DNA from: an uncultured virus (IMG/VR IMGVR_UViG_3300049259_000219)
Taxonomy: Duplodnaviria > Heunggongvirae > Uroviricota > Caudoviricetes
IMG/VR virus record: IMGVR_UViG_3300049259_000219
DNA: 64,000 nt
Direction: 5' to 3' (one strand)
Shown: positions 1 through 64,000 of the stretch, piece after piece
Numbering within the stretch: the stretch's first letter is position 1
How the letters are laid out: every line of letters begins with the position of its first letter
Translations under genes and position numbers: made by a program
The notes under the pieces: model-generated
Database searches by the model: none
Seen by the model: only the letters and a program-made list of their open reading frames with translations
What the model was told of the DNA's origin: nothing

Positions 1-19
1 AGCCGCGAATGCGTGCCGC

Positions 20-550
20 ATGATCGGGATCGGCTACGGAAGCGTGGAGGAAAATTTCTACGACGCCGCCAAGCTCCGCTGGCTGTGCACCATCAGCAAA
101 ATCCTGAACTGCCTCGACGAGTACAAGGACGAGGATTTCAAGATGAAAGTCCGCGAGGAAGTTGCCCTGCAACTCCGCAAGCCGACGGAACAGACGCCGA
201 CCGTGCTGACCGGGATCTACGACCAGCTCAAGCCTGAAAAGAGCGACGAGGAAAAGGCCGCCGAGAAAGCCGAAAAGGAAGCGGCCGCCGCGAAAGAACA
301 GCCGACGGTCCGCCTGACCGCCCTCCAGATTCTCGGCCTGCTGGTCGACGAATTGAAAGCGAGCGGCCTGCGCGCCGGGGAGTGCGAGGACGTCGGCGCC
401 CTCCATATGGCCCAGCTCGGCCTCGCCGATCTCCGCGCCGAAATGACCCGCGCCGAGAATGGCCTGCTCATGCTCACGGAAATCATCGCCGCGAAACTCA
501 GCGAAGTCCCCGCCGATACCGCGCCGGTCGAGCTCGAGGTCGCCGCCTAA
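20..550 (+). CDS. hypothetical protein (may start upstream of the window)
   Basis: 176-aa ORF with normal composition, followed by a strong hairpin. Confidence 0.7.
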   Translation: MIGIGYGSVEENFYDAAKLRWLCTISKILNCLDEYKDEDFKMKVREEVALQLRKPTEQTPTVLTGIYDQLKPEKSDEEKAAEKAEKEAAAAKEQPTVRLTALQILGLLVDELKASGLRAGECEDVGALHMAQLGLADLRAEMTRAENGLLMLTEIIAAKLSEVPADTAPVELEVAA

Positions 551-554
551 TCGG

Positions 555-612
555 AAAAGCAGAATCATCGCCGCCGGTCAGGGTTTCTGACCGGCGGCGT
601 CTTCTGCCTTTT
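555..612 (+). terminator. GC-rich hairpin, probable intrinsic terminator
   Basis: CGCCGCCGGTCAG (569-581) pairs with CTGACCGGCGGCG (587-599); followed by TCTTCTGCCTTTT. Confidence 0.6.
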
Positions 613-638
613 CGCGTAACGCGTACCGCAATTTTCCC

Positions 639-791
639 ATGAACACTCCCGCAAAAGTCGCCGCCCTCATCGTCATTTTCATCATCGCTGGCGTCCGCGA
701 CTGGCGGTGGCATCATCGTCTTTCCGTCCCGCACCGCGAGTACACCGCCGCCCTCCGCACTTTCCGCACCGCCACCGTTTACCAGCCATGA
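639..791 (+). CDS. small putative membrane protein (50 aa)
   Basis: ATG just after motif A; MNTPAKVAALIVIFIIAGV hydrophobic stretch; too short for the ORF track. Confidence 0.5.
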   Translation: MNTPAKVAALIVIFIIAGVRDWRWHHRLSVPHREYTAALRTFRTATVYQP

Positions 792-942
792 AACGCCCGC
801 CCTATTCCCGCCGCGCCGATTATCGCCGGCTGCGCCTGGCCGGGTTTCACGCCGACTGCGCCCGCTGGCTGGTCACGCATGGCGGAAATATCAGCCTCTG
901 ATTTCCCGCAAGTTTCGCGGAACGCGTACCGTAAAATTTCCC

Positions 943-1458
943 ATGAAAACCGTCCTTGATCATCCCACGACGCCACCGCGCCTTGTGAGTTTCGCCAACA
1001 CGTGCTCCGTCGAGTATGGGCGATTCCATCACTCCAGCGGCGAGCACAATGGAACGCCCGAGCAATTCTTCCAGCCCTACCATTGGTGGGCTCACGATTA
1101 CCTGACCGCCCGAGATCCCGCCGACTGGGAAGGCGTCGCCTTTATCGACAAGCGCGAGGCTGTGGAAACGCCCGCCGGATTTCGCCTGGTCATTGCCGGG
1201 CCGATGGTCGACCCGAGTCTCGACGATGCCGAAATCTCGCGTTGCCCGACGCCCGACCCTCTTCTCGCGGAGAGCCTGGCCATGCAAGCCGACAGCACCT
1301 ACGCCACCCTGACCGCAATCCAGGTCGCAACCGCGACCCCGGAAAAAGCCGGGGCTCTCGACTGTGTATCGGTCCGCGCCTTCATGCGCCTCTGGAAAGA
1401 GGTCGGGGCGCGAGTCGGCTATATCCGGGCTGGCCAATTTGTGGAGAAAGCACCGTGA
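943..1458 (+). CDS. hypothetical protein
   Basis: 171-aa ORF starting just after motif A. Confidence 0.7.
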   Translation: MKTVLDHPTTPPRLVSFANTCSVEYGRFHHSSGEHNGTPEQFFQPYHWWAHDYLTARDPADWEGVAFIDKREAVETPAGFRLVIAGPMVDPSLDDAEISRCPTPDPLLAESLAMQADSTYATLTAIQVATATPEKAGALDCVSVRAFMRLWKEVGARVGYIRAGQFVEKAP

Positions 1459-1789
1459 GAACGACCCGCCCGGCTCGGCGCCGTCCGAAAAAGCGGAGAC
1501 TGAATGACCCCGGCGGGATTGCCGCCACCGTCTTCATCTCGACCGCCGCCCTCATCTACGCGCTCAGTGAGGCGTTGCACCATTTCTTCCCCGGAAACCT
1601 CACCGAAAAGTAACTTTTCTAACCACGGCCAAAGGAGGGGCCACGTATGCGATAACCCGAAATCCCGCCGTATCAGCCATAGCTGGTGCGGCGGCGGGAG
1701 TCGCCGGCGTTTTGCGGTACACGTACCGTAGAATCGCCGGCGACGTCCGCCGCGAAGGCGAAACCACAACCAACACAAGCACCACCACC

Positions 1790-1975
1790 ATGATCAAGTC
1801 CGCAACCATCAAGAACGGCATCCTCACCCTCGAGATTCCCGTCAACGCCACCCCGACTCCGAGCGGGTCCGGGAAAACGCTGATCGTCGCCTCGTCCGGC
1901 GGCAATCAGGTCACGACCGCGCTGGTCGACGGCAAGCCCCTCATCGTCGGGCTCAACGCCTACGTCAAGCCCTAA
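1790..1975 (+). CDS. small beta-rich hypothetical protein
   Basis: MIKSATIKNGILTLEIP...SGSGKTLIVASSGGN...GLNAYVKP; A/C-rich leader before the ATG. Confidence 0.75.
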   Translation: MIKSATIKNGILTLEIPVNATPTPSGSGKTLIVASSGGNQVTTALVDGKPLIVGLNAYVKP

Positions 1976-2040
1976 GGGGCGTCCCGCGATTACCGCGGCG
2001 GGGTATGGGGGAAGTGTGTTCCTCCCAGCCCGCCGCTGGT

Positions 2041-2101
2041 AATTGCGTGACGCGTACCGCAAAACGCCCCGTGCGTCTTTTGCGGTACGCGTCACGCAAT
2101 T
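2041..2101. repeat. perfect 24-bp inverted repeat made of two motif A copies
   Basis: AATTGCGTGACGCGTACCGCAAAA (2041-2064) and its exact reverse complement (2078-2101), 13-bp spacer. Confidence 0.95.
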
Positions 2102-2104
2102 CCA

Positions 2105-2407
2105 ATGAATCACACGCAAACGCTCCACCGCCTCCCTTTCAATGAAGCCAACCGCGCGATGATCGAGCGCATCGTGGAGACGGTGCACGCCACGACGCCC
2201 GCGCCTCCCATTCACGCCCTTCGCTCCGGCGACGACATGGAAATCCGCCCGCTCTTTTCCGTGCCGCGTGTCACTTTTGATATTCTCATCCTCCGCATCA
2301 ACGCCGCGATCGAGGCGATCGAGGCGATCGAGGAAGGCCGCTGCCCTGAGTGTCACGGCGTTCAAGACGGACACGCGCTGACCTGCTCGAAACTTTGGAA
2401 AAAGTAA
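2105..2407 (+). CDS. hypothetical protein with C-terminal Cys/His cluster
   Basis: CPECHG...H...C; stop codon lies in motif B. Confidence 0.6.
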   Translation: MNHTQTLHRLPFNEANRAMIERIVETVHATTPAPPIHALRSGDDMEIRPLFSVPRVTFDILILRINAAIEAIEAIEEGRCPECHGVQDGHALTCSKLWKK

Positions 2408-2411
2408 CTTT

Positions 2412-2642
2412 ATGGCAACGCACATCGTCCAATCCCTCGGCTATTCGCAATGCCCCGAGTTCGCCGACCTAGCCAAGGCCCGCAAGCACCTCCGGGATCT
2501 CGTCAAGGAAAGCCTGGCGCGTGCCCGCCGCACGAGTAAGACCGCCACGAAACACCGGGTTTACCCGGACTATTACCGGATCACGCTCGGCAGCGACGAG
2601 CGTTCCACCCTTTACGCCCTCCACCAGATCATCAGCCAATGA
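2412..2642 (+). CDS. hypothetical protein
   Basis: 76-aa ORF, ATG directly after motif B. Confidence 0.6.
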   Translation: MATHIVQSLGYSQCPEFADLAKARKHLRDLVKESLARARRTSKTATKHRVYPDYYRITLGSDERSTLYALHQIISQ

Positions 2643-2780
2643 CCGTCCTCGACCAGCAATTCCGCGAGATCTTCCGCTTTGTGAACCGCCTTTATCCTGC
2701 CTGGAGTCGGGCAAAAAAGCGCAGCGAAGCGGAGCGCCGCCTGCTCATCGAGATTAACCGGATTCCGTAACCCCATTTTC

Positions 2781-2945
2781 GCCCCGCCTGAAGCAGCTTC
2801 CCCGGCGTACTAAGGACCAAAAAGCGTGGTCTGGATTACCACCCGACAGCTTGCGAGAACCCTCGGACTATGCCGGCGACCTCTGAAGACACGGCTCGTA
2901 ATCGTGGGCGCCAGAGGTAGATAGGTTTGAGTCCTATGCGAGGCC
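2781..2945 (+). ncRNA. candidate structured ncRNA with tRNA-like 3' end
   Basis: T-arm-like ATAGG-TTTGAGT-CCTAT (2921-2937); closing stem GCCCCGC/GCGAGGC; internal stems 2802-2809/2869-2876 and 2879-2885/2912-2918; T-tract follows; intergenic. Confidence 0.45.
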
Positions 2946-2971
2946 TTTTTCCGTAACGCGTACCGTAAATT

Positions 2972-3187
2972 ATGCTGACCAACGAATGCGCCAGCCCTGA
3001 GGAAATGCGGACAATGCTCCACACCCGCGGCGCGATGGCGACCCTACAAACCTGCCTCGCCTATTGCCGACGCATGGAAGTGGAGCATCCCGAACGCGCC
3101 GAAGCATGGCGCGCGCAGTCCCACCGCTTTGTTCAGAACAACCCGACCCGCCGCGAGTCTGCCAGTCGCCGCCGCAAGCCCCGCTAA
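2972..3187 (+). CDS. hypothetical protein
   Basis: ATG just after motif A. Confidence 0.55.
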   Translation: MLTNECASPEEMRTMLHTRGAMATLQTCLAYCRRMEVEHPERAEAWRAQSHRFVQNNPTRRESASRRRKPR

Positions 3188-3195
3188 ACTTTCCC

Positions 3196-3384
3196 ATGAA
3201 CGACCTCGAAGCCATCTTCCGCGATATCGAATGCTCGCCCGACATGGAGACGGAGATCCGTTTGCTGCGCCGACTCGCCCGGGCCTGCCATAATGACGCG
3301 AAGACTCCGCTTGACCGGCGGCCCGGCATCGCCGCGATCACGCGCGATGCTTCCCGGTTCGTCGAGGCCAGCCTGGCCGCCTAA
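3196..3384 (+). CDS. hypothetical protein
   Basis: MNDLEAIFRDIE...; fits the tight gene packing. Confidence 0.55.
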   Translation: MNDLEAIFRDIECSPDMETEIRLLRRLARACHNDAKTPLDRRPGIAAITRDASRFVEASLAA

Positions 3385-3390
3385 ATTTCC

Positions 3391-3717
3391 ATGAGACACA
3401 ATCCGCTCGGCCAGACTACCCCGGCCAAACCGCGCCGCTTGGCGCGCGTCACCACGCCGGCGACTGCCGTCCCGAAACAAAGCGCCCTGACCCGCACGGT
3501 CCTCGCCTTGTCGGACGAGAGCTTCGCCTGCTTGCTGGCCGACGCCGACCTTGACGAGGCACGGAGAATCCGCGCCGAGTTCGCCGCCTGGTGCGCTGCC
3601 CATTCCAAGTCCCGCGATTGGCGGGTGGCATGGCGGAGCTGGCGCGCCGCGCCCGGAAAAGCGCCGCGCAAAAGAACCCCGCTCGAACTGGCCATCGCCA
3701 GAATGAAAAGCCTATGA
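3391..3717 (+). CDS. hypothetical protein resembling the C-terminal domain of the MTase-SNF2 protein
   Basis: F..LL......R.EF...C.....DWR.AW pattern shared with 18145-18366. Confidence 0.65.
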   Translation: MRHNPLGQTTPAKPRRLARVTTPATAVPKQSALTRTVLALSDESFACLLADADLDEARRIRAEFAAWCAAHSKSRDWRVAWRSWRAAPGKAPRKRTPLELAIARMKSL

Positions 3718-4076
3718 GCCGGCGAGATGATCGCCGCGCACGGTTCCGCGGGCTCCATGCCGAATACCACCTCAGCATCGCACGGAAAAACCGCTGCATC
3801 GCCAAGGTGATGGCGCAGGTTCCACCGGCGACGAAAGCCCTCCGGCTCGTCGACCGGCAGCGACCCGAAATTTTTTGGATCATCAGCCGGGAAGTTTACC
3901 CGGCCGAGATCCGTCAAGGCGAGTGGCGTGCCTCACGGTTCGACCGCTATGGGCCGAGCAGCCACTTTAACGGCCCGGACATTGCCACGATCGTGGCCGC
4001 GCTCCAAGGGGCGCATACCTCGATCGGGCTACCCTACGCCAGCCCCGGCGAACTTCGGTTCGACTCGGCCAGGTAG
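3714..4076 (+). CDS. hypothetical protein
   Basis: ATGA overlap with the upstream gene. Confidence 0.6.
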   Translation: MSRRDDRRARFRGLHAEYHLSIARKNRCIAKVMAQVPPATKALRLVDRQRPEIFWIISREVYPAEIRQGEWRASRFDRYGPSSHFNGPDIATIVAALQGAHTSIGLPYASPGELRFDSAR

Positions 4077-4349
4077 TCCGAGAACCGTCGAACGCGGGCC
4101 GCACGAAATTGCGGTACGCGTACCGCGAAAGTTTCGACGGTGCGACGGCGCGCGACGCTACCGCAAACGACGCGGCGACGCGCTGCGAACGCGACGCGTT
4201 TGCGGTACGCGTACCGCAAACGGCACGACGGCGCGCTGCGCTGCGCCGCTCGCTGACACGACGACCCGCGAACGCAACGTGATTGCGTGACGCGTACCGC
4301 AAACCTTTCGCGCACACCGCGCACACCACGAACGCACAACCCGCACACC
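4077..4349. promoter_or_regulatory. intergenic control region with three motif A copies and many CGACG words
   Basis: Perfect palindromes at 4111-4126 (16 bp) and 4197-4222 (26 bp); third copy at 4283-4303. Confidence 0.6.
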
Positions 4350-5132
4350 ATGACGATCGCCACCACCGCACCCGCACCCACCACCGCACCCGCCGCACCC
4401 GCCGCCGCCCCCAAGGGGGTCAAGCGGGTCTCGCTCACGGGCATCAAGAGCAAGGCGGCCGCCGCGCCGGCGAGCAAGTCCTACCCCGTGCTGCCCGACC
4501 CGAATCACGAGGTGACCAAGCTGGCGCACGCCATCCGCACCGATCAGGAGATGTTCGATGCCCTGGAGGGCGGCCTGAAGGTGAACAAGGCGGAACTCCG
4601 CACCCTCGCGAGCCCGTTCTACTTCCGCACGAACCGGGGCAAGGCCGAGATCCCGAGTTCCGTCCTCTGCCACATCACGCCCGAGCTCCTGGACGCGGAG
4701 GGCAAGGTCATCGGGCATGAGCCAGCCACCTCGGCCGTGCTCGTCACGTTCACGAACAAGTACGGCGCCGCCGACGAGGAAGCCGTGAAGGAAATCATCG
4801 GCGAGGAGCTGGTCGAGCGATTCTTCCGCCAGAAGTTCGAGCTCAAGATCGACGGCGACCTGCTGCCGGCGGGCCCGGCCCTCGACGAACACGGCCAGCC
4901 GGTCCTCGATGAGGGCGTGCCAGTCGCCGCCGTCAGCCAGCTCCTCGCCGAACTCGGCGCGCTCTTCGAGAAGTACGAGGCGAGCGCGGCCCTGACGCAG
5001 TCCGAGAAGATCGTCCCGGTCAGCGAGTTTCACACCGCCCGGCACACCGCCCTCACGCCTGAGCAGAACGCCGCGCTCGAGCTCGTCGTCCCCTGCCAGG
5101 CGATGATCAAGACCAAGAACGTCAAGCTGTGA
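4350..5132 (+). CDS. hypothetical protein, Ala/Pro/Thr-rich N-terminus
   Basis: Strong GC3 codon bias; A/C-rich leader; GTGA overlap with the ligase-like gene. Confidence 0.8.
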   Translation: MTIATTAPAPTTAPAAPAAAPKGVKRVSLTGIKSKAAAAPASKSYPVLPDPNHEVTKLAHAIRTDQEMFDALEGGLKVNKAELRTLASPFYFRTNRGKAEIPSSVLCHITPELLDAEGKVIGHEPATSAVLVTFTNKYGAADEEAVKEIIGEELVERFFRQKFELKIDGDLLPAGPALDEHGQPVLDEGVPVAAVSQLLAELGALFEKYEASAALTQSEKIVPVSEFHTARHTALTPEQNAALELVVPCQAMIKTKNVKL

Positions 5133-5764
5133 ACCCACGCCCCTTCTTTCCCGCCCGGCCGGTCAACGGCGGGCCGCTTGAAAAAGCCCGGCCCAAGCTG
5201 GGCGAGTGGCTGTACGAGCCAAAGTTCAACGGCTGGCGCGCCCTCATCCACGTGCCGACCCTGACCGCCTTTAACCGGCATGGGGAAATCCTCACGATCG
5301 GCGCCGAGTTTCAGGTCGCGATGACCGAGCTGCGCGCCGAACTGGCGAAGGCGCAGAACAAACTCATCCTCTCCGCCTCCCACGGCCGCGAGCGGTTGAT
5401 CGCTCAAGAGGTGGAATGGGCAGACACGGAAGCCCTGGAGCGCCGGCACAACCGAGGGCAGGGCTCACTGGTCCTGCTCGATCTGCCGATGCTTGACCTC
5501 CCGACGGTGAGCCGCGGCTACGTCATGCGGGAAATATTCTGCCCGGCGATCGACCACTGTGCCGCCCGCAACACGGTCTATTCCGTGCCGCAATACACAG
5601 ACGGACCAGCCGCCTATGCGGAGTGTAAAGCCGCCAACAAAATGCTGGGCGTCGAGTTCTACGAGGGAGTCGTCGCCAAGCGGCAGTATGCGGAATACCC
5701 GATGAACAATCGGACCGGAGACCAAGAGACGCCCAAGTGGATGAAACACCGCTGGGCCTGGTGA
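5129..5764 (+). CDS. ATP-dependent DNA/RNA ligase-like nucleotidyltransferase (adenylation domain only)
   Basis: Motif I EPKFNGWRA, motif IV EGVVAK, motif V WMKHR at the C-terminus. Confidence 0.8.
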   Translation: MNPRPFFPARPVNGGPLEKARPKLGEWLYEPKFNGWRALIHVPTLTAFNRHGEILTIGAEFQVAMTELRAELAKAQNKLILSASHGRERLIAQEVEWADTEALERRHNRGQGSLVLLDLPMLDLPTVSRGYVMREIFCPAIDHCAARNTVYSVPQYTDGPAAYAECKAANKMLGVEFYEGVVAKRQYAEYPMNNRTGDQETPKWMKHRWAW

Positions 5765-5794
5765 AATCACGTAACGCGTACCGCAAAACCTTTT

Positions 5795-6409
5795 ATGAGC
5801 CCTGACGAAAAAGCCACCAAGCTAACCGAGATCGCAGCCCTCCTCTCCAACTGCCATTGCCGATACGTGCCGCCGGACCCCGCCGCACCGTTCCAGATCA
5901 AAGGGGGTGCCCTCGACTTCGGGGAGGGCCGCTACGTCGTCGCTCACCAGGACGGCCCCAAGCTGAGGTTCAGCTGCGTCTGGCCCTGCGACTACTCACG
6001 GCACAATCTCTATTACCCGAGCAAGCACGATGACGCGGAGAAGGATCTACCCACCTCCATCACGGTCAGCGAGAGCCGGCCGTCCAAGGTGATCGCAGCG
6101 GAACTCTTCCGCCGGCTCCTTCCGCACTACTTCTTCCTCTTTCCCCGCTGCCAGAAGCGACTGGAAGAGGCCGCGGACTGGTCGACCAAGACCGAAGCCA
6201 ACACGAGAGCGATCGCCGCGCTGCTGGATTCTTCGCACAACCTCGAGCAGCGGAGCAAACCGGACGGCGAGGGCAGCGTCAACGTACACCGGATGCCCGG
6301 ACTTTCCCGAGTCCGAGTGACCGCCACCAGCGTGACCTTCGAGTGCTTCACCTCCATCCCGTTCGAGAAGGGCATCCGCCTCCTCGAGTTCTGGAAAACC
6401 CTCCGCTGA
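5795..6409 (+). CDS. hypothetical protein
   Basis: 204-aa ORF after motif A. Confidence 0.7.
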   Translation: MSPDEKATKLTEIAALLSNCHCRYVPPDPAAPFQIKGGALDFGEGRYVVAHQDGPKLRFSCVWPCDYSRHNLYYPSKHDDAEKDLPTSITVSESRPSKVIAAELFRRLLPHYFFLFPRCQKRLEEAADWSTKTEANTRAIAALLDSSHNLEQRSKPDGEGSVNVHRMPGLSRVRVTATSVTFECFTSIPFEKGIRLLEFWKTLR

Positions 6410-6563
6410 TTTCCGTGAAGGCTCACCCATCCAAAGGCAAGAACCTCGCCGCGCTTCTCCGGCACTACGTGACCGGCGCCATCGAGCGCGGGGAAGCACA
6501 GCCCATCATCGAGCAGACCGCTCCCGCCCCGTCACCCGCAATTTCCGTAACGCGTACCGCAAA

Positions 6564-7025
6564 ATGCTCACCGATCCTCTGATGGTTCCTTTCGTGACGG
6601 TCCGCACCGTGGCCGAGGCGCCGTCGCCCGGTCACGTGTTCAGCCCTGAGAAGTGTGTCGAGTTCTGGGCCGATCATATCGCGACCCGCCCGGACCATGA
6701 CCCGGACAAGGAGCACCTCTACGTCCTCGCCTTGGACGTGAAGTACCAACTGAAAGGGGTCACCCTTGTCAGCATGGGCACGCTCAACGAAAGCCTGGCG
6801 CATCCCCGCGAAGTCTTTCGGCCGGCCATCGCCATGGGCGCCTACGCCATCATCCTGATGCACAATCACCCGAGCGGAAACCCCCAGCCCAGCGAAGCCG
6901 ACCGCAACCTGACCCGGCGGATGACGGAGGCCGGCAACATCCTCCACCTCAAACTCAAAGACCACGTCATCTTTGGCACCCGCACGGCTCACTTCAGCTT
7001 CCACGATTGCGGCCTGATCTCATGA
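6564..7025 (+). CDS. radC: RadC-like JAB/MPN domain protein
   Basis: KEHLYVL...GTLNESLAHPREVF...HNHPSG.P.PS.AD...LKDHVI. Confidence 0.92.
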   Translation: MLTDPLMVPFVTVRTVAEAPSPGHVFSPEKCVEFWADHIATRPDHDPDKEHLYVLALDVKYQLKGVTLVSMGTLNESLAHPREVFRPAIAMGAYAIILMHNHPSGNPQPSEADRNLTRRMTEAGNILHLKLKDHVIFGTRTAHFSFHDCGLIS

Positions 7026-7260
7026 AGACGATCATCGTTTCGTCGGACAAGACTCCTTCCGGGTGCAGCACCGGAAGCTTCCGATCTGCCTACCCCCGCT
7101 ATGAGCGGGTGCAACGGCGGACCCCGTCGGGCCGCGTCTACGACACCGTCACCATGACCAACCCGGACGGCTCCGGCGTCGTATCCACGACCGAGCTCAC
7201 GGCGGACGCCGGGCGCGCCATCCACACCCTGACCCGTTGCACGTTCAACCGCCGCTAATT

Positions 7261-7899
7261 ATGTCGACCAATCCCAGCCAGTGGAAACCCGCCAACGTCA
7301 GCGAACTCATCGGCGAGGCGAGACGCGTCGGACGCATTCTCTCCGCCAAGATTGACCGGCTGCAGAGCGACCCGGACGCCGTGTTCAGGTGCCTCTTCTA
7401 CGGCGTCTCTGGCACCGGCAAGACTTCGCTTACCAATCTGTTGGCCAAGCAACTGGTCGGCGTCGACGAGTTCAGCCTCACCCGCAAAGCCGGGCAGGAC
7501 GTGTCGATCGACACAGTCCGCGAGTGGGAAGCCTCGCTCCGGTCACGCCCCCTCTTCGGCGACTGGCAGGTGATCCAGGTGAACGAGATCGACCTCATGC
7601 CGCCGGCCGCGCAGCACCGGCTCCTGGAGTTCCTCGACCTCCTGCCCGCCCGCTACGCCTTCCTTGGCACCAGCAATCTCGAGCTCGAACTTCTCGCCGA
7701 ACGATTCCAGACCAGGCTCCAGCCGTGGAAGATCGAGCCGCCGTCGACGGAGGAAACGATCGGCTTCATTCGCAAGCACTGGCCGCTGGTCACCGTCGCC
7801 AGCGCCAAGATGATCGCCGTCGGCAGCGCCGGCAATGTCCGCGCCGCCTGCCTCGACACCGAGAGCGAACTCGACGTGCTCCTCGCCGACGCAGCTTAA
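7261..7899 (+). CDS. AAA+ ATPase, clamp-loader/RarA-like
   Basis: Walker A GVSGTGKT, Walker B-like VNEID, FQTR arginine finger, GNVRAA sensor 2. Confidence 0.8.
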   Translation: MSTNPSQWKPANVSELIGEARRVGRILSAKIDRLQSDPDAVFRCLFYGVSGTGKTSLTNLLAKQLVGVDEFSLTRKAGQDVSIDTVREWEASLRSRPLFGDWQVIQVNEIDLMPPAAQHRLLEFLDLLPARYAFLGTSNLELELLAERFQTRLQPWKIEPPSTEETIGFIRKHWPLVTVASAKMIAVGSAGNVRAACLDTESELDVLLADAA

Positions 7900-7930
7900 C
7901 AATTCACGGAACGCGTACCGCAAAACCACT

Positions 7931-8365
7931 ATGATACTCAACACCTGCACCCACGCCTTCGTCGTGCCCGGCCAGCTCAACATCATCGACCTCGTCAATC
8001 CGGAGACCGGACTGGCCGCTCACACGAATGAAGACTTGGAAGCCGTGCGACTCCGCCACCCGGGGACCGTGATGGTTGATTTCAGCAAATGGCTCGACGC
8101 CAAGGCCGCGATCCAGAATGAGGCCGTCGAGTGGAGCGAGGTGACCGAGGATGTCTACCACGATTCAATGGACGTACTCCCGCCCAGGGCCTACACCCAC
8201 CTTGGCTTCCTGGTGGGCGAACCAAGCGACCATCACGCCACGGGCTTCGCACGGTATCCCGCCTTCGCCTCCGTCCAGAAGCGCTACTTCAGCGCGTCCC
8301 GGCCGATGATGGCCAGAGAGTTCCACGCCCTCACCCCGGCCGCCGTCCTCGCCGCCATCAAATGA
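7931..8365 (+). CDS. DUF1419-like protein
   Basis: W.EVTE..Y...MDVLPP......FLVGEP pattern. Confidence 0.55.
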   Translation: MILNTCTHAFVVPGQLNIIDLVNPETGLAAHTNEDLEAVRLRHPGTVMVDFSKWLDAKAAIQNEAVEWSEVTEDVYHDSMDVLPPRAYTHLGFLVGEPSDHHATGFARYPAFASVQKRYFSASRPMMAREFHALTPAAVLAAIK

Positions 8366-8754
8366 GCGCCATCGCCATCGCCACCGGCCACCCCGCCGGA
8401 TCTTTCCTCGATCGCTACACCCTCGAAGTTCGCCACAAGGTCGCGCTCGCCGACGCTTGGAATCAACTCGAGTCCTACATGAGCCCGATCAAACGCCGCG
8501 CCGGCGCACTCCGCGAGCGGATCCGGGAACGTGCGTACGCCGAGATGCGGGCCGCTGGGTGCAGCCATCCGGCGCACCTCCATAACGCTTTCGTCGGGCC
8601 GCGATGGGCAGGCGTGGATTATAACCGCCTGCGCCGAGCACGCCACCTCATGGCGGAATCCTTCAAGCCGGAAAGCCTGGCGTCCCTTTCGTGGAAGCGG
8701 GCCTTCAATCGCATCCTCGCCGAGCCCTTCGGCTATTGCCCCTACGACCTCTAA
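8362..8754 (+). CDS. hypothetical protein
   Basis: ATGA-type coupling with the upstream gene. Confidence 0.6.
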   Translation: MSAIAIATGHPAGSFLDRYTLEVRHKVALADAWNQLESYMSPIKRRAGALRERIRERAYAEMRAAGCSHPAHLHNAFVGPRWAGVDYNRLRRARHLMAESFKPESLASLSWKRAFNRILAEPFGYCPYDL

Positions 8755-8780
8755 CCAATTCGCGTAACGCGTACCGCAAA

Positions 8781-8984
8781 ATGTCCGACACCTGCAGCCA
8801 GTTCAACCCGCTTCACTCCGCAATCAAAGGCCACAGCGACCGCTGCCGTCAGTGCGGTGGCACCAGCGAGGAGCACGAGGAGGCGGAGCGCCGCGACTTC
8901 GAGCCGCCTGATCGCGATCGCGAGTACTCCGACGGACCGATGAACGTCTGCGGGTTGTTCGAAGGCCGCGCTGAATACCGCTGA
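8781..8984 (+). CDS. small Cys/His-containing hypothetical protein
   Basis: Motif A runs into its ATG; C..F...CRQCG....EH. Confidence 0.6.
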   Translation: MSDTCSQFNPLHSAIKGHSDRCRQCGGTSEEHEEAERRDFEPPDRDREYSDGPMNVCGLFEGRAEYR

Positions 8985-8987
8985 CCT

Positions 8988-9338
8988 ATGAGCTTCGAGA
9001 AACAACTGCCCGTCTATCCCCTCCCGGTTTTCGTCGTGCCCCGCTTCGGGCGCGTCGAGTTCGAGCCCATTGGCGACGTGCCACTGCGCCAGACCAAGGC
9101 CTGGTGCGTCACCGTCATCCATACCTCCCCCGGCCGCATCGGTACGCCGGACTACCGGACATGGCACGGCGACCAGTCGTCGGCCGAAGCGGCGCCCTAC
9201 CCGACCGCCAAGACTGCGCGGACCTTCATGCTGCGGGCCTGCGCTCATCACGACCTTCTCCCCCTCGACCATTACTCCGAACAGAAAATCGTCCCGCCAC
9301 TCCGCTCCTTCCCGCCACTCCTTCGACCCAGCCAATGA
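8988..9338 (+). CDS. hypothetical protein
   Basis: Tightly packed ORF. Confidence 0.55.
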   Translation: MSFEKQLPVYPLPVFVVPRFGRVEFEPIGDVPLRQTKAWCVTVIHTSPGRIGTPDYRTWHGDQSSAEAAPYPTAKTARTFMLRACAHHDLLPLDHYSEQKIVPPLRSFPPLLRPSQ

Positions 9339-9601
9339 CGACCATCCTCAAGCCAACCATTCACTCTAACGGCACCGGCGCCAACTCCCTTACCGACGCG
9401 TACACCAAGGCCATGCTCGCCGTGCATGACGCGATCACCGCCGTCGCCGAGTCCGGTCCGAACGGCCGCGACTATTACCCCCAAGGGGGCGACGCGATAC
9501 AGGCCGCCGTCGAGGAACACCGGACCCGGCTCGCGGCCTTGGAGAAGGTGCGGGATGAGCTTGAGCAGCTCGCTGCCCACTGCGCCGAGTTCATCCGCTG
9601 A
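9335..9601 (+). CDS. hypothetical protein
   Basis: PTIHSNGT...PNGRDYYPQG; ATGA overlap. Confidence 0.65.
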   Translation: MTTILKPTIHSNGTGANSLTDAYTKAMLAVHDAITAVAESGPNGRDYYPQGGDAIQAAVEEHRTRLAALEKVRDELEQLAAHCAEFIR

Positions 9602-9617
9602 AGGACGCCTTGACACG

Positions 9618-9980
9618 ATGCGGATCATCCCCGAGAACGAACACATGGAAACGCCTCCCGACACCACCGGGCCTCCAGTGTTCCGCACCGCACCGGCCTA
9701 CCGGATGCCGGACCGCGCCAAGTACGAAGCCTCCACCGGGATGGCTCCGCGCCAGCTCACGACTGATGTCAAGTTCGTCAGCCGCGCCCTCGGCCGCGTG
9801 AAGGCAGACGCCGAGACGGTGAACTTCGCCGGCTCCGTCAATGCCCGCGCCACGCTCGACGCGATCTGCGAAAGCGTCCACCAGGAGTCCGGAATGGATT
9901 CCACCGACACCGTTTTCTTCGACCCTGAGACGCAATCCTTTTGGGTTTTCCCCGGAAGTCGCGACACGCAAATTGCGTAA
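9618..9980 (+). CDS. hypothetical protein
   Basis: Stop codon lies in motif A. Confidence 0.55.
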   Translation: MRIIPENEHMETPPDTTGPPVFRTAPAYRMPDRAKYEASTGMAPRQLTTDVKFVSRALGRVKADAETVNFAGSVNARATLDAICESVHQESGMDSTDTVFFDPETQSFWVFPGSRDTQIA

Positions 9981-10032
9981 CGCGTACCGTAAACCGCACG
10001 ACACCACCACACGACACCACGACACCACCGCT

Positions 10033-10449
10033 ATGATGTTCAAAGCCCTCGCGCCGCTCCTGGCCGGCAACTCCACCCTCATGCTGTCCCTCGCCTCTGC
10101 CGGCGGCGACAAGCTGCGGTTCACGATCACCCCCATCAAAGGCAAAGACGAAGACGACGACCCCACCGCCTCCGTCCTCCATCGCCCGATCGTGTTGACC
10201 GGCACGGTCGACGAACTCGACGTTGACCTGCCCGGGCATCTCGCCGCCTACACCGACCGGCGGACCAGCCTGCGGGAAGTGTTCGAGGACTTGGACAAGC
10301 AGTTCGAGGAAGCGAAGAAGGAGAGCGAGGAGCGCATCGCCGCGGAGAAGAAGCGCACCGCCAGGGGAATCCCGACGATCGAGAAACCCGAGAAGCCGAC
10401 CCCGCCCCCTGCGCCACCGAAACCCGCCGCTCCAGCCTCCATCCTCTAA
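10033..10449 (+). CDS. PRTRC system protein E
   Basis: MFKALAPLL...PIVLTGTVDELD...SL pattern with charged/Pro-rich tail; operon context. Confidence 0.85.
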   Translation: MMFKALAPLLAGNSTLMLSLASAGGDKLRFTITPIKGKDEDDDPTASVLHRPIVLTGTVDELDVDLPGHLAAYTDRRTSLREVFEDLDKQFEEAKKESEERIAAEKKRTARGIPTIEKPEKPTPPPAPPKPAAPASIL

Positions 10450-10452
10450 GCC

Positions 10453-10671
10453 ATGGCCCTCATCCTTGAAGCAATCGAGCGCACCTTCCGCTACAACGGC
10501 ATGGATCTCCCCGATCCGAATCCCTCCCTCTCAGTGAGCGAGGTTCAGGGGATCCACTCCGGCACCTACCCGGAACTGGCGACCGCCAAGCCCACCGTCG
10601 AGCAAAAGAACACCGCCAATGGCACGCGCCAAGTCATCACCTACGCCGTCGCGGCAGGAACGAAGGGCTGA
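10453..10671 (+). CDS. PRTRC system protein C (prokaryotic ubiquitin-like)
   Basis: RTFRYNGMDLPDPNPSLS...YPELATA...GTKG C-terminus. Confidence 0.92.
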   Translation: MALILEAIERTFRYNGMDLPDPNPSLSVSEVQGIHSGTYPELATAKPTVEQKNTANGTRQVITYAVAAGTKG

Positions 10672-10776
10672 GCTCGAGGTTGCGGCCACGCTGGAACTCA
10701 TCGCCAAGGCGAACAAGGCTCCCCCGTGTCCGCATCCCGAGCTCAACCCACGCCACCTCACCGTTGAGCAACGCCA

Positions 10777-12018
10777 ATGCCATCAACTTCTCTCGCGCTT
10801 CGCAGCCTCCGCCCTCGCCGGCAAGGGTCGCCCGCTCTTGCCACCGCCCCTCAGCCTCGCGCCACTGGTCTAAGCCTCCCCCGCTTCGGTGCCAGCGTCC
10901 CCAAGAAAGCTACTTTCCGGACCGGCACCACCGAGTTGGCGCAGATCGCCGAGGGGATGGCCCACACCGGCATCCTGCGTCCGAGCCATTTCAAAGGCAG
11001 CGGACCGGACTCCATCAAAGGCGCCGTCGACTCCGCCCTCAGCGAGTTGACGAAGGCGCATGAGCGGCGATGGAAACTCCACAAGGATCTCACCATCGGC
11101 TACACGACCTCCCTCGCCGGCATCAACACGCCGCCTGCCTTCGAGTCCGAGGCGAGGGCGAATGACACCGCGGCGATCGTCTTTGAGAGCGGCCAGCGAC
11201 AAGTCTTCATCATCGGCGAACGCCTGGACGGCATCGAGAAGCGGCAGCGCGGAGCCGGAGTGAAGCTACTTCGGCTCATCGAGCTGGCCCTGGATGCCGG
11301 ATTCGGCGGCATCACGCCGCTGACGGGCATGTCGATGATGCAGTGGCACTTTTGGCAAGGCTCTTGCGACGAGAAGGAACGACTGGAGGATCTACGCCTC
11401 AACTGGGAGGAGGAACGGGAGGAAGGCGCCCCGCCCATGACCGACGCGGAAATCCTCAAGGAATGCGACATCCCCAGCCGCGCAGATTTCGAGTCATGGT
11501 TTCCCAAATGGACCTACGACATAGGATGGCCCAATCTCAATCAGGTAGTCATCCCCTTCTTTAAGTCCCCGATTCGGGGCGAGCCCGCGATCCGCGCCGC
11601 GGCCAATGCCCTCAGCCGACACCTCTCCAGCTTCTGGCGTCAACGGATGTACGCCACCGGGCGGGATCGCCTCAACGATCTCCGCCAACTGGAGGCGACC
11701 ATCGAGTTTGCTGCGCCGATCGTCCTCCGCTGGCACGAAAACGACATGCTCCCCGCCATCTTCGACGAGGTCATGCAGGACTTCATGAACAGCGGGGACA
11801 CCAACGACGATATGTGCGCCGCCGTTTGCTTTGACCCTGCCTCGCCAGCCAGCTGCCGGGACGCCGGCGAGCGGGTACGCCTCATCCTCGAAACCACCGG
11901 CCTCATCGACCAACTCCTCTCCCTCTTGGTGACGAAAGAACCACTGTCCCGAACCCTCGGCTACGAGGTGACCACCGAAATTCCCGCCGCCATCAACACC
12001 GGCGGTCTCCGCGTATGA
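10777..12018 (+). CDS. PRTRC system protein F
   Basis: Position between C and B; 413 aa with LSLPRF, WQGSCDE and FPKW segments. Confidence 0.7.
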   Translation: MPSTSLALRSLRPRRQGSPALATAPQPRATGLSLPRFGASVPKKATFRTGTTELAQIAEGMAHTGILRPSHFKGSGPDSIKGAVDSALSELTKAHERRWKLHKDLTIGYTTSLAGINTPPAFESEARANDTAAIVFESGQRQVFIIGERLDGIEKRQRGAGVKLLRLIELALDAGFGGITPLTGMSMMQWHFWQGSCDEKERLEDLRLNWEEEREEGAPPMTDAEILKECDIPSRADFESWFPKWTYDIGWPNLNQVVIPFFKSPIRGEPAIRAAANALSRHLSSFWRQRMYATGRDRLNDLRQLEATIEFAAPIVLRWHENDMLPAIFDEVMQDFMNSGDTNDDMCAAVCFDPASPASCRDAGERVRLILETTGLIDQLLSLLVTKEPLSRTLGYEVTTEIPAAINTGGLRV

Positions 12019-12764
12019 ATGTCTTCAGTTCCATCGGCTCCGAACACGAGGTCACACTCGAGCAGGCGATCCTCATCTATCGGTCCCGCCCCAGTGGATC
12101 GGACTCACGCCGTTGGGATTTCAGCACCCAAGGCGGCGTCATCGCCACGGTTCACACCGTGACGGACAACGTCATCAGCGCCGGGGTCGTGGCCACGGAG
12201 GAATCGGTTCGGCATCTCACCGCCGACCTGACCGGACGCACCGCAGGGATGACCCTCATCCCGTCCCATGTACTGGCCATCTCGTCCGACTACATGGCAT
12301 GGCATTCGCCGGCATCCCGCCGCCGCATGTGGTTTCAGCCGGCCGACAGCGTCAAAGCCGAGGCTGCCGACTTGGTCAAATTCAGTGGCGAGCACTTTCC
12401 TCAGCCGCCCCTCCTCTTCATCGCCGGAACCCATGGCCTACGTGTCTTTGCGCTGAAGTCCGGCAACCGACCGACGGAGCGCACCACCGTTTACCGCGCG
12501 CCCTACTGGAACGTCGGCAACAGCGGCAACCTCTGCGTCGGCTCCACCCGGCTCCCCAAGGATCTCCTCTCGTCCAACATCCCGGGCTTCGAAGCAGCCT
12601 TCTTTCAATCACGCTTCACCCACCCAACCATTCACGGCTGCCAGCTCGCCAAGACCCGGCACTCTCTTCTCTGGACGAAGCTCGCCAACAAGCGCGCCTT
12701 CCCCATCGACCAACTCGTGTCCACCAAACGGACGCTTGGTCAACTTCTCGCCCAACCCAAATGA
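12015..12764 (+). CDS. PRTRC system protein B (prokaryotic E2-like)
   Basis: PPLLF...LRVFAL...RP...YRAPYWNV...GNLCVG...FFQSRFTHP. Confidence 0.9.
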   Translation: MNVFSSIGSEHEVTLEQAILIYRSRPSGSDSRRWDFSTQGGVIATVHTVTDNVISAGVVATEESVRHLTADLTGRTAGMTLIPSHVLAISSDYMAWHSPASRRRMWFQPADSVKAEAADLVKFSGEHFPQPPLLFIAGTHGLRVFALKSGNRPTERTTVYRAPYWNVGNSGNLCVGSTRLPKDLLSSNIPGFEAAFFQSRFTHPTIHGCQLAKTRHSLLWTKLANKRAFPIDQLVSTKRTLGQLLAQPK

Positions 12765-13627
12765 CCAAGCTCCGCCTACCGCCGCACTTCCTGGAAGAGC
12801 CCGTCGACATTGATATCGTCGGCGCCGGCGGCAACGGCTCGCAGATGCTCTACGGGCTGGCGCGCCTGCACTTCGCCCTCTTAGCACTGGGTCACCCGCA
12901 CGGCCTCCGCGTCACGCTCTACGACCCGGACATTGTCAGCCCGGCGAACGTCGGCCGCCAACTCTTCTCGCCCTCCGACGTGGGCCACGCCAAAGCGGCC
13001 ATCCTCATTCACCGGGTGAATATGTTTTACGGTCTCACTTGGTCCGCCGCGGTCAGCAACTACCGAAACTGCGCCGGACACGGGTCCGACCTCGTGATCG
13101 GCTGCGTCGATTCGGCCGCCAGTCGGCGGGAGATCCTCACGGTTACGAGAAGAGCGTGGAATTGCTGGTGGCTCGACCTCGGCAACAGCGCCCACACCGG
13201 CCAGGTGGTCCTCGGCCGGGAGCAACGCATCATCGACAAGCACCGGGCACGCAAGGCCGCCGACATGGAACTTGAGTGCAGCCCTCCCACCATCATGGAG
13301 TTGTTCCCCTCACTGGCCGACCCGGCCGTGAAGGAAGACAACGCCCCCAGCTGCTCGCTCGCCGAAGCCCTGGAGAAGCAGGACCTCTTCATCAACCAGA
13401 GCGTGGCTACCTTCGCCCTCCATCTTCTCTGGACGTGGTTCCGCCAAGGTCACCTCGAGCACCACGGGTATTTCATCAACCTCAAACTCGGACGCGTCGC
13501 CCCGATGCCGATTGACCCGATCGCATGGAAGCGGCTGGCCGACGCGAATAAATCACGCAAGCGCGTAAAGAAGGCGACCACCCCGAAGGCAACCCCCAAA
13601 AAATCGCGGAACGCGTACCGTAAATGA
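12761..13627 (+). CDS. PRTRC system ThiF family protein (E1-like)
   Basis: GAGGNGS, DPDIVSPANVGRQ, IGCVDS, WLDLGN, PSCSLAEALEKQDLFINQ. Confidence 0.93.
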   Translation: MTKLRLPPHFLEEPVDIDIVGAGGNGSQMLYGLARLHFALLALGHPHGLRVTLYDPDIVSPANVGRQLFSPSDVGHAKAAILIHRVNMFYGLTWSAAVSNYRNCAGHGSDLVIGCVDSAASRREILTVTRRAWNCWWLDLGNSAHTGQVVLGREQRIIDKHRARKAADMELECSPPTIMELFPSLADPAVKEDNAPSCSLAEALEKQDLFINQSVATFALHLLWTWFRQGHLEHHGYFINLKLGRVAPMPIDPIAWKRLADANKSRKRVKKATTPKATPKKSRNAYRK

Positions 13628-14208
13628 TTATTATTCAAGACCTCTTCACTGGTGAACGCCTCCGCAAATTCGCGGAGTCGGACGCCTGCGTCGCTCACTT
13701 CCTCAAAGGCAGGAGCCACGAGGATGGCTACCTCGAAGCGATCTTCAATTCGGAGGTGGCATCGGACACCGCCATGCTGCACGCGTTCTGCGCCGCCAAC
13801 GGGCTGACGCTTCCCACCGAACTAACCCTCCTCATGGGCGACGAACCCGTGGCCTACGGCGACACCGTTGGCGAGCTGGTCATCGCTTGGGAAACCATTC
13901 GCACACGGCACGGACTCGGCTCACGCGATACCCCTCGGTTGATCGTGCAGAGCCTCGCGACTGGCGAGCCCGTCGTGGAGATCTCCTACAACGGCTGCGT
14001 CTGGCAACCCGGCCGCGTCGGCGAGAAAGTAACTTTCACCGTCACCCACACGCACGCTCACCTCGACCCGAGTACGCCGACGATCGCGAATGTCCTCGCG
14101 AAGAAACTCGAGCGCGAACCCACCCAGTCCGAACTCTGCGCCGAAGTGCGCCGGATTCTCCTCGAGGCAGCCGCCGAGCGGAGCCCCACCAATTCACGGA
14201 ACGCGTAA
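13624..14208 (+). CDS. hypothetical protein
   Basis: Flanked by motif A on both sides; contains ISYNGCVW. Confidence 0.65.
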   Translation: MIIIQDLFTGERLRKFAESDACVAHFLKGRSHEDGYLEAIFNSEVASDTAMLHAFCAANGLTLPTELTLLMGDEPVAYGDTVGELVIAWETIRTRHGLGSRDTPRLIVQSLATGEPVVEISYNGCVWQPGRVGEKVTFTVTHTHAHLDPSTPTIANVLAKKLEREPTQSELCAEVRRILLEAAAERSPTNSRNA

Positions 14209-14220
14209 CGCAAAATTATC

Positions 14221-17200
14221 ATGACTACCGACAACCTCTTCACCGGCCGCGCCACCCCCAAGGGTCAGCAACTCGACGGCCTCAACCTTCAGGAAGTCCT
14301 CGACTCCGGCGCCAACGCCGAAGACGTGGGGCGGCAGCAGTTCTTTACCGCCGACGATCTCGCCACCGCGCTCATGCTCCCCTTGCCGGAAGCGCGCCAC
14401 ACGTTCATCGACCTGCAAATGGGGAGCGCCGCGCTGCTCAAGGCTTCCAACTCCCCGCACCTCATCGGGTGCGATATCGACCCGCGCTGCGCCCGCAAAC
14501 CGGACGGTGCCGCCGGCGAGTGGCACACCCTGACGGCCGACGTGACCAAGCTCTACCCGCTCCTCGCGGAAATCGGCTGGCGCTTTGACCTCGGCGGATT
14601 CAACCCGCCTTTCTCGATCAAATGGCACAATGATCGCCTGGCTGCGCTGCGCGATAGCGAGTGTGACGCAGTCCGCGCCGCGTATCGCCCGCACCATGAG
14701 ACGATCGACTCGACCCTGGCCACCGCCATGATCGCGCTGGATCGGCTGAACAACCGCGGCGAGTTCTTTCTCATCTGCAACCAGAGCACGGCCGTCCGGC
14801 ACTTCGGACCGCCGGACTTCGTCGCACCGCCCCGCTCCTTCTCCGGAACAACCGAGCGCATTTTGCCCGATTGCGGAGGCGGCGAGCTGCGCAAACATAT
14901 CTGGCTTTGGGTCACCCTCCCGGCCGGCATCTTCGCCAACGTCCATCACGACTTTGAGACGGCCGTCCTCTACTTCGCCCGGGATCACGAGAACCGCGGA
15001 CAGGCGCCGCTCCACCTCGTTTCCACCTCGCCCGACCCGGCCGCGATCACGCAGATGCTCCGCCCGTGGCAATCGCGCCGCCAACTCATCCGGCACGGCA
15101 ACTCGCTTTGGCGGGTCTCGGACTTTGACAAGGCGACCATCGCCAACTTCGACGCGGCCAAGCAGGAGTACGCCGCACAGCACCGCACCACGCGGGCGCA
15201 GGAGTTCAATATCTGGCTGAGCGAGGGGCGCATCCGTCGGCACCTGACCCCCTTCCAGCACTTCAGCAAGCGCATCCCGAAGGACCTGATTGCCTCGCTT
15301 AACGACCTGGATAACCGCACCCCGATGGAGCTGGTCGTGCAGAAAGAAACGCGTGTCGCCCTGCAGCGCGCCGTCCGCTCGACCTTCTGGAGTGTCGACC
15401 CCGCCCTGATCGCGGCCGTCGACGCGGCCGTCTCCGGCTACAACGCCAACCGCGCGCCGTTCTACCCGCTCTCCGACGTGCAGCGACTCGGCTTCCTGGA
15501 TGAAACCGATCAGATCCAGTTCGGCAAGCTCGGCATCGAGGGCTTTCAGGTCGGCGAGTTCTACCCGATCACCTGCTCGACGTGCCCCACGGAACGCGAC
15601 GGCAGCCGCATCAACATCATGGGCGAGGAAGAAATGGTGACCTACCACGGGCAGGACCTCGTCGTGAAGATTCAGGACGCGAACGAAGAGTGGCATGCGT
15701 TCACTACCGAACCCGACGTCACCGACATTCCGAAGGGGATCGCAGCCCGCCACTCGATGGCCTCTTTGGTGGAACACTTCATCATTCCCGAGGTGCACGA
15801 CGTGGCGATCACGCAGAGCGAACGCTACCTCCGCAACGTCGCGAAGATCGAAGCGATCGAGGAAGCGGTGCGGAAAGGCTGCCGCCCGGACACCACTGAA
15901 CGGACGGCAGCCACTTCTGCGGCAGTGAACCGCAACCAGGGCGTGAGTAACACGGGCAAGGCACCCATGCCAGAGTTTTCCTGCCGCCACTACCAGCGGG
16001 ACGACCTGGCCCGGTTCGCGGTGCATGACGGCGGAATCCTCGGTTGGGACCCCGGCCTTGGGAAAACCCTGGGCATGGGAATTTACCCACAGATCAAGGA
16101 CGCCCGCCGCGTGCTCATCGTCGCCCCGGACTCGCTGCATCAGCAGATCATCGACGATCTTTTCAACCTGCTCGGCCTCGAGGTGCACCTGCTCCGCAAT
16201 CAGGAGGATTACTTCTCCGACAAGACGCTCCAGCAGGCTGCCATGGATCTCATCAACGGCGTCGAGTCCGAAGCGCGGGGCTGGTGGATCACCAGCTACA
16301 CGCAACTCGGCATGAACGGCGGCGACCAGTGGGAAGACAAGGAAACCGACGAGGGCGCGCGGTACGTCACCCGCAAGATCATGGACATGCGCCAGAAGCA
16401 CGAGCGGTTCGCCCCGGAGCATGACTTCGGCTGCGGTCTGCTCAACAAGGCGAAGACGGTGCGCTGCCTTTACCGCCCGACGCTGGCCACCCTGACCGCC
16501 GAACTTTTCGACTGCGTGCAAGTCGACGAAGGCGTCCGCCTCAAAGGCGACCACTCCTATATCTCGACCGGCGTCCGCCAGATGCGGCCGAAGTACCGCG
16601 CCGTGATGACCGGCACGCCGATCAAGAACCGGCTCGATGATATCTTCTGGCTCTGCCACTGGGCGGCCGGCGGCAACGAAGAAGCCTGCTCGCGCTGGCC
16701 CTACCCGAACACGGTCGAAGCCAAGAACGAGTTCGCCGACCAGCACATGCTGATCGAGGAGAATCACACGAAGGCGGAGCGGGAGTACGAGCGGACCGGC
16801 AACAAACGCCGCTTCGAGAAGCGGACCGCCCAGCTCACGAACGTGCATCGTCTCTGGAAGCTCCTCTGCAATGTCGTCATCCGTCGGCGCAAGGATGACA
16901 TCGGCGAGGACATTGTCCCGAAGACGGTCGTCCCCATCACCATCCCGCCCGGCACGGCCCAGCAGGCGGTCTACGCCTTCCACTTGGCGAACCCGCCGGA
17001 GTTCAGGAAGGACGGTCAGGAGATGAACAAGATCGCGGCGATCGTCACGCAGCTCCAGATGCTGCGCCAGGCTGCGCTCTGCCCCGACTCGCCGAATCTC
17101 TCGGCCGATCAAATGTCGCTGCACCGCATCCGCATGGCGCTGCTCGCCGAGAAAGAGAAGGGCACGACGAGCACCGGCCCGTTCGACGCCAAGGCGACCA

Positions 17201-18366
17201 GCCGCGCCATCAAGACCGCGACCCTCGCGGACCGGCCCGGCACGGAAGGCGAAGGCGCCGTCGCGCTGGCGATGGTCGAGAAGATGCTCGCCGGTACCGC
17301 CCGCATCGACCTCGCGGCCGTGCTCGAAGCGGCCCCCAGTCTGCGCACCAAACTCCAGGCATTGGCCGGCGTCGACCAGTCGACGGGACGGATGCCGAAG
17401 AATGCCCGCTCGTGGACCGACCACAATCCGAAGCAGACGGCCATCCTGAAACTGATCGAGGAATTACTCTCGAAGGGCGAGCAAGTCGTCATCATGTCGC
17501 CCTTCCAACACTTCTCGGAATCGCTGCACAAGCGGCTGGTGCAGGCCAGCGTGAGCGTCTGCCTCTTGGACGGCAACACGAGCCCGAGCAAACGCGGCCA
17601 GCTCTCCAAGGCGTTCAAGCGGTTCAAGTATTCCGTGATGATCGGCGGCATCCAGTCGATGGGCGAAGGCCACTCGTGGGACCAGTGCAGCAACCTCATC
17701 ATGCCCTCGCTGGAGTGGGCCTTTGACAAGAACCGGCAGGCGGAAGACCGCGTGCATCGGCTCACGTCGAAGAAGCCCGTCACCATCTACACGATGGTCA
17801 CGACCAACTCCGTCGACCAACGGCTCTACAGCCTTTACATGGAGAAAAGCGACAGCTCGCACCTCGCCCTCGACGGCAAACTGTTCGCCGATCGCACGGA
17901 GGAAGTGTCGCTCGGCCAGTTGCTCAACGAAGCCGCCGCCTCGTTCGACGCCGGCGCGGCCACGATCTCGGAACTCGAGCTCGAGAAGGAATGGGAGAAC
18001 GCGCTGAAGCACAAGCTCCGCCTCGCCTGCCAGCGCTTCGGCGAATGGCACCCGCCGATCGCGATGGACGCGGACGGCACGAAGCCGACCAAGTCGCAGG
18101 TCCGGAAGGCCGTCAACAGTGCCGGTCTCCAGACGATGGTCACGATCGTGAAGGCGGTCCCCTCCGCGACCTTCGGTGCCCTCATCGGGTCACGGGACGC
18201 CGGCATGATCGAGCAACTCCGCCGGGACTTCGTCGCCTTCTGTGAGCGCGGCGAATACAGCGACTGGCGCCGAGCCTGGAGCGCGTTCGATCGGCAGCGC
18301 GAGAAAGTAACTTCTCCCGCCAAGGCACGCATCAGCAACGCCATGGCCGCCCTCAAAGCACTATGA
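14221..18366 (+). CDS. methyltransferase-like / SNF2 helicase fusion (DarB-like architecture)
   Basis: N-terminal QFFT, DLQMGSAAL, GCDID, NPPF; helicase motifs PGLGKT, VDEG, TGTPIKN, QAEDRVHR. Confidence 0.85.
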   Translation: MTTDNLFTGRATPKGQQLDGLNLQEVLDSGANAEDVGRQQFFTADDLATALMLPLPEARHTFIDLQMGSAALLKASNSPHLIGCDIDPRCARKPDGAAGEWHTLTADVTKLYPLLAEIGWRFDLGGFNPPFSIKWHNDRLAALRDSECDAVRAAYRPHHETIDSTLATAMIALDRLNNRGEFFLICNQSTAVRHFGPPDFVAPPRSFSGTTERILPDCGGGELRKHIWLWVTLPAGIFANVHHDFETAVLYFARDHENRGQAPLHLVSTSPDPAAITQMLRPWQSRRQLIRHGNSLWRVSDFDKATIANFDAAKQEYAAQHRTTRAQEFNIWLSEGRIRRHLTPFQHFSKRIPKDLIASLNDLDNRTPMELVVQKETRVALQRAVRSTFWSVDPALIAAVDAAVSGYNANRAPFYPLSDVQRLGFLDETDQIQFGKLGIEGFQVGEFYPITCSTCPTERDGSRINIMGEEEMVTYHGQDLVVKIQDANEEWHAFTTEPDVTDIPKGIAARHSMASLVEHFIIPEVHDVAITQSERYLRNVAKIEAIEEAVRKGCRPDTTERTAATSAAVNRNQGVSNTGKAPMPEFSCRHYQRDDLARFAVHDGGILGWDPGLGKTLGMGIYPQIKDARRVLIVAPDSLHQQIIDDLFNLLGLEVHLLRNQEDYFSDKTLQQAAMDLINGVESEARGWWITSYTQLGMNGGDQWEDKETDEGARYVTRKIMDMRQKHERFAPEHDFGCGLLNKAKTVRCLYRPTLATLTAELFDCVQVDEGVRLKGDHSYISTGVRQMRPKYRAVMTGTPIKNRLDDIFWLCHWAAGGNEEACSRWPYPNTVEAKNEFADQHMLIEENHTKAEREYERTGNKRRFEKRTAQLTNVHRLWKLLCNVVIRRRKDDIGEDIVPKTVVPITIPPGTAQQAVYAFHLANPPEFRKDGQEMNKIAAIVTQLQMLRQAALCPDSPNLSADQMSLHRIRMALLAEKEKGTTSTGPFDAKATSRAIKTATLADRPGTEGEGAVALAMVEKMLAGTARIDLAAVLEAAPSLRTKLQALAGVDQSTGRMPKNARSWTDHNPKQTAILKLIEELLSKGEQVVIMSPFQHFSESLHKRLVQASVSVCLLDGNTSPSKRGQLSKAFKRFKYSVMIGGIQSMGEGHSWDQCSNLIMPSLEWAFDKNRQAEDRVHRLTSKKPVTIYTMVTTNSVDQRLYSLYMEKSDSSHLALDGKLFADRTEEVSLGQLLNEAAASFDAGAATISELELEKEWENALKHKLRLACQRFGEWHPPIAMDADGTKPTKSQVRKAVNSAGLQTMVTIVKAVPSATFGALIGSRDAGMIEQLRRDFVAFCERGEYSDWRRAWSAFDRQREKVTSPAKARISNAMAALKAL

Positions 18367-18668
18367 CCAAGTCCGCCAACAAGGAGCGCCGCGGCATGAT
18401 CGCGGCGCGGGTTACCCACTTCCAAACCGCGTGGCTACTCGTCCCCGCGGAGAACCGCCGCGCCGCCTTCGCGCTGATGCTCGACACCATGCGGCTGCTC
18501 CTCCGGTTCCGCGACCCAGTCGCCGGCGCTCACGTGCAGTTCATGGCGATGTTCGCCATTTGCCTCAGCACCACGATCACCGGCGAGGGATTCGCCGACT
18601 TCGCCGAAGAGGCTTGGCGCCGCGACCAACCGCTCTATGCCACGCCGCAAACCGAAACCCACCCGTAA
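18363..18668 (+). CDS. hypothetical protein
   Basis: ATGA overlap with the helicase gene. Confidence 0.55.
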   Translation: MTKSANKERRGMIAARVTHFQTAWLLVPAENRRAAFALMLDTMRLLLRFRDPVAGAHVQFMAMFAICLSTTITGEGFADFAEEAWRRDQPLYATPQTETHP

Positions 18669-18776
18669 CGAGAAAGCGCAACAGGCCAGGCGCGAAGCCA
18701 GGCTCGCCCGCCTCGCCCAGAAACTAAAGGTGCCCACCGGGCACGGCCTCAACCATCCCGCCCCATTCCACCGGCT

Positions 18777-19073
18777 ATGAAAGAAGTCCCAACCACGGCG
18801 CCAAGCATCCAGGAAATCAGACGCGAGCGCCTCGAAAAAGATACGTCAATATCCCTGAGGGCACTGAATGACGCCGCCCGAGCCGCCGCCCAAGCGACGA
18901 TGCAGCGGGGACTCTGCCCCGCCCGCGACAAGTACGACACCATCGAAAGCCTGGTCCATACGGCATGGAACTTGATCTCCGCCGCACAGCAGACCCTCCG
19001 CGAGGAGCCCGAGTTAGCCGCCAAGGACCTTGAAACTGCGAGGTTGCGGCTATCCGAAATCCAGCTGCCTTAA
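18777..19073 (+). CDS. hypothetical helical protein
   Basis: 98-aa ORF in a co-oriented run. Confidence 0.55.
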   Translation: MKEVPTTAPSIQEIRRERLEKDTSISLRALNDAARAAAQATMQRGLCPARDKYDTIESLVHTAWNLISAAQQTLREEPELAAKDLETARLRLSEIQLP

Positions 19074-19125
19074 CCGCCGCCCTAAATTTCGCGGGACGCG
19101 TACCGCAAAAACCAACCACACCAAC

Positions 19126-19941
19126 ATGGCACACATCACCCTCACCGAAGACATCGCCGACGTTCTCCGTCGCTCCACCATCACCGAGTTCCTGGTCGCT
19201 CTTCCCGAGCAGCTTGAGCGCAAGCTGTACGAAGCCGTCGACAAAGTTCTCAAGAACGCCGGCGGCCGCTGGAAGCGAGGCAAAGGCCACGCCTTCGCCC
19301 ACGGCACCCAGTTCCTCGTCGCCGCGATGGAGACCGGCGTCGCGAAGGACCGCAACAAGGAGTTCCAATTCTACCCCACACCCGAACCGCTGGCCAACGA
19401 CCTAGTCGCCTATGGTCACATCATGCCCGGGCACCGCGTCCTCGAGCCTTCGGCCGGCGACGGTGCCCTCGTCCATCACATCCTGAAGTACGAGCCAGCC
19501 GACGTCGTGGCCGTCGAGATCCGCGAAGAGTCCCTCGATCGACTCCGCGCGATGGGCACCCGCCACGGCGTGAAGTCCGGCCTGCAGGTCAATCGCGCCG
19601 ACTTCCTCACCCTGACCCCGCAGGATCTCGGCGGGTTGTTCGACGTGATCGTCATGAATCCGCCGTTTGCGAAGGACCAAGACCTGGCCCACATCCGGCA
19701 CGCTTGGCAGTTCCTGAAGCCGGGCGGCCAACTGGTCTCCCTCTCGGCGCCGGGCTGGACCTACAGCACGACGGGCAAGCGGGGTGCCTTTGCGAAGTTC
19801 GTCAAGGAGATGGACGGCACACACTCCGTCTTGGAGCCGCAGAAGTTCGGTAACGCCTTCATAGGCCCCGCCCTCCTCCGCATCGAGAAGCCGAAACTGT
19901 CCCGCGTCAAACAACTGCTCGCCGACCTCGCCGCCCTATGA
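19126..19941 (+). CDS. N6-adenine DNA methyltransferase
   Basis: QFYPTP, VLEPSAGDG (motif I), VMNPPF (motif IV). Confidence 0.9.
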   Translation: MAHITLTEDIADVLRRSTITEFLVALPEQLERKLYEAVDKVLKNAGGRWKRGKGHAFAHGTQFLVAAMETGVAKDRNKEFQFYPTPEPLANDLVAYGHIMPGHRVLEPSAGDGALVHHILKYEPADVVAVEIREESLDRLRAMGTRHGVKSGLQVNRADFLTLTPQDLGGLFDVIVMNPPFAKDQDLAHIRHAWQFLKPGGQLVSLSAPGWTYSTTGKRGAFAKFVKEMDGTHSVLEPQKFGNAFIGPALLRIEKPKLSRVKQLLADLAAL

Positions 19942-20426
19942 GCGAGGCCATCATTATCGGGTGCGGCAAATCCAAGGCGCCACTCGCCGCCGGCAGCAAA
20001 CCCGTCACCGCGGCCGAGCTCTACACCGGCCCACTCTTCCAGGCTCGCCTCCGCTACGCCACTCGCTGGCATATCCTCGGCGCAGACGACCGCCGCGTCT
20101 TTATCCTCTCCGCCCTTCACGGATTGATCGACCGCCTCGATCGCATCAAACCGTACGACTTCACCGTTGCCGGGCTTGAGGTCGCCGAGCTGGATAGCTG
20201 GGCGGCCCGCGCCTGCCACCAGGCGAGCCTCAGCATGGAAGAGGGATCGACGCTCGAACTCCACCTCGGAGCCGCCTACGCGGAGCCGATCATCGCCAAC
20301 GCGCCGCTGTTCAATCTCAAAACCACGTGGCCGACCAAGGGCATGACCCAGGGGATGCTTCTCCGCTACTACAGCACGGCCGACCGCATCGCCTCGCTCC
20401 CGCTGGAAACAATTACCGGCGTCTGA
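19938..20426 (+). CDS. DUF6884-like protein
   Basis: IIGCGKSK...AAELYTGPLF...ILSALHGL. Confidence 0.7.
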   Translation: MSEAIIIGCGKSKAPLAAGSKPVTAAELYTGPLFQARLRYATRWHILGADDRRVFILSALHGLIDRLDRIKPYDFTVAGLEVAELDSWAARACHQASLSMEEGSTLELHLGAAYAEPIIANAPLFNLKTTWPTKGMTQGMLLRYYSTADRIASLPLETITGV

Positions 20427-20524
20427 CGGAGCTACGCGGCAAGAACCTCGCGTGCTGGTGTCCGCTGGATCAGCCGTGCCATACCGACGCGCTACTGGAG
20501 CTCGCCAATCCCGAAACAAGTTAA
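20423..20524 (+). pseudogene. C-terminal remnant of a DUF4326-like gene
   Basis: ELRGKNLACWCPLDQPCH.D.LLELAN with no N-terminal part of the domain. Confidence 0.65.
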
Positions 20525-21082
20525 ATGAAAACAAAACCTCAAATCAAAGCTGGCGAGCGGACGCAACTCCAGGTCGGGCAACTCGTGGTAGTTGACGGCA
20601 AGTACCAAGGTGAGATTAGGGAAACCCGCCTTGGCGACGGCGGCTTTTACCGGGTCGAAGTGGACACCGATAAGGAGAAACACGAGTTCTGGACGGTTGA
20701 TTTCAACCGGATGGAAGTTATTCCGCCGATCGAGCAGAGCTTCTCCATTGAAATCATGTCGGCCAGTTTCGGAAACTGGAATCTGGGCTACGGATGGGTG
20801 CATGTGAGCATCGGGAGCGCTAAGACCATCGGACTCGCTCTCTATGCGCGCTTCCGCGACCAAGAACCGGCCCGCAGGGTGGTTGCCAACGTGAAGGACG
20901 CTATGTCCTTCTTCGAGACTCACAAGGTCGCCGCAAAGGCGGCAGGCAAGCTCATGGCCGCCGCCATGGATGCGGGAGATTTTGGCGACATTTGCAAGAA
21001 CGATTCCCGGATCGCAACCGCGTCGCAACCTCCATATCGGGGTGGACACGGCGGCGAAGGCCCGAGCGTCTACGCAAAATGA
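20525..21082 (+). CDS. hypothetical protein
   Basis: 185-aa ORF. Confidence 0.6.
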   Translation: MKTKPQIKAGERTQLQVGQLVVVDGKYQGEIRETRLGDGGFYRVEVDTDKEKHEFWTVDFNRMEVIPPIEQSFSIEIMSASFGNWNLGYGWVHVSIGSAKTIGLALYARFRDQEPARRVVANVKDAMSFFETHKVAAKAAGKLMAAAMDAGDFGDICKNDSRIATASQPPYRGGHGGEGPSVYAK

Positions 21083-22056
21083 ACAGGCTCTCCACTCAGA
21101 CCCGCCTCGACTTCGACGCCACCCCGCCTCTCATCGTGGCCGACGGCATGGGCGTCGACAGCACAGCCATGCTGGAGGGGATGCGGCAACGCGGCATCCG
21201 TCCTGACGCCATCCTCTTCGCCGACACTGGCGCCGAGAAGCCGAAGACCTACGCTTACCTCCCCGTCCGCCAGGAGTGGCTGCGTGCCGTTGGCTTTCCG
21301 AGCCTCACGATCGTCAAGTACGCCGCCAGCAACTTCAAAAACTGGCCAGCCTACCACACCATTGACGAGAACTGCTTCACCAATGGCACGTTGCCGAGCA
21401 TCGCCTTCGGGTTTCAGCGGAAGAGCTGCTCGATCAAATGGAAGATCGCCCCGCAAGAGAAGTGGACGAAGGCATGGCAGCCCGCCGTGGATTGTTGGAG
21501 CGCCGGCGGCCGGGTCCGCAAGGCGATCGGCTACGACGCCAGCCCGTCCGACTCCCGCCGCTACGCTCACGCCGAAGGCCACACCGACGAGTCTTATGAG
21601 TATGACTACTTCCTTCGGGACTGGGGATGGGACCGCGCCGCCTGCATCGAGGCGATCGACCGCGCAGGACTCCCGATTCCCGTCAAGAGTGCGTGCTTCA
21701 TGTGCCCGGCCAGCAAACCGCCGGAGCTTTCCGAACTCCCCCGCAACCAGCTCCGCGCGATCGTCGTGATGGAGGCGAGGGCCACGCCGCGCCTGACCCA
21801 TATCCTCGGACTATGGGGCGTCGGCTGCAAAGGAGTCCGCAAACCGGAGGCGAAGAAGCCCGGCCGCATGACGGACTACATCCGCAGCGAAGGACTACTG
21901 CCCGCCGGGGAGATCGACTTCCTTTGGAACGAGGTGCCACGGCATCTCATTCGCTTTCAAGAAGGCTTCGCCGCTGGCGAGCATCGCGACGAACTTTCGA
22001 AATTTCTGGAGTTGCTCGACCATCCGGGCGACCTTCCCAATTTGCGGTACGCGTAA
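21079..22056 (+). CDS. PAPS-reductase-like PP-loop protein
   Basis: GMGVDSTAML, FADTGAE, CSIKWK, KSACFMCP. Confidence 0.8.
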   Translation: MNRLSTQTRLDFDATPPLIVADGMGVDSTAMLEGMRQRGIRPDAILFADTGAEKPKTYAYLPVRQEWLRAVGFPSLTIVKYAASNFKNWPAYHTIDENCFTNGTLPSIAFGFQRKSCSIKWKIAPQEKWTKAWQPAVDCWSAGGRVRKAIGYDASPSDSRRYAHAEGHTDESYEYDYFLRDWGWDRAACIEAIDRAGLPIPVKSACFMCPASKPPELSELPRNQLRAIVVMEARATPRLTHILGLWGVGCKGVRKPEAKKPGRMTDYIRSEGLLPAGEIDFLWNEVPRHLIRFQEGFAAGEHRDELSKFLELLDHPGDLPNLRYA

Positions 22057-22340
22057 CGCAAACTTGCGGTGTAGTGATGCAGAGGGAACCGGGAGACCCT
22101 TGGCTATGGCGCGTTTGACGCGTCGAAATTGCTGTGTGTGGCACGTGCGGACCGTGCCTGCCGATCCACCGGCGTTCCGCATTCCCTCCCGAAAGGGAGT
22201 GGAAAGTTACTTTCCGCTTGCCGACTTGCAACAAGTGTTGCAGAAAAGTCTCAGCGCCTGATGACACCACATCTTTCAGGCGGACGGGTGAACCACCACC
22301 ACCCCGCCGCCGTCCGTCCCAACCCAACCACGTACTAATT

Positions 22341-23657
22341 ATGTCCTCCGCTCTCGACGAAATCAAAGAAGGCCGCAGCTCCGTCTACAAACTACGCCGC
22401 CAACACCTCGACACCCGCAAGGAAGCGGACACCGGGCGCAATCCCCGCAATGACTTTGGCGACATCGAGGGGCTCGCCCAGTCCATCGCCCGCCACGGCA
22501 TCCAGTCTCCGCTCACTGGCTCCATGGAAGGCAAAACCTTCATGGTCGGTCACGGCGAACGGCGCCTCGCCGCCTACGACTTCGCCGTCAAGAACCGGTT
22601 GCCGAGCCTCGACGGCAAACCGTTCAACCCGAAGGGCGACCTCGGCCTCATCCCGGTCAAGCTCGAAGGACTGCCCTCCGCCACGGCCGACCGCGATCGC
22701 CTCATCCTTCACGTCGTCCTCAACGAAGGGAAACCGCTCAACCAGTTTGAGAAGGGGATCGCGATGGACCGCCTGATGAAGGAGCACCAACTCGACGAGA
22801 AGACGGTCGCCGAACATCTCGGCTACTCAGTGACCGCCGTGCGGGACTGCCTCCGCCTCGTCAACGGCGCTTCGGAGGGAGTGCAGGCGGCGGTACAGGA
22901 CGGCAAGCTCTCCCCGACTGCGGCCATCGAGCTCGTCCGCGAAGTGCCCGACAAGGGAAGTCAGGACTCCATTCTGGAGAAGGGAATCGAAGCGGCCGAG
23001 AAGGAGGGCAAGGAGCGGGTCACCGCCAAGCATCTGCCCGTCGAGACCGGCAAGGCCGCGCAGCAATCCCGCCGGCGGGGAGCCACGCCCTTCGACGGCA
23101 AGGAGAGCACGCCTGACTCTGTGATGAGCAACGCCAACGGCGAATACGTGGAGAACACGACCTCCTGCCAGATTCCGCTGACCCACAAACGGGTCAAGGC
23201 CACCGTCATCACCGCACTGGTCGGAGCCACCTATCACATTGGCTGGCGCATCAACTGGCCCGGCAAGGCCAAGGGCGACGGCTTCCTCCTGGTTCACCCG
23301 AGCACCAAAGGGCTGACGGCCGACACCGAAGACACGGCCATCCTCTTGGGCCTCCATCAAATTCGCGCCGAGATCGAGGCGAAGGACTTCGACGGCAAGC
23401 CGAAGGTGTTGGAGGAACTCGACCAGCGCATGAACCACAAGGCGGCCGAGATTCCTCCACCACCGGCCACGCCCTCGATCGCCAACCCGGTCATCAAGCC
23501 GACCGATCGCATCAGCGAGCTCAAGGAAGTCGTCACGGCGATCGAAGCCAAGGACGCCGAGAAGGACAGGCTCAAGACCGCGAAGAACGTCCTGCAGTTC
23601 CTTCGCGGCAAGATGGAAGCCAAGGACCTGGTCAAGTTCATCATGGGCATCGACTAA
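22341..23657 (+). CDS. ParB/Srx-family protein with HTH and long C-terminal extension
   Basis: NPR...LAQSI..HGI.SPL...GHGERRLAA; HTH VAEHLGYSVTAVRDCLRL. Confidence 0.85.
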   Translation: MSSALDEIKEGRSSVYKLRRQHLDTRKEADTGRNPRNDFGDIEGLAQSIARHGIQSPLTGSMEGKTFMVGHGERRLAAYDFAVKNRLPSLDGKPFNPKGDLGLIPVKLEGLPSATADRDRLILHVVLNEGKPLNQFEKGIAMDRLMKEHQLDEKTVAEHLGYSVTAVRDCLRLVNGASEGVQAAVQDGKLSPTAAIELVREVPDKGSQDSILEKGIEAAEKEGKERVTAKHLPVETGKAAQQSRRRGATPFDGKESTPDSVMSNANGEYVENTTSCQIPLTHKRVKATVITALVGATYHIGWRINWPGKAKGDGFLLVHPSTKGLTADTEDTAILLGLHQIRAEIEAKDFDGKPKVLEELDQRMNHKAAEIPPPPATPSIANPVIKPTDRISELKEVVTAIEAKDAEKDRLKTAKNVLQFLRGKMEAKDLVKFIMGID

Positions 23658-23662
23658 GTCCG

Positions 23663-24121
23663 ATGAAAGGCCTGCTCGTCCCCGACCAGTGGCGGCCAGC
23701 CACGGAGCTACACGTCATTCCGCATCCATCGGAGGACCGCCTGCTCGTCATGACGCAAGCCGGGCTCATCGCCACCGCCAGGATCGTCGACACCGACCAG
23801 CGGATTCCCCGGCAGGATCGCCGGACTTTCAAGCGGCTGTTCTTTTCGAGCAGCCGCATCGTTCGCGTCAACGCCGGTCGCATCCCGATCGCCGGCCAGG
23901 TCGGACCGCAAACGGCCACCCACTTTTCCATCATCCCAATTTATGACGGTTCCCCGAGCGGGGATGCGTCCCATGCAGCAACCAAGAAAGACCAGTCCAT
24001 GAGTGACCTAAGCACAGACCCCAAGCCCGAGCCCAAACCCGAGGAGGTCGACGTCAAGACCGCCGGCGGTACCGAGGTGCACACCGGCACACCGGAGACG
24101 AAGGAAGAGAAAGCGGAATAG
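23663..24121 (+). CDS. hypothetical protein
   Basis: 152-aa ORF; may be two genes (internal ATG at 23999). Confidence 0.45.
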   Translation: MKGLLVPDQWRPATELHVIPHPSEDRLLVMTQAGLIATARIVDTDQRIPRQDRRTFKRLFFSSSRIVRVNAGRIPIAGQVGPQTATHFSIIPIYDGSPSGDASHAATKKDQSMSDLSTDPKPEPKPEEVDVKTAGGTEVHTGTPETKEEKAE

Positions 24122-24141
24122 AACCCGCTGACCGAACCGTG

Positions 24142-24165
24142 AGGCCGGGGCGCAAGCCCCGGCCT
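24142..24165 (+). terminator. 10-bp stem with GCAA tetraloop
   Basis: AGGCCGGGGC-GCAA-GCCCCGGCCT; weak U-tail. Confidence 0.5.
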
Positions 24166-24215
24166 TCATCCGCCGAATAACTCACAACGTCACGTAAACC
24201 CACAACCAACACACC

Positions 24216-24962
24216 ATGACCAGCACCACCAAACCCCGCGTCGTCGGCTATGTCCGCGGCTCGACCGACGAACAGCAGAACACCCTCGTCGTGCAGCGGC
24301 AGCAGATCGAAGCGTATTGCACTTTCAAGCAGCTCGACCTCGTCGGCTGCTTCGTCGACGAAGGCGAGTCCGCCTTCAGCGTCGACTTCTTTGAGCGGCC
24401 CATCGCCGCCGAGATGATCACTCGACTGGCCGAACTCGGCGCCACGGCCGTCGTCATCACCAAACTGGACCGCGGATTCCGCAACGCCCTCGACTGCCTC
24501 TTCACCGTCCAATCACTGGAACAGCGCGGCATCGGACTCCATCTTCTCGACCTCCAGCTCGACCCGACCAGCCCCACCGGCAAGCTACTTCTCACCATGC
24601 TCGCTGCGATCGCTGAATTTGAGAACAAGCGACGGAGCGAGCGGCAGATCGGCTCCTTTCAGGTGATGCGCCAACAGGGCCAGCGCACCGGCTCCATCCC
24701 CTACGGCTGGGACACCGCGCCCAGCAGTCGCACCAGCAAAACCGGCCGCGCCGCCGACGACCTCATTCCGAATGCGGTCGAACAGGAATGGCTCGTCCTC
24801 TTTTGTGAGGGCGACTGGAAGGACGTCAGCGCCAACGAAGTCGCCCGCCGCCTCAACCAGCGCGGAGTCCCGGCCAAGAGGGGCGGCAAGTGGTACGGCG
24901 CCAGTGTCGCCAGCGTCCGAGAGCACGCCATCATCGCCGAACCCGAAGCCGCCGCCGCATGA
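24216..24962 (+). CDS. serine recombinase (resolvase/invertase family)
   Basis: GYVRGSTDEQ (catalytic Ser), KLDRGFRN, PTGKLLLTMLAAIAEFE, PYGW. Confidence 0.92.
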   Translation: MTSTTKPRVVGYVRGSTDEQQNTLVVQRQQIEAYCTFKQLDLVGCFVDEGESAFSVDFFERPIAAEMITRLAELGATAVVITKLDRGFRNALDCLFTVQSLEQRGIGLHLLDLQLDPTSPTGKLLLTMLAAIAEFENKRRSERQIGSFQVMRQQGQRTGSIPYGWDTAPSSRTSKTGRAADDLIPNAVEQEWLVLFCEGDWKDVSANEVARRLNQRGVPAKRGGKWYGASVASVREHAIIAEPEAAAA

Positions 24963-25492
24963 GCACCTCACTTATAGAGCAGGCGCCGGATTCAACCATT
25001 CAACTAGCTCCACACCCGGATGCAGACAAGCCAAGGAAGACGCTAACATGCTGCTGCTGCGGTAGCGCAACGATGGGACGGCAGTGGTGGAACCGGGATA
25101 CCGGCTACGGCCTCTGCGACGATTGCATCAGGACTTGCGGATTGGATGCCATCGGCATGGGCGGTCACGCTGATAGCTATGGGGTGCGGGGCGTCCACTG
25201 GGACACTACGCATGAGGATAAGCCAACGATTCCCGAAGGCATCCGCCGCGCCTACGAAGCACACATCGCCGCCGCGACGGCCGTCATGGATGCGGTCAAG
25301 CTGGCCTATCCGCTTGGCTGCACGGTCGAACTACAGATCGGAGGACGCACCATCAACGGAGAGGTCATCGGCCATTCTGGATCGTGGTGGTACCAGCCAG
25401 GCGAAGTTCGGATTCGAAACCTTAAGTCCGGGAAGGTGCGCAAGTTTAACGCGCCAACCACGGTCGTACTCACTCAACGCCTCGCTCCATGA
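24959..25492 (+). CDS. hypothetical Cys-rich protein
   Basis: CCCCG...QWWNRDTGYGLCDDC; ATGA overlap. Confidence 0.65.
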   Translation: MSTSLIEQAPDSTIQLAPHPDADKPRKTLTCCCCGSATMGRQWWNRDTGYGLCDDCIRTCGLDAIGMGGHADSYGVRGVHWDTTHEDKPTIPEGIRRAYEAHIAAATAVMDAVKLAYPLGCTVELQIGGRTINGEVIGHSGSWWYQPGEVRIRNLKSGKVRKFNAPTTVVLTQRLAP

Positions 25493-25644
25493 TCGAAAAA
25501 CGAGGCGGCTCCAAAGGGCGTGATCCACAGCGCCCGTCCCGCAAGCTGCGCGGCATCCTGCGCCGCCATGGCGGAGGCTACAAATGGAGCCCCGGCCCGA
25601 CCGCTCGTTTCCTCGACTGAAAATTACGTTACGCGTACCGCAAA

Positions 25645-25935
25645 ATGAACCTCCTCATCTATCTACTCGCCCTCTCTGTCCCGGAGTCGGCTGCGGATTA
25701 CAAGATCCGCCAGAACGGCGACAAGCCACGGTATGAGATCGTCCACCAACAGACGGTCATCACCAGCTACGCGGATATCCGCCAGGCCAAGGCGTTCCGC
25801 AACGCCCTTGCCTCCGCCATGAGCGACGGGATGCGCCCCGCCATCGCCGTGCTCTACGCCCAGGAGCGGGCCAAGGACGAGCTTACCGCCCGCCTCGAAA
25901 CCGACGAACCCGACGAACACTTCATCGCCGTATGA
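25645..25935 (+). CDS. hypothetical protein
   Basis: Motif A runs into its ATG. Confidence 0.6.
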   Translation: MNLLIYLLALSVPESAADYKIRQNGDKPRYEIVHQQTVITSYADIRQAKAFRNALASAMSDGMRPAIAVLYAQERAKDELTARLETDEPDEHFIAV

Positions 25936-26207
25936 ACCTCGCCGTCGTCCGAATGCACGGGCTTACGACCCAGTACCTGCATCAGCAGGAAGACGGCACA
26001 TTTGCATGGCAGGACGAACGGATCGGCCGGCACTCGTTTGACAATCAGGAAGACGCCGACCGCGCTGCGGCGACGCACCGCGGACTGGTTGCCCACATCG
26101 ACGAGCCGCCCCACAAACCAGAGCACAAGCCAGAGCACAAACCAGCCATCCCCGAGCCACCCGCTCGCGACTGGCTCAGCAAGTGGGAACTCGATCACGA
26201 CGCATGA
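25932..26207 (+). CDS. hypothetical protein with HKPE x3 repeat
   Basis: ATGA overlaps at both ends. Confidence 0.6.
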   Translation: MNLAVVRMHGLTTQYLHQQEDGTFAWQDERIGRHSFDNQEDADRAAATHRGLVAHIDEPPHKPEHKPEHKPAIPEPPARDWLSKWELDHDA

Positions 26208-26710
26208 AAGCACTCTCTTTACTTCAACCCTGGGCAAGCCTGGTCGCCGTCATCGAGAAACGGTGGGAGACACGCTCGTGGTCAACTCCCTTCCGGGGCG
26301 AGGTTGCCATCCACGCCAGCAAAGGCTACGGCGCAGGAGGGAAGTCGGGGTTCCATGACCTCTGCCTGGAAGAGCCGTTCAAGACGGTCCTAAAAACCAA
26401 CAAGGCCCTTCACCCTCCCGGCGCGACTACGCTGCTCCATGTTGCCATCGGACTTCCCCTTGGCGCAGTTGTGGCGGTGGCAAGGATCACCCGCGTCCTC
26501 CGCTCGGAAGAATGGGTGCATAGCTTCGAGCGGGCACAGATTGAGACCGCTCCGCACGAGAAGGATTTTGGCGGATACGAAGCCCGCCGCTACGCGTGGG
26601 AACTCACAGAGGTACGACAACTCCGCTCGCCCGTCCCATGCAAGGGAGCCTTGGGCCTGTGGGAAGTGCCCGCTGAGGTCGAGGCCGCCATCCTTGAACA
26701 ACTCACATGA
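26204..26710 (+). CDS. ASCH domain protein
   Basis: MKALSLLQPWASLV...KRWETRSW...IHAS...KGALGLW. Confidence 0.9.
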   Translation: MKALSLLQPWASLVAVIEKRWETRSWSTPFRGEVAIHASKGYGAGGKSGFHDLCLEEPFKTVLKTNKALHPPGATTLLHVAIGLPLGAVVAVARITRVLRSEEWVHSFERAQIETAPHEKDFGGYEARRYAWELTEVRQLRSPVPCKGALGLWEVPAEVEAAILEQLT

Positions 26711-26925
26711 GTGTCTATGTCGACGCCGCCATCTTCCCCTTCGGACGAATGATGATGTGCCACATGATCGCCGATACCGAAGGCGAGCTTATGGCCATCC
26801 GACACGATCGGCGTTGACCGCAAATGGATTCAGAGAAAGCCCTCGCCGTCCGAGCCGGCGCGATCGAGTGCGACCGCCAAACCTACGTCACCCACATGCG
26901 CCGCATCTTCCCGCCTCGCCCATGA
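26707..26925 (+). pseudogene. degraded DUF4031-like gene
   Basis: MSVYVD...MCHMIADT.GEL, then frame shifts to IGVDRKWIQ and ALAVRAGAIE; the expected HYD segment is missing. Confidence 0.65.
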
Positions 26926-27109
26926 TCGAAATGAACGATCCACGTATAGGCCACTCCTTCGACACAATCGTAGGCGGCAAGCGCGACGGGTATAAGGTTG
27001 CTCAATTTACGGTCGACTTGTCGGAGTTCAGCGCCGAACGCGCCGACGCCATCCTCACCCAAATTCTCACCCAAATCCTCACCCAAATCACCGCAACGGA
27101 CGACGCAGT

Positions 27110-27391
27110 ATGAAAACCACCCTAAACCCGCTATCCGGCTGCGCCACCCCTATTGCCGCCGCTATGGCAAGTATCGCCTTCCTTTTCTGGTTGAGCTATC
27201 AAGTTGCCAAGATCGCAACCCAACACCCGGTTACGCTCTTCACGCCGCTCTTCACGCCAGAGAAGCCAGCCGAGCGCATGAAAGAGACATGGCATGGCCG
27301 GGGCGGGGCCTTCATCCTCCATGATGACCAGACCGGCGCTGACTACCTACTGAACGGCTCTGGCGGAATCCTTAAACTCGACGCCCAATGA
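27110..27391 (+). CDS. small membrane-anchored hypothetical protein
   Basis: One hydrophobic segment; ATGA coupling. Confidence 0.55.
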   Translation: MKTTLNPLSGCATPIAAAMASIAFLFWLSYQVAKIATQHPVTLFTPLFTPEKPAERMKETWHGRGGAFILHDDQTGADYLLNGSGGILKLDAQ

Positions 27392-27840
27392 ACGCGACAC
27401 CAAGCACAATACTATGGGAGTGCCGTTGCGGGTTACGCGGCGACGACCACCAACGAGACCGCACGGTCCCTGCGCGTGCAACCAAGATTGTGCTCCATGG
27501 ATGCGACAGATGCGATCCAAGCGGCCAAGACTCCTATCATTTCGAGACGTCGACCGGAGAAGAAATCGAGGATGCCTATGAGACGATTTTGGAGGAAGAG
27601 ATGCTAACGCAGATGGCCGCCGAACTTGAATCATGAGCGACAACCTAACGGCCCCGACCGAAACCGAGGAGCACACCTGCACGACCATCGACCCCGCTCG
27701 CGGAAACTGCGGCTGGTTCGGCGCACAGCACATCATCCGGCTGCGATCGGCGCGGTACGCCCAATACCTGGCCGAGAAGGCCAGCGACGCGGCCGCACTG
27801 ACCGCGTTGCAACACTGGTGCGGGTTAGAAACGTAACGCG

Positions 27841-28188
27841 ATGGACACCCTCACCACATTCGAGGCGGACGTACTCGCCCACGCTTCCAGCAACGGTCGC
27901 TACGTGACCGGAGACAGGTCGGTACTCGTCTTAGCCGATCGCGGTTTTCTCCGGGACTACGGACCTCAAGCCCTGGCGGCGGGAGACCACTACCTAACGA
28001 TGACGCCGAAGGGCCGCGAGGCGCTGAGCACATGGCGGGCAGCGCAGCCAAAACCCCCGAAGCCGAAGCGTCGGCGCCAGTCGCCCGCGTTCGAGGCTTG
28101 GAGGAACTACCGAGAGGCGTGCGGCCATTCCTCCTTCAGCGAGTTTCTGGAAAAGGTCTGGCCGAGCCGGAGGAGCTTAGGCTTCTAG
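27841..28188 (+). CDS. hypothetical protein
   Basis: 115-aa ORF. Confidence 0.6.
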   Translation: MDTLTTFEADVLAHASSNGRYVTGDRSVLVLADRGFLRDYGPQALAAGDHYLTMTPKGREALSTWRAAQPKPPKPKRRRQSPAFEAWRNYREACGHSSFSEFLEKVWPSRRSLGF

Positions 28189-28201
28189 CTCCATACTCAC
28201 C

Positions 28202-28651
28202 ATGCTCAACTACGATCCTCAGCCGCTCGAACAACTCACTAAGCGCTACCCCGCCGCGGTCGCCAGCGTGCTGGACTTTACCCTGCCAAATCCACCCATT
28301 GCAGGGTTACTGCCAGAACACGTCTTTGATTTCCAAGAAGGCGTCCGGCTGATCATTTCCATCGACCGCATCACGATCGGCCGACCGGGACAAAACAAGG
28401 AAGGACACAACAAGGTCCTCCCCACCGTGAATTACCTCCACGTCAGTGGAAGCTGCCGACCCGGCAGCCCATTCGAACGCCGGATGCTTCAGGTCGCTGA
28501 CCTCGCGAACCCAACTACCTTAAAGAAACTATGGCAGCTTGAATGCTCCGCCGCATTTCACTCCATCAATCCGACTTGGACCGCCAAGCCCGACGTCGTT
28601 CAACAAGATCCACCCAAGTGGGTTGCCCACTTCCTCTATCGCATCAACTAA
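28202..28651 (+). CDS. hypothetical protein, paralogue of 29680-30366
   Basis: HVFDFQEGVRLIIS vs HICDFVDGIRLVVT. Confidence 0.65.
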   Translation: MLNYDPQPLEQLTKRYPAAVASVLDFTLPNPPIAGLLPEHVFDFQEGVRLIISIDRITIGRPGQNKEGHNKVLPTVNYLHVSGSCRPGSPFERRMLQVADLANPTTLKKLWQLECSAAFHSINPTWTAKPDVVQQDPPKWVAHFLYRIN

Positions 28652-28678
28652 CCTGGAAAAAAACTCTTCCCCACCGCC

Positions 28679-28972
28679 ATGCCTAACACCATCAAACTCA
28701 GACAGCTTCCCACCTTCCAGATCGAGGTCGACGGCCAGCTCGCCAACGGCACCTTCACCGTCGAATCGGAATGGGAGGGCTTTGTGAAGCTCGTCTGCTC
28801 CAGCGGCGGCCCCCTCAGTCACGTCATCATTCGGAAGCCGCACATTGGCCACGGGCAGAATATCCACGACCTCATCCCCAAGCTCTTCGGCGGAAATCGG
28901 GACACCAACCTTCCCCTTGTGATCGACTGCGAGCAGATCGGAGGTTCCAATCTTCGCCCCAAGTCACCGTGA
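28679..28972 (+). CDS. hypothetical protein
   Basis: 97-aa ORF. Confidence 0.55.
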   Translation: MPNTIKLRQLPTFQIEVDGQLANGTFTVESEWEGFVKLVCSSGGPLSHVIIRKPHIGHGQNIHDLIPKLFGGNRDTNLPLVIDCEQIGGSNLRPKSP

Positions 28973-29234
28973 CGGACGAAGAACTCCACCGCGACCAGTC
29001 GCACCCGGAGTATCTTTACCGGCTCGCCCCGAACTACCCCGACTCGATGGACGGCTGGACCGGGAATCGCCACCTCGCGCCACCCGACGGTCGAGTCTGG
29101 TACGGCGGCCAGCAGTCCATCTACTGGATGCGCCGCAAGGACGCACCGCAACAGAAACGCCATTACCGAAAGTATCACCCAGCCACCCACGCCGACCTAC
29201 TCATCGAGGCCGGCATTCGACCCACACCCGACAC

Positions 29235-29450
29235 ATGAAAAAGTTACTTCTCACCCTCGCCATTCTCTCCGCCACGCTCAGCTATGCAGGAACGGAGCGC
29301 GACCAGTTCGGCCGCGCGATCGCGACCACGAGCAACGGGGTCAAGCGCGATGCCAACGGCAAGATCATCGAAGTCCGCACCGTCACCCCGAACGGCGTCA
29401 TCACCCGCGACGCCAACGGCAAAACCATTTCCGTCAAAGCGGGAAAGTAG
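29235..29450 (+). CDS. small secreted protein with three RDxxG(R/K) repeats
   Basis: Signal peptide MKKLLLTLAILSATLSYA; RDQFGR, RDANGK, RDANGK. Confidence 0.75.
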   Translation: MKKLLLTLAILSATLSYAGTERDQFGRAIATTSNGVKRDANGKIIEVRTVTPNGVITRDANGKTISVKAGK

Positions 29451-29470
29451 AGCAACAAAACCAACCAACC

Positions 29471-29656
29471 ATGTTTCAGATCATCATCACCGAAATCCCC
29501 GATCCAGCCGCCGCAAAGAACCAGAACCCGGAGTCTCTCCCGCTCGGAACGATCCAACGCTACTCGCAGACCGTCGACAACCTCGACGTGCAGGGCATCA
29601 TCCGCATGATCAACACGACGCAGCGGAAGCAGCGCGAATCCAAGAAGAAGACGTAA
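29471..29656 (+). CDS. hypothetical protein
   Basis: A/C-rich leader; stop just before motif A. Confidence 0.6.
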   Translation: MFQIIITEIPDPAAAKNQNPESLPLGTIQRYSQTVDNLDVQGIIRMINTTQRKQRESKKKT

Positions 29657-29679
29657 TTTCGCGTAACGCGTACCGCAAA

Positions 29680-30366
29680 ATGAATTCTCCCTTGTGTCCG
29701 TTCCACCCGGAGCAAAGCGACGCGATCATGCGCCGCTGGCCGAGGATCATTCTGCCGACATTCGACCTCACGCAAGTGCTCGCCGGCACGGACAAGGGAC
29801 CGGCCTATGCGGGGAGCCCGCACATTTGCGACTTCGTCGACGGCATCCGGCTCGTCGTCACCGTCACGCAATCCAGCACCGGCGACGAGGAGCTCCTGCA
29901 GGTGGTTCTCAGCACGACGGATGACTGCGACTGGGTCCAGATGACCCCCTCCATTGAAGAATGGAAGCGCCTGGCGATCGACCTCCTACTCAGCATCGAG
30001 CCAGACGGACGGCCGCGGATTCCGGAACGGCATCTCATCACCGAGAAAGGCCACTTGATTCTACTCTTTGCCTGGGACCGCAAGGCAGAAGAGAGCGCCC
30101 TATTCGATCAGCAGACCATCGACCCGGCACCACTCGGCCGCGGCCTTGAGATCTTCACCATTTACCGGCCGCCCAACCCCGCCCTGCGCGAGGCATCCAA
30201 GGCATTCGTCGTGCGGCGCCTCATCACCATCGAGGGAGGCACGGTGCCAGGCGGAAGCTGGACGCGCGCGACCTTGGACGCGGCGCGACGCATCATCCCC
30301 GGCGACAAGGTCAACGTCGGCCGCCAGTTCGGCGACGACGCGACGATTGAGGAAGTCTGGCTCTAA
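29680..30366 (+). CDS. hypothetical protein
   Basis: Motif A runs into ATG 29680; last gene of the + arm. Confidence 0.7.
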   Translation: MNSPLCPFHPEQSDAIMRRWPRIILPTFDLTQVLAGTDKGPAYAGSPHICDFVDGIRLVVTVTQSSTGDEELLQVVLSTTDDCDWVQMTPSIEEWKRLAIDLLLSIEPDGRPRIPERHLITEKGHLILLFAWDRKAEESALFDQQTIDPAPLGRGLEIFTIYRPPNPALREASKAFVVRRLITIEGGTVPGGSWTRATLDAARRIIPGDKVNVGRQFGDDATIEEVWL

Positions 30367-32444
30367 CTAAAGGCTCCGTTAGTCAGACTCGCGGACCGCT
30401 TGGCATACGTGAAGTCGAGGCGGAAGTGTTTAATCACGCTGGAAGAGCCCGGCAGATAGACCTCATCAAGCTTCTCGCGCGGTGGATCGAGGTAACCGCC
30501 GGCGGGGATCTTCCCACGCGCCCAAGCCTTCGCCGCGGCTGCGGAAATGGCCGTAATCGTTCCGGTCGCAACCTGCATCCCGGGCGTCAGTCCGACGTTC
30601 GTCTGCACATGCGGCACGCCGTAGGGAATCGGCGTAATCACGGTCGCCTGAATGGAGTAGGTCGTCTCGAGCGAGTAGGTCGCTTCCTTAATGCCATCCG
30701 TTCCGAACTGGTAGGAGCTCCCCGCCAGGGAGTTGACAAAGGAGATCGAGAACTGACGGCTGATGAAGGCGTTGACGCCACCCTTATCGAAGCTCGAGGT
30801 ACGCTCATCCGTGGCAAGGGAAGGCAGATCGACGACCAGCGCATTGATCAAAGCATCCGCGTTCGCCTCCGTATCCGACCACGCCGTGCCAGTGTAAGAC
30901 AGCGTCGCCTCTCCCTGCCGGTAATCGTTCGAGGTCTTGACCTGATACTGGATGGAGCCGGCCGACTTGACCGCGTGGAAGACGTACGAGAAATCGACCC
31001 GGTTGTGCTGCGCCGTCACGCCGGCGTCCAACACCGACGACGTCTCCTTCTCGCTGCGGAGCAAGCCGGTCCCAGGCTTGAAGGAGCGTGCCAAGGCAAT
31101 CGCGGCCGCGTAGGTCGGAGCCACCGTGTAGCCGCTGGTCGTCGTCGTGTTTGACCCGAAGGTCTGCTTGTCCACGTCACTGGTGACCTCCGCGTAAGCC
31201 AGCGCACCCTTGCGCATGTATTCGTAGGAGAAGGTCACCTCGACGAAATACTCGTCCCCGGAAACGCTCGTCGTGTTCACCACCTCATTGGCCGAGATCC
31301 GCATCGGGTATTTCCCGTTGCCGAGGACGCGGGCCTTCGTGATCGCCGCGCTCGCCGTCTCCGCCACCACCTTGCCGGAGTACGTCGTGATAAGCTGACC
31401 CGCCTTCAGGTCGTCCTTGTCCGCGATCGTCAGGGTGTAGCTCTCGGCTGCGCTGCTCAGCGTCTCCCGGAAGTCGACCGAGAAGTTCATCTCGATCCAC
31501 GTCGAGCCGTCCACACCATCCACGTCGTGATCCGTTACCTCACGCCCCTTCAGCGTGCGACCCGTCGCGTAGATGGCGATCATCTCATCCGTCTTGACCA
31601 CGGCCGCCGCCCGCGTGTTGGCGCGCACGGTGCCATGGACGGACGTTTGCCTCTCCCGCTTTTCCAGATCGTCCTTCGTCGCTACTGTCAGGTCCGCCTC
31701 CGCGTAAGCGCCGTTCGGGTATCGCTGATAGCTACACGCGATGCTCCAGTCGAGATAGTCGCTGCCGTCATGCAGATCCGTGTCCACGGTGTCCACCCGC
31801 ACGACCTTGGAGAAGGTACCCCACGCGAGCGTCCCGTCCTTGGAGTCAACGATTGCCTTGATCGACTGCTCAACGCCCTGGAGATAGGCGCGGCGGGCGT
31901 CTGAGTCCAAAGCAGGGTCAGACCGCACGCGACCCGAAGCAGAGACGTTACCGACCGACTCCTTGCGGTTGTTGACCTGGATCGCATACCGCTCCGCCTT
32001 GATCGACTCACGCCAGTTCAGGACGTAGGGCAGGGGGATCAGCGCGCCGCCGGTCGGGGTGTATGCGGCATCGACCGCCGAACTCCCATCCAATGCCTCC
32101 GTCGCCGAGAAACTGACGGTCACCTCCGTTACATGCTGACCCCATTGCGCAGGCAGGTCCGAGTCCTCGACCCGTACCAACTGATTGACGAGTTCGGTGC
32201 CGTTCTCATCCGTGATGAAGAGCACCCCCTCGGCGACCAGGAGCGCCTCCTTTAGCGCGCGAAACCGGGCCTGATTGTCCGCGAAGGTATCCTCCACAAA
32301 GATATGCTGCACCGTGTAGGTAACCGTCGCGCGCGTCGCCGGCGTGTTCGGCACGTCGGATTCGTACCGGCGGCGGGCCCCATATTGAGGTCGCCCGGTC
32401 GTGGAGAAAACATAGGCACCGTATTGAACTGTGGCGGTAGGCAT
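30363..32444 (-). CDS. putative tail/baseplate protein
   Basis: Directly downstream of the tape measure gene; beta-rich; motif A runs into ATG 32444. Confidence 0.7.
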   Translation of the reverse strand: MPTATVQYGAYVFSTTGRPQYGARRRYESDVPNTPATRATVTYTVQHIFVEDTFADNQARFRALKEALLVAEGVLFITDENGTELVNQLVRVEDSDLPAQWGQHVTEVTVSFSATEALDGSSAVDAAYTPTGGALIPLPYVLNWRESIKAERYAIQVNNRKESVGNVSASGRVRSDPALDSDARRAYLQGVEQSIKAIVDSKDGTLAWGTFSKVVRVDTVDTDLHDGSDYLDWSIACSYQRYPNGAYAEADLTVATKDDLEKRERQTSVHGTVRANTRAAAVVKTDEMIAIYATGRTLKGREVTDHDVDGVDGSTWIEMNFSVDFRETLSSAAESYTLTIADKDDLKAGQLITTYSGKVVAETASAAITKARVLGNGKYPMRISANEVVNTTSVSGDEYFVEVTFSYEYMRKGALAYAEVTSDVDKQTFGSNTTTTSGYTVAPTYAAAIALARSFKPGTGLLRSEKETSSVLDAGVTAQHNRVDFSYVFHAVKSAGSIQYQVKTSNDYRQGEATLSYTGTAWSDTEANADALINALVVDLPSLATDERTSSFDKGGVNAFISRQFSISFVNSLAGSSYQFGTDGIKEATYSLETTYSIQATVITPIPYGVPHVQTNVGLTPGMQVATGTITAISAAAAKAWARGKIPAGGYLDPPREKLDEVYLPGSSSVIKHFRLDFTYAKRSASLTNGAFS

Positions 32445-32466
32445 TTTGCGGTACGCGTTACGTAAA

Positions 32467-35400
32467 TCACGAAAGGGTTCCGGCGCCGGCGCTTTGTGCG
32501 CTGGCCGTTCGGAGGGAAGCTTTGAACGACGCGAAGTCGGCTCGCATTTCAGACAGTTGAGCATCGAACTTGGCAATGACCATATTGCTCGTCGTCGTGA
32601 TCATCTCCCGAAACTGGTCGGAGAATTGAAGGTTGACGCTGGCGGTCGGCACGGGCGGCGCCACGGCCGACGGCGGCGTGGTGTTCAGCTTGATGCTCTC
32701 CCGCAAGCTATCGCCCGCCTCCTTGATCGCGGCGTTCATCGAGCCGAGGTTCTCCAAAAGTAACTTTTGCTCCGCCTCGAGCTCACCGGCCCGCGACTTG
32801 ATTTCCGGCGGCAGGCTATCGGGGTTGAACTTCTGGACCGCCTCTTGGGTGCCCTTGTCCAGAAACTGAAACTCGGCCGCGTTGAAGCCTGAGCCCCGCT
32901 TGTTCGTGAAGCTCTTCACCAGAGCGGCCCGCAGCTGCTCCTCACGGGTGGCGAGCAAGAGATTCTTCGAAGCCTCCTCCCGTTCCTTGACCCGCTCATT
33001 GACGATGTCCCGCGCCAGGTGAAAGCGCCGCTCGTCAAGACTCACGCCAATCTCGGCCAGCCGGTTATTGAGTTGCAGGATCTCACCCTCCGATCGCGAC
33101 TGCCCGAGCTTGTCGCCGCCGGCGATCGCTTTGCTCCGGTCCCCCAAGGCCGCATCCAGGAGCCCGCCGTAGTCGGCGCCGCCGGTCCCCTGCAACACAC
33201 CGATGCCCTTGATCTCGCTCAGAAGCTGCGCCGTCTGTGAGGTGCCCGTCTGGAACTGCGTCGTCTCCTGTTTGGCCTTGCGTCGACCGCTGGCAATCTC
33301 GTCCTGCAGTTGGTTGTACTCCCGCAGGATACGCAACTGCTCTTTGGCGTCCTCGATGGCCTTCTTCTTTCCACCCGGACTCTCCTCGACCGCCGCGCCC
33401 GCTCCCTCCAGCGCCGCATTGTTGGCGTTCGTCCCCTTCTGGAGATCGAGGAATGCCTTGCGCGCCTCTTCCGAGGCCCGTCGCGCCGCCTGGGTTCGGT
33501 TGTCGAAATTGGCGTACTGATCCAACGGCTCTGTCTTATCGGCCTCCGTCTCGATGAACGCAGCCGGGTCGGCATTGAAGGACTTGAGCCGCTCCGCCGC
33601 ATCGTCCCGCGCCCGACGCTCGCGCCAGAAAGGCGAGTCATTCTTGCCGTTCAGGTTGCCCGCCGCGACGAGCTGCCCCCGGTAGAACTCCGCCTCGTCC
33701 CGCGCCTTCATGTCCGCCTTTGCCAGCTCCATGTTCAGCTGATCGTAGAGCGCCTTGGTGTCGACCAGCCCAACCCACTCCTGACGCTTCGCCTTATAGG
33801 CAGCCTCCGACGCTTCGACAGCCACCTTGCCAGCCGCCTCCGAAGCCGCCTTCGTGTCTTCGATCAGCTTGAGCTGCTGCTCCAACGCGTAGATCTTCCG
33901 GTCGGTCTTCTCCACCTCGTCATCGGTCGTCGTGCTGGCGTGCGCGGAAACCACGGCCTCGATGCCCTTCATCTGCTCCTTGAATCGGTCGACGTAACCG
34001 GCCTTCACATCACCGACGTTCGTATCGCCGGGATCGTAGGTCGCCGTGTACGCCGTCGCCACGTCGCCGCGAAGGCCAGCCTGCGCACGCTGCGCTTCCT
34101 CCAGCTTTCCCTGCTGAATGACCACGTCCTTGCCAGCCGCCTTCCGCTTCTCGATTTCCTCCGAAAGCAAAGCCACCGCCAACGCCTGCTTTTCCAGAGC
34201 CGCCGCCTTTTGCTGGAGTTCCTGCCCGGCAAAGACCCGCCGCTGGGCGGCGAACCGAGCCTCTTCCTTAGAGAGTCGAAGCTGAAGCTCCTTCACGTTG
34301 CCGATCGCCAGCAAGTCGTGGAACTCCGCCTTGAGCTGGCTCCTCTTGAAGTTGCCCGGATCTTCCTCCCGCGTGTAAGCAATCTGCGCGAAGTCATCCA
34401 ACGCCTGCGATGCCGCCTTAGGGTCGGACTTGATCAGCGTCGGAATGGCTTTCGAAATCGTTCCTGCCAACCGGGAGGACATATCGGCTGCTGACGCAAA
34501 CGCCTTCGTTCGCTCCAACTCCTTGTTGTAGACCGCCAGATCGTCCGCCGCGTTCTCGGCCGTGGTCGAGAAATGCTTGAACAGCGAGTTAATCCCCCGC
34601 ATGGCGAGATCCACCGCGGCCGACGCCGCCAGAAAGACCGCCATCTCAGGACTGAAGATCGCGCCCAGCCCCGTCATCAACAACCCCTTGCCGACCGCCT
34701 TGAGCCCGGTATTCACCGCTGGCTTCACTGGCCCGATGAATCCCGCCGCCGCGCCGCCTGGGCCGCCCTTCGGCGTCGCGCCCGCCAGCGCGTTGTGCCG
34801 CGCCAGTTGCGTGTTGCCAGCCTGCACCGCGGCCGCGAACTGCACCCACAGCGATTGCACGTGCCCGATCGTCCTGCCCAACAGCCCCGTATCCTTGGCA
34901 CTCTTCATCATCGCCACGCCGATCTTGATGCCCATCGCCACGAACAACGAGGTGATGATAAGGACCGCCCCAGGCGCGTCGCCCATCAGCCGAATCAGGT
35001 TCGACAGAAGCTCGATCGCCATCGCGAACTCACCACCGATGCTATGACTGCCGCCCACGGTCAGCATGTTCGTCGCCAGTCGCTGATACGCCGTCGAGAG
35101 GGACGCCAACTGACTCAGGGTCGTGGCCCGAATCTTCTCATTCTCCCGCTCCGCGCTCCCGAGATCGTTCTGCGCCTTGATCGCCAGCATCTGCCCGGTC
35201 ACATAGCCGTCGATGATCGCCTGCAATCGGCTCGCCTGCATCTTGCCGCCGACCTTCTGCAAGAACTCACCTTGCGACGCCTTGTCCACCTTCTGGAACA
35301 TCAGGTAGATCTCATTGAGCAGCGTGCTCATGTCCTTCAGGTCGCCGCCCGGCGTCTTCACGTCGAACTTGAAGTCTGTCTTGAGCATCCCCTGGAGCTT

Positions 35401-37749
35401 GGGATTCGACAGACTGACAATGAGCGACTTGACCGCGTTGCCGATCTCCGCACCCGAGCGGCCCGTCCGGCCCACACCAGAGCCGATGATGCCCATCAAC
35501 TCAGCGAGCGAAAGCCCAGCCTGCTTGGCGATAGAGCTGGTCCGCGCCAAGCCGCCGAGCAAGTCCTTGTTCGTGACGTTATAGTTGTTCGAGACCGTGT
35601 TCAGCTCATTGAGCACGGTCCGCAGCTCACCGACCTGGAGGCGGTAGGCAGCGAACACCGCCGACAGTTGCTCAGCCGCTTCCGACGTGGAAATCTCAGC
35701 CACGTTCGCAGCCTTGAGCGACACGTCGACCGCCTCCAACACTTCCCGCTGGGTCAGGCCCAACCGGCTCCAACGGACCGCCGCGTCAAGAGCTTCCTCA
35801 CCGCCACGCCCGTTCGCCGCCGCCAACTCCAGAGTCTTGTCGCGCAGCGAAACGATCTCCGCCGACTGCGCATTGAAATCACCAGTCGACCCACGAAACA
35901 CCGCCGACAAGCGAGCCGCCTGAAACTCCAGCTTCGCCATCGACTGCGCGCCAAACTCCAGCAAGGCGAGCGACTTGTAGAGCACACCGACCGACAAGGC
36001 CCACGCCGACACGGTCACGATGTTATCCAGCATCGACTTGCCGGCGGCCGTCGCCGAACGCTTCGTGTTATCCAGCGCCGCCGAGGTACGATTCAGGGTG
36101 CCCGCCAGCTCGTTGCCCGCCGCATCGAAGCGCCGCGTCCATTCGATCGACTGCTGAAAGCCAGCCGGGTCAATCCGCTCCGCCTTGGCCGTGACCGTCT
36201 TGCCGCCCGCCGCGTCCTTCTCGACCGTACGCTTTTCGGTTCCACCAAAGGTCGAAAACTCCTGCTTGAACTTCGCGTTCATCGACGCGGTTTCCTGCCG
36301 CAGACGATCAGCTTCCTGCTTGGCTCGCGCCATCTCGGCCTCGATCTGACTGGCCCGCGCCGTCATCACCTCCGCGTTCTTCTGCGCTCCCAACTCGCCC
36401 GGGGATCCACCGCGGCCACCGGCCCGCATCGCATCGGCCAGTTGTTGGTAGGCGGTCGCATGCTTCTTCAGTAGCTCAACCTCCTCCTGCCGCCCGTCAT
36501 GCAGCTTCATCTGACTGGAGAACTCGCGGTCAAGCTGCGCCGCACGCTCCCGGAAACCCGTGTCCATCTTGCCGCCAATATCCGAGCGCATCGCCGCCGA
36601 CTCCCGCACCGCGTTCATTTGCGTCTGGCGACTCGCCATCTCCTCCAGATTTCTGACGCGCAACGTCTCGGCGCGGTACATCCGCTCGCCGGACAGCCCA
36701 GCCGCGTTCATCTTGTCGAGGATGACCTGCCGCGCCTCCGCCTCCTGCCGTAGCAGGCCGAGCTGCTCCGGACTCTCTTTCTTGAACCCCGCTTGAAACA
36801 TCGCGGCGCGACGCGAAGACGACTCCGCTTGCACAGCCGCCATCTCCGCTTGGTACTTCTGCACCTGGTCGATCGACGTGGAGGTCAGCCCCTTGGAGCC
36901 GAGCAACGTCCGCGTCTCACCCGGCCCGTCCCGAAAGGTTACCGTCTGCCGCTGGATCGTCCCCGAGCGATCGCGCAAGACACGCCGGCGCGTCTCGCCC
37001 GCGACCGACTCGGCCTCAGCCGTTCGCACTACGGCCTCCGCCAGCTTACGCTCCACCGCGACGGCCTTTTCCGTGACGCCATTCAGATTCCCCAGTGTCG
37101 CCACGGTCCGCCGAGCCGCGTCATCCTGCTGCGTCAAAGCTCCCGCCGCTTGCGCGACCGCCGTCGTCAGCTTTTGCTCCGCCGCCGCCGATCGCTCCGA
37201 AGGCCCACTATCGGATTGCTTCGGCGTACCACTCACACCCTCAGCGAGCCCAGCGACCCGCTGCATCGCCGCGTACTTCTTGGTCAGCTCATCAGCCGCG
37301 ACGATATTCGCATTCAACTCCTGCCTCATCGCCGCCAGCTTGTCCGTGCGCGCAAATTGCAGGATCTCACCCTTGCCAGCGTTGTTCAGGGATTCGAACT
37401 TCCCCTGCATCTGCACGCTCTTCGTCATCGCAAGGTCGACCTGGCGCCCCAGGTCCTCGGTTTGCTTCTTGGCCCAAAGCGCCACCTCGCCGGCGGTCGT
37501 GAATCCCTTCTCCAGATTGGTCGCCACCTGCTTTTCGCCGATCCCTTCCAGCGCATTCCGCAACGCCGCCACATTCGCGGTGGCTGCATCGAGGTGATCA
37601 GTCCCCGAAACCTTGATGTTGACGCTGATCGTCCCGCGCGCCTCCAGCCGATCGAGCAACGCATCGGCGAATTGCAGCTTGCCGATCAGATCCGTCAGCC
37701 CCGGCAGAGCCATCTTCGGGGAAGTGAGGTTCAGGCTGATAGTTTCCAC
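32467..37749 (-). CDS. tail tape measure protein
   Basis: 1760 aa, Ala-rich helical; TP901-type core (LNTVSNNY...LARTSSIAKQAGLSLAEL...SGAEIGNAVKSL); hydrophobic segments. Confidence 0.9.
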   Translation of the reverse strand: METISLNLTSPKMALPGLTDLIGKLQFADALLDRLEARGTISVNIKVSGTDHLDAATANVAALRNALEGIGEKQVATNLEKGFTTAGEVALWAKKQTEDLGRQVDLAMTKSVQMQGKFESLNNAGKGEILQFARTDKLAAMRQELNANIVAADELTKKYAAMQRVAGLAEGVSGTPKQSDSGPSERSAAAEQKLTTAVAQAAGALTQQDDAARRTVATLGNLNGVTEKAVAVERKLAEAVVRTAEAESVAGETRRRVLRDRSGTIQRQTVTFRDGPGETRTLLGSKGLTSTSIDQVQKYQAEMAAVQAESSSRRAAMFQAGFKKESPEQLGLLRQEAEARQVILDKMNAAGLSGERMYRAETLRVRNLEEMASRQTQMNAVRESAAMRSDIGGKMDTGFRERAAQLDREFSSQMKLHDGRQEEVELLKKHATAYQQLADAMRAGGRGGSPGELGAQKNAEVMTARASQIEAEMARAKQEADRLRQETASMNAKFKQEFSTFGGTEKRTVEKDAAGGKTVTAKAERIDPAGFQQSIEWTRRFDAAGNELAGTLNRTSAALDNTKRSATAAGKSMLDNIVTVSAWALSVGVLYKSLALLEFGAQSMAKLEFQAARLSAVFRGSTGDFNAQSAEIVSLRDKTLELAAANGRGGEEALDAAVRWSRLGLTQREVLEAVDVSLKAANVAEISTSEAAEQLSAVFAAYRLQVGELRTVLNELNTVSNNYNVTNKDLLGGLARTSSIAKQAGLSLAELMGIIGSGVGRTGRSGAEIGNAVKSLIVSLSNPKLQGMLKTDFKFDVKTPGGDLKDMSTLLNEIYLMFQKVDKASQGEFLQKVGGKMQASRLQAIIDGYVTGQMLAIKAQNDLGSAERENEKIRATTLSQLASLSTAYQRLATNMLTVGGSHSIGGEFAMAIELLSNLIRLMGDAPGAVLIITSLFVAMGIKIGVAMMKSAKDTGLLGRTIGHVQSLWVQFAAAVQAGNTQLARHNALAGATPKGGPGGAAAGFIGPVKPAVNTGLKAVGKGLLMTGLGAIFSPEMAVFLAASAAVDLAMRGINSLFKHFSTTAENAADDLAVYNKELERTKAFASAADMSSRLAGTISKAIPTLIKSDPKAASQALDDFAQIAYTREEDPGNFKRSQLKAEFHDLLAIGNVKELQLRLSKEEARFAAQRRVFAGQELQQKAAALEKQALAVALLSEEIEKRKAAGKDVVIQQGKLEEAQRAQAGLRGDVATAYTATYDPGDTNVGDVKAGYVDRFKEQMKGIEAVVSAHASTTTDDEVEKTDRKIYALEQQLKLIEDTKAASEAAGKVAVEASEAAYKAKRQEWVGLVDTKALYDQLNMELAKADMKARDEAEFYRGQLVAAGNLNGKNDSPFWRERRARDDAAERLKSFNADPAAFIETEADKTEPLDQYANFDNRTQAARRASEEARKAFLDLQKGTNANNAALEGAGAAVEESPGGKKKAIEDAKEQLRILREYNQLQDEIASGRRKAKQETTQFQTGTSQTAQLLSEIKGIGVLQGTGGADYGGLLDAALGDRSKAIAGGDKLGQSRSEGEILQLNNRLAEIGVSLDERRFHLARDIVNERVKEREEASKNLLLATREEQLRAALVKSFTNKRGSGFNAAEFQFLDKGTQEAVQKFNPDSLPPEIKSRAGELEAEQKLLLENLGSMNAAIKEAGDSLRESIKLNTTPPSAVAPPVPTASVNLQFSDQFREMITTTSNMVIAKFDAQLSEMRADFASFKASLRTASAQSAGAGTLS

Positions 37750-37822
37750 GCTCCCTCACTTTCCGACTTGCATTGGAAAAGCAAGTAAGGACGGCAGTTC
37801 GCGGAACGCGTACCGCGAAAAG

Positions 37823-38044
37823 TTACTTTGCCACTTCGCCGCGCGTCCAGAGCCAGAAGCTCGCCACCTTGCACGCCCCGAAACACCCAGCCCGCTTGCC
37901 GAACACCACCTCGAACCGCAGGGCATCCCCCTCGATCGCCACGATGCGCCGATGCTCTTCGAAGCGCACTTCCAGCCCGTTGGTATGCACGCTCTCCACG
38001 GTCAGCCGCTGCTCACCGTTGCCCAAGCGCTCCCCGTAGCTCAC
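37823..38044 (-). CDS. hypothetical protein
   Basis: 73 aa, coupled to the upstream ORF; stop lies in motif B. Confidence 0.5.
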   Translation of the reverse strand: MSYGERLGNGEQRLTVESVHTNGLEVRFEEHRRIVAIEGDALRFEVVFGKRAGCFGACKVASFWLWTRGEVAK

Positions 38045-38372
38045 CTGCGCCCCCCTCCCTGCCGGAAGCCCGCTAGGGACGGCGACGCCTGCGGAGCCTC
38101 ATCACCCTCCTCCTTTGGTTTCGTCTTTGCGTACTTCTCATTGGTGTACGCCTCACGCATCCCGTGTTCCACGTAGTGCGCGATCGCCCACCCTTTCACG
38201 ACCGGCGATTCTTTCATCCAGTCGCCGAGGGTGTAGTGGAAGAAACGCGCCGCCTCCAACGAGATGAAGTGCCAGTCAGCCTCCGGCGCGTAGGACTTAT
38301 CCTTGGACTTCCAAGGCTTCCCATCGGGGTTCCAAAGCTCCGGTATCCCCGCTATCCGTCGCTTTAGATAAA
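38041..38372 (-). CDS. tail assembly chaperone -1 frameshift extension (gpT-like)
   Basis: -1 frame is open from ACT TTT to 38041 and has no good start of its own. Confidence 0.65.
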
Positions 38373-38912
38373 AGTCGCCTGCTCGATCGTCGTCGTCGTC
38401 AGGGACATGATCTGCGTCCGCAGCAACTCCAACACGTGCGGCGGAAATTGATCACGGAGCTGGCCAAGCTGCTCCTCCGCGGTGCCCTTGATTTCCATCT
38501 CTGGCAGGCCCATCGCAATGATGACCGCCCGCTTGAGCTCGAACATATCCGACGCTTCCTTCCGGTATTTCGGATCGCTAAAATCAAAGTCCTCGACTCC
38601 CACGATCACCCTCCCCTTCTCATCTTTCTTCGGCTTCAGCGGCGGACGCGGCTCCGCCATCTCGTCGAGCTGAGCCGCCTCGCGGCTGGACAACCCCCGA
38701 ATCTGTACCGACACGGTGACCCCGTGCAGGTCGAAACTCAACTCCTTGGGCGACCGCGACAATTCGGACAACCGCTTGAGGTCGCTGATCTTTTCGACCT
38801 TGGCCCGGTCGATGACCTCCCCGCTATCAGTGAGGACACACCCCTTGGGGTGACAGGATTGCAGCAGGGCCAGGGCTTCGCGGTATTCAGGGGAGTCGGT
38901 GAGTGGTGTCAT
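38364..38912 (-). CDS. tail assembly chaperone (gpG-like)
   Basis: Upstream of the tape measure gene; ends ...GCG ACT TTT ATC TAA. Confidence 0.7.
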   Translation of the reverse strand: MTPLTDSPEYREALALLQSCHPKGCVLTDSGEVIDRAKVEKISDLKRLSELSRSPKELSFDLHGVTVSVQIRGLSSREAAQLDEMAEPRPPLKPKKDEKGRVIVGVEDFDFSDPKYRKEASDMFELKRAVIIAMGLPEMEIKGTAEEQLGQLRDQFPPHVLELLRTQIMSLTTTTIEQATFI

Positions 38913-38960
38913 CGAGAATGGTTTTGTCTATTGGAGCGCCGACAGTCAAGGTACTCCGCA

Positions 38961-39809
38961 ATGGATCTCTCCTCCGCTAAAATCTCCAGCCGCGAAACGG
39001 AACGCCGGGTGCAGGAGCTCCTCTACGAATGGACCCGGCAATACTTCACCGGCCAGCCACACACCAGCAAGCAGGGGGACGTCACCTTTCCCGAGGTCGA
39101 CATCTTCTTCAACCAGACGCAGATCGCCAGCCCGACGAACAAGCCGCAGCTCCACTTCGTCTTCAGCGACTTCCGAGCCCAGGAGACCTGGTGGGCCTCC
39201 GGCGATCTTTCCGCGTGGACAAGCACTCTGTCCAATCCGGCCAGCGGCGTGAGCTACGGCGCCACGCAGCGCGGCACGATCGAGGAAGCGGTGCACGGCA
39301 AGCTCGTCCGCACGATCCCCGGCACTGACATTCGATGGACGGTCGGAGACGACGGCCTCCACGAAGAAGCCTTCACCGATGAATGGACCGAAGTCCGCTT
39401 CCTCGCGGACGCGGACAGTCTCCGCTGGATCAGGGAGCAGGGCAATTACATCGAGCAGACCCGCACCACCGGCACCACGACATGGATCACGCGCCGCACG
39501 ATCGGCACCGGCCATCCAGCGTGGGACGGCGCGCGCAAGCTCGTCGTCGTGGAGCTGACCGTCATGCTCTTCGTGCGGACGGTGAATATCGGCGACAACG
39601 GTGAACACGGCGAACACGTCTGCCGGCGAGTGAGCGACCACGTGAAGGAGATCCTCACCGACGAGGAGGCGCGCGCGAGCCTGATGCAGAAAGGATTCCG
39701 ACGCGTGGTCATCACGCATGGACCTGCCCCGATGATGAGTTCCGGATTTCAAACGCGCCTCATCACGCTGAACGCCGGCGTTCGGTACTTCCTCCCCCGG
39801 CTGCAATAA
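38961..39809 (+). CDS. hypothetical protein, opposite strand within the tail module
   Basis: 282 aa with good codon bias; perfect motif A palindrome directly after the stop. Confidence 0.75.
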   Translation: MDLSSAKISSRETERRVQELLYEWTRQYFTGQPHTSKQGDVTFPEVDIFFNQTQIASPTNKPQLHFVFSDFRAQETWWASGDLSAWTSTLSNPASGVSYGATQRGTIEEAVHGKLVRTIPGTDIRWTVGDDGLHEEAFTDEWTEVRFLADADSLRWIREQGNYIEQTRTTGTTTWITRRTIGTGHPAWDGARKLVVVELTVMLFVRTVNIGDNGEHGEHVCRRVSDHVKEILTDEEARASLMQKGFRRVVITHGPAPMMSSGFQTRLITLNAGVRYFLPRLQ

Positions 39810-39923
39810 TTCGCGGTACGCGTACCGCGAAAGTGGCACCCCGGCCGCCCGGGATGCCACTCCCATTCTCGTTTCCCAGCTGTTTATACTGGAGCCGCGA
39901 AAGTACACGGCACCGGCCAGCGG

Positions 39924-40565
39924 TCAAGCGCCGAGCGTCCCGATCACCCGATGGACAAACCGACGCCAGTCGCCAAGCACCCGCGGAGCGAAGACGGCGA
40001 GCCAGGCCTTCAAGACTTCCGGCAGAAGCCCCTGCGCATCACCACGCTTCTCGGCCGCGAGGAATCTTTGCACGGCCGCCTCGAGCCCAACGGCTCCCGG
40101 CTTCTGGAGACGTAGCGCATACATGATGCGCCAGGCAATCTGCAGGTCGGTCTTGCCGTCATCCCGCTCATCGAGATTCTTCCCCGGCTCATCCGCGCTC
40201 TCCTTCTGGCGGCCCGCCGCCACGAACCGCTCGACCTGCGCCACAGTCAGACCGCTGAGCTGATAGTTGCGTGAGTCGGTCGCGGCCGCTGGCTGGCCCG
40301 AAGCCGCCTCCTGATCGAGGGCGATCATGATGCCGACCTCTTCTTCGGTGACGAGGTAGGCCACGACCTGATTCGCCAGAACCTGCGCCTGCCCCGCCCA
40401 AATCGCCGGGTCCGCGTCGCCCGGCCGTAGATTGGTCAGGACTTGCAGGGCGACCGCGCGCGCCAGGTCCCGGTAAGCCAGATAGTTCTCCGCATAGAAA
40501 TCCTGCGGCCGCATCAGTACGGACCGCACACCTTGGAGCCGACTGATCGCCGTCTTGAGATTCAC
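39924..40565 (-). CDS. putative virion morphogenesis protein
   Basis: Position in the head-tail module. Confidence 0.55.
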   Translation of the reverse strand: MNLKTAISRLQGVRSVLMRPQDFYAENYLAYRDLARAVALQVLTNLRPGDADPAIWAGQAQVLANQVVAYLVTEEEVGIMIALDQEAASGQPAAATDSRNYQLSGLTVAQVERFVAAGRQKESADEPGKNLDERDDGKTDLQIAWRIMYALRLQKPGAVGLEAAVQRFLAAEKRGDAQGLLPEVLKAWLAVFAPRVLGDWRRFVHRVIGTLGA

Positions 40566-40981
40566 GGCTTTAGCCGCAACAGTAGCGTGCGGGTCATCGG
40601 CACCCCACCAAGCACCACGTCCCAGAACTCGACCACCTGCTTGCCCGAGCTGGCCTGCACGTAGATCTGACCATCCGGCAACTCGAAGACCAGCCCCGGC
40701 AATTCGAGATTCACGGACGGCTCAAAGGAGATGATCGCGTCGCCGGCGCGGAACTCTGTGAAGTTGCGCTCGATCGCTCGCGCGGAGACGTAGTGAATCA
40801 GGGCCGGGATCGTCGCCGTGGCCGCCACGGGTGCCGCGTAGGTCGCCTCCAAATTCGGATCAGATGGCAGCTCCGCGGTGTTCCAGCGCAGGATCACATC
40901 ACCGGCGTTCAGCAAACGCCCCTCAGTGATGGCGCCCAAGTGCCTGGCGAAGGTGGAAGGCAGGGTATGCAGCGACATCAT
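40562..40981 (-). CDS. putative head closure/adaptor protein
   Basis: Size, beta-rich C-terminus and position. Confidence 0.5.
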   Translation of the reverse strand: MMSLHTLPSTFARHLGAITEGRLLNAGDVILRWNTAELPSDPNLEATYAAPVAATATIPALIHYVSARAIERNFTEFRAGDAIISFEPSVNLELPGLVFELPDGQIYVQASSGKQVVEFWDVVLGGVPMTRTLLLRLKP

Positions 40982-41147
40982 AGCTTCACTCCGTTCCAAC
41001 GCACGGTGCCGTAGGTGGCAGGCAGCTTGCCTTTCCCCTCACCCTTCAGCGAGCGAACGACCGCGGCATCCATCTCGGACAGATTGCCGGAAGGATATGC
41101 CTCGCAGCGACGAGCCTTCGGTTTTGTGCCGCAGGTCTTTTGAATCC

Positions 41148-42050
41148 TCATACTTCAGCGACTTCGTTGATGGTTGGAAACAGGCAGAGCGGCGCCGTCA
41201 GCGACAAGAGCCACACGTTTTCGGTCGTTCGAAATTCAAAGTCCCCTTCATCCGGATCTTCCCCCTCCTCGACATTGACCACGACCAGCGTGCCGTCCGC
41301 ACCCAGGGAGGCGACACGCGCTCCAGAGACAAAGAACTCCAGCCGCGGCAAAGAGTCGAGAAACGTGGAGCCCGTCGCCACCAGGTTCACCACGCTCGTC
41401 CCGGCCGCATTCGCGAACAGCGCCGGCACGCCGTCGAAGACAATCTCCATGGAAGTGTCATTAATCACGATCTCGGCCCGGCCCGTCAAATCAGCGAGCG
41501 GCAGCAGCTCCCGCGAATCGGAGTCGTACGAGTAAAGGTCGACATCGTCGAACTCACTCACATAGCGCACCACCCCGACCAGAGCCGGCCGGTCCGTGGG
41601 ATCAGAAGTGAGCAGCGACCCCTCCGCCTCCGCCATCGACTCGGCGCGGAAACGCAGCGACTGGTACGTGCTATCCTCAATCCGCTGCCCCCGCGACGTG
41701 ACCCCGGAGTAAGTTCGCTTGGTCCAGATCGCCGCGTCCTCATCGCGCCAGATCATGACCATCGCATACCGCACGTTCCGCTCATGCCCCCTCGGCATCC
41801 GCGCCGCCCCCTCTGACTGGTCATGGAGCCAGACGTTTTTCAACTCGATCGTGTGCTCCTCGTCATCGTGCCGTTCCACCGCATGCCGCAAACCCATGTA
41901 CTCGAGCCGCCGCGGCGTGAAGCTCTGGTCAAGCGTGGCCGACTCCACACAGCCGCCGAGATAGACATTCGCCGCCGGGTTCCCCTGCGCATCCAGCAGG
42001 AACAGGAAGACCTGCGCGTCGAGAATGGTGAAGGGGGTGCGATTGGACAC
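41148..42050 (-). CDS. putative virion structural protein
   Basis: 300 aa, acidic and beta-rich; position. Confidence 0.55.
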   Translation of the reverse strand: MSNRTPFTILDAQVFLFLLDAQGNPAANVYLGGCVESATLDQSFTPRRLEYMGLRHAVERHDDEEHTIELKNVWLHDQSEGAARMPRGHERNVRYAMVMIWRDEDAAIWTKRTYSGVTSRGQRIEDSTYQSLRFRAESMAEAEGSLLTSDPTDRPALVGVVRYVSEFDDVDLYSYDSDSRELLPLADLTGRAEIVINDTSMEIVFDGVPALFANAAGTSVVNLVATGSTFLDSLPRLEFFVSGARVASLGADGTLVVVNVEEGEDPDEGDFEFRTTENVWLLSLTAPLCLFPTINEVAEV

Positions 42051-42066
42051 GGTGAAAGTTACTTTT

Positions 42067-42576
42067 TCAAATCACGATCTCGCCGAGCGGAGAAGCCACC
42101 GCGATGCTCGTCTGCCCGATCGCCTGCTCCAGCAGACCCTCGCTCCGACCATGCGGCAACGCCACCAGATATTGCTGCAAAGACTGGACCGTTGTCCAAA
42201 AACCGCCGCCGCCCCGGATCGCATTGATGCGGCTCCGCAAATCCCAAAGCAGGTCCGACTTGCGCTCGCCCTTGTCGTTCACCGACAACGTCCGCGTGGT
42301 AAATGAGAACGCCCCATCTTCACCCGCGATCATCATCAGGCAGGCGTCATAGACGAGCAGCGCCGCATCGTCCCCGAGCTTGATGTCCGGCTCGATCGAC
42401 ACCGCCGTGAAAGGGTTGCCAACCAGCGCGTAGCCGGTTGGACCGCGCCCCATCATGATGGCCCCGCGGAGCGCGGAGACCAGTGCGGACTCACTGTACT
42501 TCCAGGCACCGTGAACCTCGCGGTCGCCCAGAATGACACGCATGAGATCCAGGAGGGAGGCGAAGGTCGTGGCCAT
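42067..42576 (-). CDS. putative head-tail connector
   Basis: Helical ~170 aa downstream of the capsid gene. Confidence 0.5.
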   Translation of the reverse strand: MATTFASLLDLMRVILGDREVHGAWKYSESALVSALRGAIMMGRGPTGYALVGNPFTAVSIEPDIKLGDDAALLVYDACLMMIAGEDGAFSFTTRTLSVNDKGERKSDLLWDLRSRINAIRGGGGFWTTVQSLQQYLVALPHGRSEGLLEQAIGQTSIAVASPLGEIVI

Positions 42577-42672
42577 AGGGTTATTAAACCGAAGGCCGCC
42601 CCGCATCGAGCCCGCCGTTAAAACGGCAGGAGACGCGGGTCGGCCCCGGTAACTAGAGACTATGATGCAGGG

Positions 42673-43740
42673 TTAGACGAATCCAGCAAAGACTTCGTAC
42701 ATGCCCGAAGCGGACGCTTCGGCCTCGGCCTCGCCGTCGCCCTTCTTGATGCTCACGACAGGGCGCCAGCCGGTCAGCACGAGCCGCTCGGTCAAAATGC
42801 GATCATCCTTGTGCGTCTCGACCATGACCGTCACACGGTGACCATTCACCCGCGCCAGGCCATCAGCGACGCTGCCGTACTTGGCGGTGAACTCGGCACT
42901 TACCGCCTCACTGCGACCCTTCTTGACCCAGCGCGACCCATCGAAGCCGCACGGGATCGAGACGGACTTGCCGACCGGAATCGGGATGCTCTTATCCGTG
43001 GCGCACATGATCTGCGTGTACGAGTCCCGGTTCGGCAGGGCCATGATGAAGAACTTGTTTCCGGCACGGCCGCCCGAGACCTCATCCACCGACACGATGC
43101 TGCGAATCGTGCGATTCTCGTTCCCGTTGCCGTCGACGATGAAATCCACCCCGAGCCCGGGAGGGAAGTTGAAGGACGCATCCTGCGCCGTTCCCGGCGG
43201 AGAGAAGGTCGCCGTCGCCGTGGTGGCCACGTCATTCACCGGACCCTGCACGCTGCCCGCCGTCCCCGCCACCGTCACGGTGACCGGCACCGAGAAGGTC
43301 GTGGAACTGAGCACCGTCACCACCCGCGGACCGTTCAAGGTCGGGGTGCTGTTGGAGCCCGTGATCGTGACCGTCTGGCCGCTGGTCAGGCCGTGTGTTC
43401 CCGTCGTGACAACGGATGGGTTCGCCGCCGTGTTGCCCGTGATGGTCAGCGGTCCGGGGACAATCCCGGCCATCATCACATTGAGCACAACCACGATCTC
43501 CTCATTGCTCAACACGGCGCCGTTGCAGATGAGCTGAAGATCGCGCCCCACCGAAGTAACTTCGGGAGCGCGATAAGTGCGATCGAAGACGATGGTGCCA
43601 TCGTCGACCGCTTCCTGCTCGAGATCGGCCAGCAGCCGGCCAGGCTCGTAAGAGACAAGGACACGCGACTCCGCACCGATTTCGGCGGAGATGGCGATAT
43701 CGAGATCCTCGTCGGGAATCGTGGGAATTTGGTATCTCAT
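42673..43740 (-). CDS. virion structural protein (possible tail tube) with inserted FCCH-like beta domain
   Basis: Follows the capsid gene; contains HGLTSGQTVTITG domain. Confidence 0.55.
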   Translation of the reverse strand: MRYQIPTIPDEDLDIAISAEIGAESRVLVSYEPGRLLADLEQEAVDDGTIVFDRTYRAPEVTSVGRDLQLICNGAVLSNEEIVVVLNVMMAGIVPGPLTITGNTAANPSVVTTGTHGLTSGQTVTITGSNSTPTLNGPRVVTVLSSTTFSVPVTVTVAGTAGSVQGPVNDVATTATATFSPPGTAQDASFNFPPGLGVDFIVDGNGNENRTIRSIVSVDEVSGGRAGNKFFIMALPNRDSYTQIMCATDKSIPIPVGKSVSIPCGFDGSRWVKKGRSEAVSAEFTAKYGSVADGLARVNGHRVTVMVETHKDDRILTERLVLTGWRPVVSIKKGDGEAEAEASASGMYEVFAGFV

Positions 43741-43792
43741 ATTTTTGCGAACTGGTTTGCGTTACGCGTACCGCGAATTGGAAGGCGAAGGA

Positions 43793-44977
43793 TTACCGGG
43801 CCGTGTGATAACGCACCGCCGCGACGTTGATGCGCGCCGTGTTCGGCAGACCCCAGCCGATGGCCTTGACCATGGACATGGAGCCTTTGTTCTGACGACG
43901 AAGGTTGATGCTCGTGTCATCGAATACCTCGTCCATGAACGGCTTCGTAAACAGCGTGCCTGCCGTCTTGTTCATCCGGACGTAAGCCAGGCCGAGATCA
44001 GGATCGAGCGTGGAGTCAGGGATGATGGTCCACTTGACGCCGGCGTAATCGAAGATGAAGCCCGTTGCCATGATCTGATCAGTCAGCGCGTTCGACTGGG
44101 TTGTCAGCGAAACCTGACTCAGGAAGCCCATCGCCTCCGAGGAAGGAATGTAGACAGCGACCGGCTGCAACATGCCATCAGGCCATGCGTCGCCCCAAGC
44201 CGCCACGTACTGGAGGATCGCATCGAGCGATTCTTTCCGGAACGGGCTGGTGGTCGACATCGTGCCACCCGAGATCAGCAGGTTGGTCGTCGGGATGTTC
44301 TTGAGGTTGACCCCGTTGTCGAGGAAGTAGGTCCGCAGCGTGGAGGGGCCGGTGGTGACGAAGTTGCCGATCTGGCCGACCAGGTAAGGCCAGGCCAGAG
44401 ACTCGATCTTGCGATCAAGCTCCCACGACATATCGACCAGGGCCTTGGACTCTTCCGCAACCGAGCCGCGGTACATATCCTTGAGCGGGTATTCGTACTC
44501 CGCCGTGCTCAGCAGGTTGAGCTGGATCTGCACCCGCTCGCGCTGGCGATCGGCCTGCGCTTTCTTGGCCCGGCCGTCCTGACCAATGAACGAGACCGTG
44601 AGGCGCGCCTTCGTTTCGTTGACGAACTCCGGCACCTCGTTCTGCGCCAGCTCGATCGTATCGAAGAACTGCATGACGTTCGAGCGAGCGAAGAGCAGAT
44701 TCTTCAGCTTGATCTCGCGGATCTGCGTCATCTCAGCCGTCGCCGCCGCATCGCCCCCGCGATGGCGCGCCAGAAGCTCGTGGAGATCCTTCTGATTGGC
44801 CTCGACTTGCGCGGCGCGCTCCTCGGCCGTGGCCGTCGGATCGCCGGTCAGGTTGAGGATCATCGAATCCAAGTCCCGGCCCACTGCTTCGGCAGTGGCG
44901 GGCTGGAGGAGGTCGGCCCGCTGGCGCAACTGCCGCAGGTAAGGGAGCATTTTGAAGTTCGCCGAGGAAGTTCTCAT
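43793..44977 (-). CDS. putative major capsid protein
   Basis: 394 aa, strong codon bias; canonical order protease-scaffold-decoration-capsid. Confidence 0.65.
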   Translation of the reverse strand: MRTSSANFKMLPYLRQLRQRADLLQPATAEAVGRDLDSMILNLTGDPTATAEERAAQVEANQKDLHELLARHRGGDAAATAEMTQIREIKLKNLLFARSNVMQFFDTIELAQNEVPEFVNETKARLTVSFIGQDGRAKKAQADRQRERVQIQLNLLSTAEYEYPLKDMYRGSVAEESKALVDMSWELDRKIESLAWPYLVGQIGNFVTTGPSTLRTYFLDNGVNLKNIPTTNLLISGGTMSTTSPFRKESLDAILQYVAAWGDAWPDGMLQPVAVYIPSSEAMGFLSQVSLTTQSNALTDQIMATGFIFDYAGVKWTIIPDSTLDPDLGLAYVRMNKTAGTLFTKPFMDEVFDDTSINLRRQNKGSMSMVKAIGWGLPNTARINVAAVRYHTAR

Positions 44978-45030
44978 AGATTCAGGCTTTTGGTAAGGAC
45001 GCTAGGGACGGGTGGTTTTGTTGACGCGGG

Positions 45031-45756
45031 TTAGATGGCCTCGACTTCCACGAGCAACCGGAAATTGGCCTCATCGACGGGAGCGAGATGGCCGCGGAGC
45101 CAGCCGAAGCGCTCCGGGTGCGGCACCTGCACGCTGCCCGTGGTACCCACCACGGTCACCGTCACAGGCACCGAGAAGGTGCGGGCCGAAATAACCGTCA
45201 CCACACGCGGGCCGTTGAGCGTCGGCGTGGAGTCGCTGCCACTGATGACGATCGTCTGCCCGCTGGTCAGGCCGTGGTCCTCCGTGGTGGTCACCACCGT
45301 CGCCGCCGCGACCGTGTTCCCCGAGATGGTGCGGTCCATCACATCGCCACGCAGGGCGAGCTTGCCCGCGAGCGTGGTCAGTTCCACGTCGACCGGCGTA
45401 TCGGCCGCCAACGCCTGCGCGCCGGTGATCTGGATCAGGTCGGAGCCCTCCACCTCGTACTCACGGACGAACCGCGCCGAGACGAAGTTATTGATCAGCT
45501 CCGGCGTGAGGATGTTGTCGCCGTACAGGATCTGCGCCAGCGGAATTGCGGTGGCGTCGATCACGTCACGCTCCAGTAGCGCGGCCCGGACACCAGTCGC
45601 CTTTTCGAAGGCCGCCTCATCGCAGAAGACGCCAGCCTTGCCGGCGATGGAGGAGGGAAGGATGCGGACCAGCGTGCCGCGGATCATGGCCGCAGTCGCT
45701 TTGCCGCTGATGGACGCACCGTCTTCGGCGCGAGTGACTCTGACAGAGGTGGACAT
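45031..45756 (-). CDS. putative capsid decoration protein with FCCH-like beta domain
   Basis: Between scaffold and capsid genes; contains HGLTSGQTIVISG domain. Confidence 0.55.
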   Translation of the reverse strand: MSTSVRVTRAEDGASISGKATAAMIRGTLVRILPSSIAGKAGVFCDEAAFEKATGVRAALLERDVIDATAIPLAQILYGDNILTPELINNFVSARFVREYEVEGSDLIQITGAQALAADTPVDVELTTLAGKLALRGDVMDRTISGNTVAAATVVTTTEDHGLTSGQTIVISGSDSTPTLNGPRVVTVISARTFSVPVTVTVVGTTGSVQVPHPERFGWLRGHLAPVDEANFRLLVEVEAI

Positions 45757-45814
45757 ATAGAAGGACTGGTAGGACTGCGTTTGGTTGGCTTTTGGTTATC
45801 CGAAAGTTACGAGG

Positions 45815-46543
45815 TTACAGAAGGTTGCGACGGAAGCCGGCGGTCTCGGCAGGAACGCCGCCAGCGCCGGGCATGAGCGGATTGATCGGCACGACCGGCG
45901 CGGGGACCACTGGCATCTTCTTAGAAGCGGTTGCGGCGGCCGTCACGAACTGAAGCCGCTGAGTGAAGATCGCCTCGCCGTCGGCATCAAGAGGGATGGA
46001 GGCGACTTCCGCGATGACCTCGCCCGCCGTCTCGGCCGTAACGCCCAGGTCACCAAAGAGTTTGATGCGGCTACCCACTTTCGCCGCGCTCCCGAGATAG
46101 TCGTCGGCTCCGAGCACCGTGTCAGAGAGCCGTTCCGCGGCGACGGCGGGAAGGATCTTGTCCGTGATGATCTGCTGACGACGGGAAGCGACCTTGTCCC
46201 GGCCAACCTGCTCCGCCGTAATGGTGTTGCGCACGTCTTTTTCGACCGCGATGCGCGCGGCGGAGAGCGCCGCCTCATGGTCGGTCTTGGCGATATAGTT
46301 GCCAGCCGTCACCGCCTCGGCCACCGCTTCGGCGCCGAGCTTGGCCGCGACTTCCGTCATCGACTTGTTGATGGTTTCCGTGAACTCCACCAGTTCGTTC
46401 GCCTGCCGCTGCAAGGCACGAAAGCAATAGGCGAGCTCGCTGCTCGCTTCGAATTGCTCCAAGGGAGGCAGACCTTGGAGGGTCAGATTGGCCTTGGCCT
46501 TGAGCTCCGTGAGAAAGCCGAGAAAGTCCTGAAGATTCGTCAT
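45815..46543 (-). CDS. putative scaffolding protein
   Basis: Ala-rich helical protein with Pro-rich tail; position. Confidence 0.5.
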   Translation of the reverse strand: MTNLQDFLGFLTELKAKANLTLQGLPPLEQFEASSELAYCFRALQRQANELVEFTETINKSMTEVAAKLGAEAVAEAVTAGNYIAKTDHEAALSAARIAVEKDVRNTITAEQVGRDKVASRRQQIITDKILPAVAAERLSDTVLGADDYLGSAAKVGSRIKLFGDLGVTAETAGEVIAEVASIPLDADGEAIFTQRLQFVTAAATASKKMPVVPAPVVPINPLMPGAGGVPAETAGFRRNLL

Positions 46544-46804
46544 AAGTGGTGGTTTGGTACGCGAGAAGAATTGCGGTGAAGTCTTTCCCAAACGCGCCTC
46601 CCCCAACTCTGACAAGAACTTTCTCGCGGAAAGTTACTTTTAACCCCTGCCGACCAGCAAAGGATTGAGCTGTAGAACAAGTCGAAGGCACTCCCCTCCA
46701 GCGGGCAAATCTCGTACGCCATCAGCGTGCGCAGGATTGCAGGATCAACCCGGCTGCGAATAAGGCGAGCAGCGCCAGGCAGAGGGTAAAAAAGGTGTCC
46801 GCCT

Positions 46805-47062
46805 TCATCGGGCCGGTTCGCCATTCCACAAGCGGTCAAAGTTGGCCAGCGCCTCGGCGGGCGCGCTGCCGAACGATTGCAAGTGATGGCGGTCGGCCTT
46901 GGCAGTCCACGCGTCATTGTATGGACCGCGCACCACGGCTCCATACTGGATATGGGGCGGCATCACGGGTCTCGTCTGCGCGGCCCGCAGCTCCTCAATT
47001 TCATGGATCAACTCACCCTTCGTCACCAGATCCGGATTGATCGGGTTCGAGCGGTTTCTCAC
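46805..47062 (-). CDS. hypothetical protein
   Basis: Coupled to the upstream gene; FGSAPAEALANFD. Confidence 0.55.
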   Translation of the reverse strand: MRNRSNPINPDLVTKGELIHEIEELRAAQTRPVMPPHIQYGAVVRGPYNDAWTAKADRHHLQSFGSAPAEALANFDRLWNGEPAR

Positions 47063-48072
47063 GAGAGCATCCCCTGAACATCGGTGTACCGCCGCAGCAC
47101 CAGCCTGGAGTCAGGCAGCCGGATCTTCAGAACTGGATTCTCAGGCTTGCCCTCCAGTCGCATCGGGAGCCCCGGAATCGAAGCGAGCCCCTCAGCCACC
47201 ACCTCGATAATCTTTCCCACCCGCCCGGACTTGAAAGCAATCTGCATCCCAATCATCTCCTGCGTCTGCCGCTCCGCCGTCACGATAAAGAGCGTCTCCG
47301 CCTCCAACTCCTTTTTCTCGGCCTGCACCGCCACGATGCGCGCCGCATGCTCCGCCGGGTTGCTGGTCATGCCCACGCCCCTGAACTGGATCGGCGCGCC
47401 AGTCCCGTACAGGACGACGAGCTGCTCATTCCCCATCTTGCCGACATGCGGCATGACGGAACCCTTGTACGGCGAAAGGCACTTGGCGACGTTCGCGGGT
47501 AGATCGAGGATCGGCCACGTCTCGCCCGTGCTCAGTCGATGGATGCCGATATTGCCGAACGCGGTCGTGGTTTCGATCGAAACATTTTGCTTCACGCGGC
47601 TGGTCAGATGATCGCCGAGCAACTTGTTGACCCCCTCAGCCAGCTTGAAGATCGTCGCCACCGCACGGATCGGCACCGCCTGGCCGGCGACCCATCCACC
47701 CATCGGCTTTTTCGGGTAACTGGTCGCCACGACACACCCGATGATGCGATCGCGGGCAATCTTATCGTCCTCGGCCGCGTAAGCCTTGATTAGATGCCGG
47801 ATATTGAATTGCTGATGCAGCAACGTGGGGTGACTGACCTGCAAAGTATCCGACGTGTAACCAATGAAGTTCTCCGCCTGCACGGGGCCGGCCACCTCCG
47901 GCAAGCTGTGACAGATATCGAACTCGAGATAGGCCTTGCACGAGTCCGCCTGAAAGCCCGCCGCCGCCGCCAGCGAAGTTTCCTCAGCCGTCACCCCGAC
48001 GTCCACGACCCGGATATTCTCGATACGAATCTTGCTCTGGATGCTGGACGAGGTGTTGGCGGAGTAGGGCAT
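47059..48072 (-). CDS. putative prohead maturation protease
   Basis: Position; His, VSIE and GVGMTSNPA segments reminiscent of phage proteases; motif A runs into ATG. Confidence 0.5.
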   Translation of the reverse strand: MPYSANTSSSIQSKIRIENIRVVDVGVTAEETSLAAAAGFQADSCKAYLEFDICHSLPEVAGPVQAENFIGYTSDTLQVSHPTLLHQQFNIRHLIKAYAAEDDKIARDRIIGCVVATSYPKKPMGGWVAGQAVPIRAVATIFKLAEGVNKLLGDHLTSRVKQNVSIETTTAFGNIGIHRLSTGETWPILDLPANVAKCLSPYKGSVMPHVGKMGNEQLVVLYGTGAPIQFRGVGMTSNPAEHAARIVAVQAEKKELEAETLFIVTAERQTQEMIGMQIAFKSGRVGKIIEVVAEGLASIPGLPMRLEGKPENPVLKIRLPDSRLVLRRYTDVQGMLS

Positions 48073-48096
48073 TTTACGGTACGCGTTACGCGAATT

Positions 48097-48906
48097 TTAG
48101 CGGTCGATTTCCACGAGCTTGGCCTCGGCCAGTCGCCGGCGCTTCATGCCGGCATAGATGCTTTTACCTTCCCACACGCGAGGCATCCGCCGGTACTGGT
48201 CGGCCATGGCCCCGTAATCCTTTTGCGGCTTAGCTCCGATATCGCGGATCTCCCGCATCTCCCGCCGCGCATCGCCAGCCATCGAGACGCCCCGGTTGAA
48301 GCTGAGCGAGATGGCGGCATCGCGAGGATGGTCGCGGTAGTTGATGAAATCAGGGAAGGCGCGTCGGCATTGCGCATAAGTCCGTGCCACGTCGACCCGC
48401 TGATAGACCGCAACGGCCTGCTCCCAGGTAATCACGATGTCCTTCACGGCGGCGTAGGCCCGCTCCATCTGCGCATTCGTGCCATAGAACGGCTGGGTCG
48501 CGGCGAGCCGCCTGGCGTTCACCTCCCCAACATACGGCGTCCAATCTTGCAGGATGACCGCCGCCGAGTTTTGGTGCGCATCGTAGCCAATACCCCAAGT
48601 AACCCCGCTGTAGCGATCGCCCTTCCCGATGTACTCAGGATGCGGCCACTTGTTGTACTGCCACTTGCCGCCGACCTCGAACTCCAGCACGAGCTCGAGC
48701 CCGGCCGCACTCATCTCCACCGACGGAGGCAGCCCAATCAAGGGTGCCTTCTCGACGGCCGGGGACTGCTTCGCCAACGGCTCCTTGCGCTCAATCTCCG
48801 CCGGCTGACTGCCCGCGTTGCCCTGACCGATGACTGGCGCGGCGACTTCGAGGACGGGCTTGCAGCCAGCCAACGAGACCACGAGAGAAAGAAGGAGCAG
48901 GCGCAT
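48097..48906 (-). CDS. endolysin, lysozyme-like, with lipoprotein signal
   Basis: LEFEVG, SGVTWGIGYD, AISLSFNRG, RRLAEAKL; N-terminus MRLLLLSLVVSLAGC. Confidence 0.8.
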   Translation of the reverse strand: MRLLLLSLVVSLAGCKPVLEVAAPVIGQGNAGSQPAEIERKEPLAKQSPAVEKAPLIGLPPSVEMSAAGLELVLEFEVGGKWQYNKWPHPEYIGKGDRYSGVTWGIGYDAHQNSAAVILQDWTPYVGEVNARRLAATQPFYGTNAQMERAYAAVKDIVITWEQAVAVYQRVDVARTYAQCRRAFPDFINYRDHPRDAAISLSFNRGVSMAGDARREMREIRDIGAKPQKDYGAMADQYRRMPRVWEGKSIYAGMKRRRLAEAKLVEIDR

Positions 48907-49280
48907 CAGTGAAGGAAGTGAAGAAACAACCACAGCAGGCCCAAGGTGTACGACCGCGAAATCACCAGCTCCCACCGATCGGTAATCCCGTCGCCGTTCA
49001 CATCGTCAGGATGCAGCACAACGCCCGGCTCCTTCTCCTTCCCTACCCGGCTCTTCCGGTTCAGCGTGCTGTGACTTTTAACGAACGTGGTAAACGCGAT
49101 CGCCAGCACAATGGCAATCGCGTTGTAGCCGAAGACGATCAGCACACCCGGGCCGTCATCCGGCGGGCGGCCGGTCAGGTAGTAGACGAAATGGATGGAG
49201 AGAATGATCAGCCCCAGGATGACTGGAAGCAGGACATAGAAGCTCCGATGCAGTTTGAGATGTTCGTATACGGTTTTCAT
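48906..49280 (-). CDS. putative holin (3 hydrophobic segments)
   Basis: Small multi-TM protein abutting the endolysin. Confidence 0.6.
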   Translation of the reverse strand: MKTVYEHLKLHRSFYVLLPVILGLIILSIHFVYYLTGRPPDDGPGVLIVFGYNAIAIVLAIAFTTFVKSHSTLNRKSRVGKEKEPGVVLHPDDVNGDGITDRWELVISRSYTLGLLWLFLHFLH

Positions 49281-49284
49281 GGCG

Positions 49285-49767
49285 TTAGAATTTAGCAGCG
49301 GCACGAGCAATGTTAGCGGTCACTCCGGCACCCCACTTCGTGAAACGAAGCGCGATGCCAACGAAAATCAGGCCGAGTCCGAGGATGATGGCGGTCCATC
49401 CCCAAATCCTCCACCACCACAGTTTCTTGACCGCCTCCCCATGCTTTTGGTGCCAGTATTTAGCCGCCTCCTTTTGCTCTTCCGCGTACTTGGACAGGTC
49501 GTCGATCTGACGTTGCAGACTGCCGGTCAGCTCACGCGCGGCCGCCAGCTCCAGGATCTGACGTTTGGACTCCACCGTGACCACGGCGTTCTGCTCGCGA
49601 AGTTCGTCAATCACGCCCTGCTGCAGCCGCGTAAGTTGCTGGATATGCTCCATCGTCTTACGCAGATCCTCCGCGCTGATGCGCGTAGGAGTCTGCGCGA
49701 CGGCCGCCGGCGCCACGATCGGCCACCAAAGAGCCAGAGCCAGGAGAAGGAGATGGAGCAAGCTCAT
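49285..49767 (-). CDS. putative spanin-like coiled-coil membrane protein
   Basis: N-terminal signal/TM, coiled coil, C-terminal TM; lysis cassette. Confidence 0.55.
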   Translation of the reverse strand: MSLLHLLLLALALWWPIVAPAAVAQTPTRISAEDLRKTMEHIQQLTRLQQGVIDELREQNAVVTVESKRQILELAAARELTGSLQRQIDDLSKYAEEQKEAAKYWHQKHGEAVKKLWWWRIWGWTAIILGLGLIFVGIALRFTKWGAGVTANIARAAAKF

Positions 49768-50024
49768 GGCCAGCTCTGGAGAAGGACCGTCGCTTTGGCG
49801 TCGATGCGATCGGCGATCGACCGCGCTTGATCGGCCTTCGCTTTCACATTGAGCGAAGCACCCTGAATCCGCCGGGCGGAAACATCAGTCCTCGCCAGAC
49901 TGGCCTGCAGCGGCACGACCGAAGGAACGGGCCGCTTGTCGGCCGAAGGGTGCAGACAGCCGCCGAGAGCAACCAGGAGCAGGAGCGGAAAGATTTTGCG
50001 GAACGCGTACCGTGTTTTCATCAT
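49764..50024 (-). CDS. small lipoprotein, putative o-spanin
   Basis: LLLLVALGGC lipobox; lysis cassette. Confidence 0.55.
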   Translation of the reverse strand: MMKTRYAFRKIFPLLLLVALGGCLHPSADKRPVPSVVPLQASLARTDVSARRIQGASLNVKAKADQARSIADRIDAKATVLLQSWP

Positions 50025-50028
50025 AAAG

Positions 50029-50433
50029 TTACTTTTGGCCGCGAAGCAGCGACTTGATATCGGAACTCATGGTGTCGATTTGCTGCTGAAACCGCTCCAG
50101 TTGCCGGCTCAGGTTGCCGTTATCCTGCGAGAAGGAAGATCGCAGGACCTCCCTTTCCTTCCGATCGCTCTCCCGGTTTTCCCGGTAGCGATCCATGAAC
50201 ACCAAGGTGTCGCGCTGGTAATCCGTCTTTTGCAGATACCGGTTATCATTATGCGCATCCAGCCAGAGCACGATGTAACCGGCGAGCAACGCCCAGATCC
50301 CGAGCATCCCGACCTGCACCCCCCAAATCCACAGCGAATTTTCCCACCATCTTTTCGAGGGCTTGGTGCGCAGCGCGTCTCGCGCGAGTTCCCGGCTTTC
50401 CGTTACTGACTCCTCTGACTCGTCGTTAGACAT
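50029..50433 (-). CDS. single-TM coiled-coil protein (holin/anti-holin-like)
   Basis: One TM segment and a C-terminal coiled coil. Confidence 0.55.
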   Translation of the reverse strand: MSNDESEESVTESRELARDALRTKPSKRWWENSLWIWGVQVGMLGIWALLAGYIVLWLDAHNDNRYLQKTDYQRDTLVFMDRYRENRESDRKEREVLRSSFSQDNGNLSRQLERFQQQIDTMSSDIKSLLRGQK

Positions 50434-50818
50434 GGGATGTGGCTTTCCGAAGTTGGTACTGCCGCCGGAAATAGGCAAAGATAATTCGCTGCACGATGTT
50501 GACCTCGGAGTCCTTCAGCAGGAAATCAGTCCCGCCGTTTTCAAAGGTTGCGCTGACCAGGAGATCCTCATCATGGGCCGACATAATCAGCACGGCCGCC
50601 GGCGCAAATTCAGGGATGCGCCGCGGAGTTTCGAAGGCTTTTGAATCCGGCAGCTCCGCATCGATCAGACAAATGTCTGGCCGGAAGGGCTCCCTCGCCT
50701 CCAAACCCATCACCATCGTGGAAGCCAGGCTCACCTCAACCATGTGCACCTTCAGCTCAAGCAGCTTCTTGAGCGCGGAGGCGGTGGCAAGAACGTCTTC
50801 GATAATGAGAACCCTCAT
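50426..50818 (-). CDS. stand-alone response regulator receiver domain
   Basis: MRVLIIED, PDICLIDAELPD (phospho-Asp), VLIMSA, GGTDFLLK. Confidence 0.85.
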   Translation of the reverse strand: MRVLIIEDVLATASALKKLLELKVHMVEVSLASTMVMGLEAREPFRPDICLIDAELPDSKAFETPRRIPEFAPAAVLIMSAHDEDLLVSATFENGGTDFLLKDSEVNIVQRIIFAYFRRQYQLRKATSHV

Positions 50819-50868
50819 GGCGGCAAGAGATAGGCGGCGAACAGCGATGTCAACGCAGATCGTGTGAC

Positions 50869-53800
50869 TCAATCCTCGAGCTTGACCGCTTCGAGGAAGG
50901 TTCCCTGATCCACGAAAACGGAATCCGCGCCGGTCGCTTCCTTGGCGGCTTGGATTTGCAGCGTGCCACTTTGGGCCAGATAAATCATAAACTCGAACGT
51001 GCCCGACCCCCAGCTACTTCCGGTGTTCGTGTCAGTAAGGAGGAGCGGCAAGCCGGGATTAAAGCCGTAATGGTTGAAGCTCCGCGTGGTCATGGCTGCT
51101 CCGTAAGCCCCCGAGGAAGCTTGCCCATAGGGAATATAAGATGAGCCGGTGAACGCGAGTTGCGCCTTAAATCCAAGTCCGGGGTTCGTGCAACTATGGC
51201 TGACCATCCCCCGGATTTTCCACGTCCCGGTCGTCAACTCCAGCCGGGGAGTCGCCACGGCGGCGTAGGTCGTCGAGTCCGGGAGCGTGTATGAACTCGC
51301 AGCACGCGAGATATGTTGCGCCGCCCGCTTCACGTCCGGGAGTTCCAACCATCCAATCTGTCGTAGCGTATCATCAGCGATGTAGCGATTGCCTTCATCG
51401 CCGGGATGCAGCCCATCCCCACTCAACATATTGAGATTGAATCCATCGAAGGTGCTAATGAACGCAATACTATAGAGCATTCCCAACTCCCGGAACCGTT
51501 GCTCCATACCAATTACGCTGGCGGGGGAACTGGTTGATGGGGACGGTCCCATGATGACAATATCCGTCGCCAGTCCAAGAGCGACAAGGTCTCCCTGCAT
51601 GGCGACGATCCCTGCCTCGAACGCCACAAGATCGTCGTACCAGCGCAGAAGGATCACGTCGGGCGCAAGGGACGCCAGCCACGCCCGGCGCACTGACGTT
51701 GTTGAATTTGTATAGCCCGATATTTCTGCCCCTGCGGTACAGACCAAGAATGACATGATGCCTCTCCCGGTCGAACGCTCGATGATCGGACACATCGTCT
51801 GAACCGTTCCAGTAACTCCGAGAATCCGAAACTGGCGCGGCGCATAACTCAGCGTAATACTTACGCTCTGAAAATCGACCGTAGTATTCGCGGTGTTGAT
51901 CGTACTTCCTTCGTCGGTCCACGAGCCGCCATCGACTAAACGAGATTGAATCTTAAATGTACCCGCGCCCGAGCGTCGGAGATAACCAACCGTAATTTTA
52001 TCACACGGCATGAGGGCGTGGGGATCGGCGAAGGCTTGCGCGAGATAGATGACATATTCTCCAGAGTCAATAGACTCCGCGCCTGCCGCCTGCCCCGGCA
52101 GCAATTCCGTGAAACCCCCAACGCCGTCGCTGGTTTTGCTCGCACCATAAAACCAATCGTATGAGTTTTGCCCGCCGCCCGCGTTGCCGAGTGCGTCGGT
52201 CAGCTTGTTGACCATTCTCCGCATAGGATCGAAGGCGACCGAGTCACCGAATCCCCAAACACGCAGTGGGCGCGTCCCCGCGCGCAGTACGGCTTGGGCA
52301 TTGCTCGTCCGCGCTGGGGCAAAGCTGGCCGCACCACCGCGTAGAGCGGGGAGAACACCTACGACCGACGCCCCGGTGAGATCGGCAACCCTTGCGATGA
52401 TCCAGTTTGCTCCGTTGCTTTTTAGGACGTAGGAAGCCTTCGGAGGAATGGTCAGCGCGCCAGATGCGTAGCCGTCAACAGTCTGGCCAGTGGTCGCATT
52501 GACCGTAATGAGGCCCGTACCTGAGTTTTTGAGCACGTACTCCTGACCAGAGGCCGATGCGGCTGTGGGCAAGGTAAGCGCGAAAGTGCCACTCGTGCAA
52601 TCAATGGTATGATCCGTATTAGTGATGGTGTAGGCGGATGTCTTGGCGACGTAGCCAGACCGAATCCCATTCGTGATGAGACATCCACCTACCGTCCACC
52701 AGCCCGTAACAGATCCATTCCCAAACGGTGAAACGGTCAACACGTCGGAGCTGTCGCAGTAGATCGCGACACCGTTGGCATTCCGGATGCCGTACTGGTG
52801 CGATTGCGTAGGATCTCCAACCACAAACTGCGCCATCGTCGGGCCATCGCCCGCCACGATACTGCGCAAAGTGCTCAGCACGCCCGAGGTCGTATAGGTG
52901 AGAGCTCCGCCAAAGGCTCCACCGTTGACCGAACTATCGAGCGTCCAAGTCGCAAAGGGATTGGCCGCGCCCTGACCCGGCACCACATAAGCCCGGAAAT
53001 CGACCGCCTGACTGGCCGCCACGCTGCTCGTCTTCCAGCCCTGCCCCGTCCAACGGATCGCGGGCGAATACCCTTGATTTCCACTGGTCGCCGCCGCGGT
53101 GTTCGTGAGTTGCAGGCCCACTCCCACCGTATTCGCCGCCAAGGCACTCGTCCCGGTGAATCCCGCCGCCGTCACCGCCCCCGAAAGGTTCAGCGTGCTC
53201 CCGAAGATGGCCCCCGAGACACCGAGCCCGCCGGTCACGATGAACGCACCCGTTGTCGTCGACGAGCTGGCCGTCCCGGAGATCCCGATCGCCACCGCTT
53301 CCGTAAAGCTGATGCCGTTGACCGCGCTCCGAAACGACAGTTTACCCGAGGGATTGGTCGTTCCTTCGATCGTGTTCGCGGAGAGATCAAAGTGGACCGC
53401 CTGACTGGCCGAGCTGGTCGATGACCAGCCCGCACCCGTGAAGCGAAGCGCCGGAGAAAATCGTTGATTCCCAGAGGTCGCCGCCCCGGAATTAGCGATC
53501 ACCATGCCGGTGGCGGTCAGGCCCGCTGTAACATTCTGAGCGAGGCTAATCAAGGTCAGAGCACCGAGGCTGGTGATGTCATTATTCGCCCCGCTCGCTG
53601 CCGCACCGGACAGACGCGCGAAGGGGACGGTGCCGCTGGTAATTGTCCCCAAGGTCGTGATGGCCGCAGAGCCAACCCAGGTAGAGAGGGCGACGTTCTC
53701 GACCGAGTCGAGGCCCACTTGCCCCTTCGTCAAGCCCGACAAGGCGCTGCCGTTTCCACCGGGCGCAAGATAATCGGTCCCCGCCGTCAAAGCGTTCTGC

Positions 53801-54765
53801 TTGGCGTTCCAAGTCGACGCGCTGGCGATGTAGCCATCCGCAATCGCCGTGCCGTGCCAGGTGCCTACCGTCACGGTGCCCAATGTCGTCAGGGCCGTGC
53901 TGCCCGCCCACGTCGAGAGGGCTACGTTCTCGACCGAGCCGAGGCCCACCTGCCCCTTCGTCAAGCCCGACAAGGCGCTGCCGTTTCCACCGGGCGCAAG
54001 GTAATCCGTCCCCGCCGTCAGCGCGTTCTGCTTGGCGTTCCAAGTCGACGCGCTGGCGATGTAGCCATCCGCAATCGCCGTGCCGTGCCAGGTGCCGACC
54101 GTCACGGTGCCCAATGTCGTCAGGGCCGTGCCGCCCGCCCAAGTCGAGAGGGTCGTATTCTCCACCGCGCCGAGGCCCACGTCAGACGAGACGAGCGTCA
54201 CCGCCCCACTCTTGCCCGCCACGCTGGTCACCTGATCGGTCTGATCGTACTTCTCCCACGCGCTGCCGTTGGACACGACCAAGTCGCCGACACTCCAATC
54301 CGTCTCGCCGCCGATCGAGGTCGTGCCCGCGACCTGCACGCGGTAGTAGTGGCCACGGTTGTCTTCCGAGGCGGCGGGAATGGCCGGGGTGTTCGTCGAC
54401 GCGTTCCAGCCGCTCGTGTACTTCATCGCCCCGAGCAGGACGAGGGGGATTTGCGAGGGCGTCAACTGCCCGTCCACATCCAGCGTCGCCACGCCATTGG
54501 AGGCACCCTTCTCCGAGGCCGGCACCTGCGCCACGTTCAGGACATTACCGAGGCCGACCTGCGAGGCCGTGACATTATGCGGGTTGACGGCACCGAGATG
54601 CGCCGTCATCTGCAACGTCGTCAGAAAGTCACTTTTCGGCACGAAGACCGGCACGCCCGAACCATTCAGCGAGAGCAGCGAGTTCGCGGCCACCGCCACG
54701 ATCGACTCATCATAGCGGCCCTCCGCCGTGAACTTCAGGAAATAGTAATCCGTGGCAGTTCCCAT
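50869..54765 (-). CDS. tail fibre/spike with internal repeats and SGNH hydrolase-like domain
   Basis: NPHNVTASQVGLGNV and VTSVAGKSGAV fibre motifs; FGDSV...DGLHP. Confidence 0.85.
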   Translation of the reverse strand: MGTATDYYFLKFTAEGRYDESIVAVAANSLLSLNGSGVPVFVPKSDFLTTLQMTAHLGAVNPHNVTASQVGLGNVLNVAQVPASEKGASNGVATLDVDGQLTPSQIPLVLLGAMKYTSGWNASTNTPAIPAASEDNRGHYYRVQVAGTTSIGGETDWSVGDLVVSNGSAWEKYDQTDQVTSVAGKSGAVTLVSSDVGLGAVENTTLSTWAGGTALTTLGTVTVGTWHGTAIADGYIASASTWNAKQNALTAGTDYLAPGGNGSALSGLTKGQVGLGSVENVALSTWAGSTALTTLGTVTVGTWHGTAIADGYIASASTWNAKQNALTAGTDYLAPGGNGSALSGLTKGQVGLDSVENVALSTWVGSAAITTLGTITSGTVPFARLSGAAASGANNDITSLGALTLISLAQNVTAGLTATGMVIANSGAATSGNQRFSPALRFTGAGWSSTSSASQAVHFDLSANTIEGTTNPSGKLSFRSAVNGISFTEAVAIGISGTASSSTTTGAFIVTGGLGVSGAIFGSTLNLSGAVTAAGFTGTSALAANTVGVGLQLTNTAAATSGNQGYSPAIRWTGQGWKTSSVAASQAVDFRAYVVPGQGAANPFATWTLDSSVNGGAFGGALTYTTSGVLSTLRSIVAGDGPTMAQFVVGDPTQSHQYGIRNANGVAIYCDSSDVLTVSPFGNGSVTGWWTVGGCLITNGIRSGYVAKTSAYTITNTDHTIDCTSGTFALTLPTAASASGQEYVLKNSGTGLITVNATTGQTVDGYASGALTIPPKASYVLKSNGANWIIARVADLTGASVVGVLPALRGGAASFAPARTSNAQAVLRAGTRPLRVWGFGDSVAFDPMRRMVNKLTDALGNAGGGQNSYDWFYGASKTSDGVGGFTELLPGQAAGAESIDSGEYVIYLAQAFADPHALMPCDKITVGYLRRSGAGTFKIQSRLVDGGSWTDEGSTINTANTTVDFQSVSITLSYAPRQFRILGVTGTVQTMCPIIERSTGRGIMSFLVCTAGAEISGYTNSTTSVRRAWLASLAPDVILLRWYDDLVAFEAGIVAMQGDLVALGLATDIVIMGPSPSTSSPASVIGMEQRFRELGMLYSIAFISTFDGFNLNMLSGDGLHPGDEGNRYIADDTLRQIGWLELPDVKRAAQHISRAASSYTLPDSTTYAAVATPRLELTTGTWKIRGMVSHSCTNPGLGFKAQLAFTGSSYIPYGQASSGAYGAAMTTRSFNHYGFNPGLPLLLTDTNTGSSWGSGTFEFMIYLAQSGTLQIQAAKEATGADSVFVDQGTFLEAVKLED
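53640..54180 (-). repeat. 231-bp (77-aa) tandem repeat, about 2.3 copies, in the tail fibre
   Basis: GTGCCGTGCCAGGTGCC at 53849 and 54080; near-identical units. Confidence 0.9.
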
Positions 54766-54767
54766 GT

Positions 54768-54998
54768 TTAAGGCCAGTTGGAAGCGACGGCGGAGCGAGC
54801 CCACTGATTCGTCGCGTAACAGTCGTACCGATAGTTTCCGTCGCAGTGATACTGACCCACAACCCCCGTGGCTGTCATGGAGGTTGGCGCGGTCGCGACC
54901 CACTTCAGATCGCGCAGCCGAGCCGGCGCATTCGGGTCGTTACCCGGCGCCGCGAAAGTAGCGTTTCCCGCGACAACGAGGGATAAGAGGTTCGCCAT
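54768..54998 (-). CDS. small virion-associated hypothetical protein
   Basis: APTSMTATGVVGQ...Y.C.ATNQWAR, similar to phage fibre accessory motifs. Confidence 0.6.
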   Translation of the reverse strand: MANLLSLVVAGNATFAAPGNDPNAPARLRDLKWVATAPTSMTATGVVGQYHCDGNYRYDCYATNQWARSAVASNWP

Positions 54999-55036
54999 GC
55001 CTTGGCTCTTTCAGCCTTCCCTCAGAATGACAACTC

Positions 55037-56464
55037 CTATTCCCCCGGCAACACGGGATCAGTCGGCGGCGTCTGCGCCCCCGGCCGGTCCGAGGGCCGG
55101 CCGCCCTTACCGTCGCCGGTCAGCATCCCCTGTTTCGCTTCGAAGACGGGGCGGTACGATTCCGGGTCGGCATGAGCCTCCTTAAGCAGACGACCCTCTT
55201 CGTTGTTGTTCACACCCAAGGCATTGCGCGCGGTCTGCGGCGAGATCAGCCCGGTCGAGGAACCGGCCCGCACCCACTCCAGCATCATCTTCGTGTCGAG
55301 GAAGCTCTGCGGATTCCAACTCACCGCCAGGTCATCCGGAGGTTTCACCCCGCCGTTGAAAGTCGGGTCGCTGAGGATCTCGGTCAGGAACGTGCCGACC
55401 ATGCTCCGCCACTTGCGCCCTTCCGTTGCGAAGGCCGTCATCATCATCGGCGACACCCCGGATTCGTACATCATACCCGGCGCGCCCGCCCAGGCCCGGA
55501 GCTTGGCCGCCACCGCCGCATACTTCTTCTCGTCAAAGAACTTCGGGTCGAAGGTTTTCCACTCGATGTTCACGTCGAAGTTCGTCACCGCGACCCGCGG
55601 CCCCCGCTTGCCGGCATTGTCCTTCTTGATCTTTTCCGACTGCGCCGCCGTGATGAAATGCGTCGAGTCGCCGGCGTGGTCGCCACTGGTGATCGCGTGA
55701 CCCTTCTTGATCTGCCGGTAAATATCCCCGCTCTCCCACGCGCCACCCATGTCGGCGATCTCGAGCAGCTCCCGCAAGCCGAGCTTGTCGAGGATCTGCC
55801 CCAGGCGCGGCCAGCCGAGCCCGCCGCCGCGCTTGCCCCAGGTCAGGACCTTGAAATGTTCACCTTGCGCCGGATCAAGCTCGATCAGCTTGCCCGCCTC
55901 CAGCGCCACGGACCAGCGGGGCCCCAAGGCGAACTTCTGCGCGTCCGACAGCTTACACTTTTGCGGGCGCACCTTGAGACTCTCCACCCCCAGCGCGTCG
56001 GAGTAGGCGCAACTCTCGCAATCGAGCACGACGGGCATGGCAAAGCGGTTTTTCTCCGCCTTCCGCCAGAAGACAATCACGTTGTCGCAGGTCAGGAACT
56101 CAGTCCACACATCGAGGTCCAACCGATCCACCCGCAAACCAGCCTCAGCCGCCTTCTTCCGCCACTTCTTCATCTTCTCATTCTCCTCAAACCCGAGGCG
56201 CAAACCATCCGAGAAGTAACAGAGCCGCAGGTAGTGAACACCACCCAGGAAATCGTTCTCCTTCATCAACTGCCGCGCCTTCTTGAACATTTCATCCAAG
56301 CTCCCGGGCTTCCACTTGCCGCGGAACAAAGACGGATCATCGCGGTGCATCGGATGAAGCGGGCTCACCCCGACCACACTCATTTCCGAGCTGAATTGCG
56401 CTTCCGCCAAGGCATCAGGCGACGCCGGTCTGGCGCGAGTCTTACGGCGAGCAGCGGCTTTCAT
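55037..56464 (-). CDS. putative portal protein
   Basis: 475 aa just downstream of the terminase; GLISPQTARNALG C-terminal motif. Confidence 0.65.
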   Translation of the reverse strand: MKAAARRKTRARPASPDALAEAQFSSEMSVVGVSPLHPMHRDDPSLFRGKWKPGSLDEMFKKARQLMKENDFLGGVHYLRLCYFSDGLRLGFEENEKMKKWRKKAAEAGLRVDRLDLDVWTEFLTCDNVIVFWRKAEKNRFAMPVVLDCESCAYSDALGVESLKVRPQKCKLSDAQKFALGPRWSVALEAGKLIELDPAQGEHFKVLTWGKRGGGLGWPRLGQILDKLGLRELLEIADMGGAWESGDIYRQIKKGHAITSGDHAGDSTHFITAAQSEKIKKDNAGKRGPRVAVTNFDVNIEWKTFDPKFFDEKKYAAVAAKLRAWAGAPGMMYESGVSPMMMTAFATEGRKWRSMVGTFLTEILSDPTFNGGVKPPDDLAVSWNPQSFLDTKMMLEWVRAGSSTGLISPQTARNALGVNNNEEGRLLKEAHADPESYRPVFEAKQGMLTGDGKGGRPSDRPGAQTPPTDPVLPGE

Positions 56465-56708
56465 CGAGAAGCAGACTCACCACACTTCGAGCCAGAGGTC
56501 AACCCCCGGCTATTTTGCGGTACGCGTTCCGCAATTCCGAGCAGGAAAGAAAAGAGCCACCGGCGTTAGAGCGCCGATGGCCGATTGACTCGCGGCCCCG
56601 GGATACATTCCTGACGCCATAGTAGCCGTAACAGACCCATTAATTATAGCCGAATGGCTCTCCGGTCAATCATGAAGACGTTTTTCCGCTTTTCTGGAAA
56701 ACCGTAAA

Positions 56709-56939
56709 TCAGAGGGGTGAAACAGATGAGGGGGAAACAGATGAGGAACGAGATTCGTCGCGTCTTGCCTGCCCAGCGCCGTCTTGCAGCTGGCACTCAT
56801 GCACCGCCGCCTCCAATGCCCCGGACATGCGCAAGGCATCGGACGCGGACATGATCATCTTTGTCGGCATCCCGCCGAGCTGGCCCGAGATCTCGATCTC
56901 ATTACCCACCACAACCGCACCCGTGAATCTGAAGCTCAT
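56709..56939 (-). CDS. hypothetical protein
   Basis: MSFRFTG..., coupled to the terminase stop. Confidence 0.5.
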   Translation of the reverse strand: MSFRFTGAVVVGNEIEISGQLGGMPTKMIMSASDALRMSGALEAAVHECQLQDGAGQARRDESRSSSVSPSSVSPL

Positions 56940-58651
56940 ATAATGGAAAATTGCGCGTCCTCGTCCTGCTCTGATACCACGTCCAACTCGCTGTGCAACC
57001 AGAGCTGCGCCCCGACCCACGCGTAGAGGCTGGCGTATGGACCGTCCTTCTTGCCCCGCGAGCCGAACAGCTTGAACCCCCGCTTGGAAACCAGCGGCCG
57101 GCCATCCTCCCCGGTCAGTTGCACGACATTCTCGAGCTGCTGCAGGATGAGATCGAGATAGCCCTGCGCGTCGACAATCTCCTGCGCCCATCCACGGATC
57201 TCCGCCGGCGCGCGATCCTGCAAGCGCAGCGGCCAGTGGAACATGCCCGCTTCCCACCCCTCGCGGTAGTTCTGATGGCAGGCCTCAATGAACCCGTCGT
57301 CACTCACGAGCTGGCGCGGCTCCACGAAGGGCAGACGGTCGAAGGAACCACCCCGCTTGAAGTAGTGAACGATCGGCTGCTTATCAACCGTGATCGGCTC
57401 ATCCGTGGTACACAGCGGGGTGACGTTGAAGCGGTGCCCATCGAGTTCCTGCGTCGCCCGCTTCATTTCCTTGTAGACCCACAAGCCACCACCGCCAGGA
57501 TCGAGCACGATGCGCGAGAAGGCAAAGAAGCGGTGCAGCCGATGAATGAAGGCCGACGTCTCGGCTGCCGACTTGTCCCGCAGAAAGGAGGCGAAGGTGA
57601 ACGCGATATTGAAGTCACGCCCAGGGAGCTGGAAGTTGCAGGGCAGGTTCATCCCCGCCGCCGCCAGCTCCACGATCCGCAGATTCACAAAGGCCGAGCT
57701 ATCGGACTTGATCGACTGACCGGGCGCAATGTCGACGCCAAGGATGTTCACCTCGCCGTCATACAGCCGGGCCATGGCGGGCTCGAGGTAGCGGCGCGTG
57801 GCCAGCGTCAGGATTCCCTCCGGGTAATAAGTGGATCCATCGCGGCTCCACAAGCCGAGCCATTGCCGCCGGAATTGCTCAGGCTGCAAGACGGCCCGTT
57901 GCGTGCGAATCGTCGAATCAGGCCGCAACTTTTTCGCCATCGCGGGCGAGAAATCGCGAAAGCAAAAAGAATAGACCGCGTGCGTGTTGGAGCCGTCCCG
58001 AATGAGGCGGCGATAGCTCTTGTACCGCTCGAAGCCACGATGCGACGGCTTCTCCGCGTGCCCCTTGAAGTGGATATGGTTGCACCAGATCGGATGATTC
58101 TGATTGAACGAAGGCCGGGTCACACGATCGACGAGCTGCTTGTCGATGCCCTCGCCCATGTCCATCGAGCGGAGCCAGTCGTCGATGACCAGCGTGTTGA
58201 ACCGGCGACTGGCCTGCGTATTGGAGTCCTGCATGAAGGACGGCGCCGGCATGATGACCCGCGAACCGTGTTTGTAGTGCCACGAGTAGGCACCAGGCTC
58301 CTTCTTCTCCCCGATGACGTTGCGATAGACCTGACACTGGAGCCGGAAGATCTCCGATTGCTGGATGGTCTTTTCGTAGTACGGCCAGAACTCATCCTTG
58401 CCGGTCTGGAAGTTCGGAAAGTAGACGGCCGCCACGTGATCCGGCAGCAGCATCGCGCGGAGATTGACGAGAAGGAAGATGCGGAGGGTCTTGCCGGTCG
58501 AGACGCCGGACGAGTCGATCGTCTCCGGGAACCACCAGTCAATCCGCAGCGCGGCCGCCTGAAACACGTCGAGCTTCCAACCCATCAGGACCTCGGCGGC
58601 CATGACCGGGTCGCAAAGTAACTTTTTGAGAACAGAGGAGGAGAACTCCAT
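56936..58651 (-). CDS. terL: terminase large subunit
   Basis: Walker A GVSTGKT, Walker B LVIDD, nuclease ILGVDIA, VLDPGGGG, KKD..YA. Confidence 0.85.
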   Translation of the reverse strand: MEFSSSVLKKLLCDPVMAAEVLMGWKLDVFQAAALRIDWWFPETIDSSGVSTGKTLRIFLLVNLRAMLLPDHVAAVYFPNFQTGKDEFWPYYEKTIQQSEIFRLQCQVYRNVIGEKKEPGAYSWHYKHGSRVIMPAPSFMQDSNTQASRRFNTLVIDDWLRSMDMGEGIDKQLVDRVTRPSFNQNHPIWCNHIHFKGHAEKPSHRGFERYKSYRRLIRDGSNTHAVYSFCFRDFSPAMAKKLRPDSTIRTQRAVLQPEQFRRQWLGLWSRDGSTYYPEGILTLATRRYLEPAMARLYDGEVNILGVDIAPGQSIKSDSSAFVNLRIVELAAAGMNLPCNFQLPGRDFNIAFTFASFLRDKSAAETSAFIHRLHRFFAFSRIVLDPGGGGLWVYKEMKRATQELDGHRFNVTPLCTTDEPITVDKQPIVHYFKRGGSFDRLPFVEPRQLVSDDGFIEACHQNYREGWEAGMFHWPLRLQDRAPAEIRGWAQEIVDAQGYLDLILQQLENVVQLTGEDGRPLVSKRGFKLFGSRGKKDGPYASLYAWVGAQLWLHSELDVVSEQDEDAQFSII

Positions 58652-58912
58652 TTAGTTTTTCCCCTGCGTGTTGACCTGCGCAGTCAGCGCGTAGCCCTCG
58701 CCCTTCTTGCCACCGCCCTTGACCAACCCAACCTTGACCACGATCACCTCCGGAAACTCGCGGAGCAGCTTCGCCATGTACCGGGCAATCGTCCGCGGCC
58801 GATTCTCGACGATGAAGCCGATCTTGCCGCCGGTCTTGCGGGCCACCTCACCAATCGCCGTGATACGCTGATCCTCAGTCAAGGACGCCAGGTCAAAGTA
58901 GGGAGTACTCAT
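58652..58912 (-). CDS. hypothetical protein
   Basis: Abuts the terminase start. Confidence 0.6.
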   Translation of the reverse strand: MSTPYFDLASLTEDQRITAIGEVARKTGGKIGFIVENRPRTIARYMAKLLREFPEVIVVKVGLVKGGGKKGEGYALTAQVNTQGKN

Positions 58913-59193
58913 ATCGTATCTTTAGGTTCCGTCGGTCGATTCCATTGCAGGTCGTAACCTGGCTCGTGTTGCTTCCAGTTGCGATGGCATTGCAGCACCT
59001 TCAGACCGCTCCCGCACGGGCAGTAGCTCCACTTTTTGATTCGGCGCACAGGAGGAACCGCTTGCGGAGGGTAGGGCTTCTGAGGGAAGCAGCCGCCCGC
59101 CGCGAACACGCGCCCCATAAAGGCAGCCTCCTCCGGGAACTCATGTTCAAAGCGCGGCGGTACATCCTGCACGTCTGGATAGCCTTCGGTCAT
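58909..59193 (-). CDS. SEC-C motif protein
   Basis: CPCGSGLKVLQCH. Confidence 0.65.
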   Translation of the reverse strand: MTEGYPDVQDVPPRFEHEFPEEAAFMGRVFAAGGCFPQKPYPPQAVPPVRRIKKWSYCPCGSGLKVLQCHRNWKQHEPGYDLQWNRPTEPKDTI

Positions 59194-59702
59194 TGCCTTT
59201 GAACCCCGGCATCACTCCTCACCTTTTCCCACGCGAGCTTGATGTCGCGCAACCGAATGGCCGCAACCATTGGCAGGCACCCTTCGAAGCTAGCCACCAG
59301 GTCCCACTCCGCCTCTGTCATTGGTCGGCACGGCGGAGTATGCAGGCAGGGAAAGACGGTGAAGCCGCCGAAGACGGGAATCTTCTCCGCGCGCAGCACG
59401 GTATCGACCCGCGCCTCCGCGTCGCCCTCCACGGCGCGCAGCAGCCGGCATTGATGAATTGGTACCATAGTCAAGTTCCAGGTGCAGCAGAGGCTGGGCG
59501 AGCCGTGGCGCGCAGATAAAGGGGACAAGTGGAAACGACCCTCACAACAACCCCGTTGCTCCGAATAGAAGCCGTCCGCTCCCAGTGTGGACGGGAAGGA
59601 GTATGTTTTTTGCGCTTCATATATACTTCAGCGCCTTCAGGATGATGACGGCCAGGGCCGCGGAGAGGAGGACAACGTCGAGGTAGCGAGCGATTCGAGG
59701 GT

Positions 59703-59957
59703 TCATAATCCGTAGCAGACAAAGCAGGTCAGTTTAGTCACACATCCGCAGGAGGGGCACTTGACCTCGCGGCATCCACACCATTCGGGAAGGCCGAGCC
59801 AGTCGACAGTTCCACCACACTCGGGACAGAGAGCAGTAAGAGGAGGCCGCGGGGCCTGCGACATACCGACGAGCAGCCCACGAGCAAAGCCCCGCGCGAG
59901 AGCGGCGTTCTCCGCAGCTTTGCAAATCTCGATAATCTCAGCGGAGCCATCGGCCAT
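59703..59957 (-). CDS. small zinc-ribbon protein
   Basis: CPECGG...CPSCG; motif A just upstream. Confidence 0.55.
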   Translation of the reverse strand: MADGSAEIIEICKAAENAALARGFARGLLVGMSQAPRPPLTALCPECGGTVDWLGLPEWCGCREVKCPSCGCVTKLTCFVCYGL

Positions 59958-59960
59958 GTT

Positions 59961-60575
59961 TTACGGTACGCGTTCCGCGAATTTCGCGACCCACCCGGTT
60001 TGATGGCAGGCAGCGCACCCGCTGGCATTACACTGCTGACAGACGGTGTTCGTGATGAGGGACGCGTCACACATGACTTCTTCGCCGTCGTGATAATTGC
60101 GAGCAGCCGGGGTCGGATCTTTAATGAACACCGGCGACCGGCGCATGACCTTGGCAACCGCACGCTGAATCTTTGCCAGTCCTTTCTCCGGCGTGGCCGA
60201 GCTGACTTCGAGCGCAGGATCTTCTTCCGGCGTCCAAGGAGGCGGAGCCGCCTGCTCTTCCTCGTACTCGCGTGGCACACCGAGAATCTCAGGCAGCGGC
60301 GCCGCGCCCTCAGGCAGGATCCGGACGAGGACATGATGCTTCTTCATCCGCACCTTTCCCTGCGGCTGGCCCATCCTATCCAGCCAATCGGGCCGGTAAT
60401 GCGGACAGGTCTCCCAGTAGGTTTTCAGGGCCATCATCGCGCTGACCGCCGGCACGTCGCCGAGGTCCCATTCGGTGGCGACGTGTTGCACCTTCTTGAT
60501 GGCGAGCGTCGAGATGATGCGGCGCGTCTTCGCGGAGAGCCGGTACATCCTCATTCCTTCAGGTAGATCGCTCAT
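59961..60575 (-). CDS. hypothetical protein with C-terminal Cys cluster
   Basis: CQQCNASGCAACHQTG; stop lies in motif A. Confidence 0.6.
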   Translation of the reverse strand: MSDLPEGMRMYRLSAKTRRIISTLAIKKVQHVATEWDLGDVPAVSAMMALKTYWETCPHYRPDWLDRMGQPQGKVRMKKHHVLVRILPEGAAPLPEILGVPREYEEEQAAPPPWTPEEDPALEVSSATPEKGLAKIQRAVAKVMRRSPVFIKDPTPAARNYHDGEEVMCDASLITNTVCQQCNASGCAACHQTGWVAKFAERVP

Positions 60576-60577
60576 AA

Positions 60578-61069
60578 TCAGAAAGGGATATCGTCTTCCT
60601 CCGGCGCGTCGAGATCAGGATCGACGGGCTTGCGCGGAGGCGGCGCAGCAGCCGGCCGCGCCGAAGCTGGCCGCGAAGCTGGCCGCGCCGCCGACGCATC
60701 TTCCTCGCCGTCGCCCGACGGCTCGCCACCACCAGGGCGACCACCAAGGAATTGCATTGTCTCGCCAACCACCCGCATCTTCGACCGCTTCTGTCCGGTC
60801 GTCTTGTCGTCCCACGTGTCGAGCTTCAGCCGACCCTCGATGTAAACCGGGCGGCCCTTCGCCAGATACTCCTTGGCGATCTCGGCCTGGCGGCCCCAAA
60901 GCTCCACGTCGACGAAGGTCACCTCCTCGCGTTTTTCACCGCTCTCCGTGGTGTAACTACGATTCACCGCCAGGGCGAGATCGGCAATGGCCGTCCCCTT
61001 CGGAGTGTACTTGAGCTCGGGGTCGCGGGTGAGATTCCCCATGAGCATGACTTTATTGAGATTGGGCAT
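60578..61069 (-). CDS. ssb: single-stranded DNA-binding protein
   Basis: LNKVMLMGNLTRDPELKYTP...VYIEGRL...DDIPF. Confidence 0.97.
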   Translation of the reverse strand: MPNLNKVMLMGNLTRDPELKYTPKGTAIADLALAVNRSYTTESGEKREEVTFVDVELWGRQAEIAKEYLAKGRPVYIEGRLKLDTWDDKTTGQKRSKMRVVGETMQFLGGRPGGGEPSGDGEEDASAARPASRPASARPAAAPPPRKPVDPDLDAPEEDDIPF

Positions 61070-61378
61070 TGGAAAGCTGGCGGCGTTTGGCTGGTGTTCG
61101 GCGTTTCGGTCGAGGCTCGGGATCGATGGGCGCACCGCCTTTTACCCAGTCGGCATAGGCGGCCTCGTACGGCTGAAGCCGGACCAGGCTGTGAGGAAGG
61201 CGATGACCGAGAGCCCGCGTCTCCCCTTCGGAAATGGTGTCGAATTTACTGCTCTTCGGAAAATCGGTAGTGAACTCCCACTGCGACCGGCCGCGGGCAG
61301 ATAGCGTGAAAAGAACGAAGTGAGCAACAGTGGCTTTGGAAACGAAGACGAACGATTCACCTTCCACGAAATGAGGGG

Positions 61379-61408
61379 GAAAGCCGCGCCAGCCTCAGCT
61401 GACGCGGC
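61379..61408 (-). terminator. probable intrinsic terminator
   Basis: Minus strand GCCGCGTCAGC-TGAG-GCTGGCGCGGC-TTTT after the stop at 61435. Confidence 0.6.
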
Positions 61409-61434
61409 AGGTTAAAGGTTACGACGGTTACGAC

Positions 61435-62112
61435 TCAGTCCTCCTCGTTCGTCGCCATCGACTCCAGAGCGGCCTCGACCGCCATCAGCTCCTCCGTGGC
61501 CTGATGCCCGGTGAGACGCAGCAGCTCCGCGTTGTTGCGCTTAATCAGGTCGACCAGCGTCCGCAAGGGATTCTCCGGCACCGACACGAGGCGGCGGGAT
61601 TGAGGACGGCCGAATGTCTCGACCTCCCGCGCGGAGACATCGTCACCAAGCGGCCGCGGACGGAAGCTAAAGCCACCATCGAAGCTGACGATCGCGGTGA
61701 ACTCGGAATACGTGACAGCACGCCACTCTTCGCTACCGACCTCGCGCACCTGATACTCGCCCTCGTGAGTCCGGTACTCGTGCCGGAGAGCTTCCGCCCG
61801 CGCCTTCGCCTCTTCTTCCGTTGCTTCGCGGAAATCCTCCTGCGGCTCCCATCCGCTTGCGCCGAGATGGGGCTCCCATCCGCCCGAGTTCAAACTCCGG
61901 ACGACGGTCCGCACCCGCGGACAGCCAATCCCGGCGTTCTCCCATTCAAGCTCAGTACGCTGGCTTGCCAGTGGCTGACCCTCGGAAGGCTGGCCCTCGG
62001 CAGGACCCGTCTCCCCGGAAGGCGGTTTGCTTGTCTCCTCGGAAGGAGGGTGGCTTGTCCCCGTGGAAGGGGCTTGAGCGGACGGCGCCGCGGATCGTTG
62101 GTTTCTTGACAT
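61435..62112 (-). CDS. hypothetical protein
   Basis: 225-aa ORF. Confidence 0.6.
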   Translation of the reverse strand: MSRNQRSAAPSAQAPSTGTSHPPSEETSKPPSGETGPAEGQPSEGQPLASQRTELEWENAGIGCPRVRTVVRSLNSGGWEPHLGASGWEPQEDFREATEEEAKARAEALRHEYRTHEGEYQVREVGSEEWRAVTYSEFTAIVSFDGGFSFRPRPLGDDVSAREVETFGRPQSRRLVSVPENPLRTLVDLIKRNNAELLRLTGHQATEELMAVEAALESMATNEED

Positions 62113-62144
62113 AAGAGGAAGGCCGACTTGGCAAAAAGAGAAAG

Positions 62145-62630
62145 TTAGATTTTCGGAGCCTCCGCATCGTCCGACTCAGGGGTGCCAGTCGGCAGACCAG
62201 CGTCAGGCTTTGGGCAACCACCGGGATGAACATGGCAGTTGCCATCACCATCAGTATCGAGACTACACCCCGCCGCCGGCGCATCCTCAGCCGCCGCGAT
62301 CCGCCCCGTGGCCTTGCGGCGCGCGACCTTCGTCTCGACCGCATCGAGCTGAAGCGTGCCATCCAGGAGCAGGCGGTGCGTGACCAAAGGAAGCTCGCCC
62401 TTGTTCCGCTTCATCGCGGAGGCGAGTTGCTTATCATCACCATCCACATCGGTCGTGACGAAGCAGCCGAAGTTTTTGGAGGAATCGCGCCTGACGTAGA
62501 CCTCGATGATCTGAGCCGTATTCGGCAGGCGAATCAGGAGTGAACCGAAGCGTTCGAGGCGGACCTCGAGGTTGCCTTCGGGCGTGGCGGTGAAGGTGGC
62601 AAGTTCGGCAGGCGTAGGGACGAGGCTCAT
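62145..62630 (-). CDS. hypothetical protein
   Basis: 161-aa ORF with A-rich leader. Confidence 0.65.
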   Translation of the reverse strand: MSLVPTPAELATFTATPEGNLEVRLERFGSLLIRLPNTAQIIEVYVRRDSSKNFGCFVTTDVDGDDKQLASAMKRNKGELPLVTHRLLLDGTLQLDAVETKVARRKATGRIAAAEDAPAAGCSLDTDGDGNCHVHPGGCPKPDAGLPTGTPESDDAEAPKI

Positions 62631-62738
62631 TTCAGTGGTTTTTTTTGTGGTGTCTAACGAAAGGGATCACGTCTTGGGGACAGCAACGCCGATCGCAGAA
62701 GTCAGCGCCATCGTGGTTGAGCACTTGCCGCGACCGGG

Positions 62739-63122
62739 TCATACCGCCCCCTCCGCAACGCCGTGCTCCGATTTCGAGAAGCCACACATTGCACACTGGG
62801 GAAACCCGTCAGCCTCGACGCCCGCACCAATCCCGGCGGGGTCATATTCATCACAGGGCGTATCACCTTCGATTGGAGGCACGCGCTCGCCGTAGGTGGT
62901 TAGGCTTCCGGTAATCGGCTCTCCAGCCGCGTTAGCAGGCGCAGCCGCGACCGGAATACTGGCCTCATGAAGCCAGTCGCTCAACCGAGTGAACCCCAAG
63001 AGGTGCGCAACCTCACTCAATGGATGCGCGACGAGGTTATGAATGGACCACTTGAAATGCTCACGCGACTTCGCGCGAATCGATCGGCACAGACCCTTCA
63101 GTTGGCAGTTGGAGCAGTTCAT
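62739..63122 (-). CDS. hypothetical Cys/His-rich protein
   Basis: Motif A runs into ATG 63122; WSIHNLVAHPLSEV. Confidence 0.65.
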   Translation of the reverse strand: MNCSNCQLKGLCRSIRAKSREHFKWSIHNLVAHPLSEVAHLLGFTRLSDWLHEASIPVAAAPANAAGEPITGSLTTYGERVPPIEGDTPCDEYDPAGIGAGVEADGFPQCAMCGFSKSEHGVAEGAV

Positions 63123-63135
63123 TTTGCGGTACGCG

Positions 63136-63933
63136 TTACGGAAGCAGATGCGCGAACCGCTCATGCAGCTCCTTCAACTCCTTCAACTCAGACAGGGCGG
63201 CGTCTCGCTCGGCCTGCATTTCCGTGAAGACTTTGCCGCACTCAGAGACGCCCTTGTTGTAGCCGCGCTCCTCCTCGTGACGGAGGGCTTGTGCGTGCCT
63301 GGATTGCTCCCCTCGCAGGAAGTTTTCGACGGCGGTACTTTCGTGGAGGTAGGGAACGAGTTGCTGCTCCAGCTCCCGCACTCGGCGCAGCAGGCCAAGC
63401 TCAGAATCCTCCACCTTCATAGCGCATCCGGGCTCGTGTCTACCCGAAGAGCCGAAGTGCAGGCGGGCGCACTCCTTGTGCGTGAAGACTTCGCCGCAAT
63501 GGAAACAGCGCCATTGAGTAGCCGCCGCCTCCGCGCGAGCGACGAGCCACTTCACGACATCCTCAAGGCCGTCCGCGCCTTCGTATTCGCCGGCGACTGA
63601 GGATTTCGAAAGCACCGCCTCGGCAGCCACCCAGTCCTTGACGAGGTCAAGAAGATCGCTCGCGTCCTCGCCACCCGATTGATAATTCGCCATCAGCGCC
63701 AGGCACTGCTTCACGGTCTCAGCCGGCCCCTCGGCTTCGGGATCGCGATCAGTCTCGGCTTCGGGATCGCGATCACGCTCTCCTCGAAGTTCGGCGCGGA
63801 CTCTCTCAACTGCTTGGAACCATTTCGAGTGGTCAAGGCATCGGTGATCCATATCTTGCGCCAGACGGTCACACTCCGGGCCGACGACCGAAGTCAGCAG
63901 CCCGCGTAACATTGATTCAGAGAGAGGTTTCAT
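63136..63933 (-). CDS. hypothetical protein with C2H2-like motif and coiled coil
   Basis: WRCFHCGEVF.....ARLHFG; motif A just upstream. Confidence 0.7.
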   Translation of the reverse strand: MKPLSESMLRGLLTSVVGPECDRLAQDMDHRCLDHSKWFQAVERVRAELRGERDRDPEAETDRDPEAEGPAETVKQCLALMANYQSGGEDASDLLDLVKDWVAAEAVLSKSSVAGEYEGADGLEDVVKWLVARAEAAATQWRCFHCGEVFTHKECARLHFGSSGRHEPGCAMKVEDSELGLLRRVRELEQQLVPYLHESTAVENFLRGEQSRHAQALRHEEERGYNKGVSECGKVFTEMQAERDAALSELKELKELHERFAHLLP

Positions 63934-64000
63934 ATTGCGGTACGCGTTCCGTAAAATCAGTAGTCCGCCAGCTTGGCCGAACGAACGGGTGGTTTTGGCG

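Follow-up and report, generated by a model that had tools for sequence, protein, structure and literature searches.

A start-adjacent, palindrome-like element in thirty copies in an uncultured soil phage: possible operator-like sites of a dimeric DNA-binding protein

Results

Here, we describe a palindrome-like element of 22–26 bases, designated motif A, that fills gaps between genes in an uncultured soil phage and often extends directly up to the start codon. Tentatively, with confidence a little short of even, we read its copies as operator- or stoperator-like sites of a candidate phage-encoded dimeric DNA-binding protein, the start-adjacent copies being shaped in addition to leave an unstructured landing zone for the ribosome. 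All counts of motif A refer to the window, the 64 kb stretch analysed from a 77,117-base contig, approximately 13 kb of which lie outside it.

The motif A core, CGNNACGCGTNNCG, has 29 exact matches in the window, whereas 100 dinucleotide shuffles give an expectation of 0.35 and a maximum of 3. The ideal 22-mer has 21 matches with at most three mismatches, against 0.00 expected. A one-mismatch scan added a copy at 1715 with an ACACGT core and full flanks, so the total of 30 given by the sequence-only reading stands, as does the enrichment over shuffled sequence. One-mismatch core matches at 14674, 15345, 40823, 50369 and 61772 have no flanks and were dropped. On a matrix derived from the sites themselves, all 30 score 31.4 to 45.4 bits, and no position elsewhere on the two strands scores above 8 bits. 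Only one isolated half-site was found, inside the triple cluster at 4108–4303, and similarity between sites ends at about 26 bp. The element carries 38.8 bits in total, compared with the 12.1 bits required to specify 30 sites; this is far above a regulator's need and could instead reflect recent copying.

Relative to the 82 curated genes, 28 of the 30 22-mers are not wholly within a gene, a property shared by 14.6% of 22-nt windows overall (P = 1e-21), in agreement with the earlier claim that the element is nearly always at gene junctions. When ATGs opening ORFs of at least 40 codons were counted, 17 sites had one at −1 to +7 nt (background 11.1%, either direction; P = 1.7e-9). Sixteen of these starts lie off the A-tract end, all of them ATG, and one (2083) lies off the other end. 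No nucleotide separates the site from the ATG in eight cases (6564, 8781, 25645, 29680, 32444, 48072, 63122 and 63933), the ATG at 13624 overlaps its site by 1 nt, seven further sites are 2–7 nt from an ATG and two are at 15–16 nt. The eight start-abutting ATGs listed by the sequence-only reading were thus recovered, 13624 by its 1-nt overlap, and 63933 was added. The A-tract end had also been said to face the direction of transcription; 22 of 26 scorable sites do point along the gene strand (P = 5e-4), the other four being ties. Thirteen sites are not beside a start; these come closest to perfect palindromes, and 64 of the 82 starts have no adjoining motif A.

On the plus strand, the start-abutting copies are mostly asymmetric. 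Those with TA at positions 7–8 are 611–632 (6 nt before ATG 639), 2948–2969 (2 nt before ATG 2972), 5766–5787 (beginning 1 nt past the upstream stop and 7 nt before ATG 5795), 6542–6563 (0 nt before ATG 6564 of a RadC-like gene), 8759–8780 (0 nt before ATG 8781) and 29658–29679 (0 nt before ATG 29680, the final gene of the plus arm). GA is found in 914–935 (7 nt before ATG 943), 7903–7924 (6 nt before ATG 7931), 13603–13624, which occupies the closing codons of the PRTRC ThiF gene and shares its final A with ATG 13624, and 14193–14214 (6 nt before ATG 14221 of a 1381-aa SNF2 helicase), whose proximal half GTAACG contains the TAA stop codon of the upstream gene. Site 25623–25644 carries TT and stands 0 nt before ATG 25645. 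Just upstream of 611–632, a hairpin with a T-rich run is visible by eye and was not called by the scanner. The asymmetric copies on the minus strand comprise 32445–32466 (TA; 0 nt before ATG 32444 of a 693-aa protein), which occupies the 22-nt gap following the tape-measure gene, 48073–48094 (TA; beginning 2 nt past the upstream stop and 0 nt before ATG 48072), 59960–59981 (GA; 2 nt before ATG 59957 and overlapping the 3′-terminal codons of the preceding gene), 63123–63144 (TA; overlapping the upstream gene's stop, 0 nt before ATG 63122) and 63934–63955 (GA; 0 nt before ATG 63933).

The remaining copies are more varied in context. The 273-nt gap 4077–4349 holds three: 4108–4129 (no strand assigned), symmetric with an inner GT; 4199–4220 (likewise unassigned), the sole perfect 22-bp palindrome, with an RNA fold of −15.6 kcal/mol; and 4282–4303 (plus, TG), 46 nt before ATG 4350. 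Sites 2042–2063 (plus) and 2079–2100 (minus), both TG, are the left and right members of an inverted pair in which 15 nt separate the facing A-tract ends, and ATG 2105 lies 4 nt from the non-A-tract end of the latter. The one-mismatch copy, 1711–1732 (minus), has an inner GT, with ATG 1790 at 57 nt from its non-A-tract end. Two further plus-strand sites precede their genes at some distance, 9972–9993 (TA) by 39 nt to the ATG-ATG at 10033/10036 of PRTRC protein E, and 19088–19109 (GG) by 16 nt to ATG 19126 of a methyltransferase. Near-symmetric 22041–22062 (inner GT, no strand assigned) overlaps the stop of a PAPS-reductase-like gene 279 nt before ATG 22341 of a ParB-like gene, and is the copy previously noted upstream of that gene. 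Two other unassigned sites are symmetric: 37798–37819 (inner GT), 49 nt before GTG 37749 of the tape-measure gene and directly preceded on the minus strand by another motif, motif B; and 39810–39831 (RNA fold −13.1 kcal/mol), between two convergent genes, which directly follows stop 39809 and adjoins a G+C hairpin. The minus-strand sites 43756–43777 and 49995–50016 have an inner GT; the former is 15 nt before ATG 43740 of a 355-aa protein, and the latter covers codons 3–10 of a lipoprotein-like gene (ATG 50024), with motif B preceding it. Finally, 56514–56535 (minus, GA) lies 49 nt before ATG 56464 of a 475-aa gene, taken to be the portal gene only from its position beside the terminase gene; an 11-pair hairpin and a T run are found just upstream of this site.

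The dyad symmetry of motif A spans 22–26 bp, with C5 G6, A9–T14 and C17 G18 invariant and an A/T run at both ends. Conservation is contiguous and strongest over the gene-proximal 14 nt. If the 9-pair hairpin is considered, 70.7% of cells pair, compared with 73.8% in shuffles, and the pairing of the real sites is equalled or exceeded in 499 of 500 shuffles. Only one pair shows a change on both sides, and there is no compensatory variation; this pattern is more in keeping with a dimer that recognises the DNA duplex than with selection for an RNA stem. Both the lack of compensation at the variable "NN" positions and the preference for a dimeric binder, as put forward by the sequence-only reading, are therefore borne out. 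What that reading missed is that the NN positions are not free and split the sites into two classes. Position 8 is A in 15 of 16 start-abutting sites versus 2 of the remaining 14 (Fisher P = 1.7e-5), a perfect inner GT occurs in none of the 16 versus 8 of the 14 (P = 5e-4), and the mean RNA fold is −2.8 versus −6.9 kcal/mol (P = 4e-4). Start-abutting copies are asymmetric, with the distal half spoiled and the proximal half preserved at every site, and most of the copies at a distance from starts are true palindromes.

The phage is almost without Shine-Dalgarno sites, a feature also missed earlier: a Shine-Dalgarno-like 4-mer precedes only 2 of the 82 starts, versus 13.8% of background windows, and the regions upstream of these starts are A/C-rich. 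Bacteria in which such sites are scarce include Bacteroidota and some Verrucomicrobia, according to a published account (PMC10783764). The nearest Atlas clusters of the phage SSB are mostly Verrucomicrobiota, and one ThiF homologue comes from a MAG named by its source as Verrucomicrobiota. Sigma-70-like promoters are not in excess in positions 1–60000 (9 found, 9.4 expected), and the sigma-70 type may not be that of the host.

Among the loci and collections scanned, motif A is private to this phage. Its core is absent from 72 related metagenome loci, which total 540,454 bases and whose terminase identity does not exceed 54%; closer relatives include contigs with terminases 77% and 75% identical. 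Matches in genome_contigs and viral_contigs are single and at chance level (10; 1 and 13). The commonest 18-mer gave 10 single matches among 185,579 species genomes and no multi-copy locus. The relatives carry motif B, not motif A. L176, a distant relative, has another palindrome at its gene junctions, with 8 sites over 21.8 kb.

When 80 ORFs were compared with Pfam and 73 with PHROGs, no helix-turn-helix or other regulator family was found except a ParB-like protein (438 aa; 22341–23657, plus strand) and a small serine recombinase (248 aa; 24216–24962, plus strand), a second possible DNA-binding candidate. Apart from the recombinase, the ParB-like protein thus appears to be the sole recognised sequence-specific DNA-binding candidate in the window. 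It has a GERR box that aligns with that of Spo0J and a ParB helix-turn-helix, and its scores on the Noc and parB models are weak, below the curated cut-offs (45.6 versus 58.45). The window yielded no ParA, the sole AAA protein resembling a clamp loader; neither an RNA polymerase or sigma family among the scanned ORFs nor an integrase or repressor in the window was seen. The ParB-like protein and small recombinase suggest a temperate or plasmid life style.

Discussion

We propose that, along either arm, the phage placed copies of motif A in most of the minimal gaps between its genes, and that a protein bound there would control transcription across the whole genome. Close to a promoter, motif A would serve as an operator; between genes of the same operon and between convergent genes, it would be a stoperator-like roadblock. 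Judging only from the positions of the sites, one regulator may serve early, PRTRC, DNA-modification and virion genes. The host presumably reads mRNAs without Shine-Dalgarno pairing; it would then need an unstructured zone before the start codon, so that start-abutting copies would be selected as RNA as well. The distal half-site would be spoiled (GT to TA or GA) so that the transcribed element forms no hairpin over the start, and this half, together with the proximal A-run, would give motif A its polarity. We infer the protein binding, the action on transcription and hairpin avoidance as the cause of polarity. Hairpin avoidance by itself would permit spoiling of either half, and the proximal half is always kept; the proposal therefore leaves some directional function of motif A without explanation. 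Counting against this proposal, no binder is found among the ORFs scanned with Pfam and PHROGs, and no sigma-70-like promoters stand out on which the supposed repressor could act. The binder may be encoded in the approximately 13 kb of contig beyond the window. A fast-diverging regulator with its operators would yield the pattern of a private motif A and a different palindrome in L176.

An unlikely alternative is that motif A is a phage-specific promoter, used by an RNA polymerase, sigma-like factor or activator that the phage encodes and giving leaderless transcripts or leaders of 0–10 nt. Transcripts would begin in the A-run, an arrangement suited to a host without Shine-Dalgarno pairing, and the form working in one direction would be that of the asymmetric class. 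The exclusive use of ATG −1 to +7 nt past the A-tract end at 16 of the 30 sites, the orientation of 22 of 26 sites with transcription, the contiguous conservation strongest on the gene-proximal 14 nt and the lack of excess sigma-70-like promoters all agree with this. So does the privacy of the motif, a trait of phage-polymerase promoters, and its 38.8 bits fall within the range of T7-type promoters. Terminator-like hairpins with T runs directly before at least two sites, 611–632 and 56514–56535, leave almost no room for another promoter and favour it over operator sites. Against it, the scanned window ORFs include no RNA polymerase or sigma family, with approximately 13 kb of contig outside the window, and a dyad of 14–26 bp is unexpected. 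The sites 2042 and 2079 would fire into each other, 39810 lies between convergent genes and 49995 lies within a gene; the pair 2042–2100, the triple 4108–4303, 39810–39831 and 49995–50016 are sensible for a bound protein, not for a promoter. Transcripts starting after motif A would also leave no selection against RNA hairpins at start-abutting copies, although unidirectionality could explain the asymmetry instead. By hand, none of the sigma-70, MerR-type or N4 hairpin-promoter geometries fits the conserved positions, and the would-be 4-bp stem is broken in 11 of 30 sites.

The other readings are less probable still. That the ParB-like protein loads on motif A as on parS, KorB operators or Noc sites, with CTP clamping and spreading from 30 dispersed sites for plasmid-prophage partition and/or genome silencing, we consider improbable. 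Its GERR box and helix-turn-helix, its weak Noc and parB matches, the copy 279 nt upstream of its gene and plasmid-like cargo suggestive of a phage-plasmid (PRTRC, SSB, RadC, small recombinase) speak for it; parS and Noc sites, like motif A, are palindromes with A/T-rich ends and a G+C centre. Nevertheless, a single site of the 30 is close to the gene, there is no centromere-like clustering, the scores fall under the cut-offs, no ParA was found in the window, motif A spans 22–26 bp rather than the roughly 16 of parS, and loading predicts neither start-codon abutment nor orientation. The neighbouring PAPS-reductase-like gene is a further difficulty, as this pairing presumably suggests DNA modification, not partition, as the role. 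Slightly lower, we place gene-exchange or site-specific recombination joints, for example of the serine recombinase, or a self-copying short repeat, in which sameness would come from copying rather than selection for regulator binding. The surplus of information, the absence of weak copies, the positions exactly between stop and start that make each gene a bounded cassette, and the two symmetric sites flanking block 37820–39809 with its opposite-strand structural gene are compatible with this, and serine-recombinase crossover sites are of similar size and shape (22–26 bp, dyad, central CG). A genome with thirty active crossover sites, oriented both ways, would however be scrambled or deleted; the loss of similarity beyond about 26 bp argues against a larger mobile unit, and the tie between the two classes and start codons indicates selection on individual copies. 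A shade less credible is an action on RNA, immediately ahead of the start codon, as a translation-initiation signal or a processing site that a phage or host protein or nuclease recognises. Motif A does abut ATG in a phage without Shine-Dalgarno sites, with the A-run adjoining the ATG, and the authors on the Cluster K start-associated sequence (SAS) proposed a translation role for that same-placed motif (PMC3203893); the DNA-style dyad without covariation, the 13 sites away from starts, which come closest to perfect palindromes, and the 64 starts without motif A are contrary to it. Very improbable, finally, are borrowed host-regulator sites plugging phage genes into a host regulon. The failure to find a phage binder among the scanned ORFs would suit this, but the relatives, if they infect similar hosts, would be expected to share motif A and carry only motif B, the commonest 18-mer is never multi-copy in the species genomes, and host regulons are expected to be far less tightly conserved.

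The sequence-only reading likened motif A to mycobacteriophage L5 stoperators and Cluster K SAS. The analogy holds for position and orientation and fails for membership. A stoperator or SAS is a 13-bp word without symmetry, and the Shine-Dalgarno core forms part of SAS, whereas motif A is a 22–26-bp dyad in a phage almost without Shine-Dalgarno sites.

Motif A is a discrete family of sites at gene junctions

The core of motif A, a palindrome-like word of 22–26 bp, is CGNNACGCGTNNCG, which has 29 matches in the window, compared with 0.35 expected by chance. A single core mismatch sets a thirtieth copy, at 1715, apart from these, and five further one-mismatch core matches were excluded because their flanks are missing. 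The count applies to the 64-kb window of a contig of 77,117 bases and agrees with the ~20-bp element in 30 copies proposed in the sequence-only reading. The oriented alignment of the copies gives the consensus AATTyGCGKwACGCGTACCGCAAAA with 10 invariant columns, and the similarity fades past ~26 nt. With their own matrix, the 30 sites score 31–45 bits, and nothing elsewhere in the window scores above 8 bits. The information content of the motif is 38.8 bits, compared with the 12.1 bits required for locating 30 sites. Lone half-sites are essentially missing, the sole one in the window being at 4159. Motif A is therefore real and strongly non-random, and its family is sharply discrete.

The placement of the sites was also as first described, wherever the description could be checked. 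Measured against 82 curated genes, 28 of the 30 sites extend at least partly outside coding sequence, whereas 14.6% of random 22-nt windows do so; this confirms their location at junctions. At many junctions motif A is the entire gap, with the upstream stop codon 1–4 nt before it and an ATG 0–7 nt after it. The start of an ORF of at least 40 codons, in every case ATG, lies at −1 to +7 nt from 17 of the 30 sites (P = 1.7e-9, with the background counted in either direction), nine of them at 0 or −1 nt, and the claimed association with starts holds. The better half and the A-run, which form the gene-proximal "A-tract end", point along transcription in 22 of the 26 scorable sites, four being discordant; the reported reversal of orientation between the two gene arms is thus reproduced. 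Ten sites lie in the virion-gene arm (32–64 kb).

At five junctions (13603–13624, 14193–14214, 22041–22062, 59960–59981, and 63123–63144), motif A overlaps the end of the upstream gene and encodes its last residues or its stop; the TAA within GTAACG is the stop codon of two genes. The proteins at these junctions thus accept an invariant C-terminal end that accommodates the site.

Start-abutting copies form a separate class

A true palindrome requires GT at positions 7–8 of motif A (symmetric class), and the spoiled forms carry TA or GA (asymmetric class). In 16 sites, a start adjoins the A-tract end; A occupies position 8 in 15 of these, and GT is found in none. The remaining 14 sites include eight with a perfect GT and two with A (Fisher P = 1.7e-5 for A and 5e-4 for GT). 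The mean fold of the 26-nt RNA is −2.8 kcal/mol for the abutting sites and −6.9 for the others (P = 4e-4), and perfect copies reach −10 to −16. Compensation is absent from the nine-pair hairpin, in which pairing is 70.7%, compared with 73.8% in shuffles, and only one pair is doubly changed; a reading of motif A as an RNA hairpin was rejected because there is no covariation. The earlier statement that the NN positions vary without compensation is accordingly right about compensation. The NN positions do not vary freely: they are split by the start-abutting class. We read motif A as a DNA dyad recognized in the duplex, whose copies in the initiation zone are kept unfolded. On this reading, keeping the start-abutting copies from folding implies that they lie within the transcribed mRNA. 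Because the spoiled half is always the distal one, on the side away from the gene, some further directional function is probable.

The translation starts of this phage are nearly devoid of Shine-Dalgarno sequences. GGAG, GAGG, or AGGA occurs at −18 to −4 of two of the 82 curated starts, compared with 13.8% of background windows; the two exceptions are the GTG start of the tape-measure gene at 37749 and the gene at 40981. No Shine-Dalgarno-like 4-mer precedes any of the 18 starts that follow a motif A site, and the leaders of the window genes are rich in A and C and poor in G. Since the phage lacks Shine-Dalgarno sites, motif A occupies the ribosome landing zone itself. According to the accessible part of one source, "SD-scarce" bacteria include Bacteroidota and some Verrucomicrobia (PMC10783764); an excerpt of another states that Shine-Dalgarno pairing permits initiation in structured 5′ regions and that Bacteroidetes are generally without the sequence (PMC3155529). 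We infer that a hairpin directly before the start codon would be costly in such an SD-poor host. The closest Atlas clusters to the phage single-stranded DNA-binding protein (SSB) are mostly from Verrucomicrobiota, and one ThiF homologue (52% identity) is attributed by its source to a Verrucomicrobiota MAG; another comes from Armatimonadota. Taken by themselves, the SSB clusters and the one ThiF homologue hint at a host in Verrucomicrobiota, which we offer as a guess. Terminase relatives were found in none of 401 Acidobacteriota genomes.

Gene content and candidates for a binding protein

The window has a G+C content of 63% and two gene arms, one on the + strand up to ~30.4 kb and the other on the − strand beyond. 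The − arm encodes the large terminase (56936–58651; PHROG match and Atlas clusters), a 1760-aa tape-measure protein, a 1344-aa tail-fibre protein, a lysozyme-like protein, and the SSB. The early genes of the + arm encode RadC and, near it, a short protein weakly resembling the NHEJ ligase D ligase domain (5129–5764) and a 212-aa clamp-loader (delta-prime-like) ATPase (7261–7899). These are followed on the + strand by a complete PRTRC set (E, ubiquitin-like C, F, B/E2, and ThiF; 10036–14208) and by a region at 14221–24962 encoding a 1381-aa SNF2 helicase, a methyltransferase, a DUF6884 protein, a PAPS-reductase-like protein, a ParB-like protein, and a small serine recombinase. Cargo of the kind found from the PRTRC set to the recombinase is typical of plasmids and integrative elements. 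The window comes from a highly diverged tailed phage that may be a phage-plasmid. Scans of the window for tRNA genes and Rfam families returned nothing.

Apart from the ParB-like protein and the recombinase, neither helix-turn-helix (HTH) nor other regulator families were found in 80 ORFs searched against Pfam and 73 ORFs searched against PHROGs; these searches yielded no regulator among the small ORFs, and a repressor homologous to the one that binds Cluster A stoperators was not detected among the scanned ORFs. Small zinc-ribbon proteins are encoded immediately behind some of the sites (2105–2407, 8781–8984, 59703–59957, and 62739–63122). The ParB-like protein has GERR at residues 72–75 and an HTH_ParB match, and scores below the curated NCBIfam cut-offs. 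As for motif A being parS, the window does encode a ParB that has an HTH and the arginine patch for CTP binding; clustering at a par locus is not seen, with a single site of the 30 no more than 300 nt from the ParB-like gene, and no ParA family is present in the window. Several short hairpins and one copy of motif B, the second repeated word of this DNA, lie in the 279-nt untranslated stretch before the ParB-like gene (22063–22340), which may represent a structured leader, a small RNA, or something like a centromere.

A lone + strand gene (38961–39809; 282 aa) in the − strand virion arm runs against the direction of every neighbour. Two symmetric motif A sites bracket its block (37820–39809), and for this reason it was considered as a possible repressor. 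Its predicted model (pLDDT 81.9, from nine sequences) has a fold closest to phage neck or tail-terminator-type proteins, with the neck proteins as the best match (E about 2e-4, TM about 0.3); the repressor assignment was rejected, and the gene is taken as structural. A putative repressor ORF on the reverse strand (3381–3917) was dropped in favour of two forward genes.

Motif A in relatives and the distribution of motif B

The terminase has 121 homologues in a large protein collection, the nearest being 77% and 75% identical. An alignment of 37 of them led to 72 related metagenome loci, with terminase identities of at most 54%. The sequence-only reading had suggested looking for the motif in relatives; the core was found in none of these 72 loci. 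Across 13 sequences, 12 of them from the 72 loci and the other being the window, no other 7-mer or word is enriched upstream of starts. Among the 30 related loci that reach 6 kb or more, a clear multi-copy palindrome was present only in L176, whose terminase is 34% identical; several apparent "2-copy" palindromes in other relatives were counting artefacts. L176 has its own junction palindrome, TGCAGACGTCTGCA, which differs from motif A and occupies eight junction sites in 21.8 kb (near 1222, 1558, 5808, 8435, 12240, 12371, 16320, and 19417), embedded in short tandem-repeat arrays with units such as ATAGCCA and GAGAGTTGA. Another related locus, L158, has one copy similar to the L176 palindrome near 1940, together with long tandem arrays. 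The C-termini of the closest ThiF homologues (identity at most 64%) are unrelated, and reading motif A from the protein tails of relatives was thus uninformative.

Motif B, AAAGTAACTTT, is an 11-bp near-palindrome with 25 strand-matches in the window at no more than one mismatch, compared with 0.15 expected. It is located at 1607–1617, 2401–2411, 14026–14036, 18304–18314, 22203–22213, 29240–29250, 32757–32767, 37819–37829, 42055–42065, 46630–46640, 50025–50035, and 58615–58625. Several copies lie directly after a stop codon or 1–10 nt before a start, some are intragenic, and two (at 37.8 and 50.0 kb) immediately precede a motif A site. Motif B is common to the eight closest loci (L133–L138, L141, and L142), with 19 matches compared with about four expected. 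Given this and the lack of the core in all 72 loci, motif A appears to be private to this phage, and motif B appears to belong to the lineage or its host. A private, fast-changing operator specificity is what we would expect for a phage regulator.

Judging from database comparisons, no annotated phage or plasmid appears to be close. Searches of 50,697 phage records with the SNF2 gene (megablast) and the terminase (tblastn) gave no match, and the tape-measure, SNF2, and ParB proteins have only distant matches with at most 35% identity. A single-protein terminase search confirmed nothing in viral_contigs or genome_contigs, nor did a search of viral_contigs with alignment A1 return anything. A 14-mer of motif A gave single chance matches among the matches listed; an 18-mer gave one match in viral_contigs and 10 single matches in genome_contigs, with no second core in any of the matched loci, and a degenerate 18-mer gave 13 single matches. 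The sequence is present in one sequencing run only, a soil metagenome from which it probably derives, and no RNA run is listed among the runs containing it.

A probable operator set or a possible private promoter

We tentatively favour a reading of motif A, at slightly under even odds, as a genome-wide set of operators or roadblocks for a putative phage protein, with an RNA-level constraint on the start-abutting copies. The main rival, which we regard as unlikely, is that motif A is a private promoter for leaderless mRNAs. A phage-private transcription system would then start nearly every unit at or within ~7 nt of the AUG, probably in a Verrucomicrobiota-like host that ignores Shine-Dalgarno sequences, producing leaderless or near-leaderless mRNAs genome-wide, and the same factor would use the symmetric copies as stops in both directions or for regulation; we give this full scheme about one chance in five. 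Two terminator-like hairpins speak for it: an 11-pair hairpin followed by a T run ends ~20 nt upstream of the site at 56514–56535, and a similar hairpin before 611–632, seen by eye and not by the scanner, leaves ~45 nt, nearly all motif, ahead of the ATG. Several sites are nevertheless hard to understand as promoters. Those at 2042–2063 and 2079–2100 face each other 15 nt apart, that at 39810–39831 is a perfect palindrome between convergent genes and adjoins a G+C hairpin, that at 49995–50016 lies inside codons 3–10 of a lipoprotein-like gene, and three share a single 273-nt gap (4077–4349). Together with the four discordant sites of 26, those at 2042/2079, 39810, and 49995 show that not all copies lie upstream of genes and point to them, as would be expected of T7-type promoters. 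No RNA polymerase or sigma family was found among the ORFs of the 64-kb window of the 77,117-base contig. The number of sigma-70-like promoters does not exceed that in shuffled sequences (9 and 9.4, respectively, in 1–60000), though the host's promoters may be of another type. Sigma-70, MerR-type, and N4 hairpin-promoter geometries were compared by hand with the conserved columns, and none fits.

Two of these places have features of their own. The gap at 4077–4349 is filled with G+C-rich short repeats of the ACGACG and GCGACGCG types, and could be a main control region or an origin. The small lipoprotein-like gene (49764–50024, − strand) is located in the lysis region, and its codons 3–10 are encoded by the motif A copy; its product, which may be a spanin, begins with the lipobox-containing lipoprotein signal MMKTRYAFRKIF...LVALGGC.

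Actinophages of Clusters A, K, and O already provide examples of multi-copy private junction words, and to our knowledge only the Cluster A stoperators among them have a known binder and mechanism. Motif A adds a case in a phage without Shine-Dalgarno sites, and its two site classes are a natural experiment that separates a DNA-level role from an RNA-level constraint; both features make the question more testable. If a binder is found, it would be a compact, orthogonal regulator with 30 graded sites, from a host group that has received little study; should the promoter reading hold, this would be a genome run on leaderless mRNAs.

Comparison with known systems

The P1 C1 operators, the IncP KorB operators, and the Noc sites are each bound by one protein at a dozen to several dozen sites dispersed over a whole replicon, and KorB and Noc belong to the ParB family, a member of which is also encoded in the window. 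We know of no P1 C1, KorB, or Noc site that abuts a start codon, and these sites are 13–17 bp long. T7-type promoters are ~20 bp long, highly conserved, phage-private, and oriented with the genes, with information far above need, and are not palindromic. Motif A shares their length, conservation, and privacy, lies ahead of genes in their orientation, and has excess information; it differs in being palindromic and in having several sites where a promoter makes no sense.

The closest counterparts are in mycobacteriophages, described here from the available portions of the respective reports. Cluster A stoperators (bound by L5 gp71 or the TipsytheTRex repressor) are 13-bp asymmetric words with more than 20 oriented sites, which lie in promoters and in short intergenic spaces; their repressor binds as a monomer, combines an HTH with a stoperator domain, and blocks elongation (PMC9283540). 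As far as this description goes, motif A resembles them as a phage-specific word with more than 20 copies in short intergenic spaces whose orientation follows transcription (22 of 26 here), but it is a dyad of 22–26 bp, and many copies run into the ATG. The start-associated sequence (SAS) of Cluster K is a 13-bp asymmetric word with an AGGAG core, located 3–7 nt before mostly ATG starts and confined to the non-structural half of the genome, and the accompanying ESAS are imperfect inverted repeats without RNA-type compensation, which the authors regarded as protein-binding DNA of untested function (PMC3203893). Within the scope of that excerpt, motif A is SAS-like in lying a few nucleotides upstream of mostly ATG starts in one orientation, and ESAS-like in being an inverted repeat without such compensation; unlike SAS, it has no Shine-Dalgarno core, meets the ATG with the palindrome itself, and is found on both arms. 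The analogy with L5 stoperators and Cluster K SAS drawn in the sequence-only reading is therefore apt for the logic of position and orientation and fails for the definitions, motif A being a 22–26-bp dyad without AGGAG. The genomes of Cluster O carry more than 30 near-invariant copies of a 17-bp dyad, TGTTCGGNNNCCGAACA, many of them intergenic or at 5′ ends, with no meaningful orientation and an unknown function according to the authors (PMC4351075). Motif A, with 30 copies in 64 kb, is likewise a near-invariant inverted repeat found throughout the window; its sequence is unrelated to TGTTCGGNNNCCGAACA, and, in contrast to what the consulted part of that report describes, its orientation and its asymmetric start-abutting subclass follow transcription. 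On these partial descriptions, motif A fits the definition of none of the Cluster A, K, and O words and shares the logic of all three.
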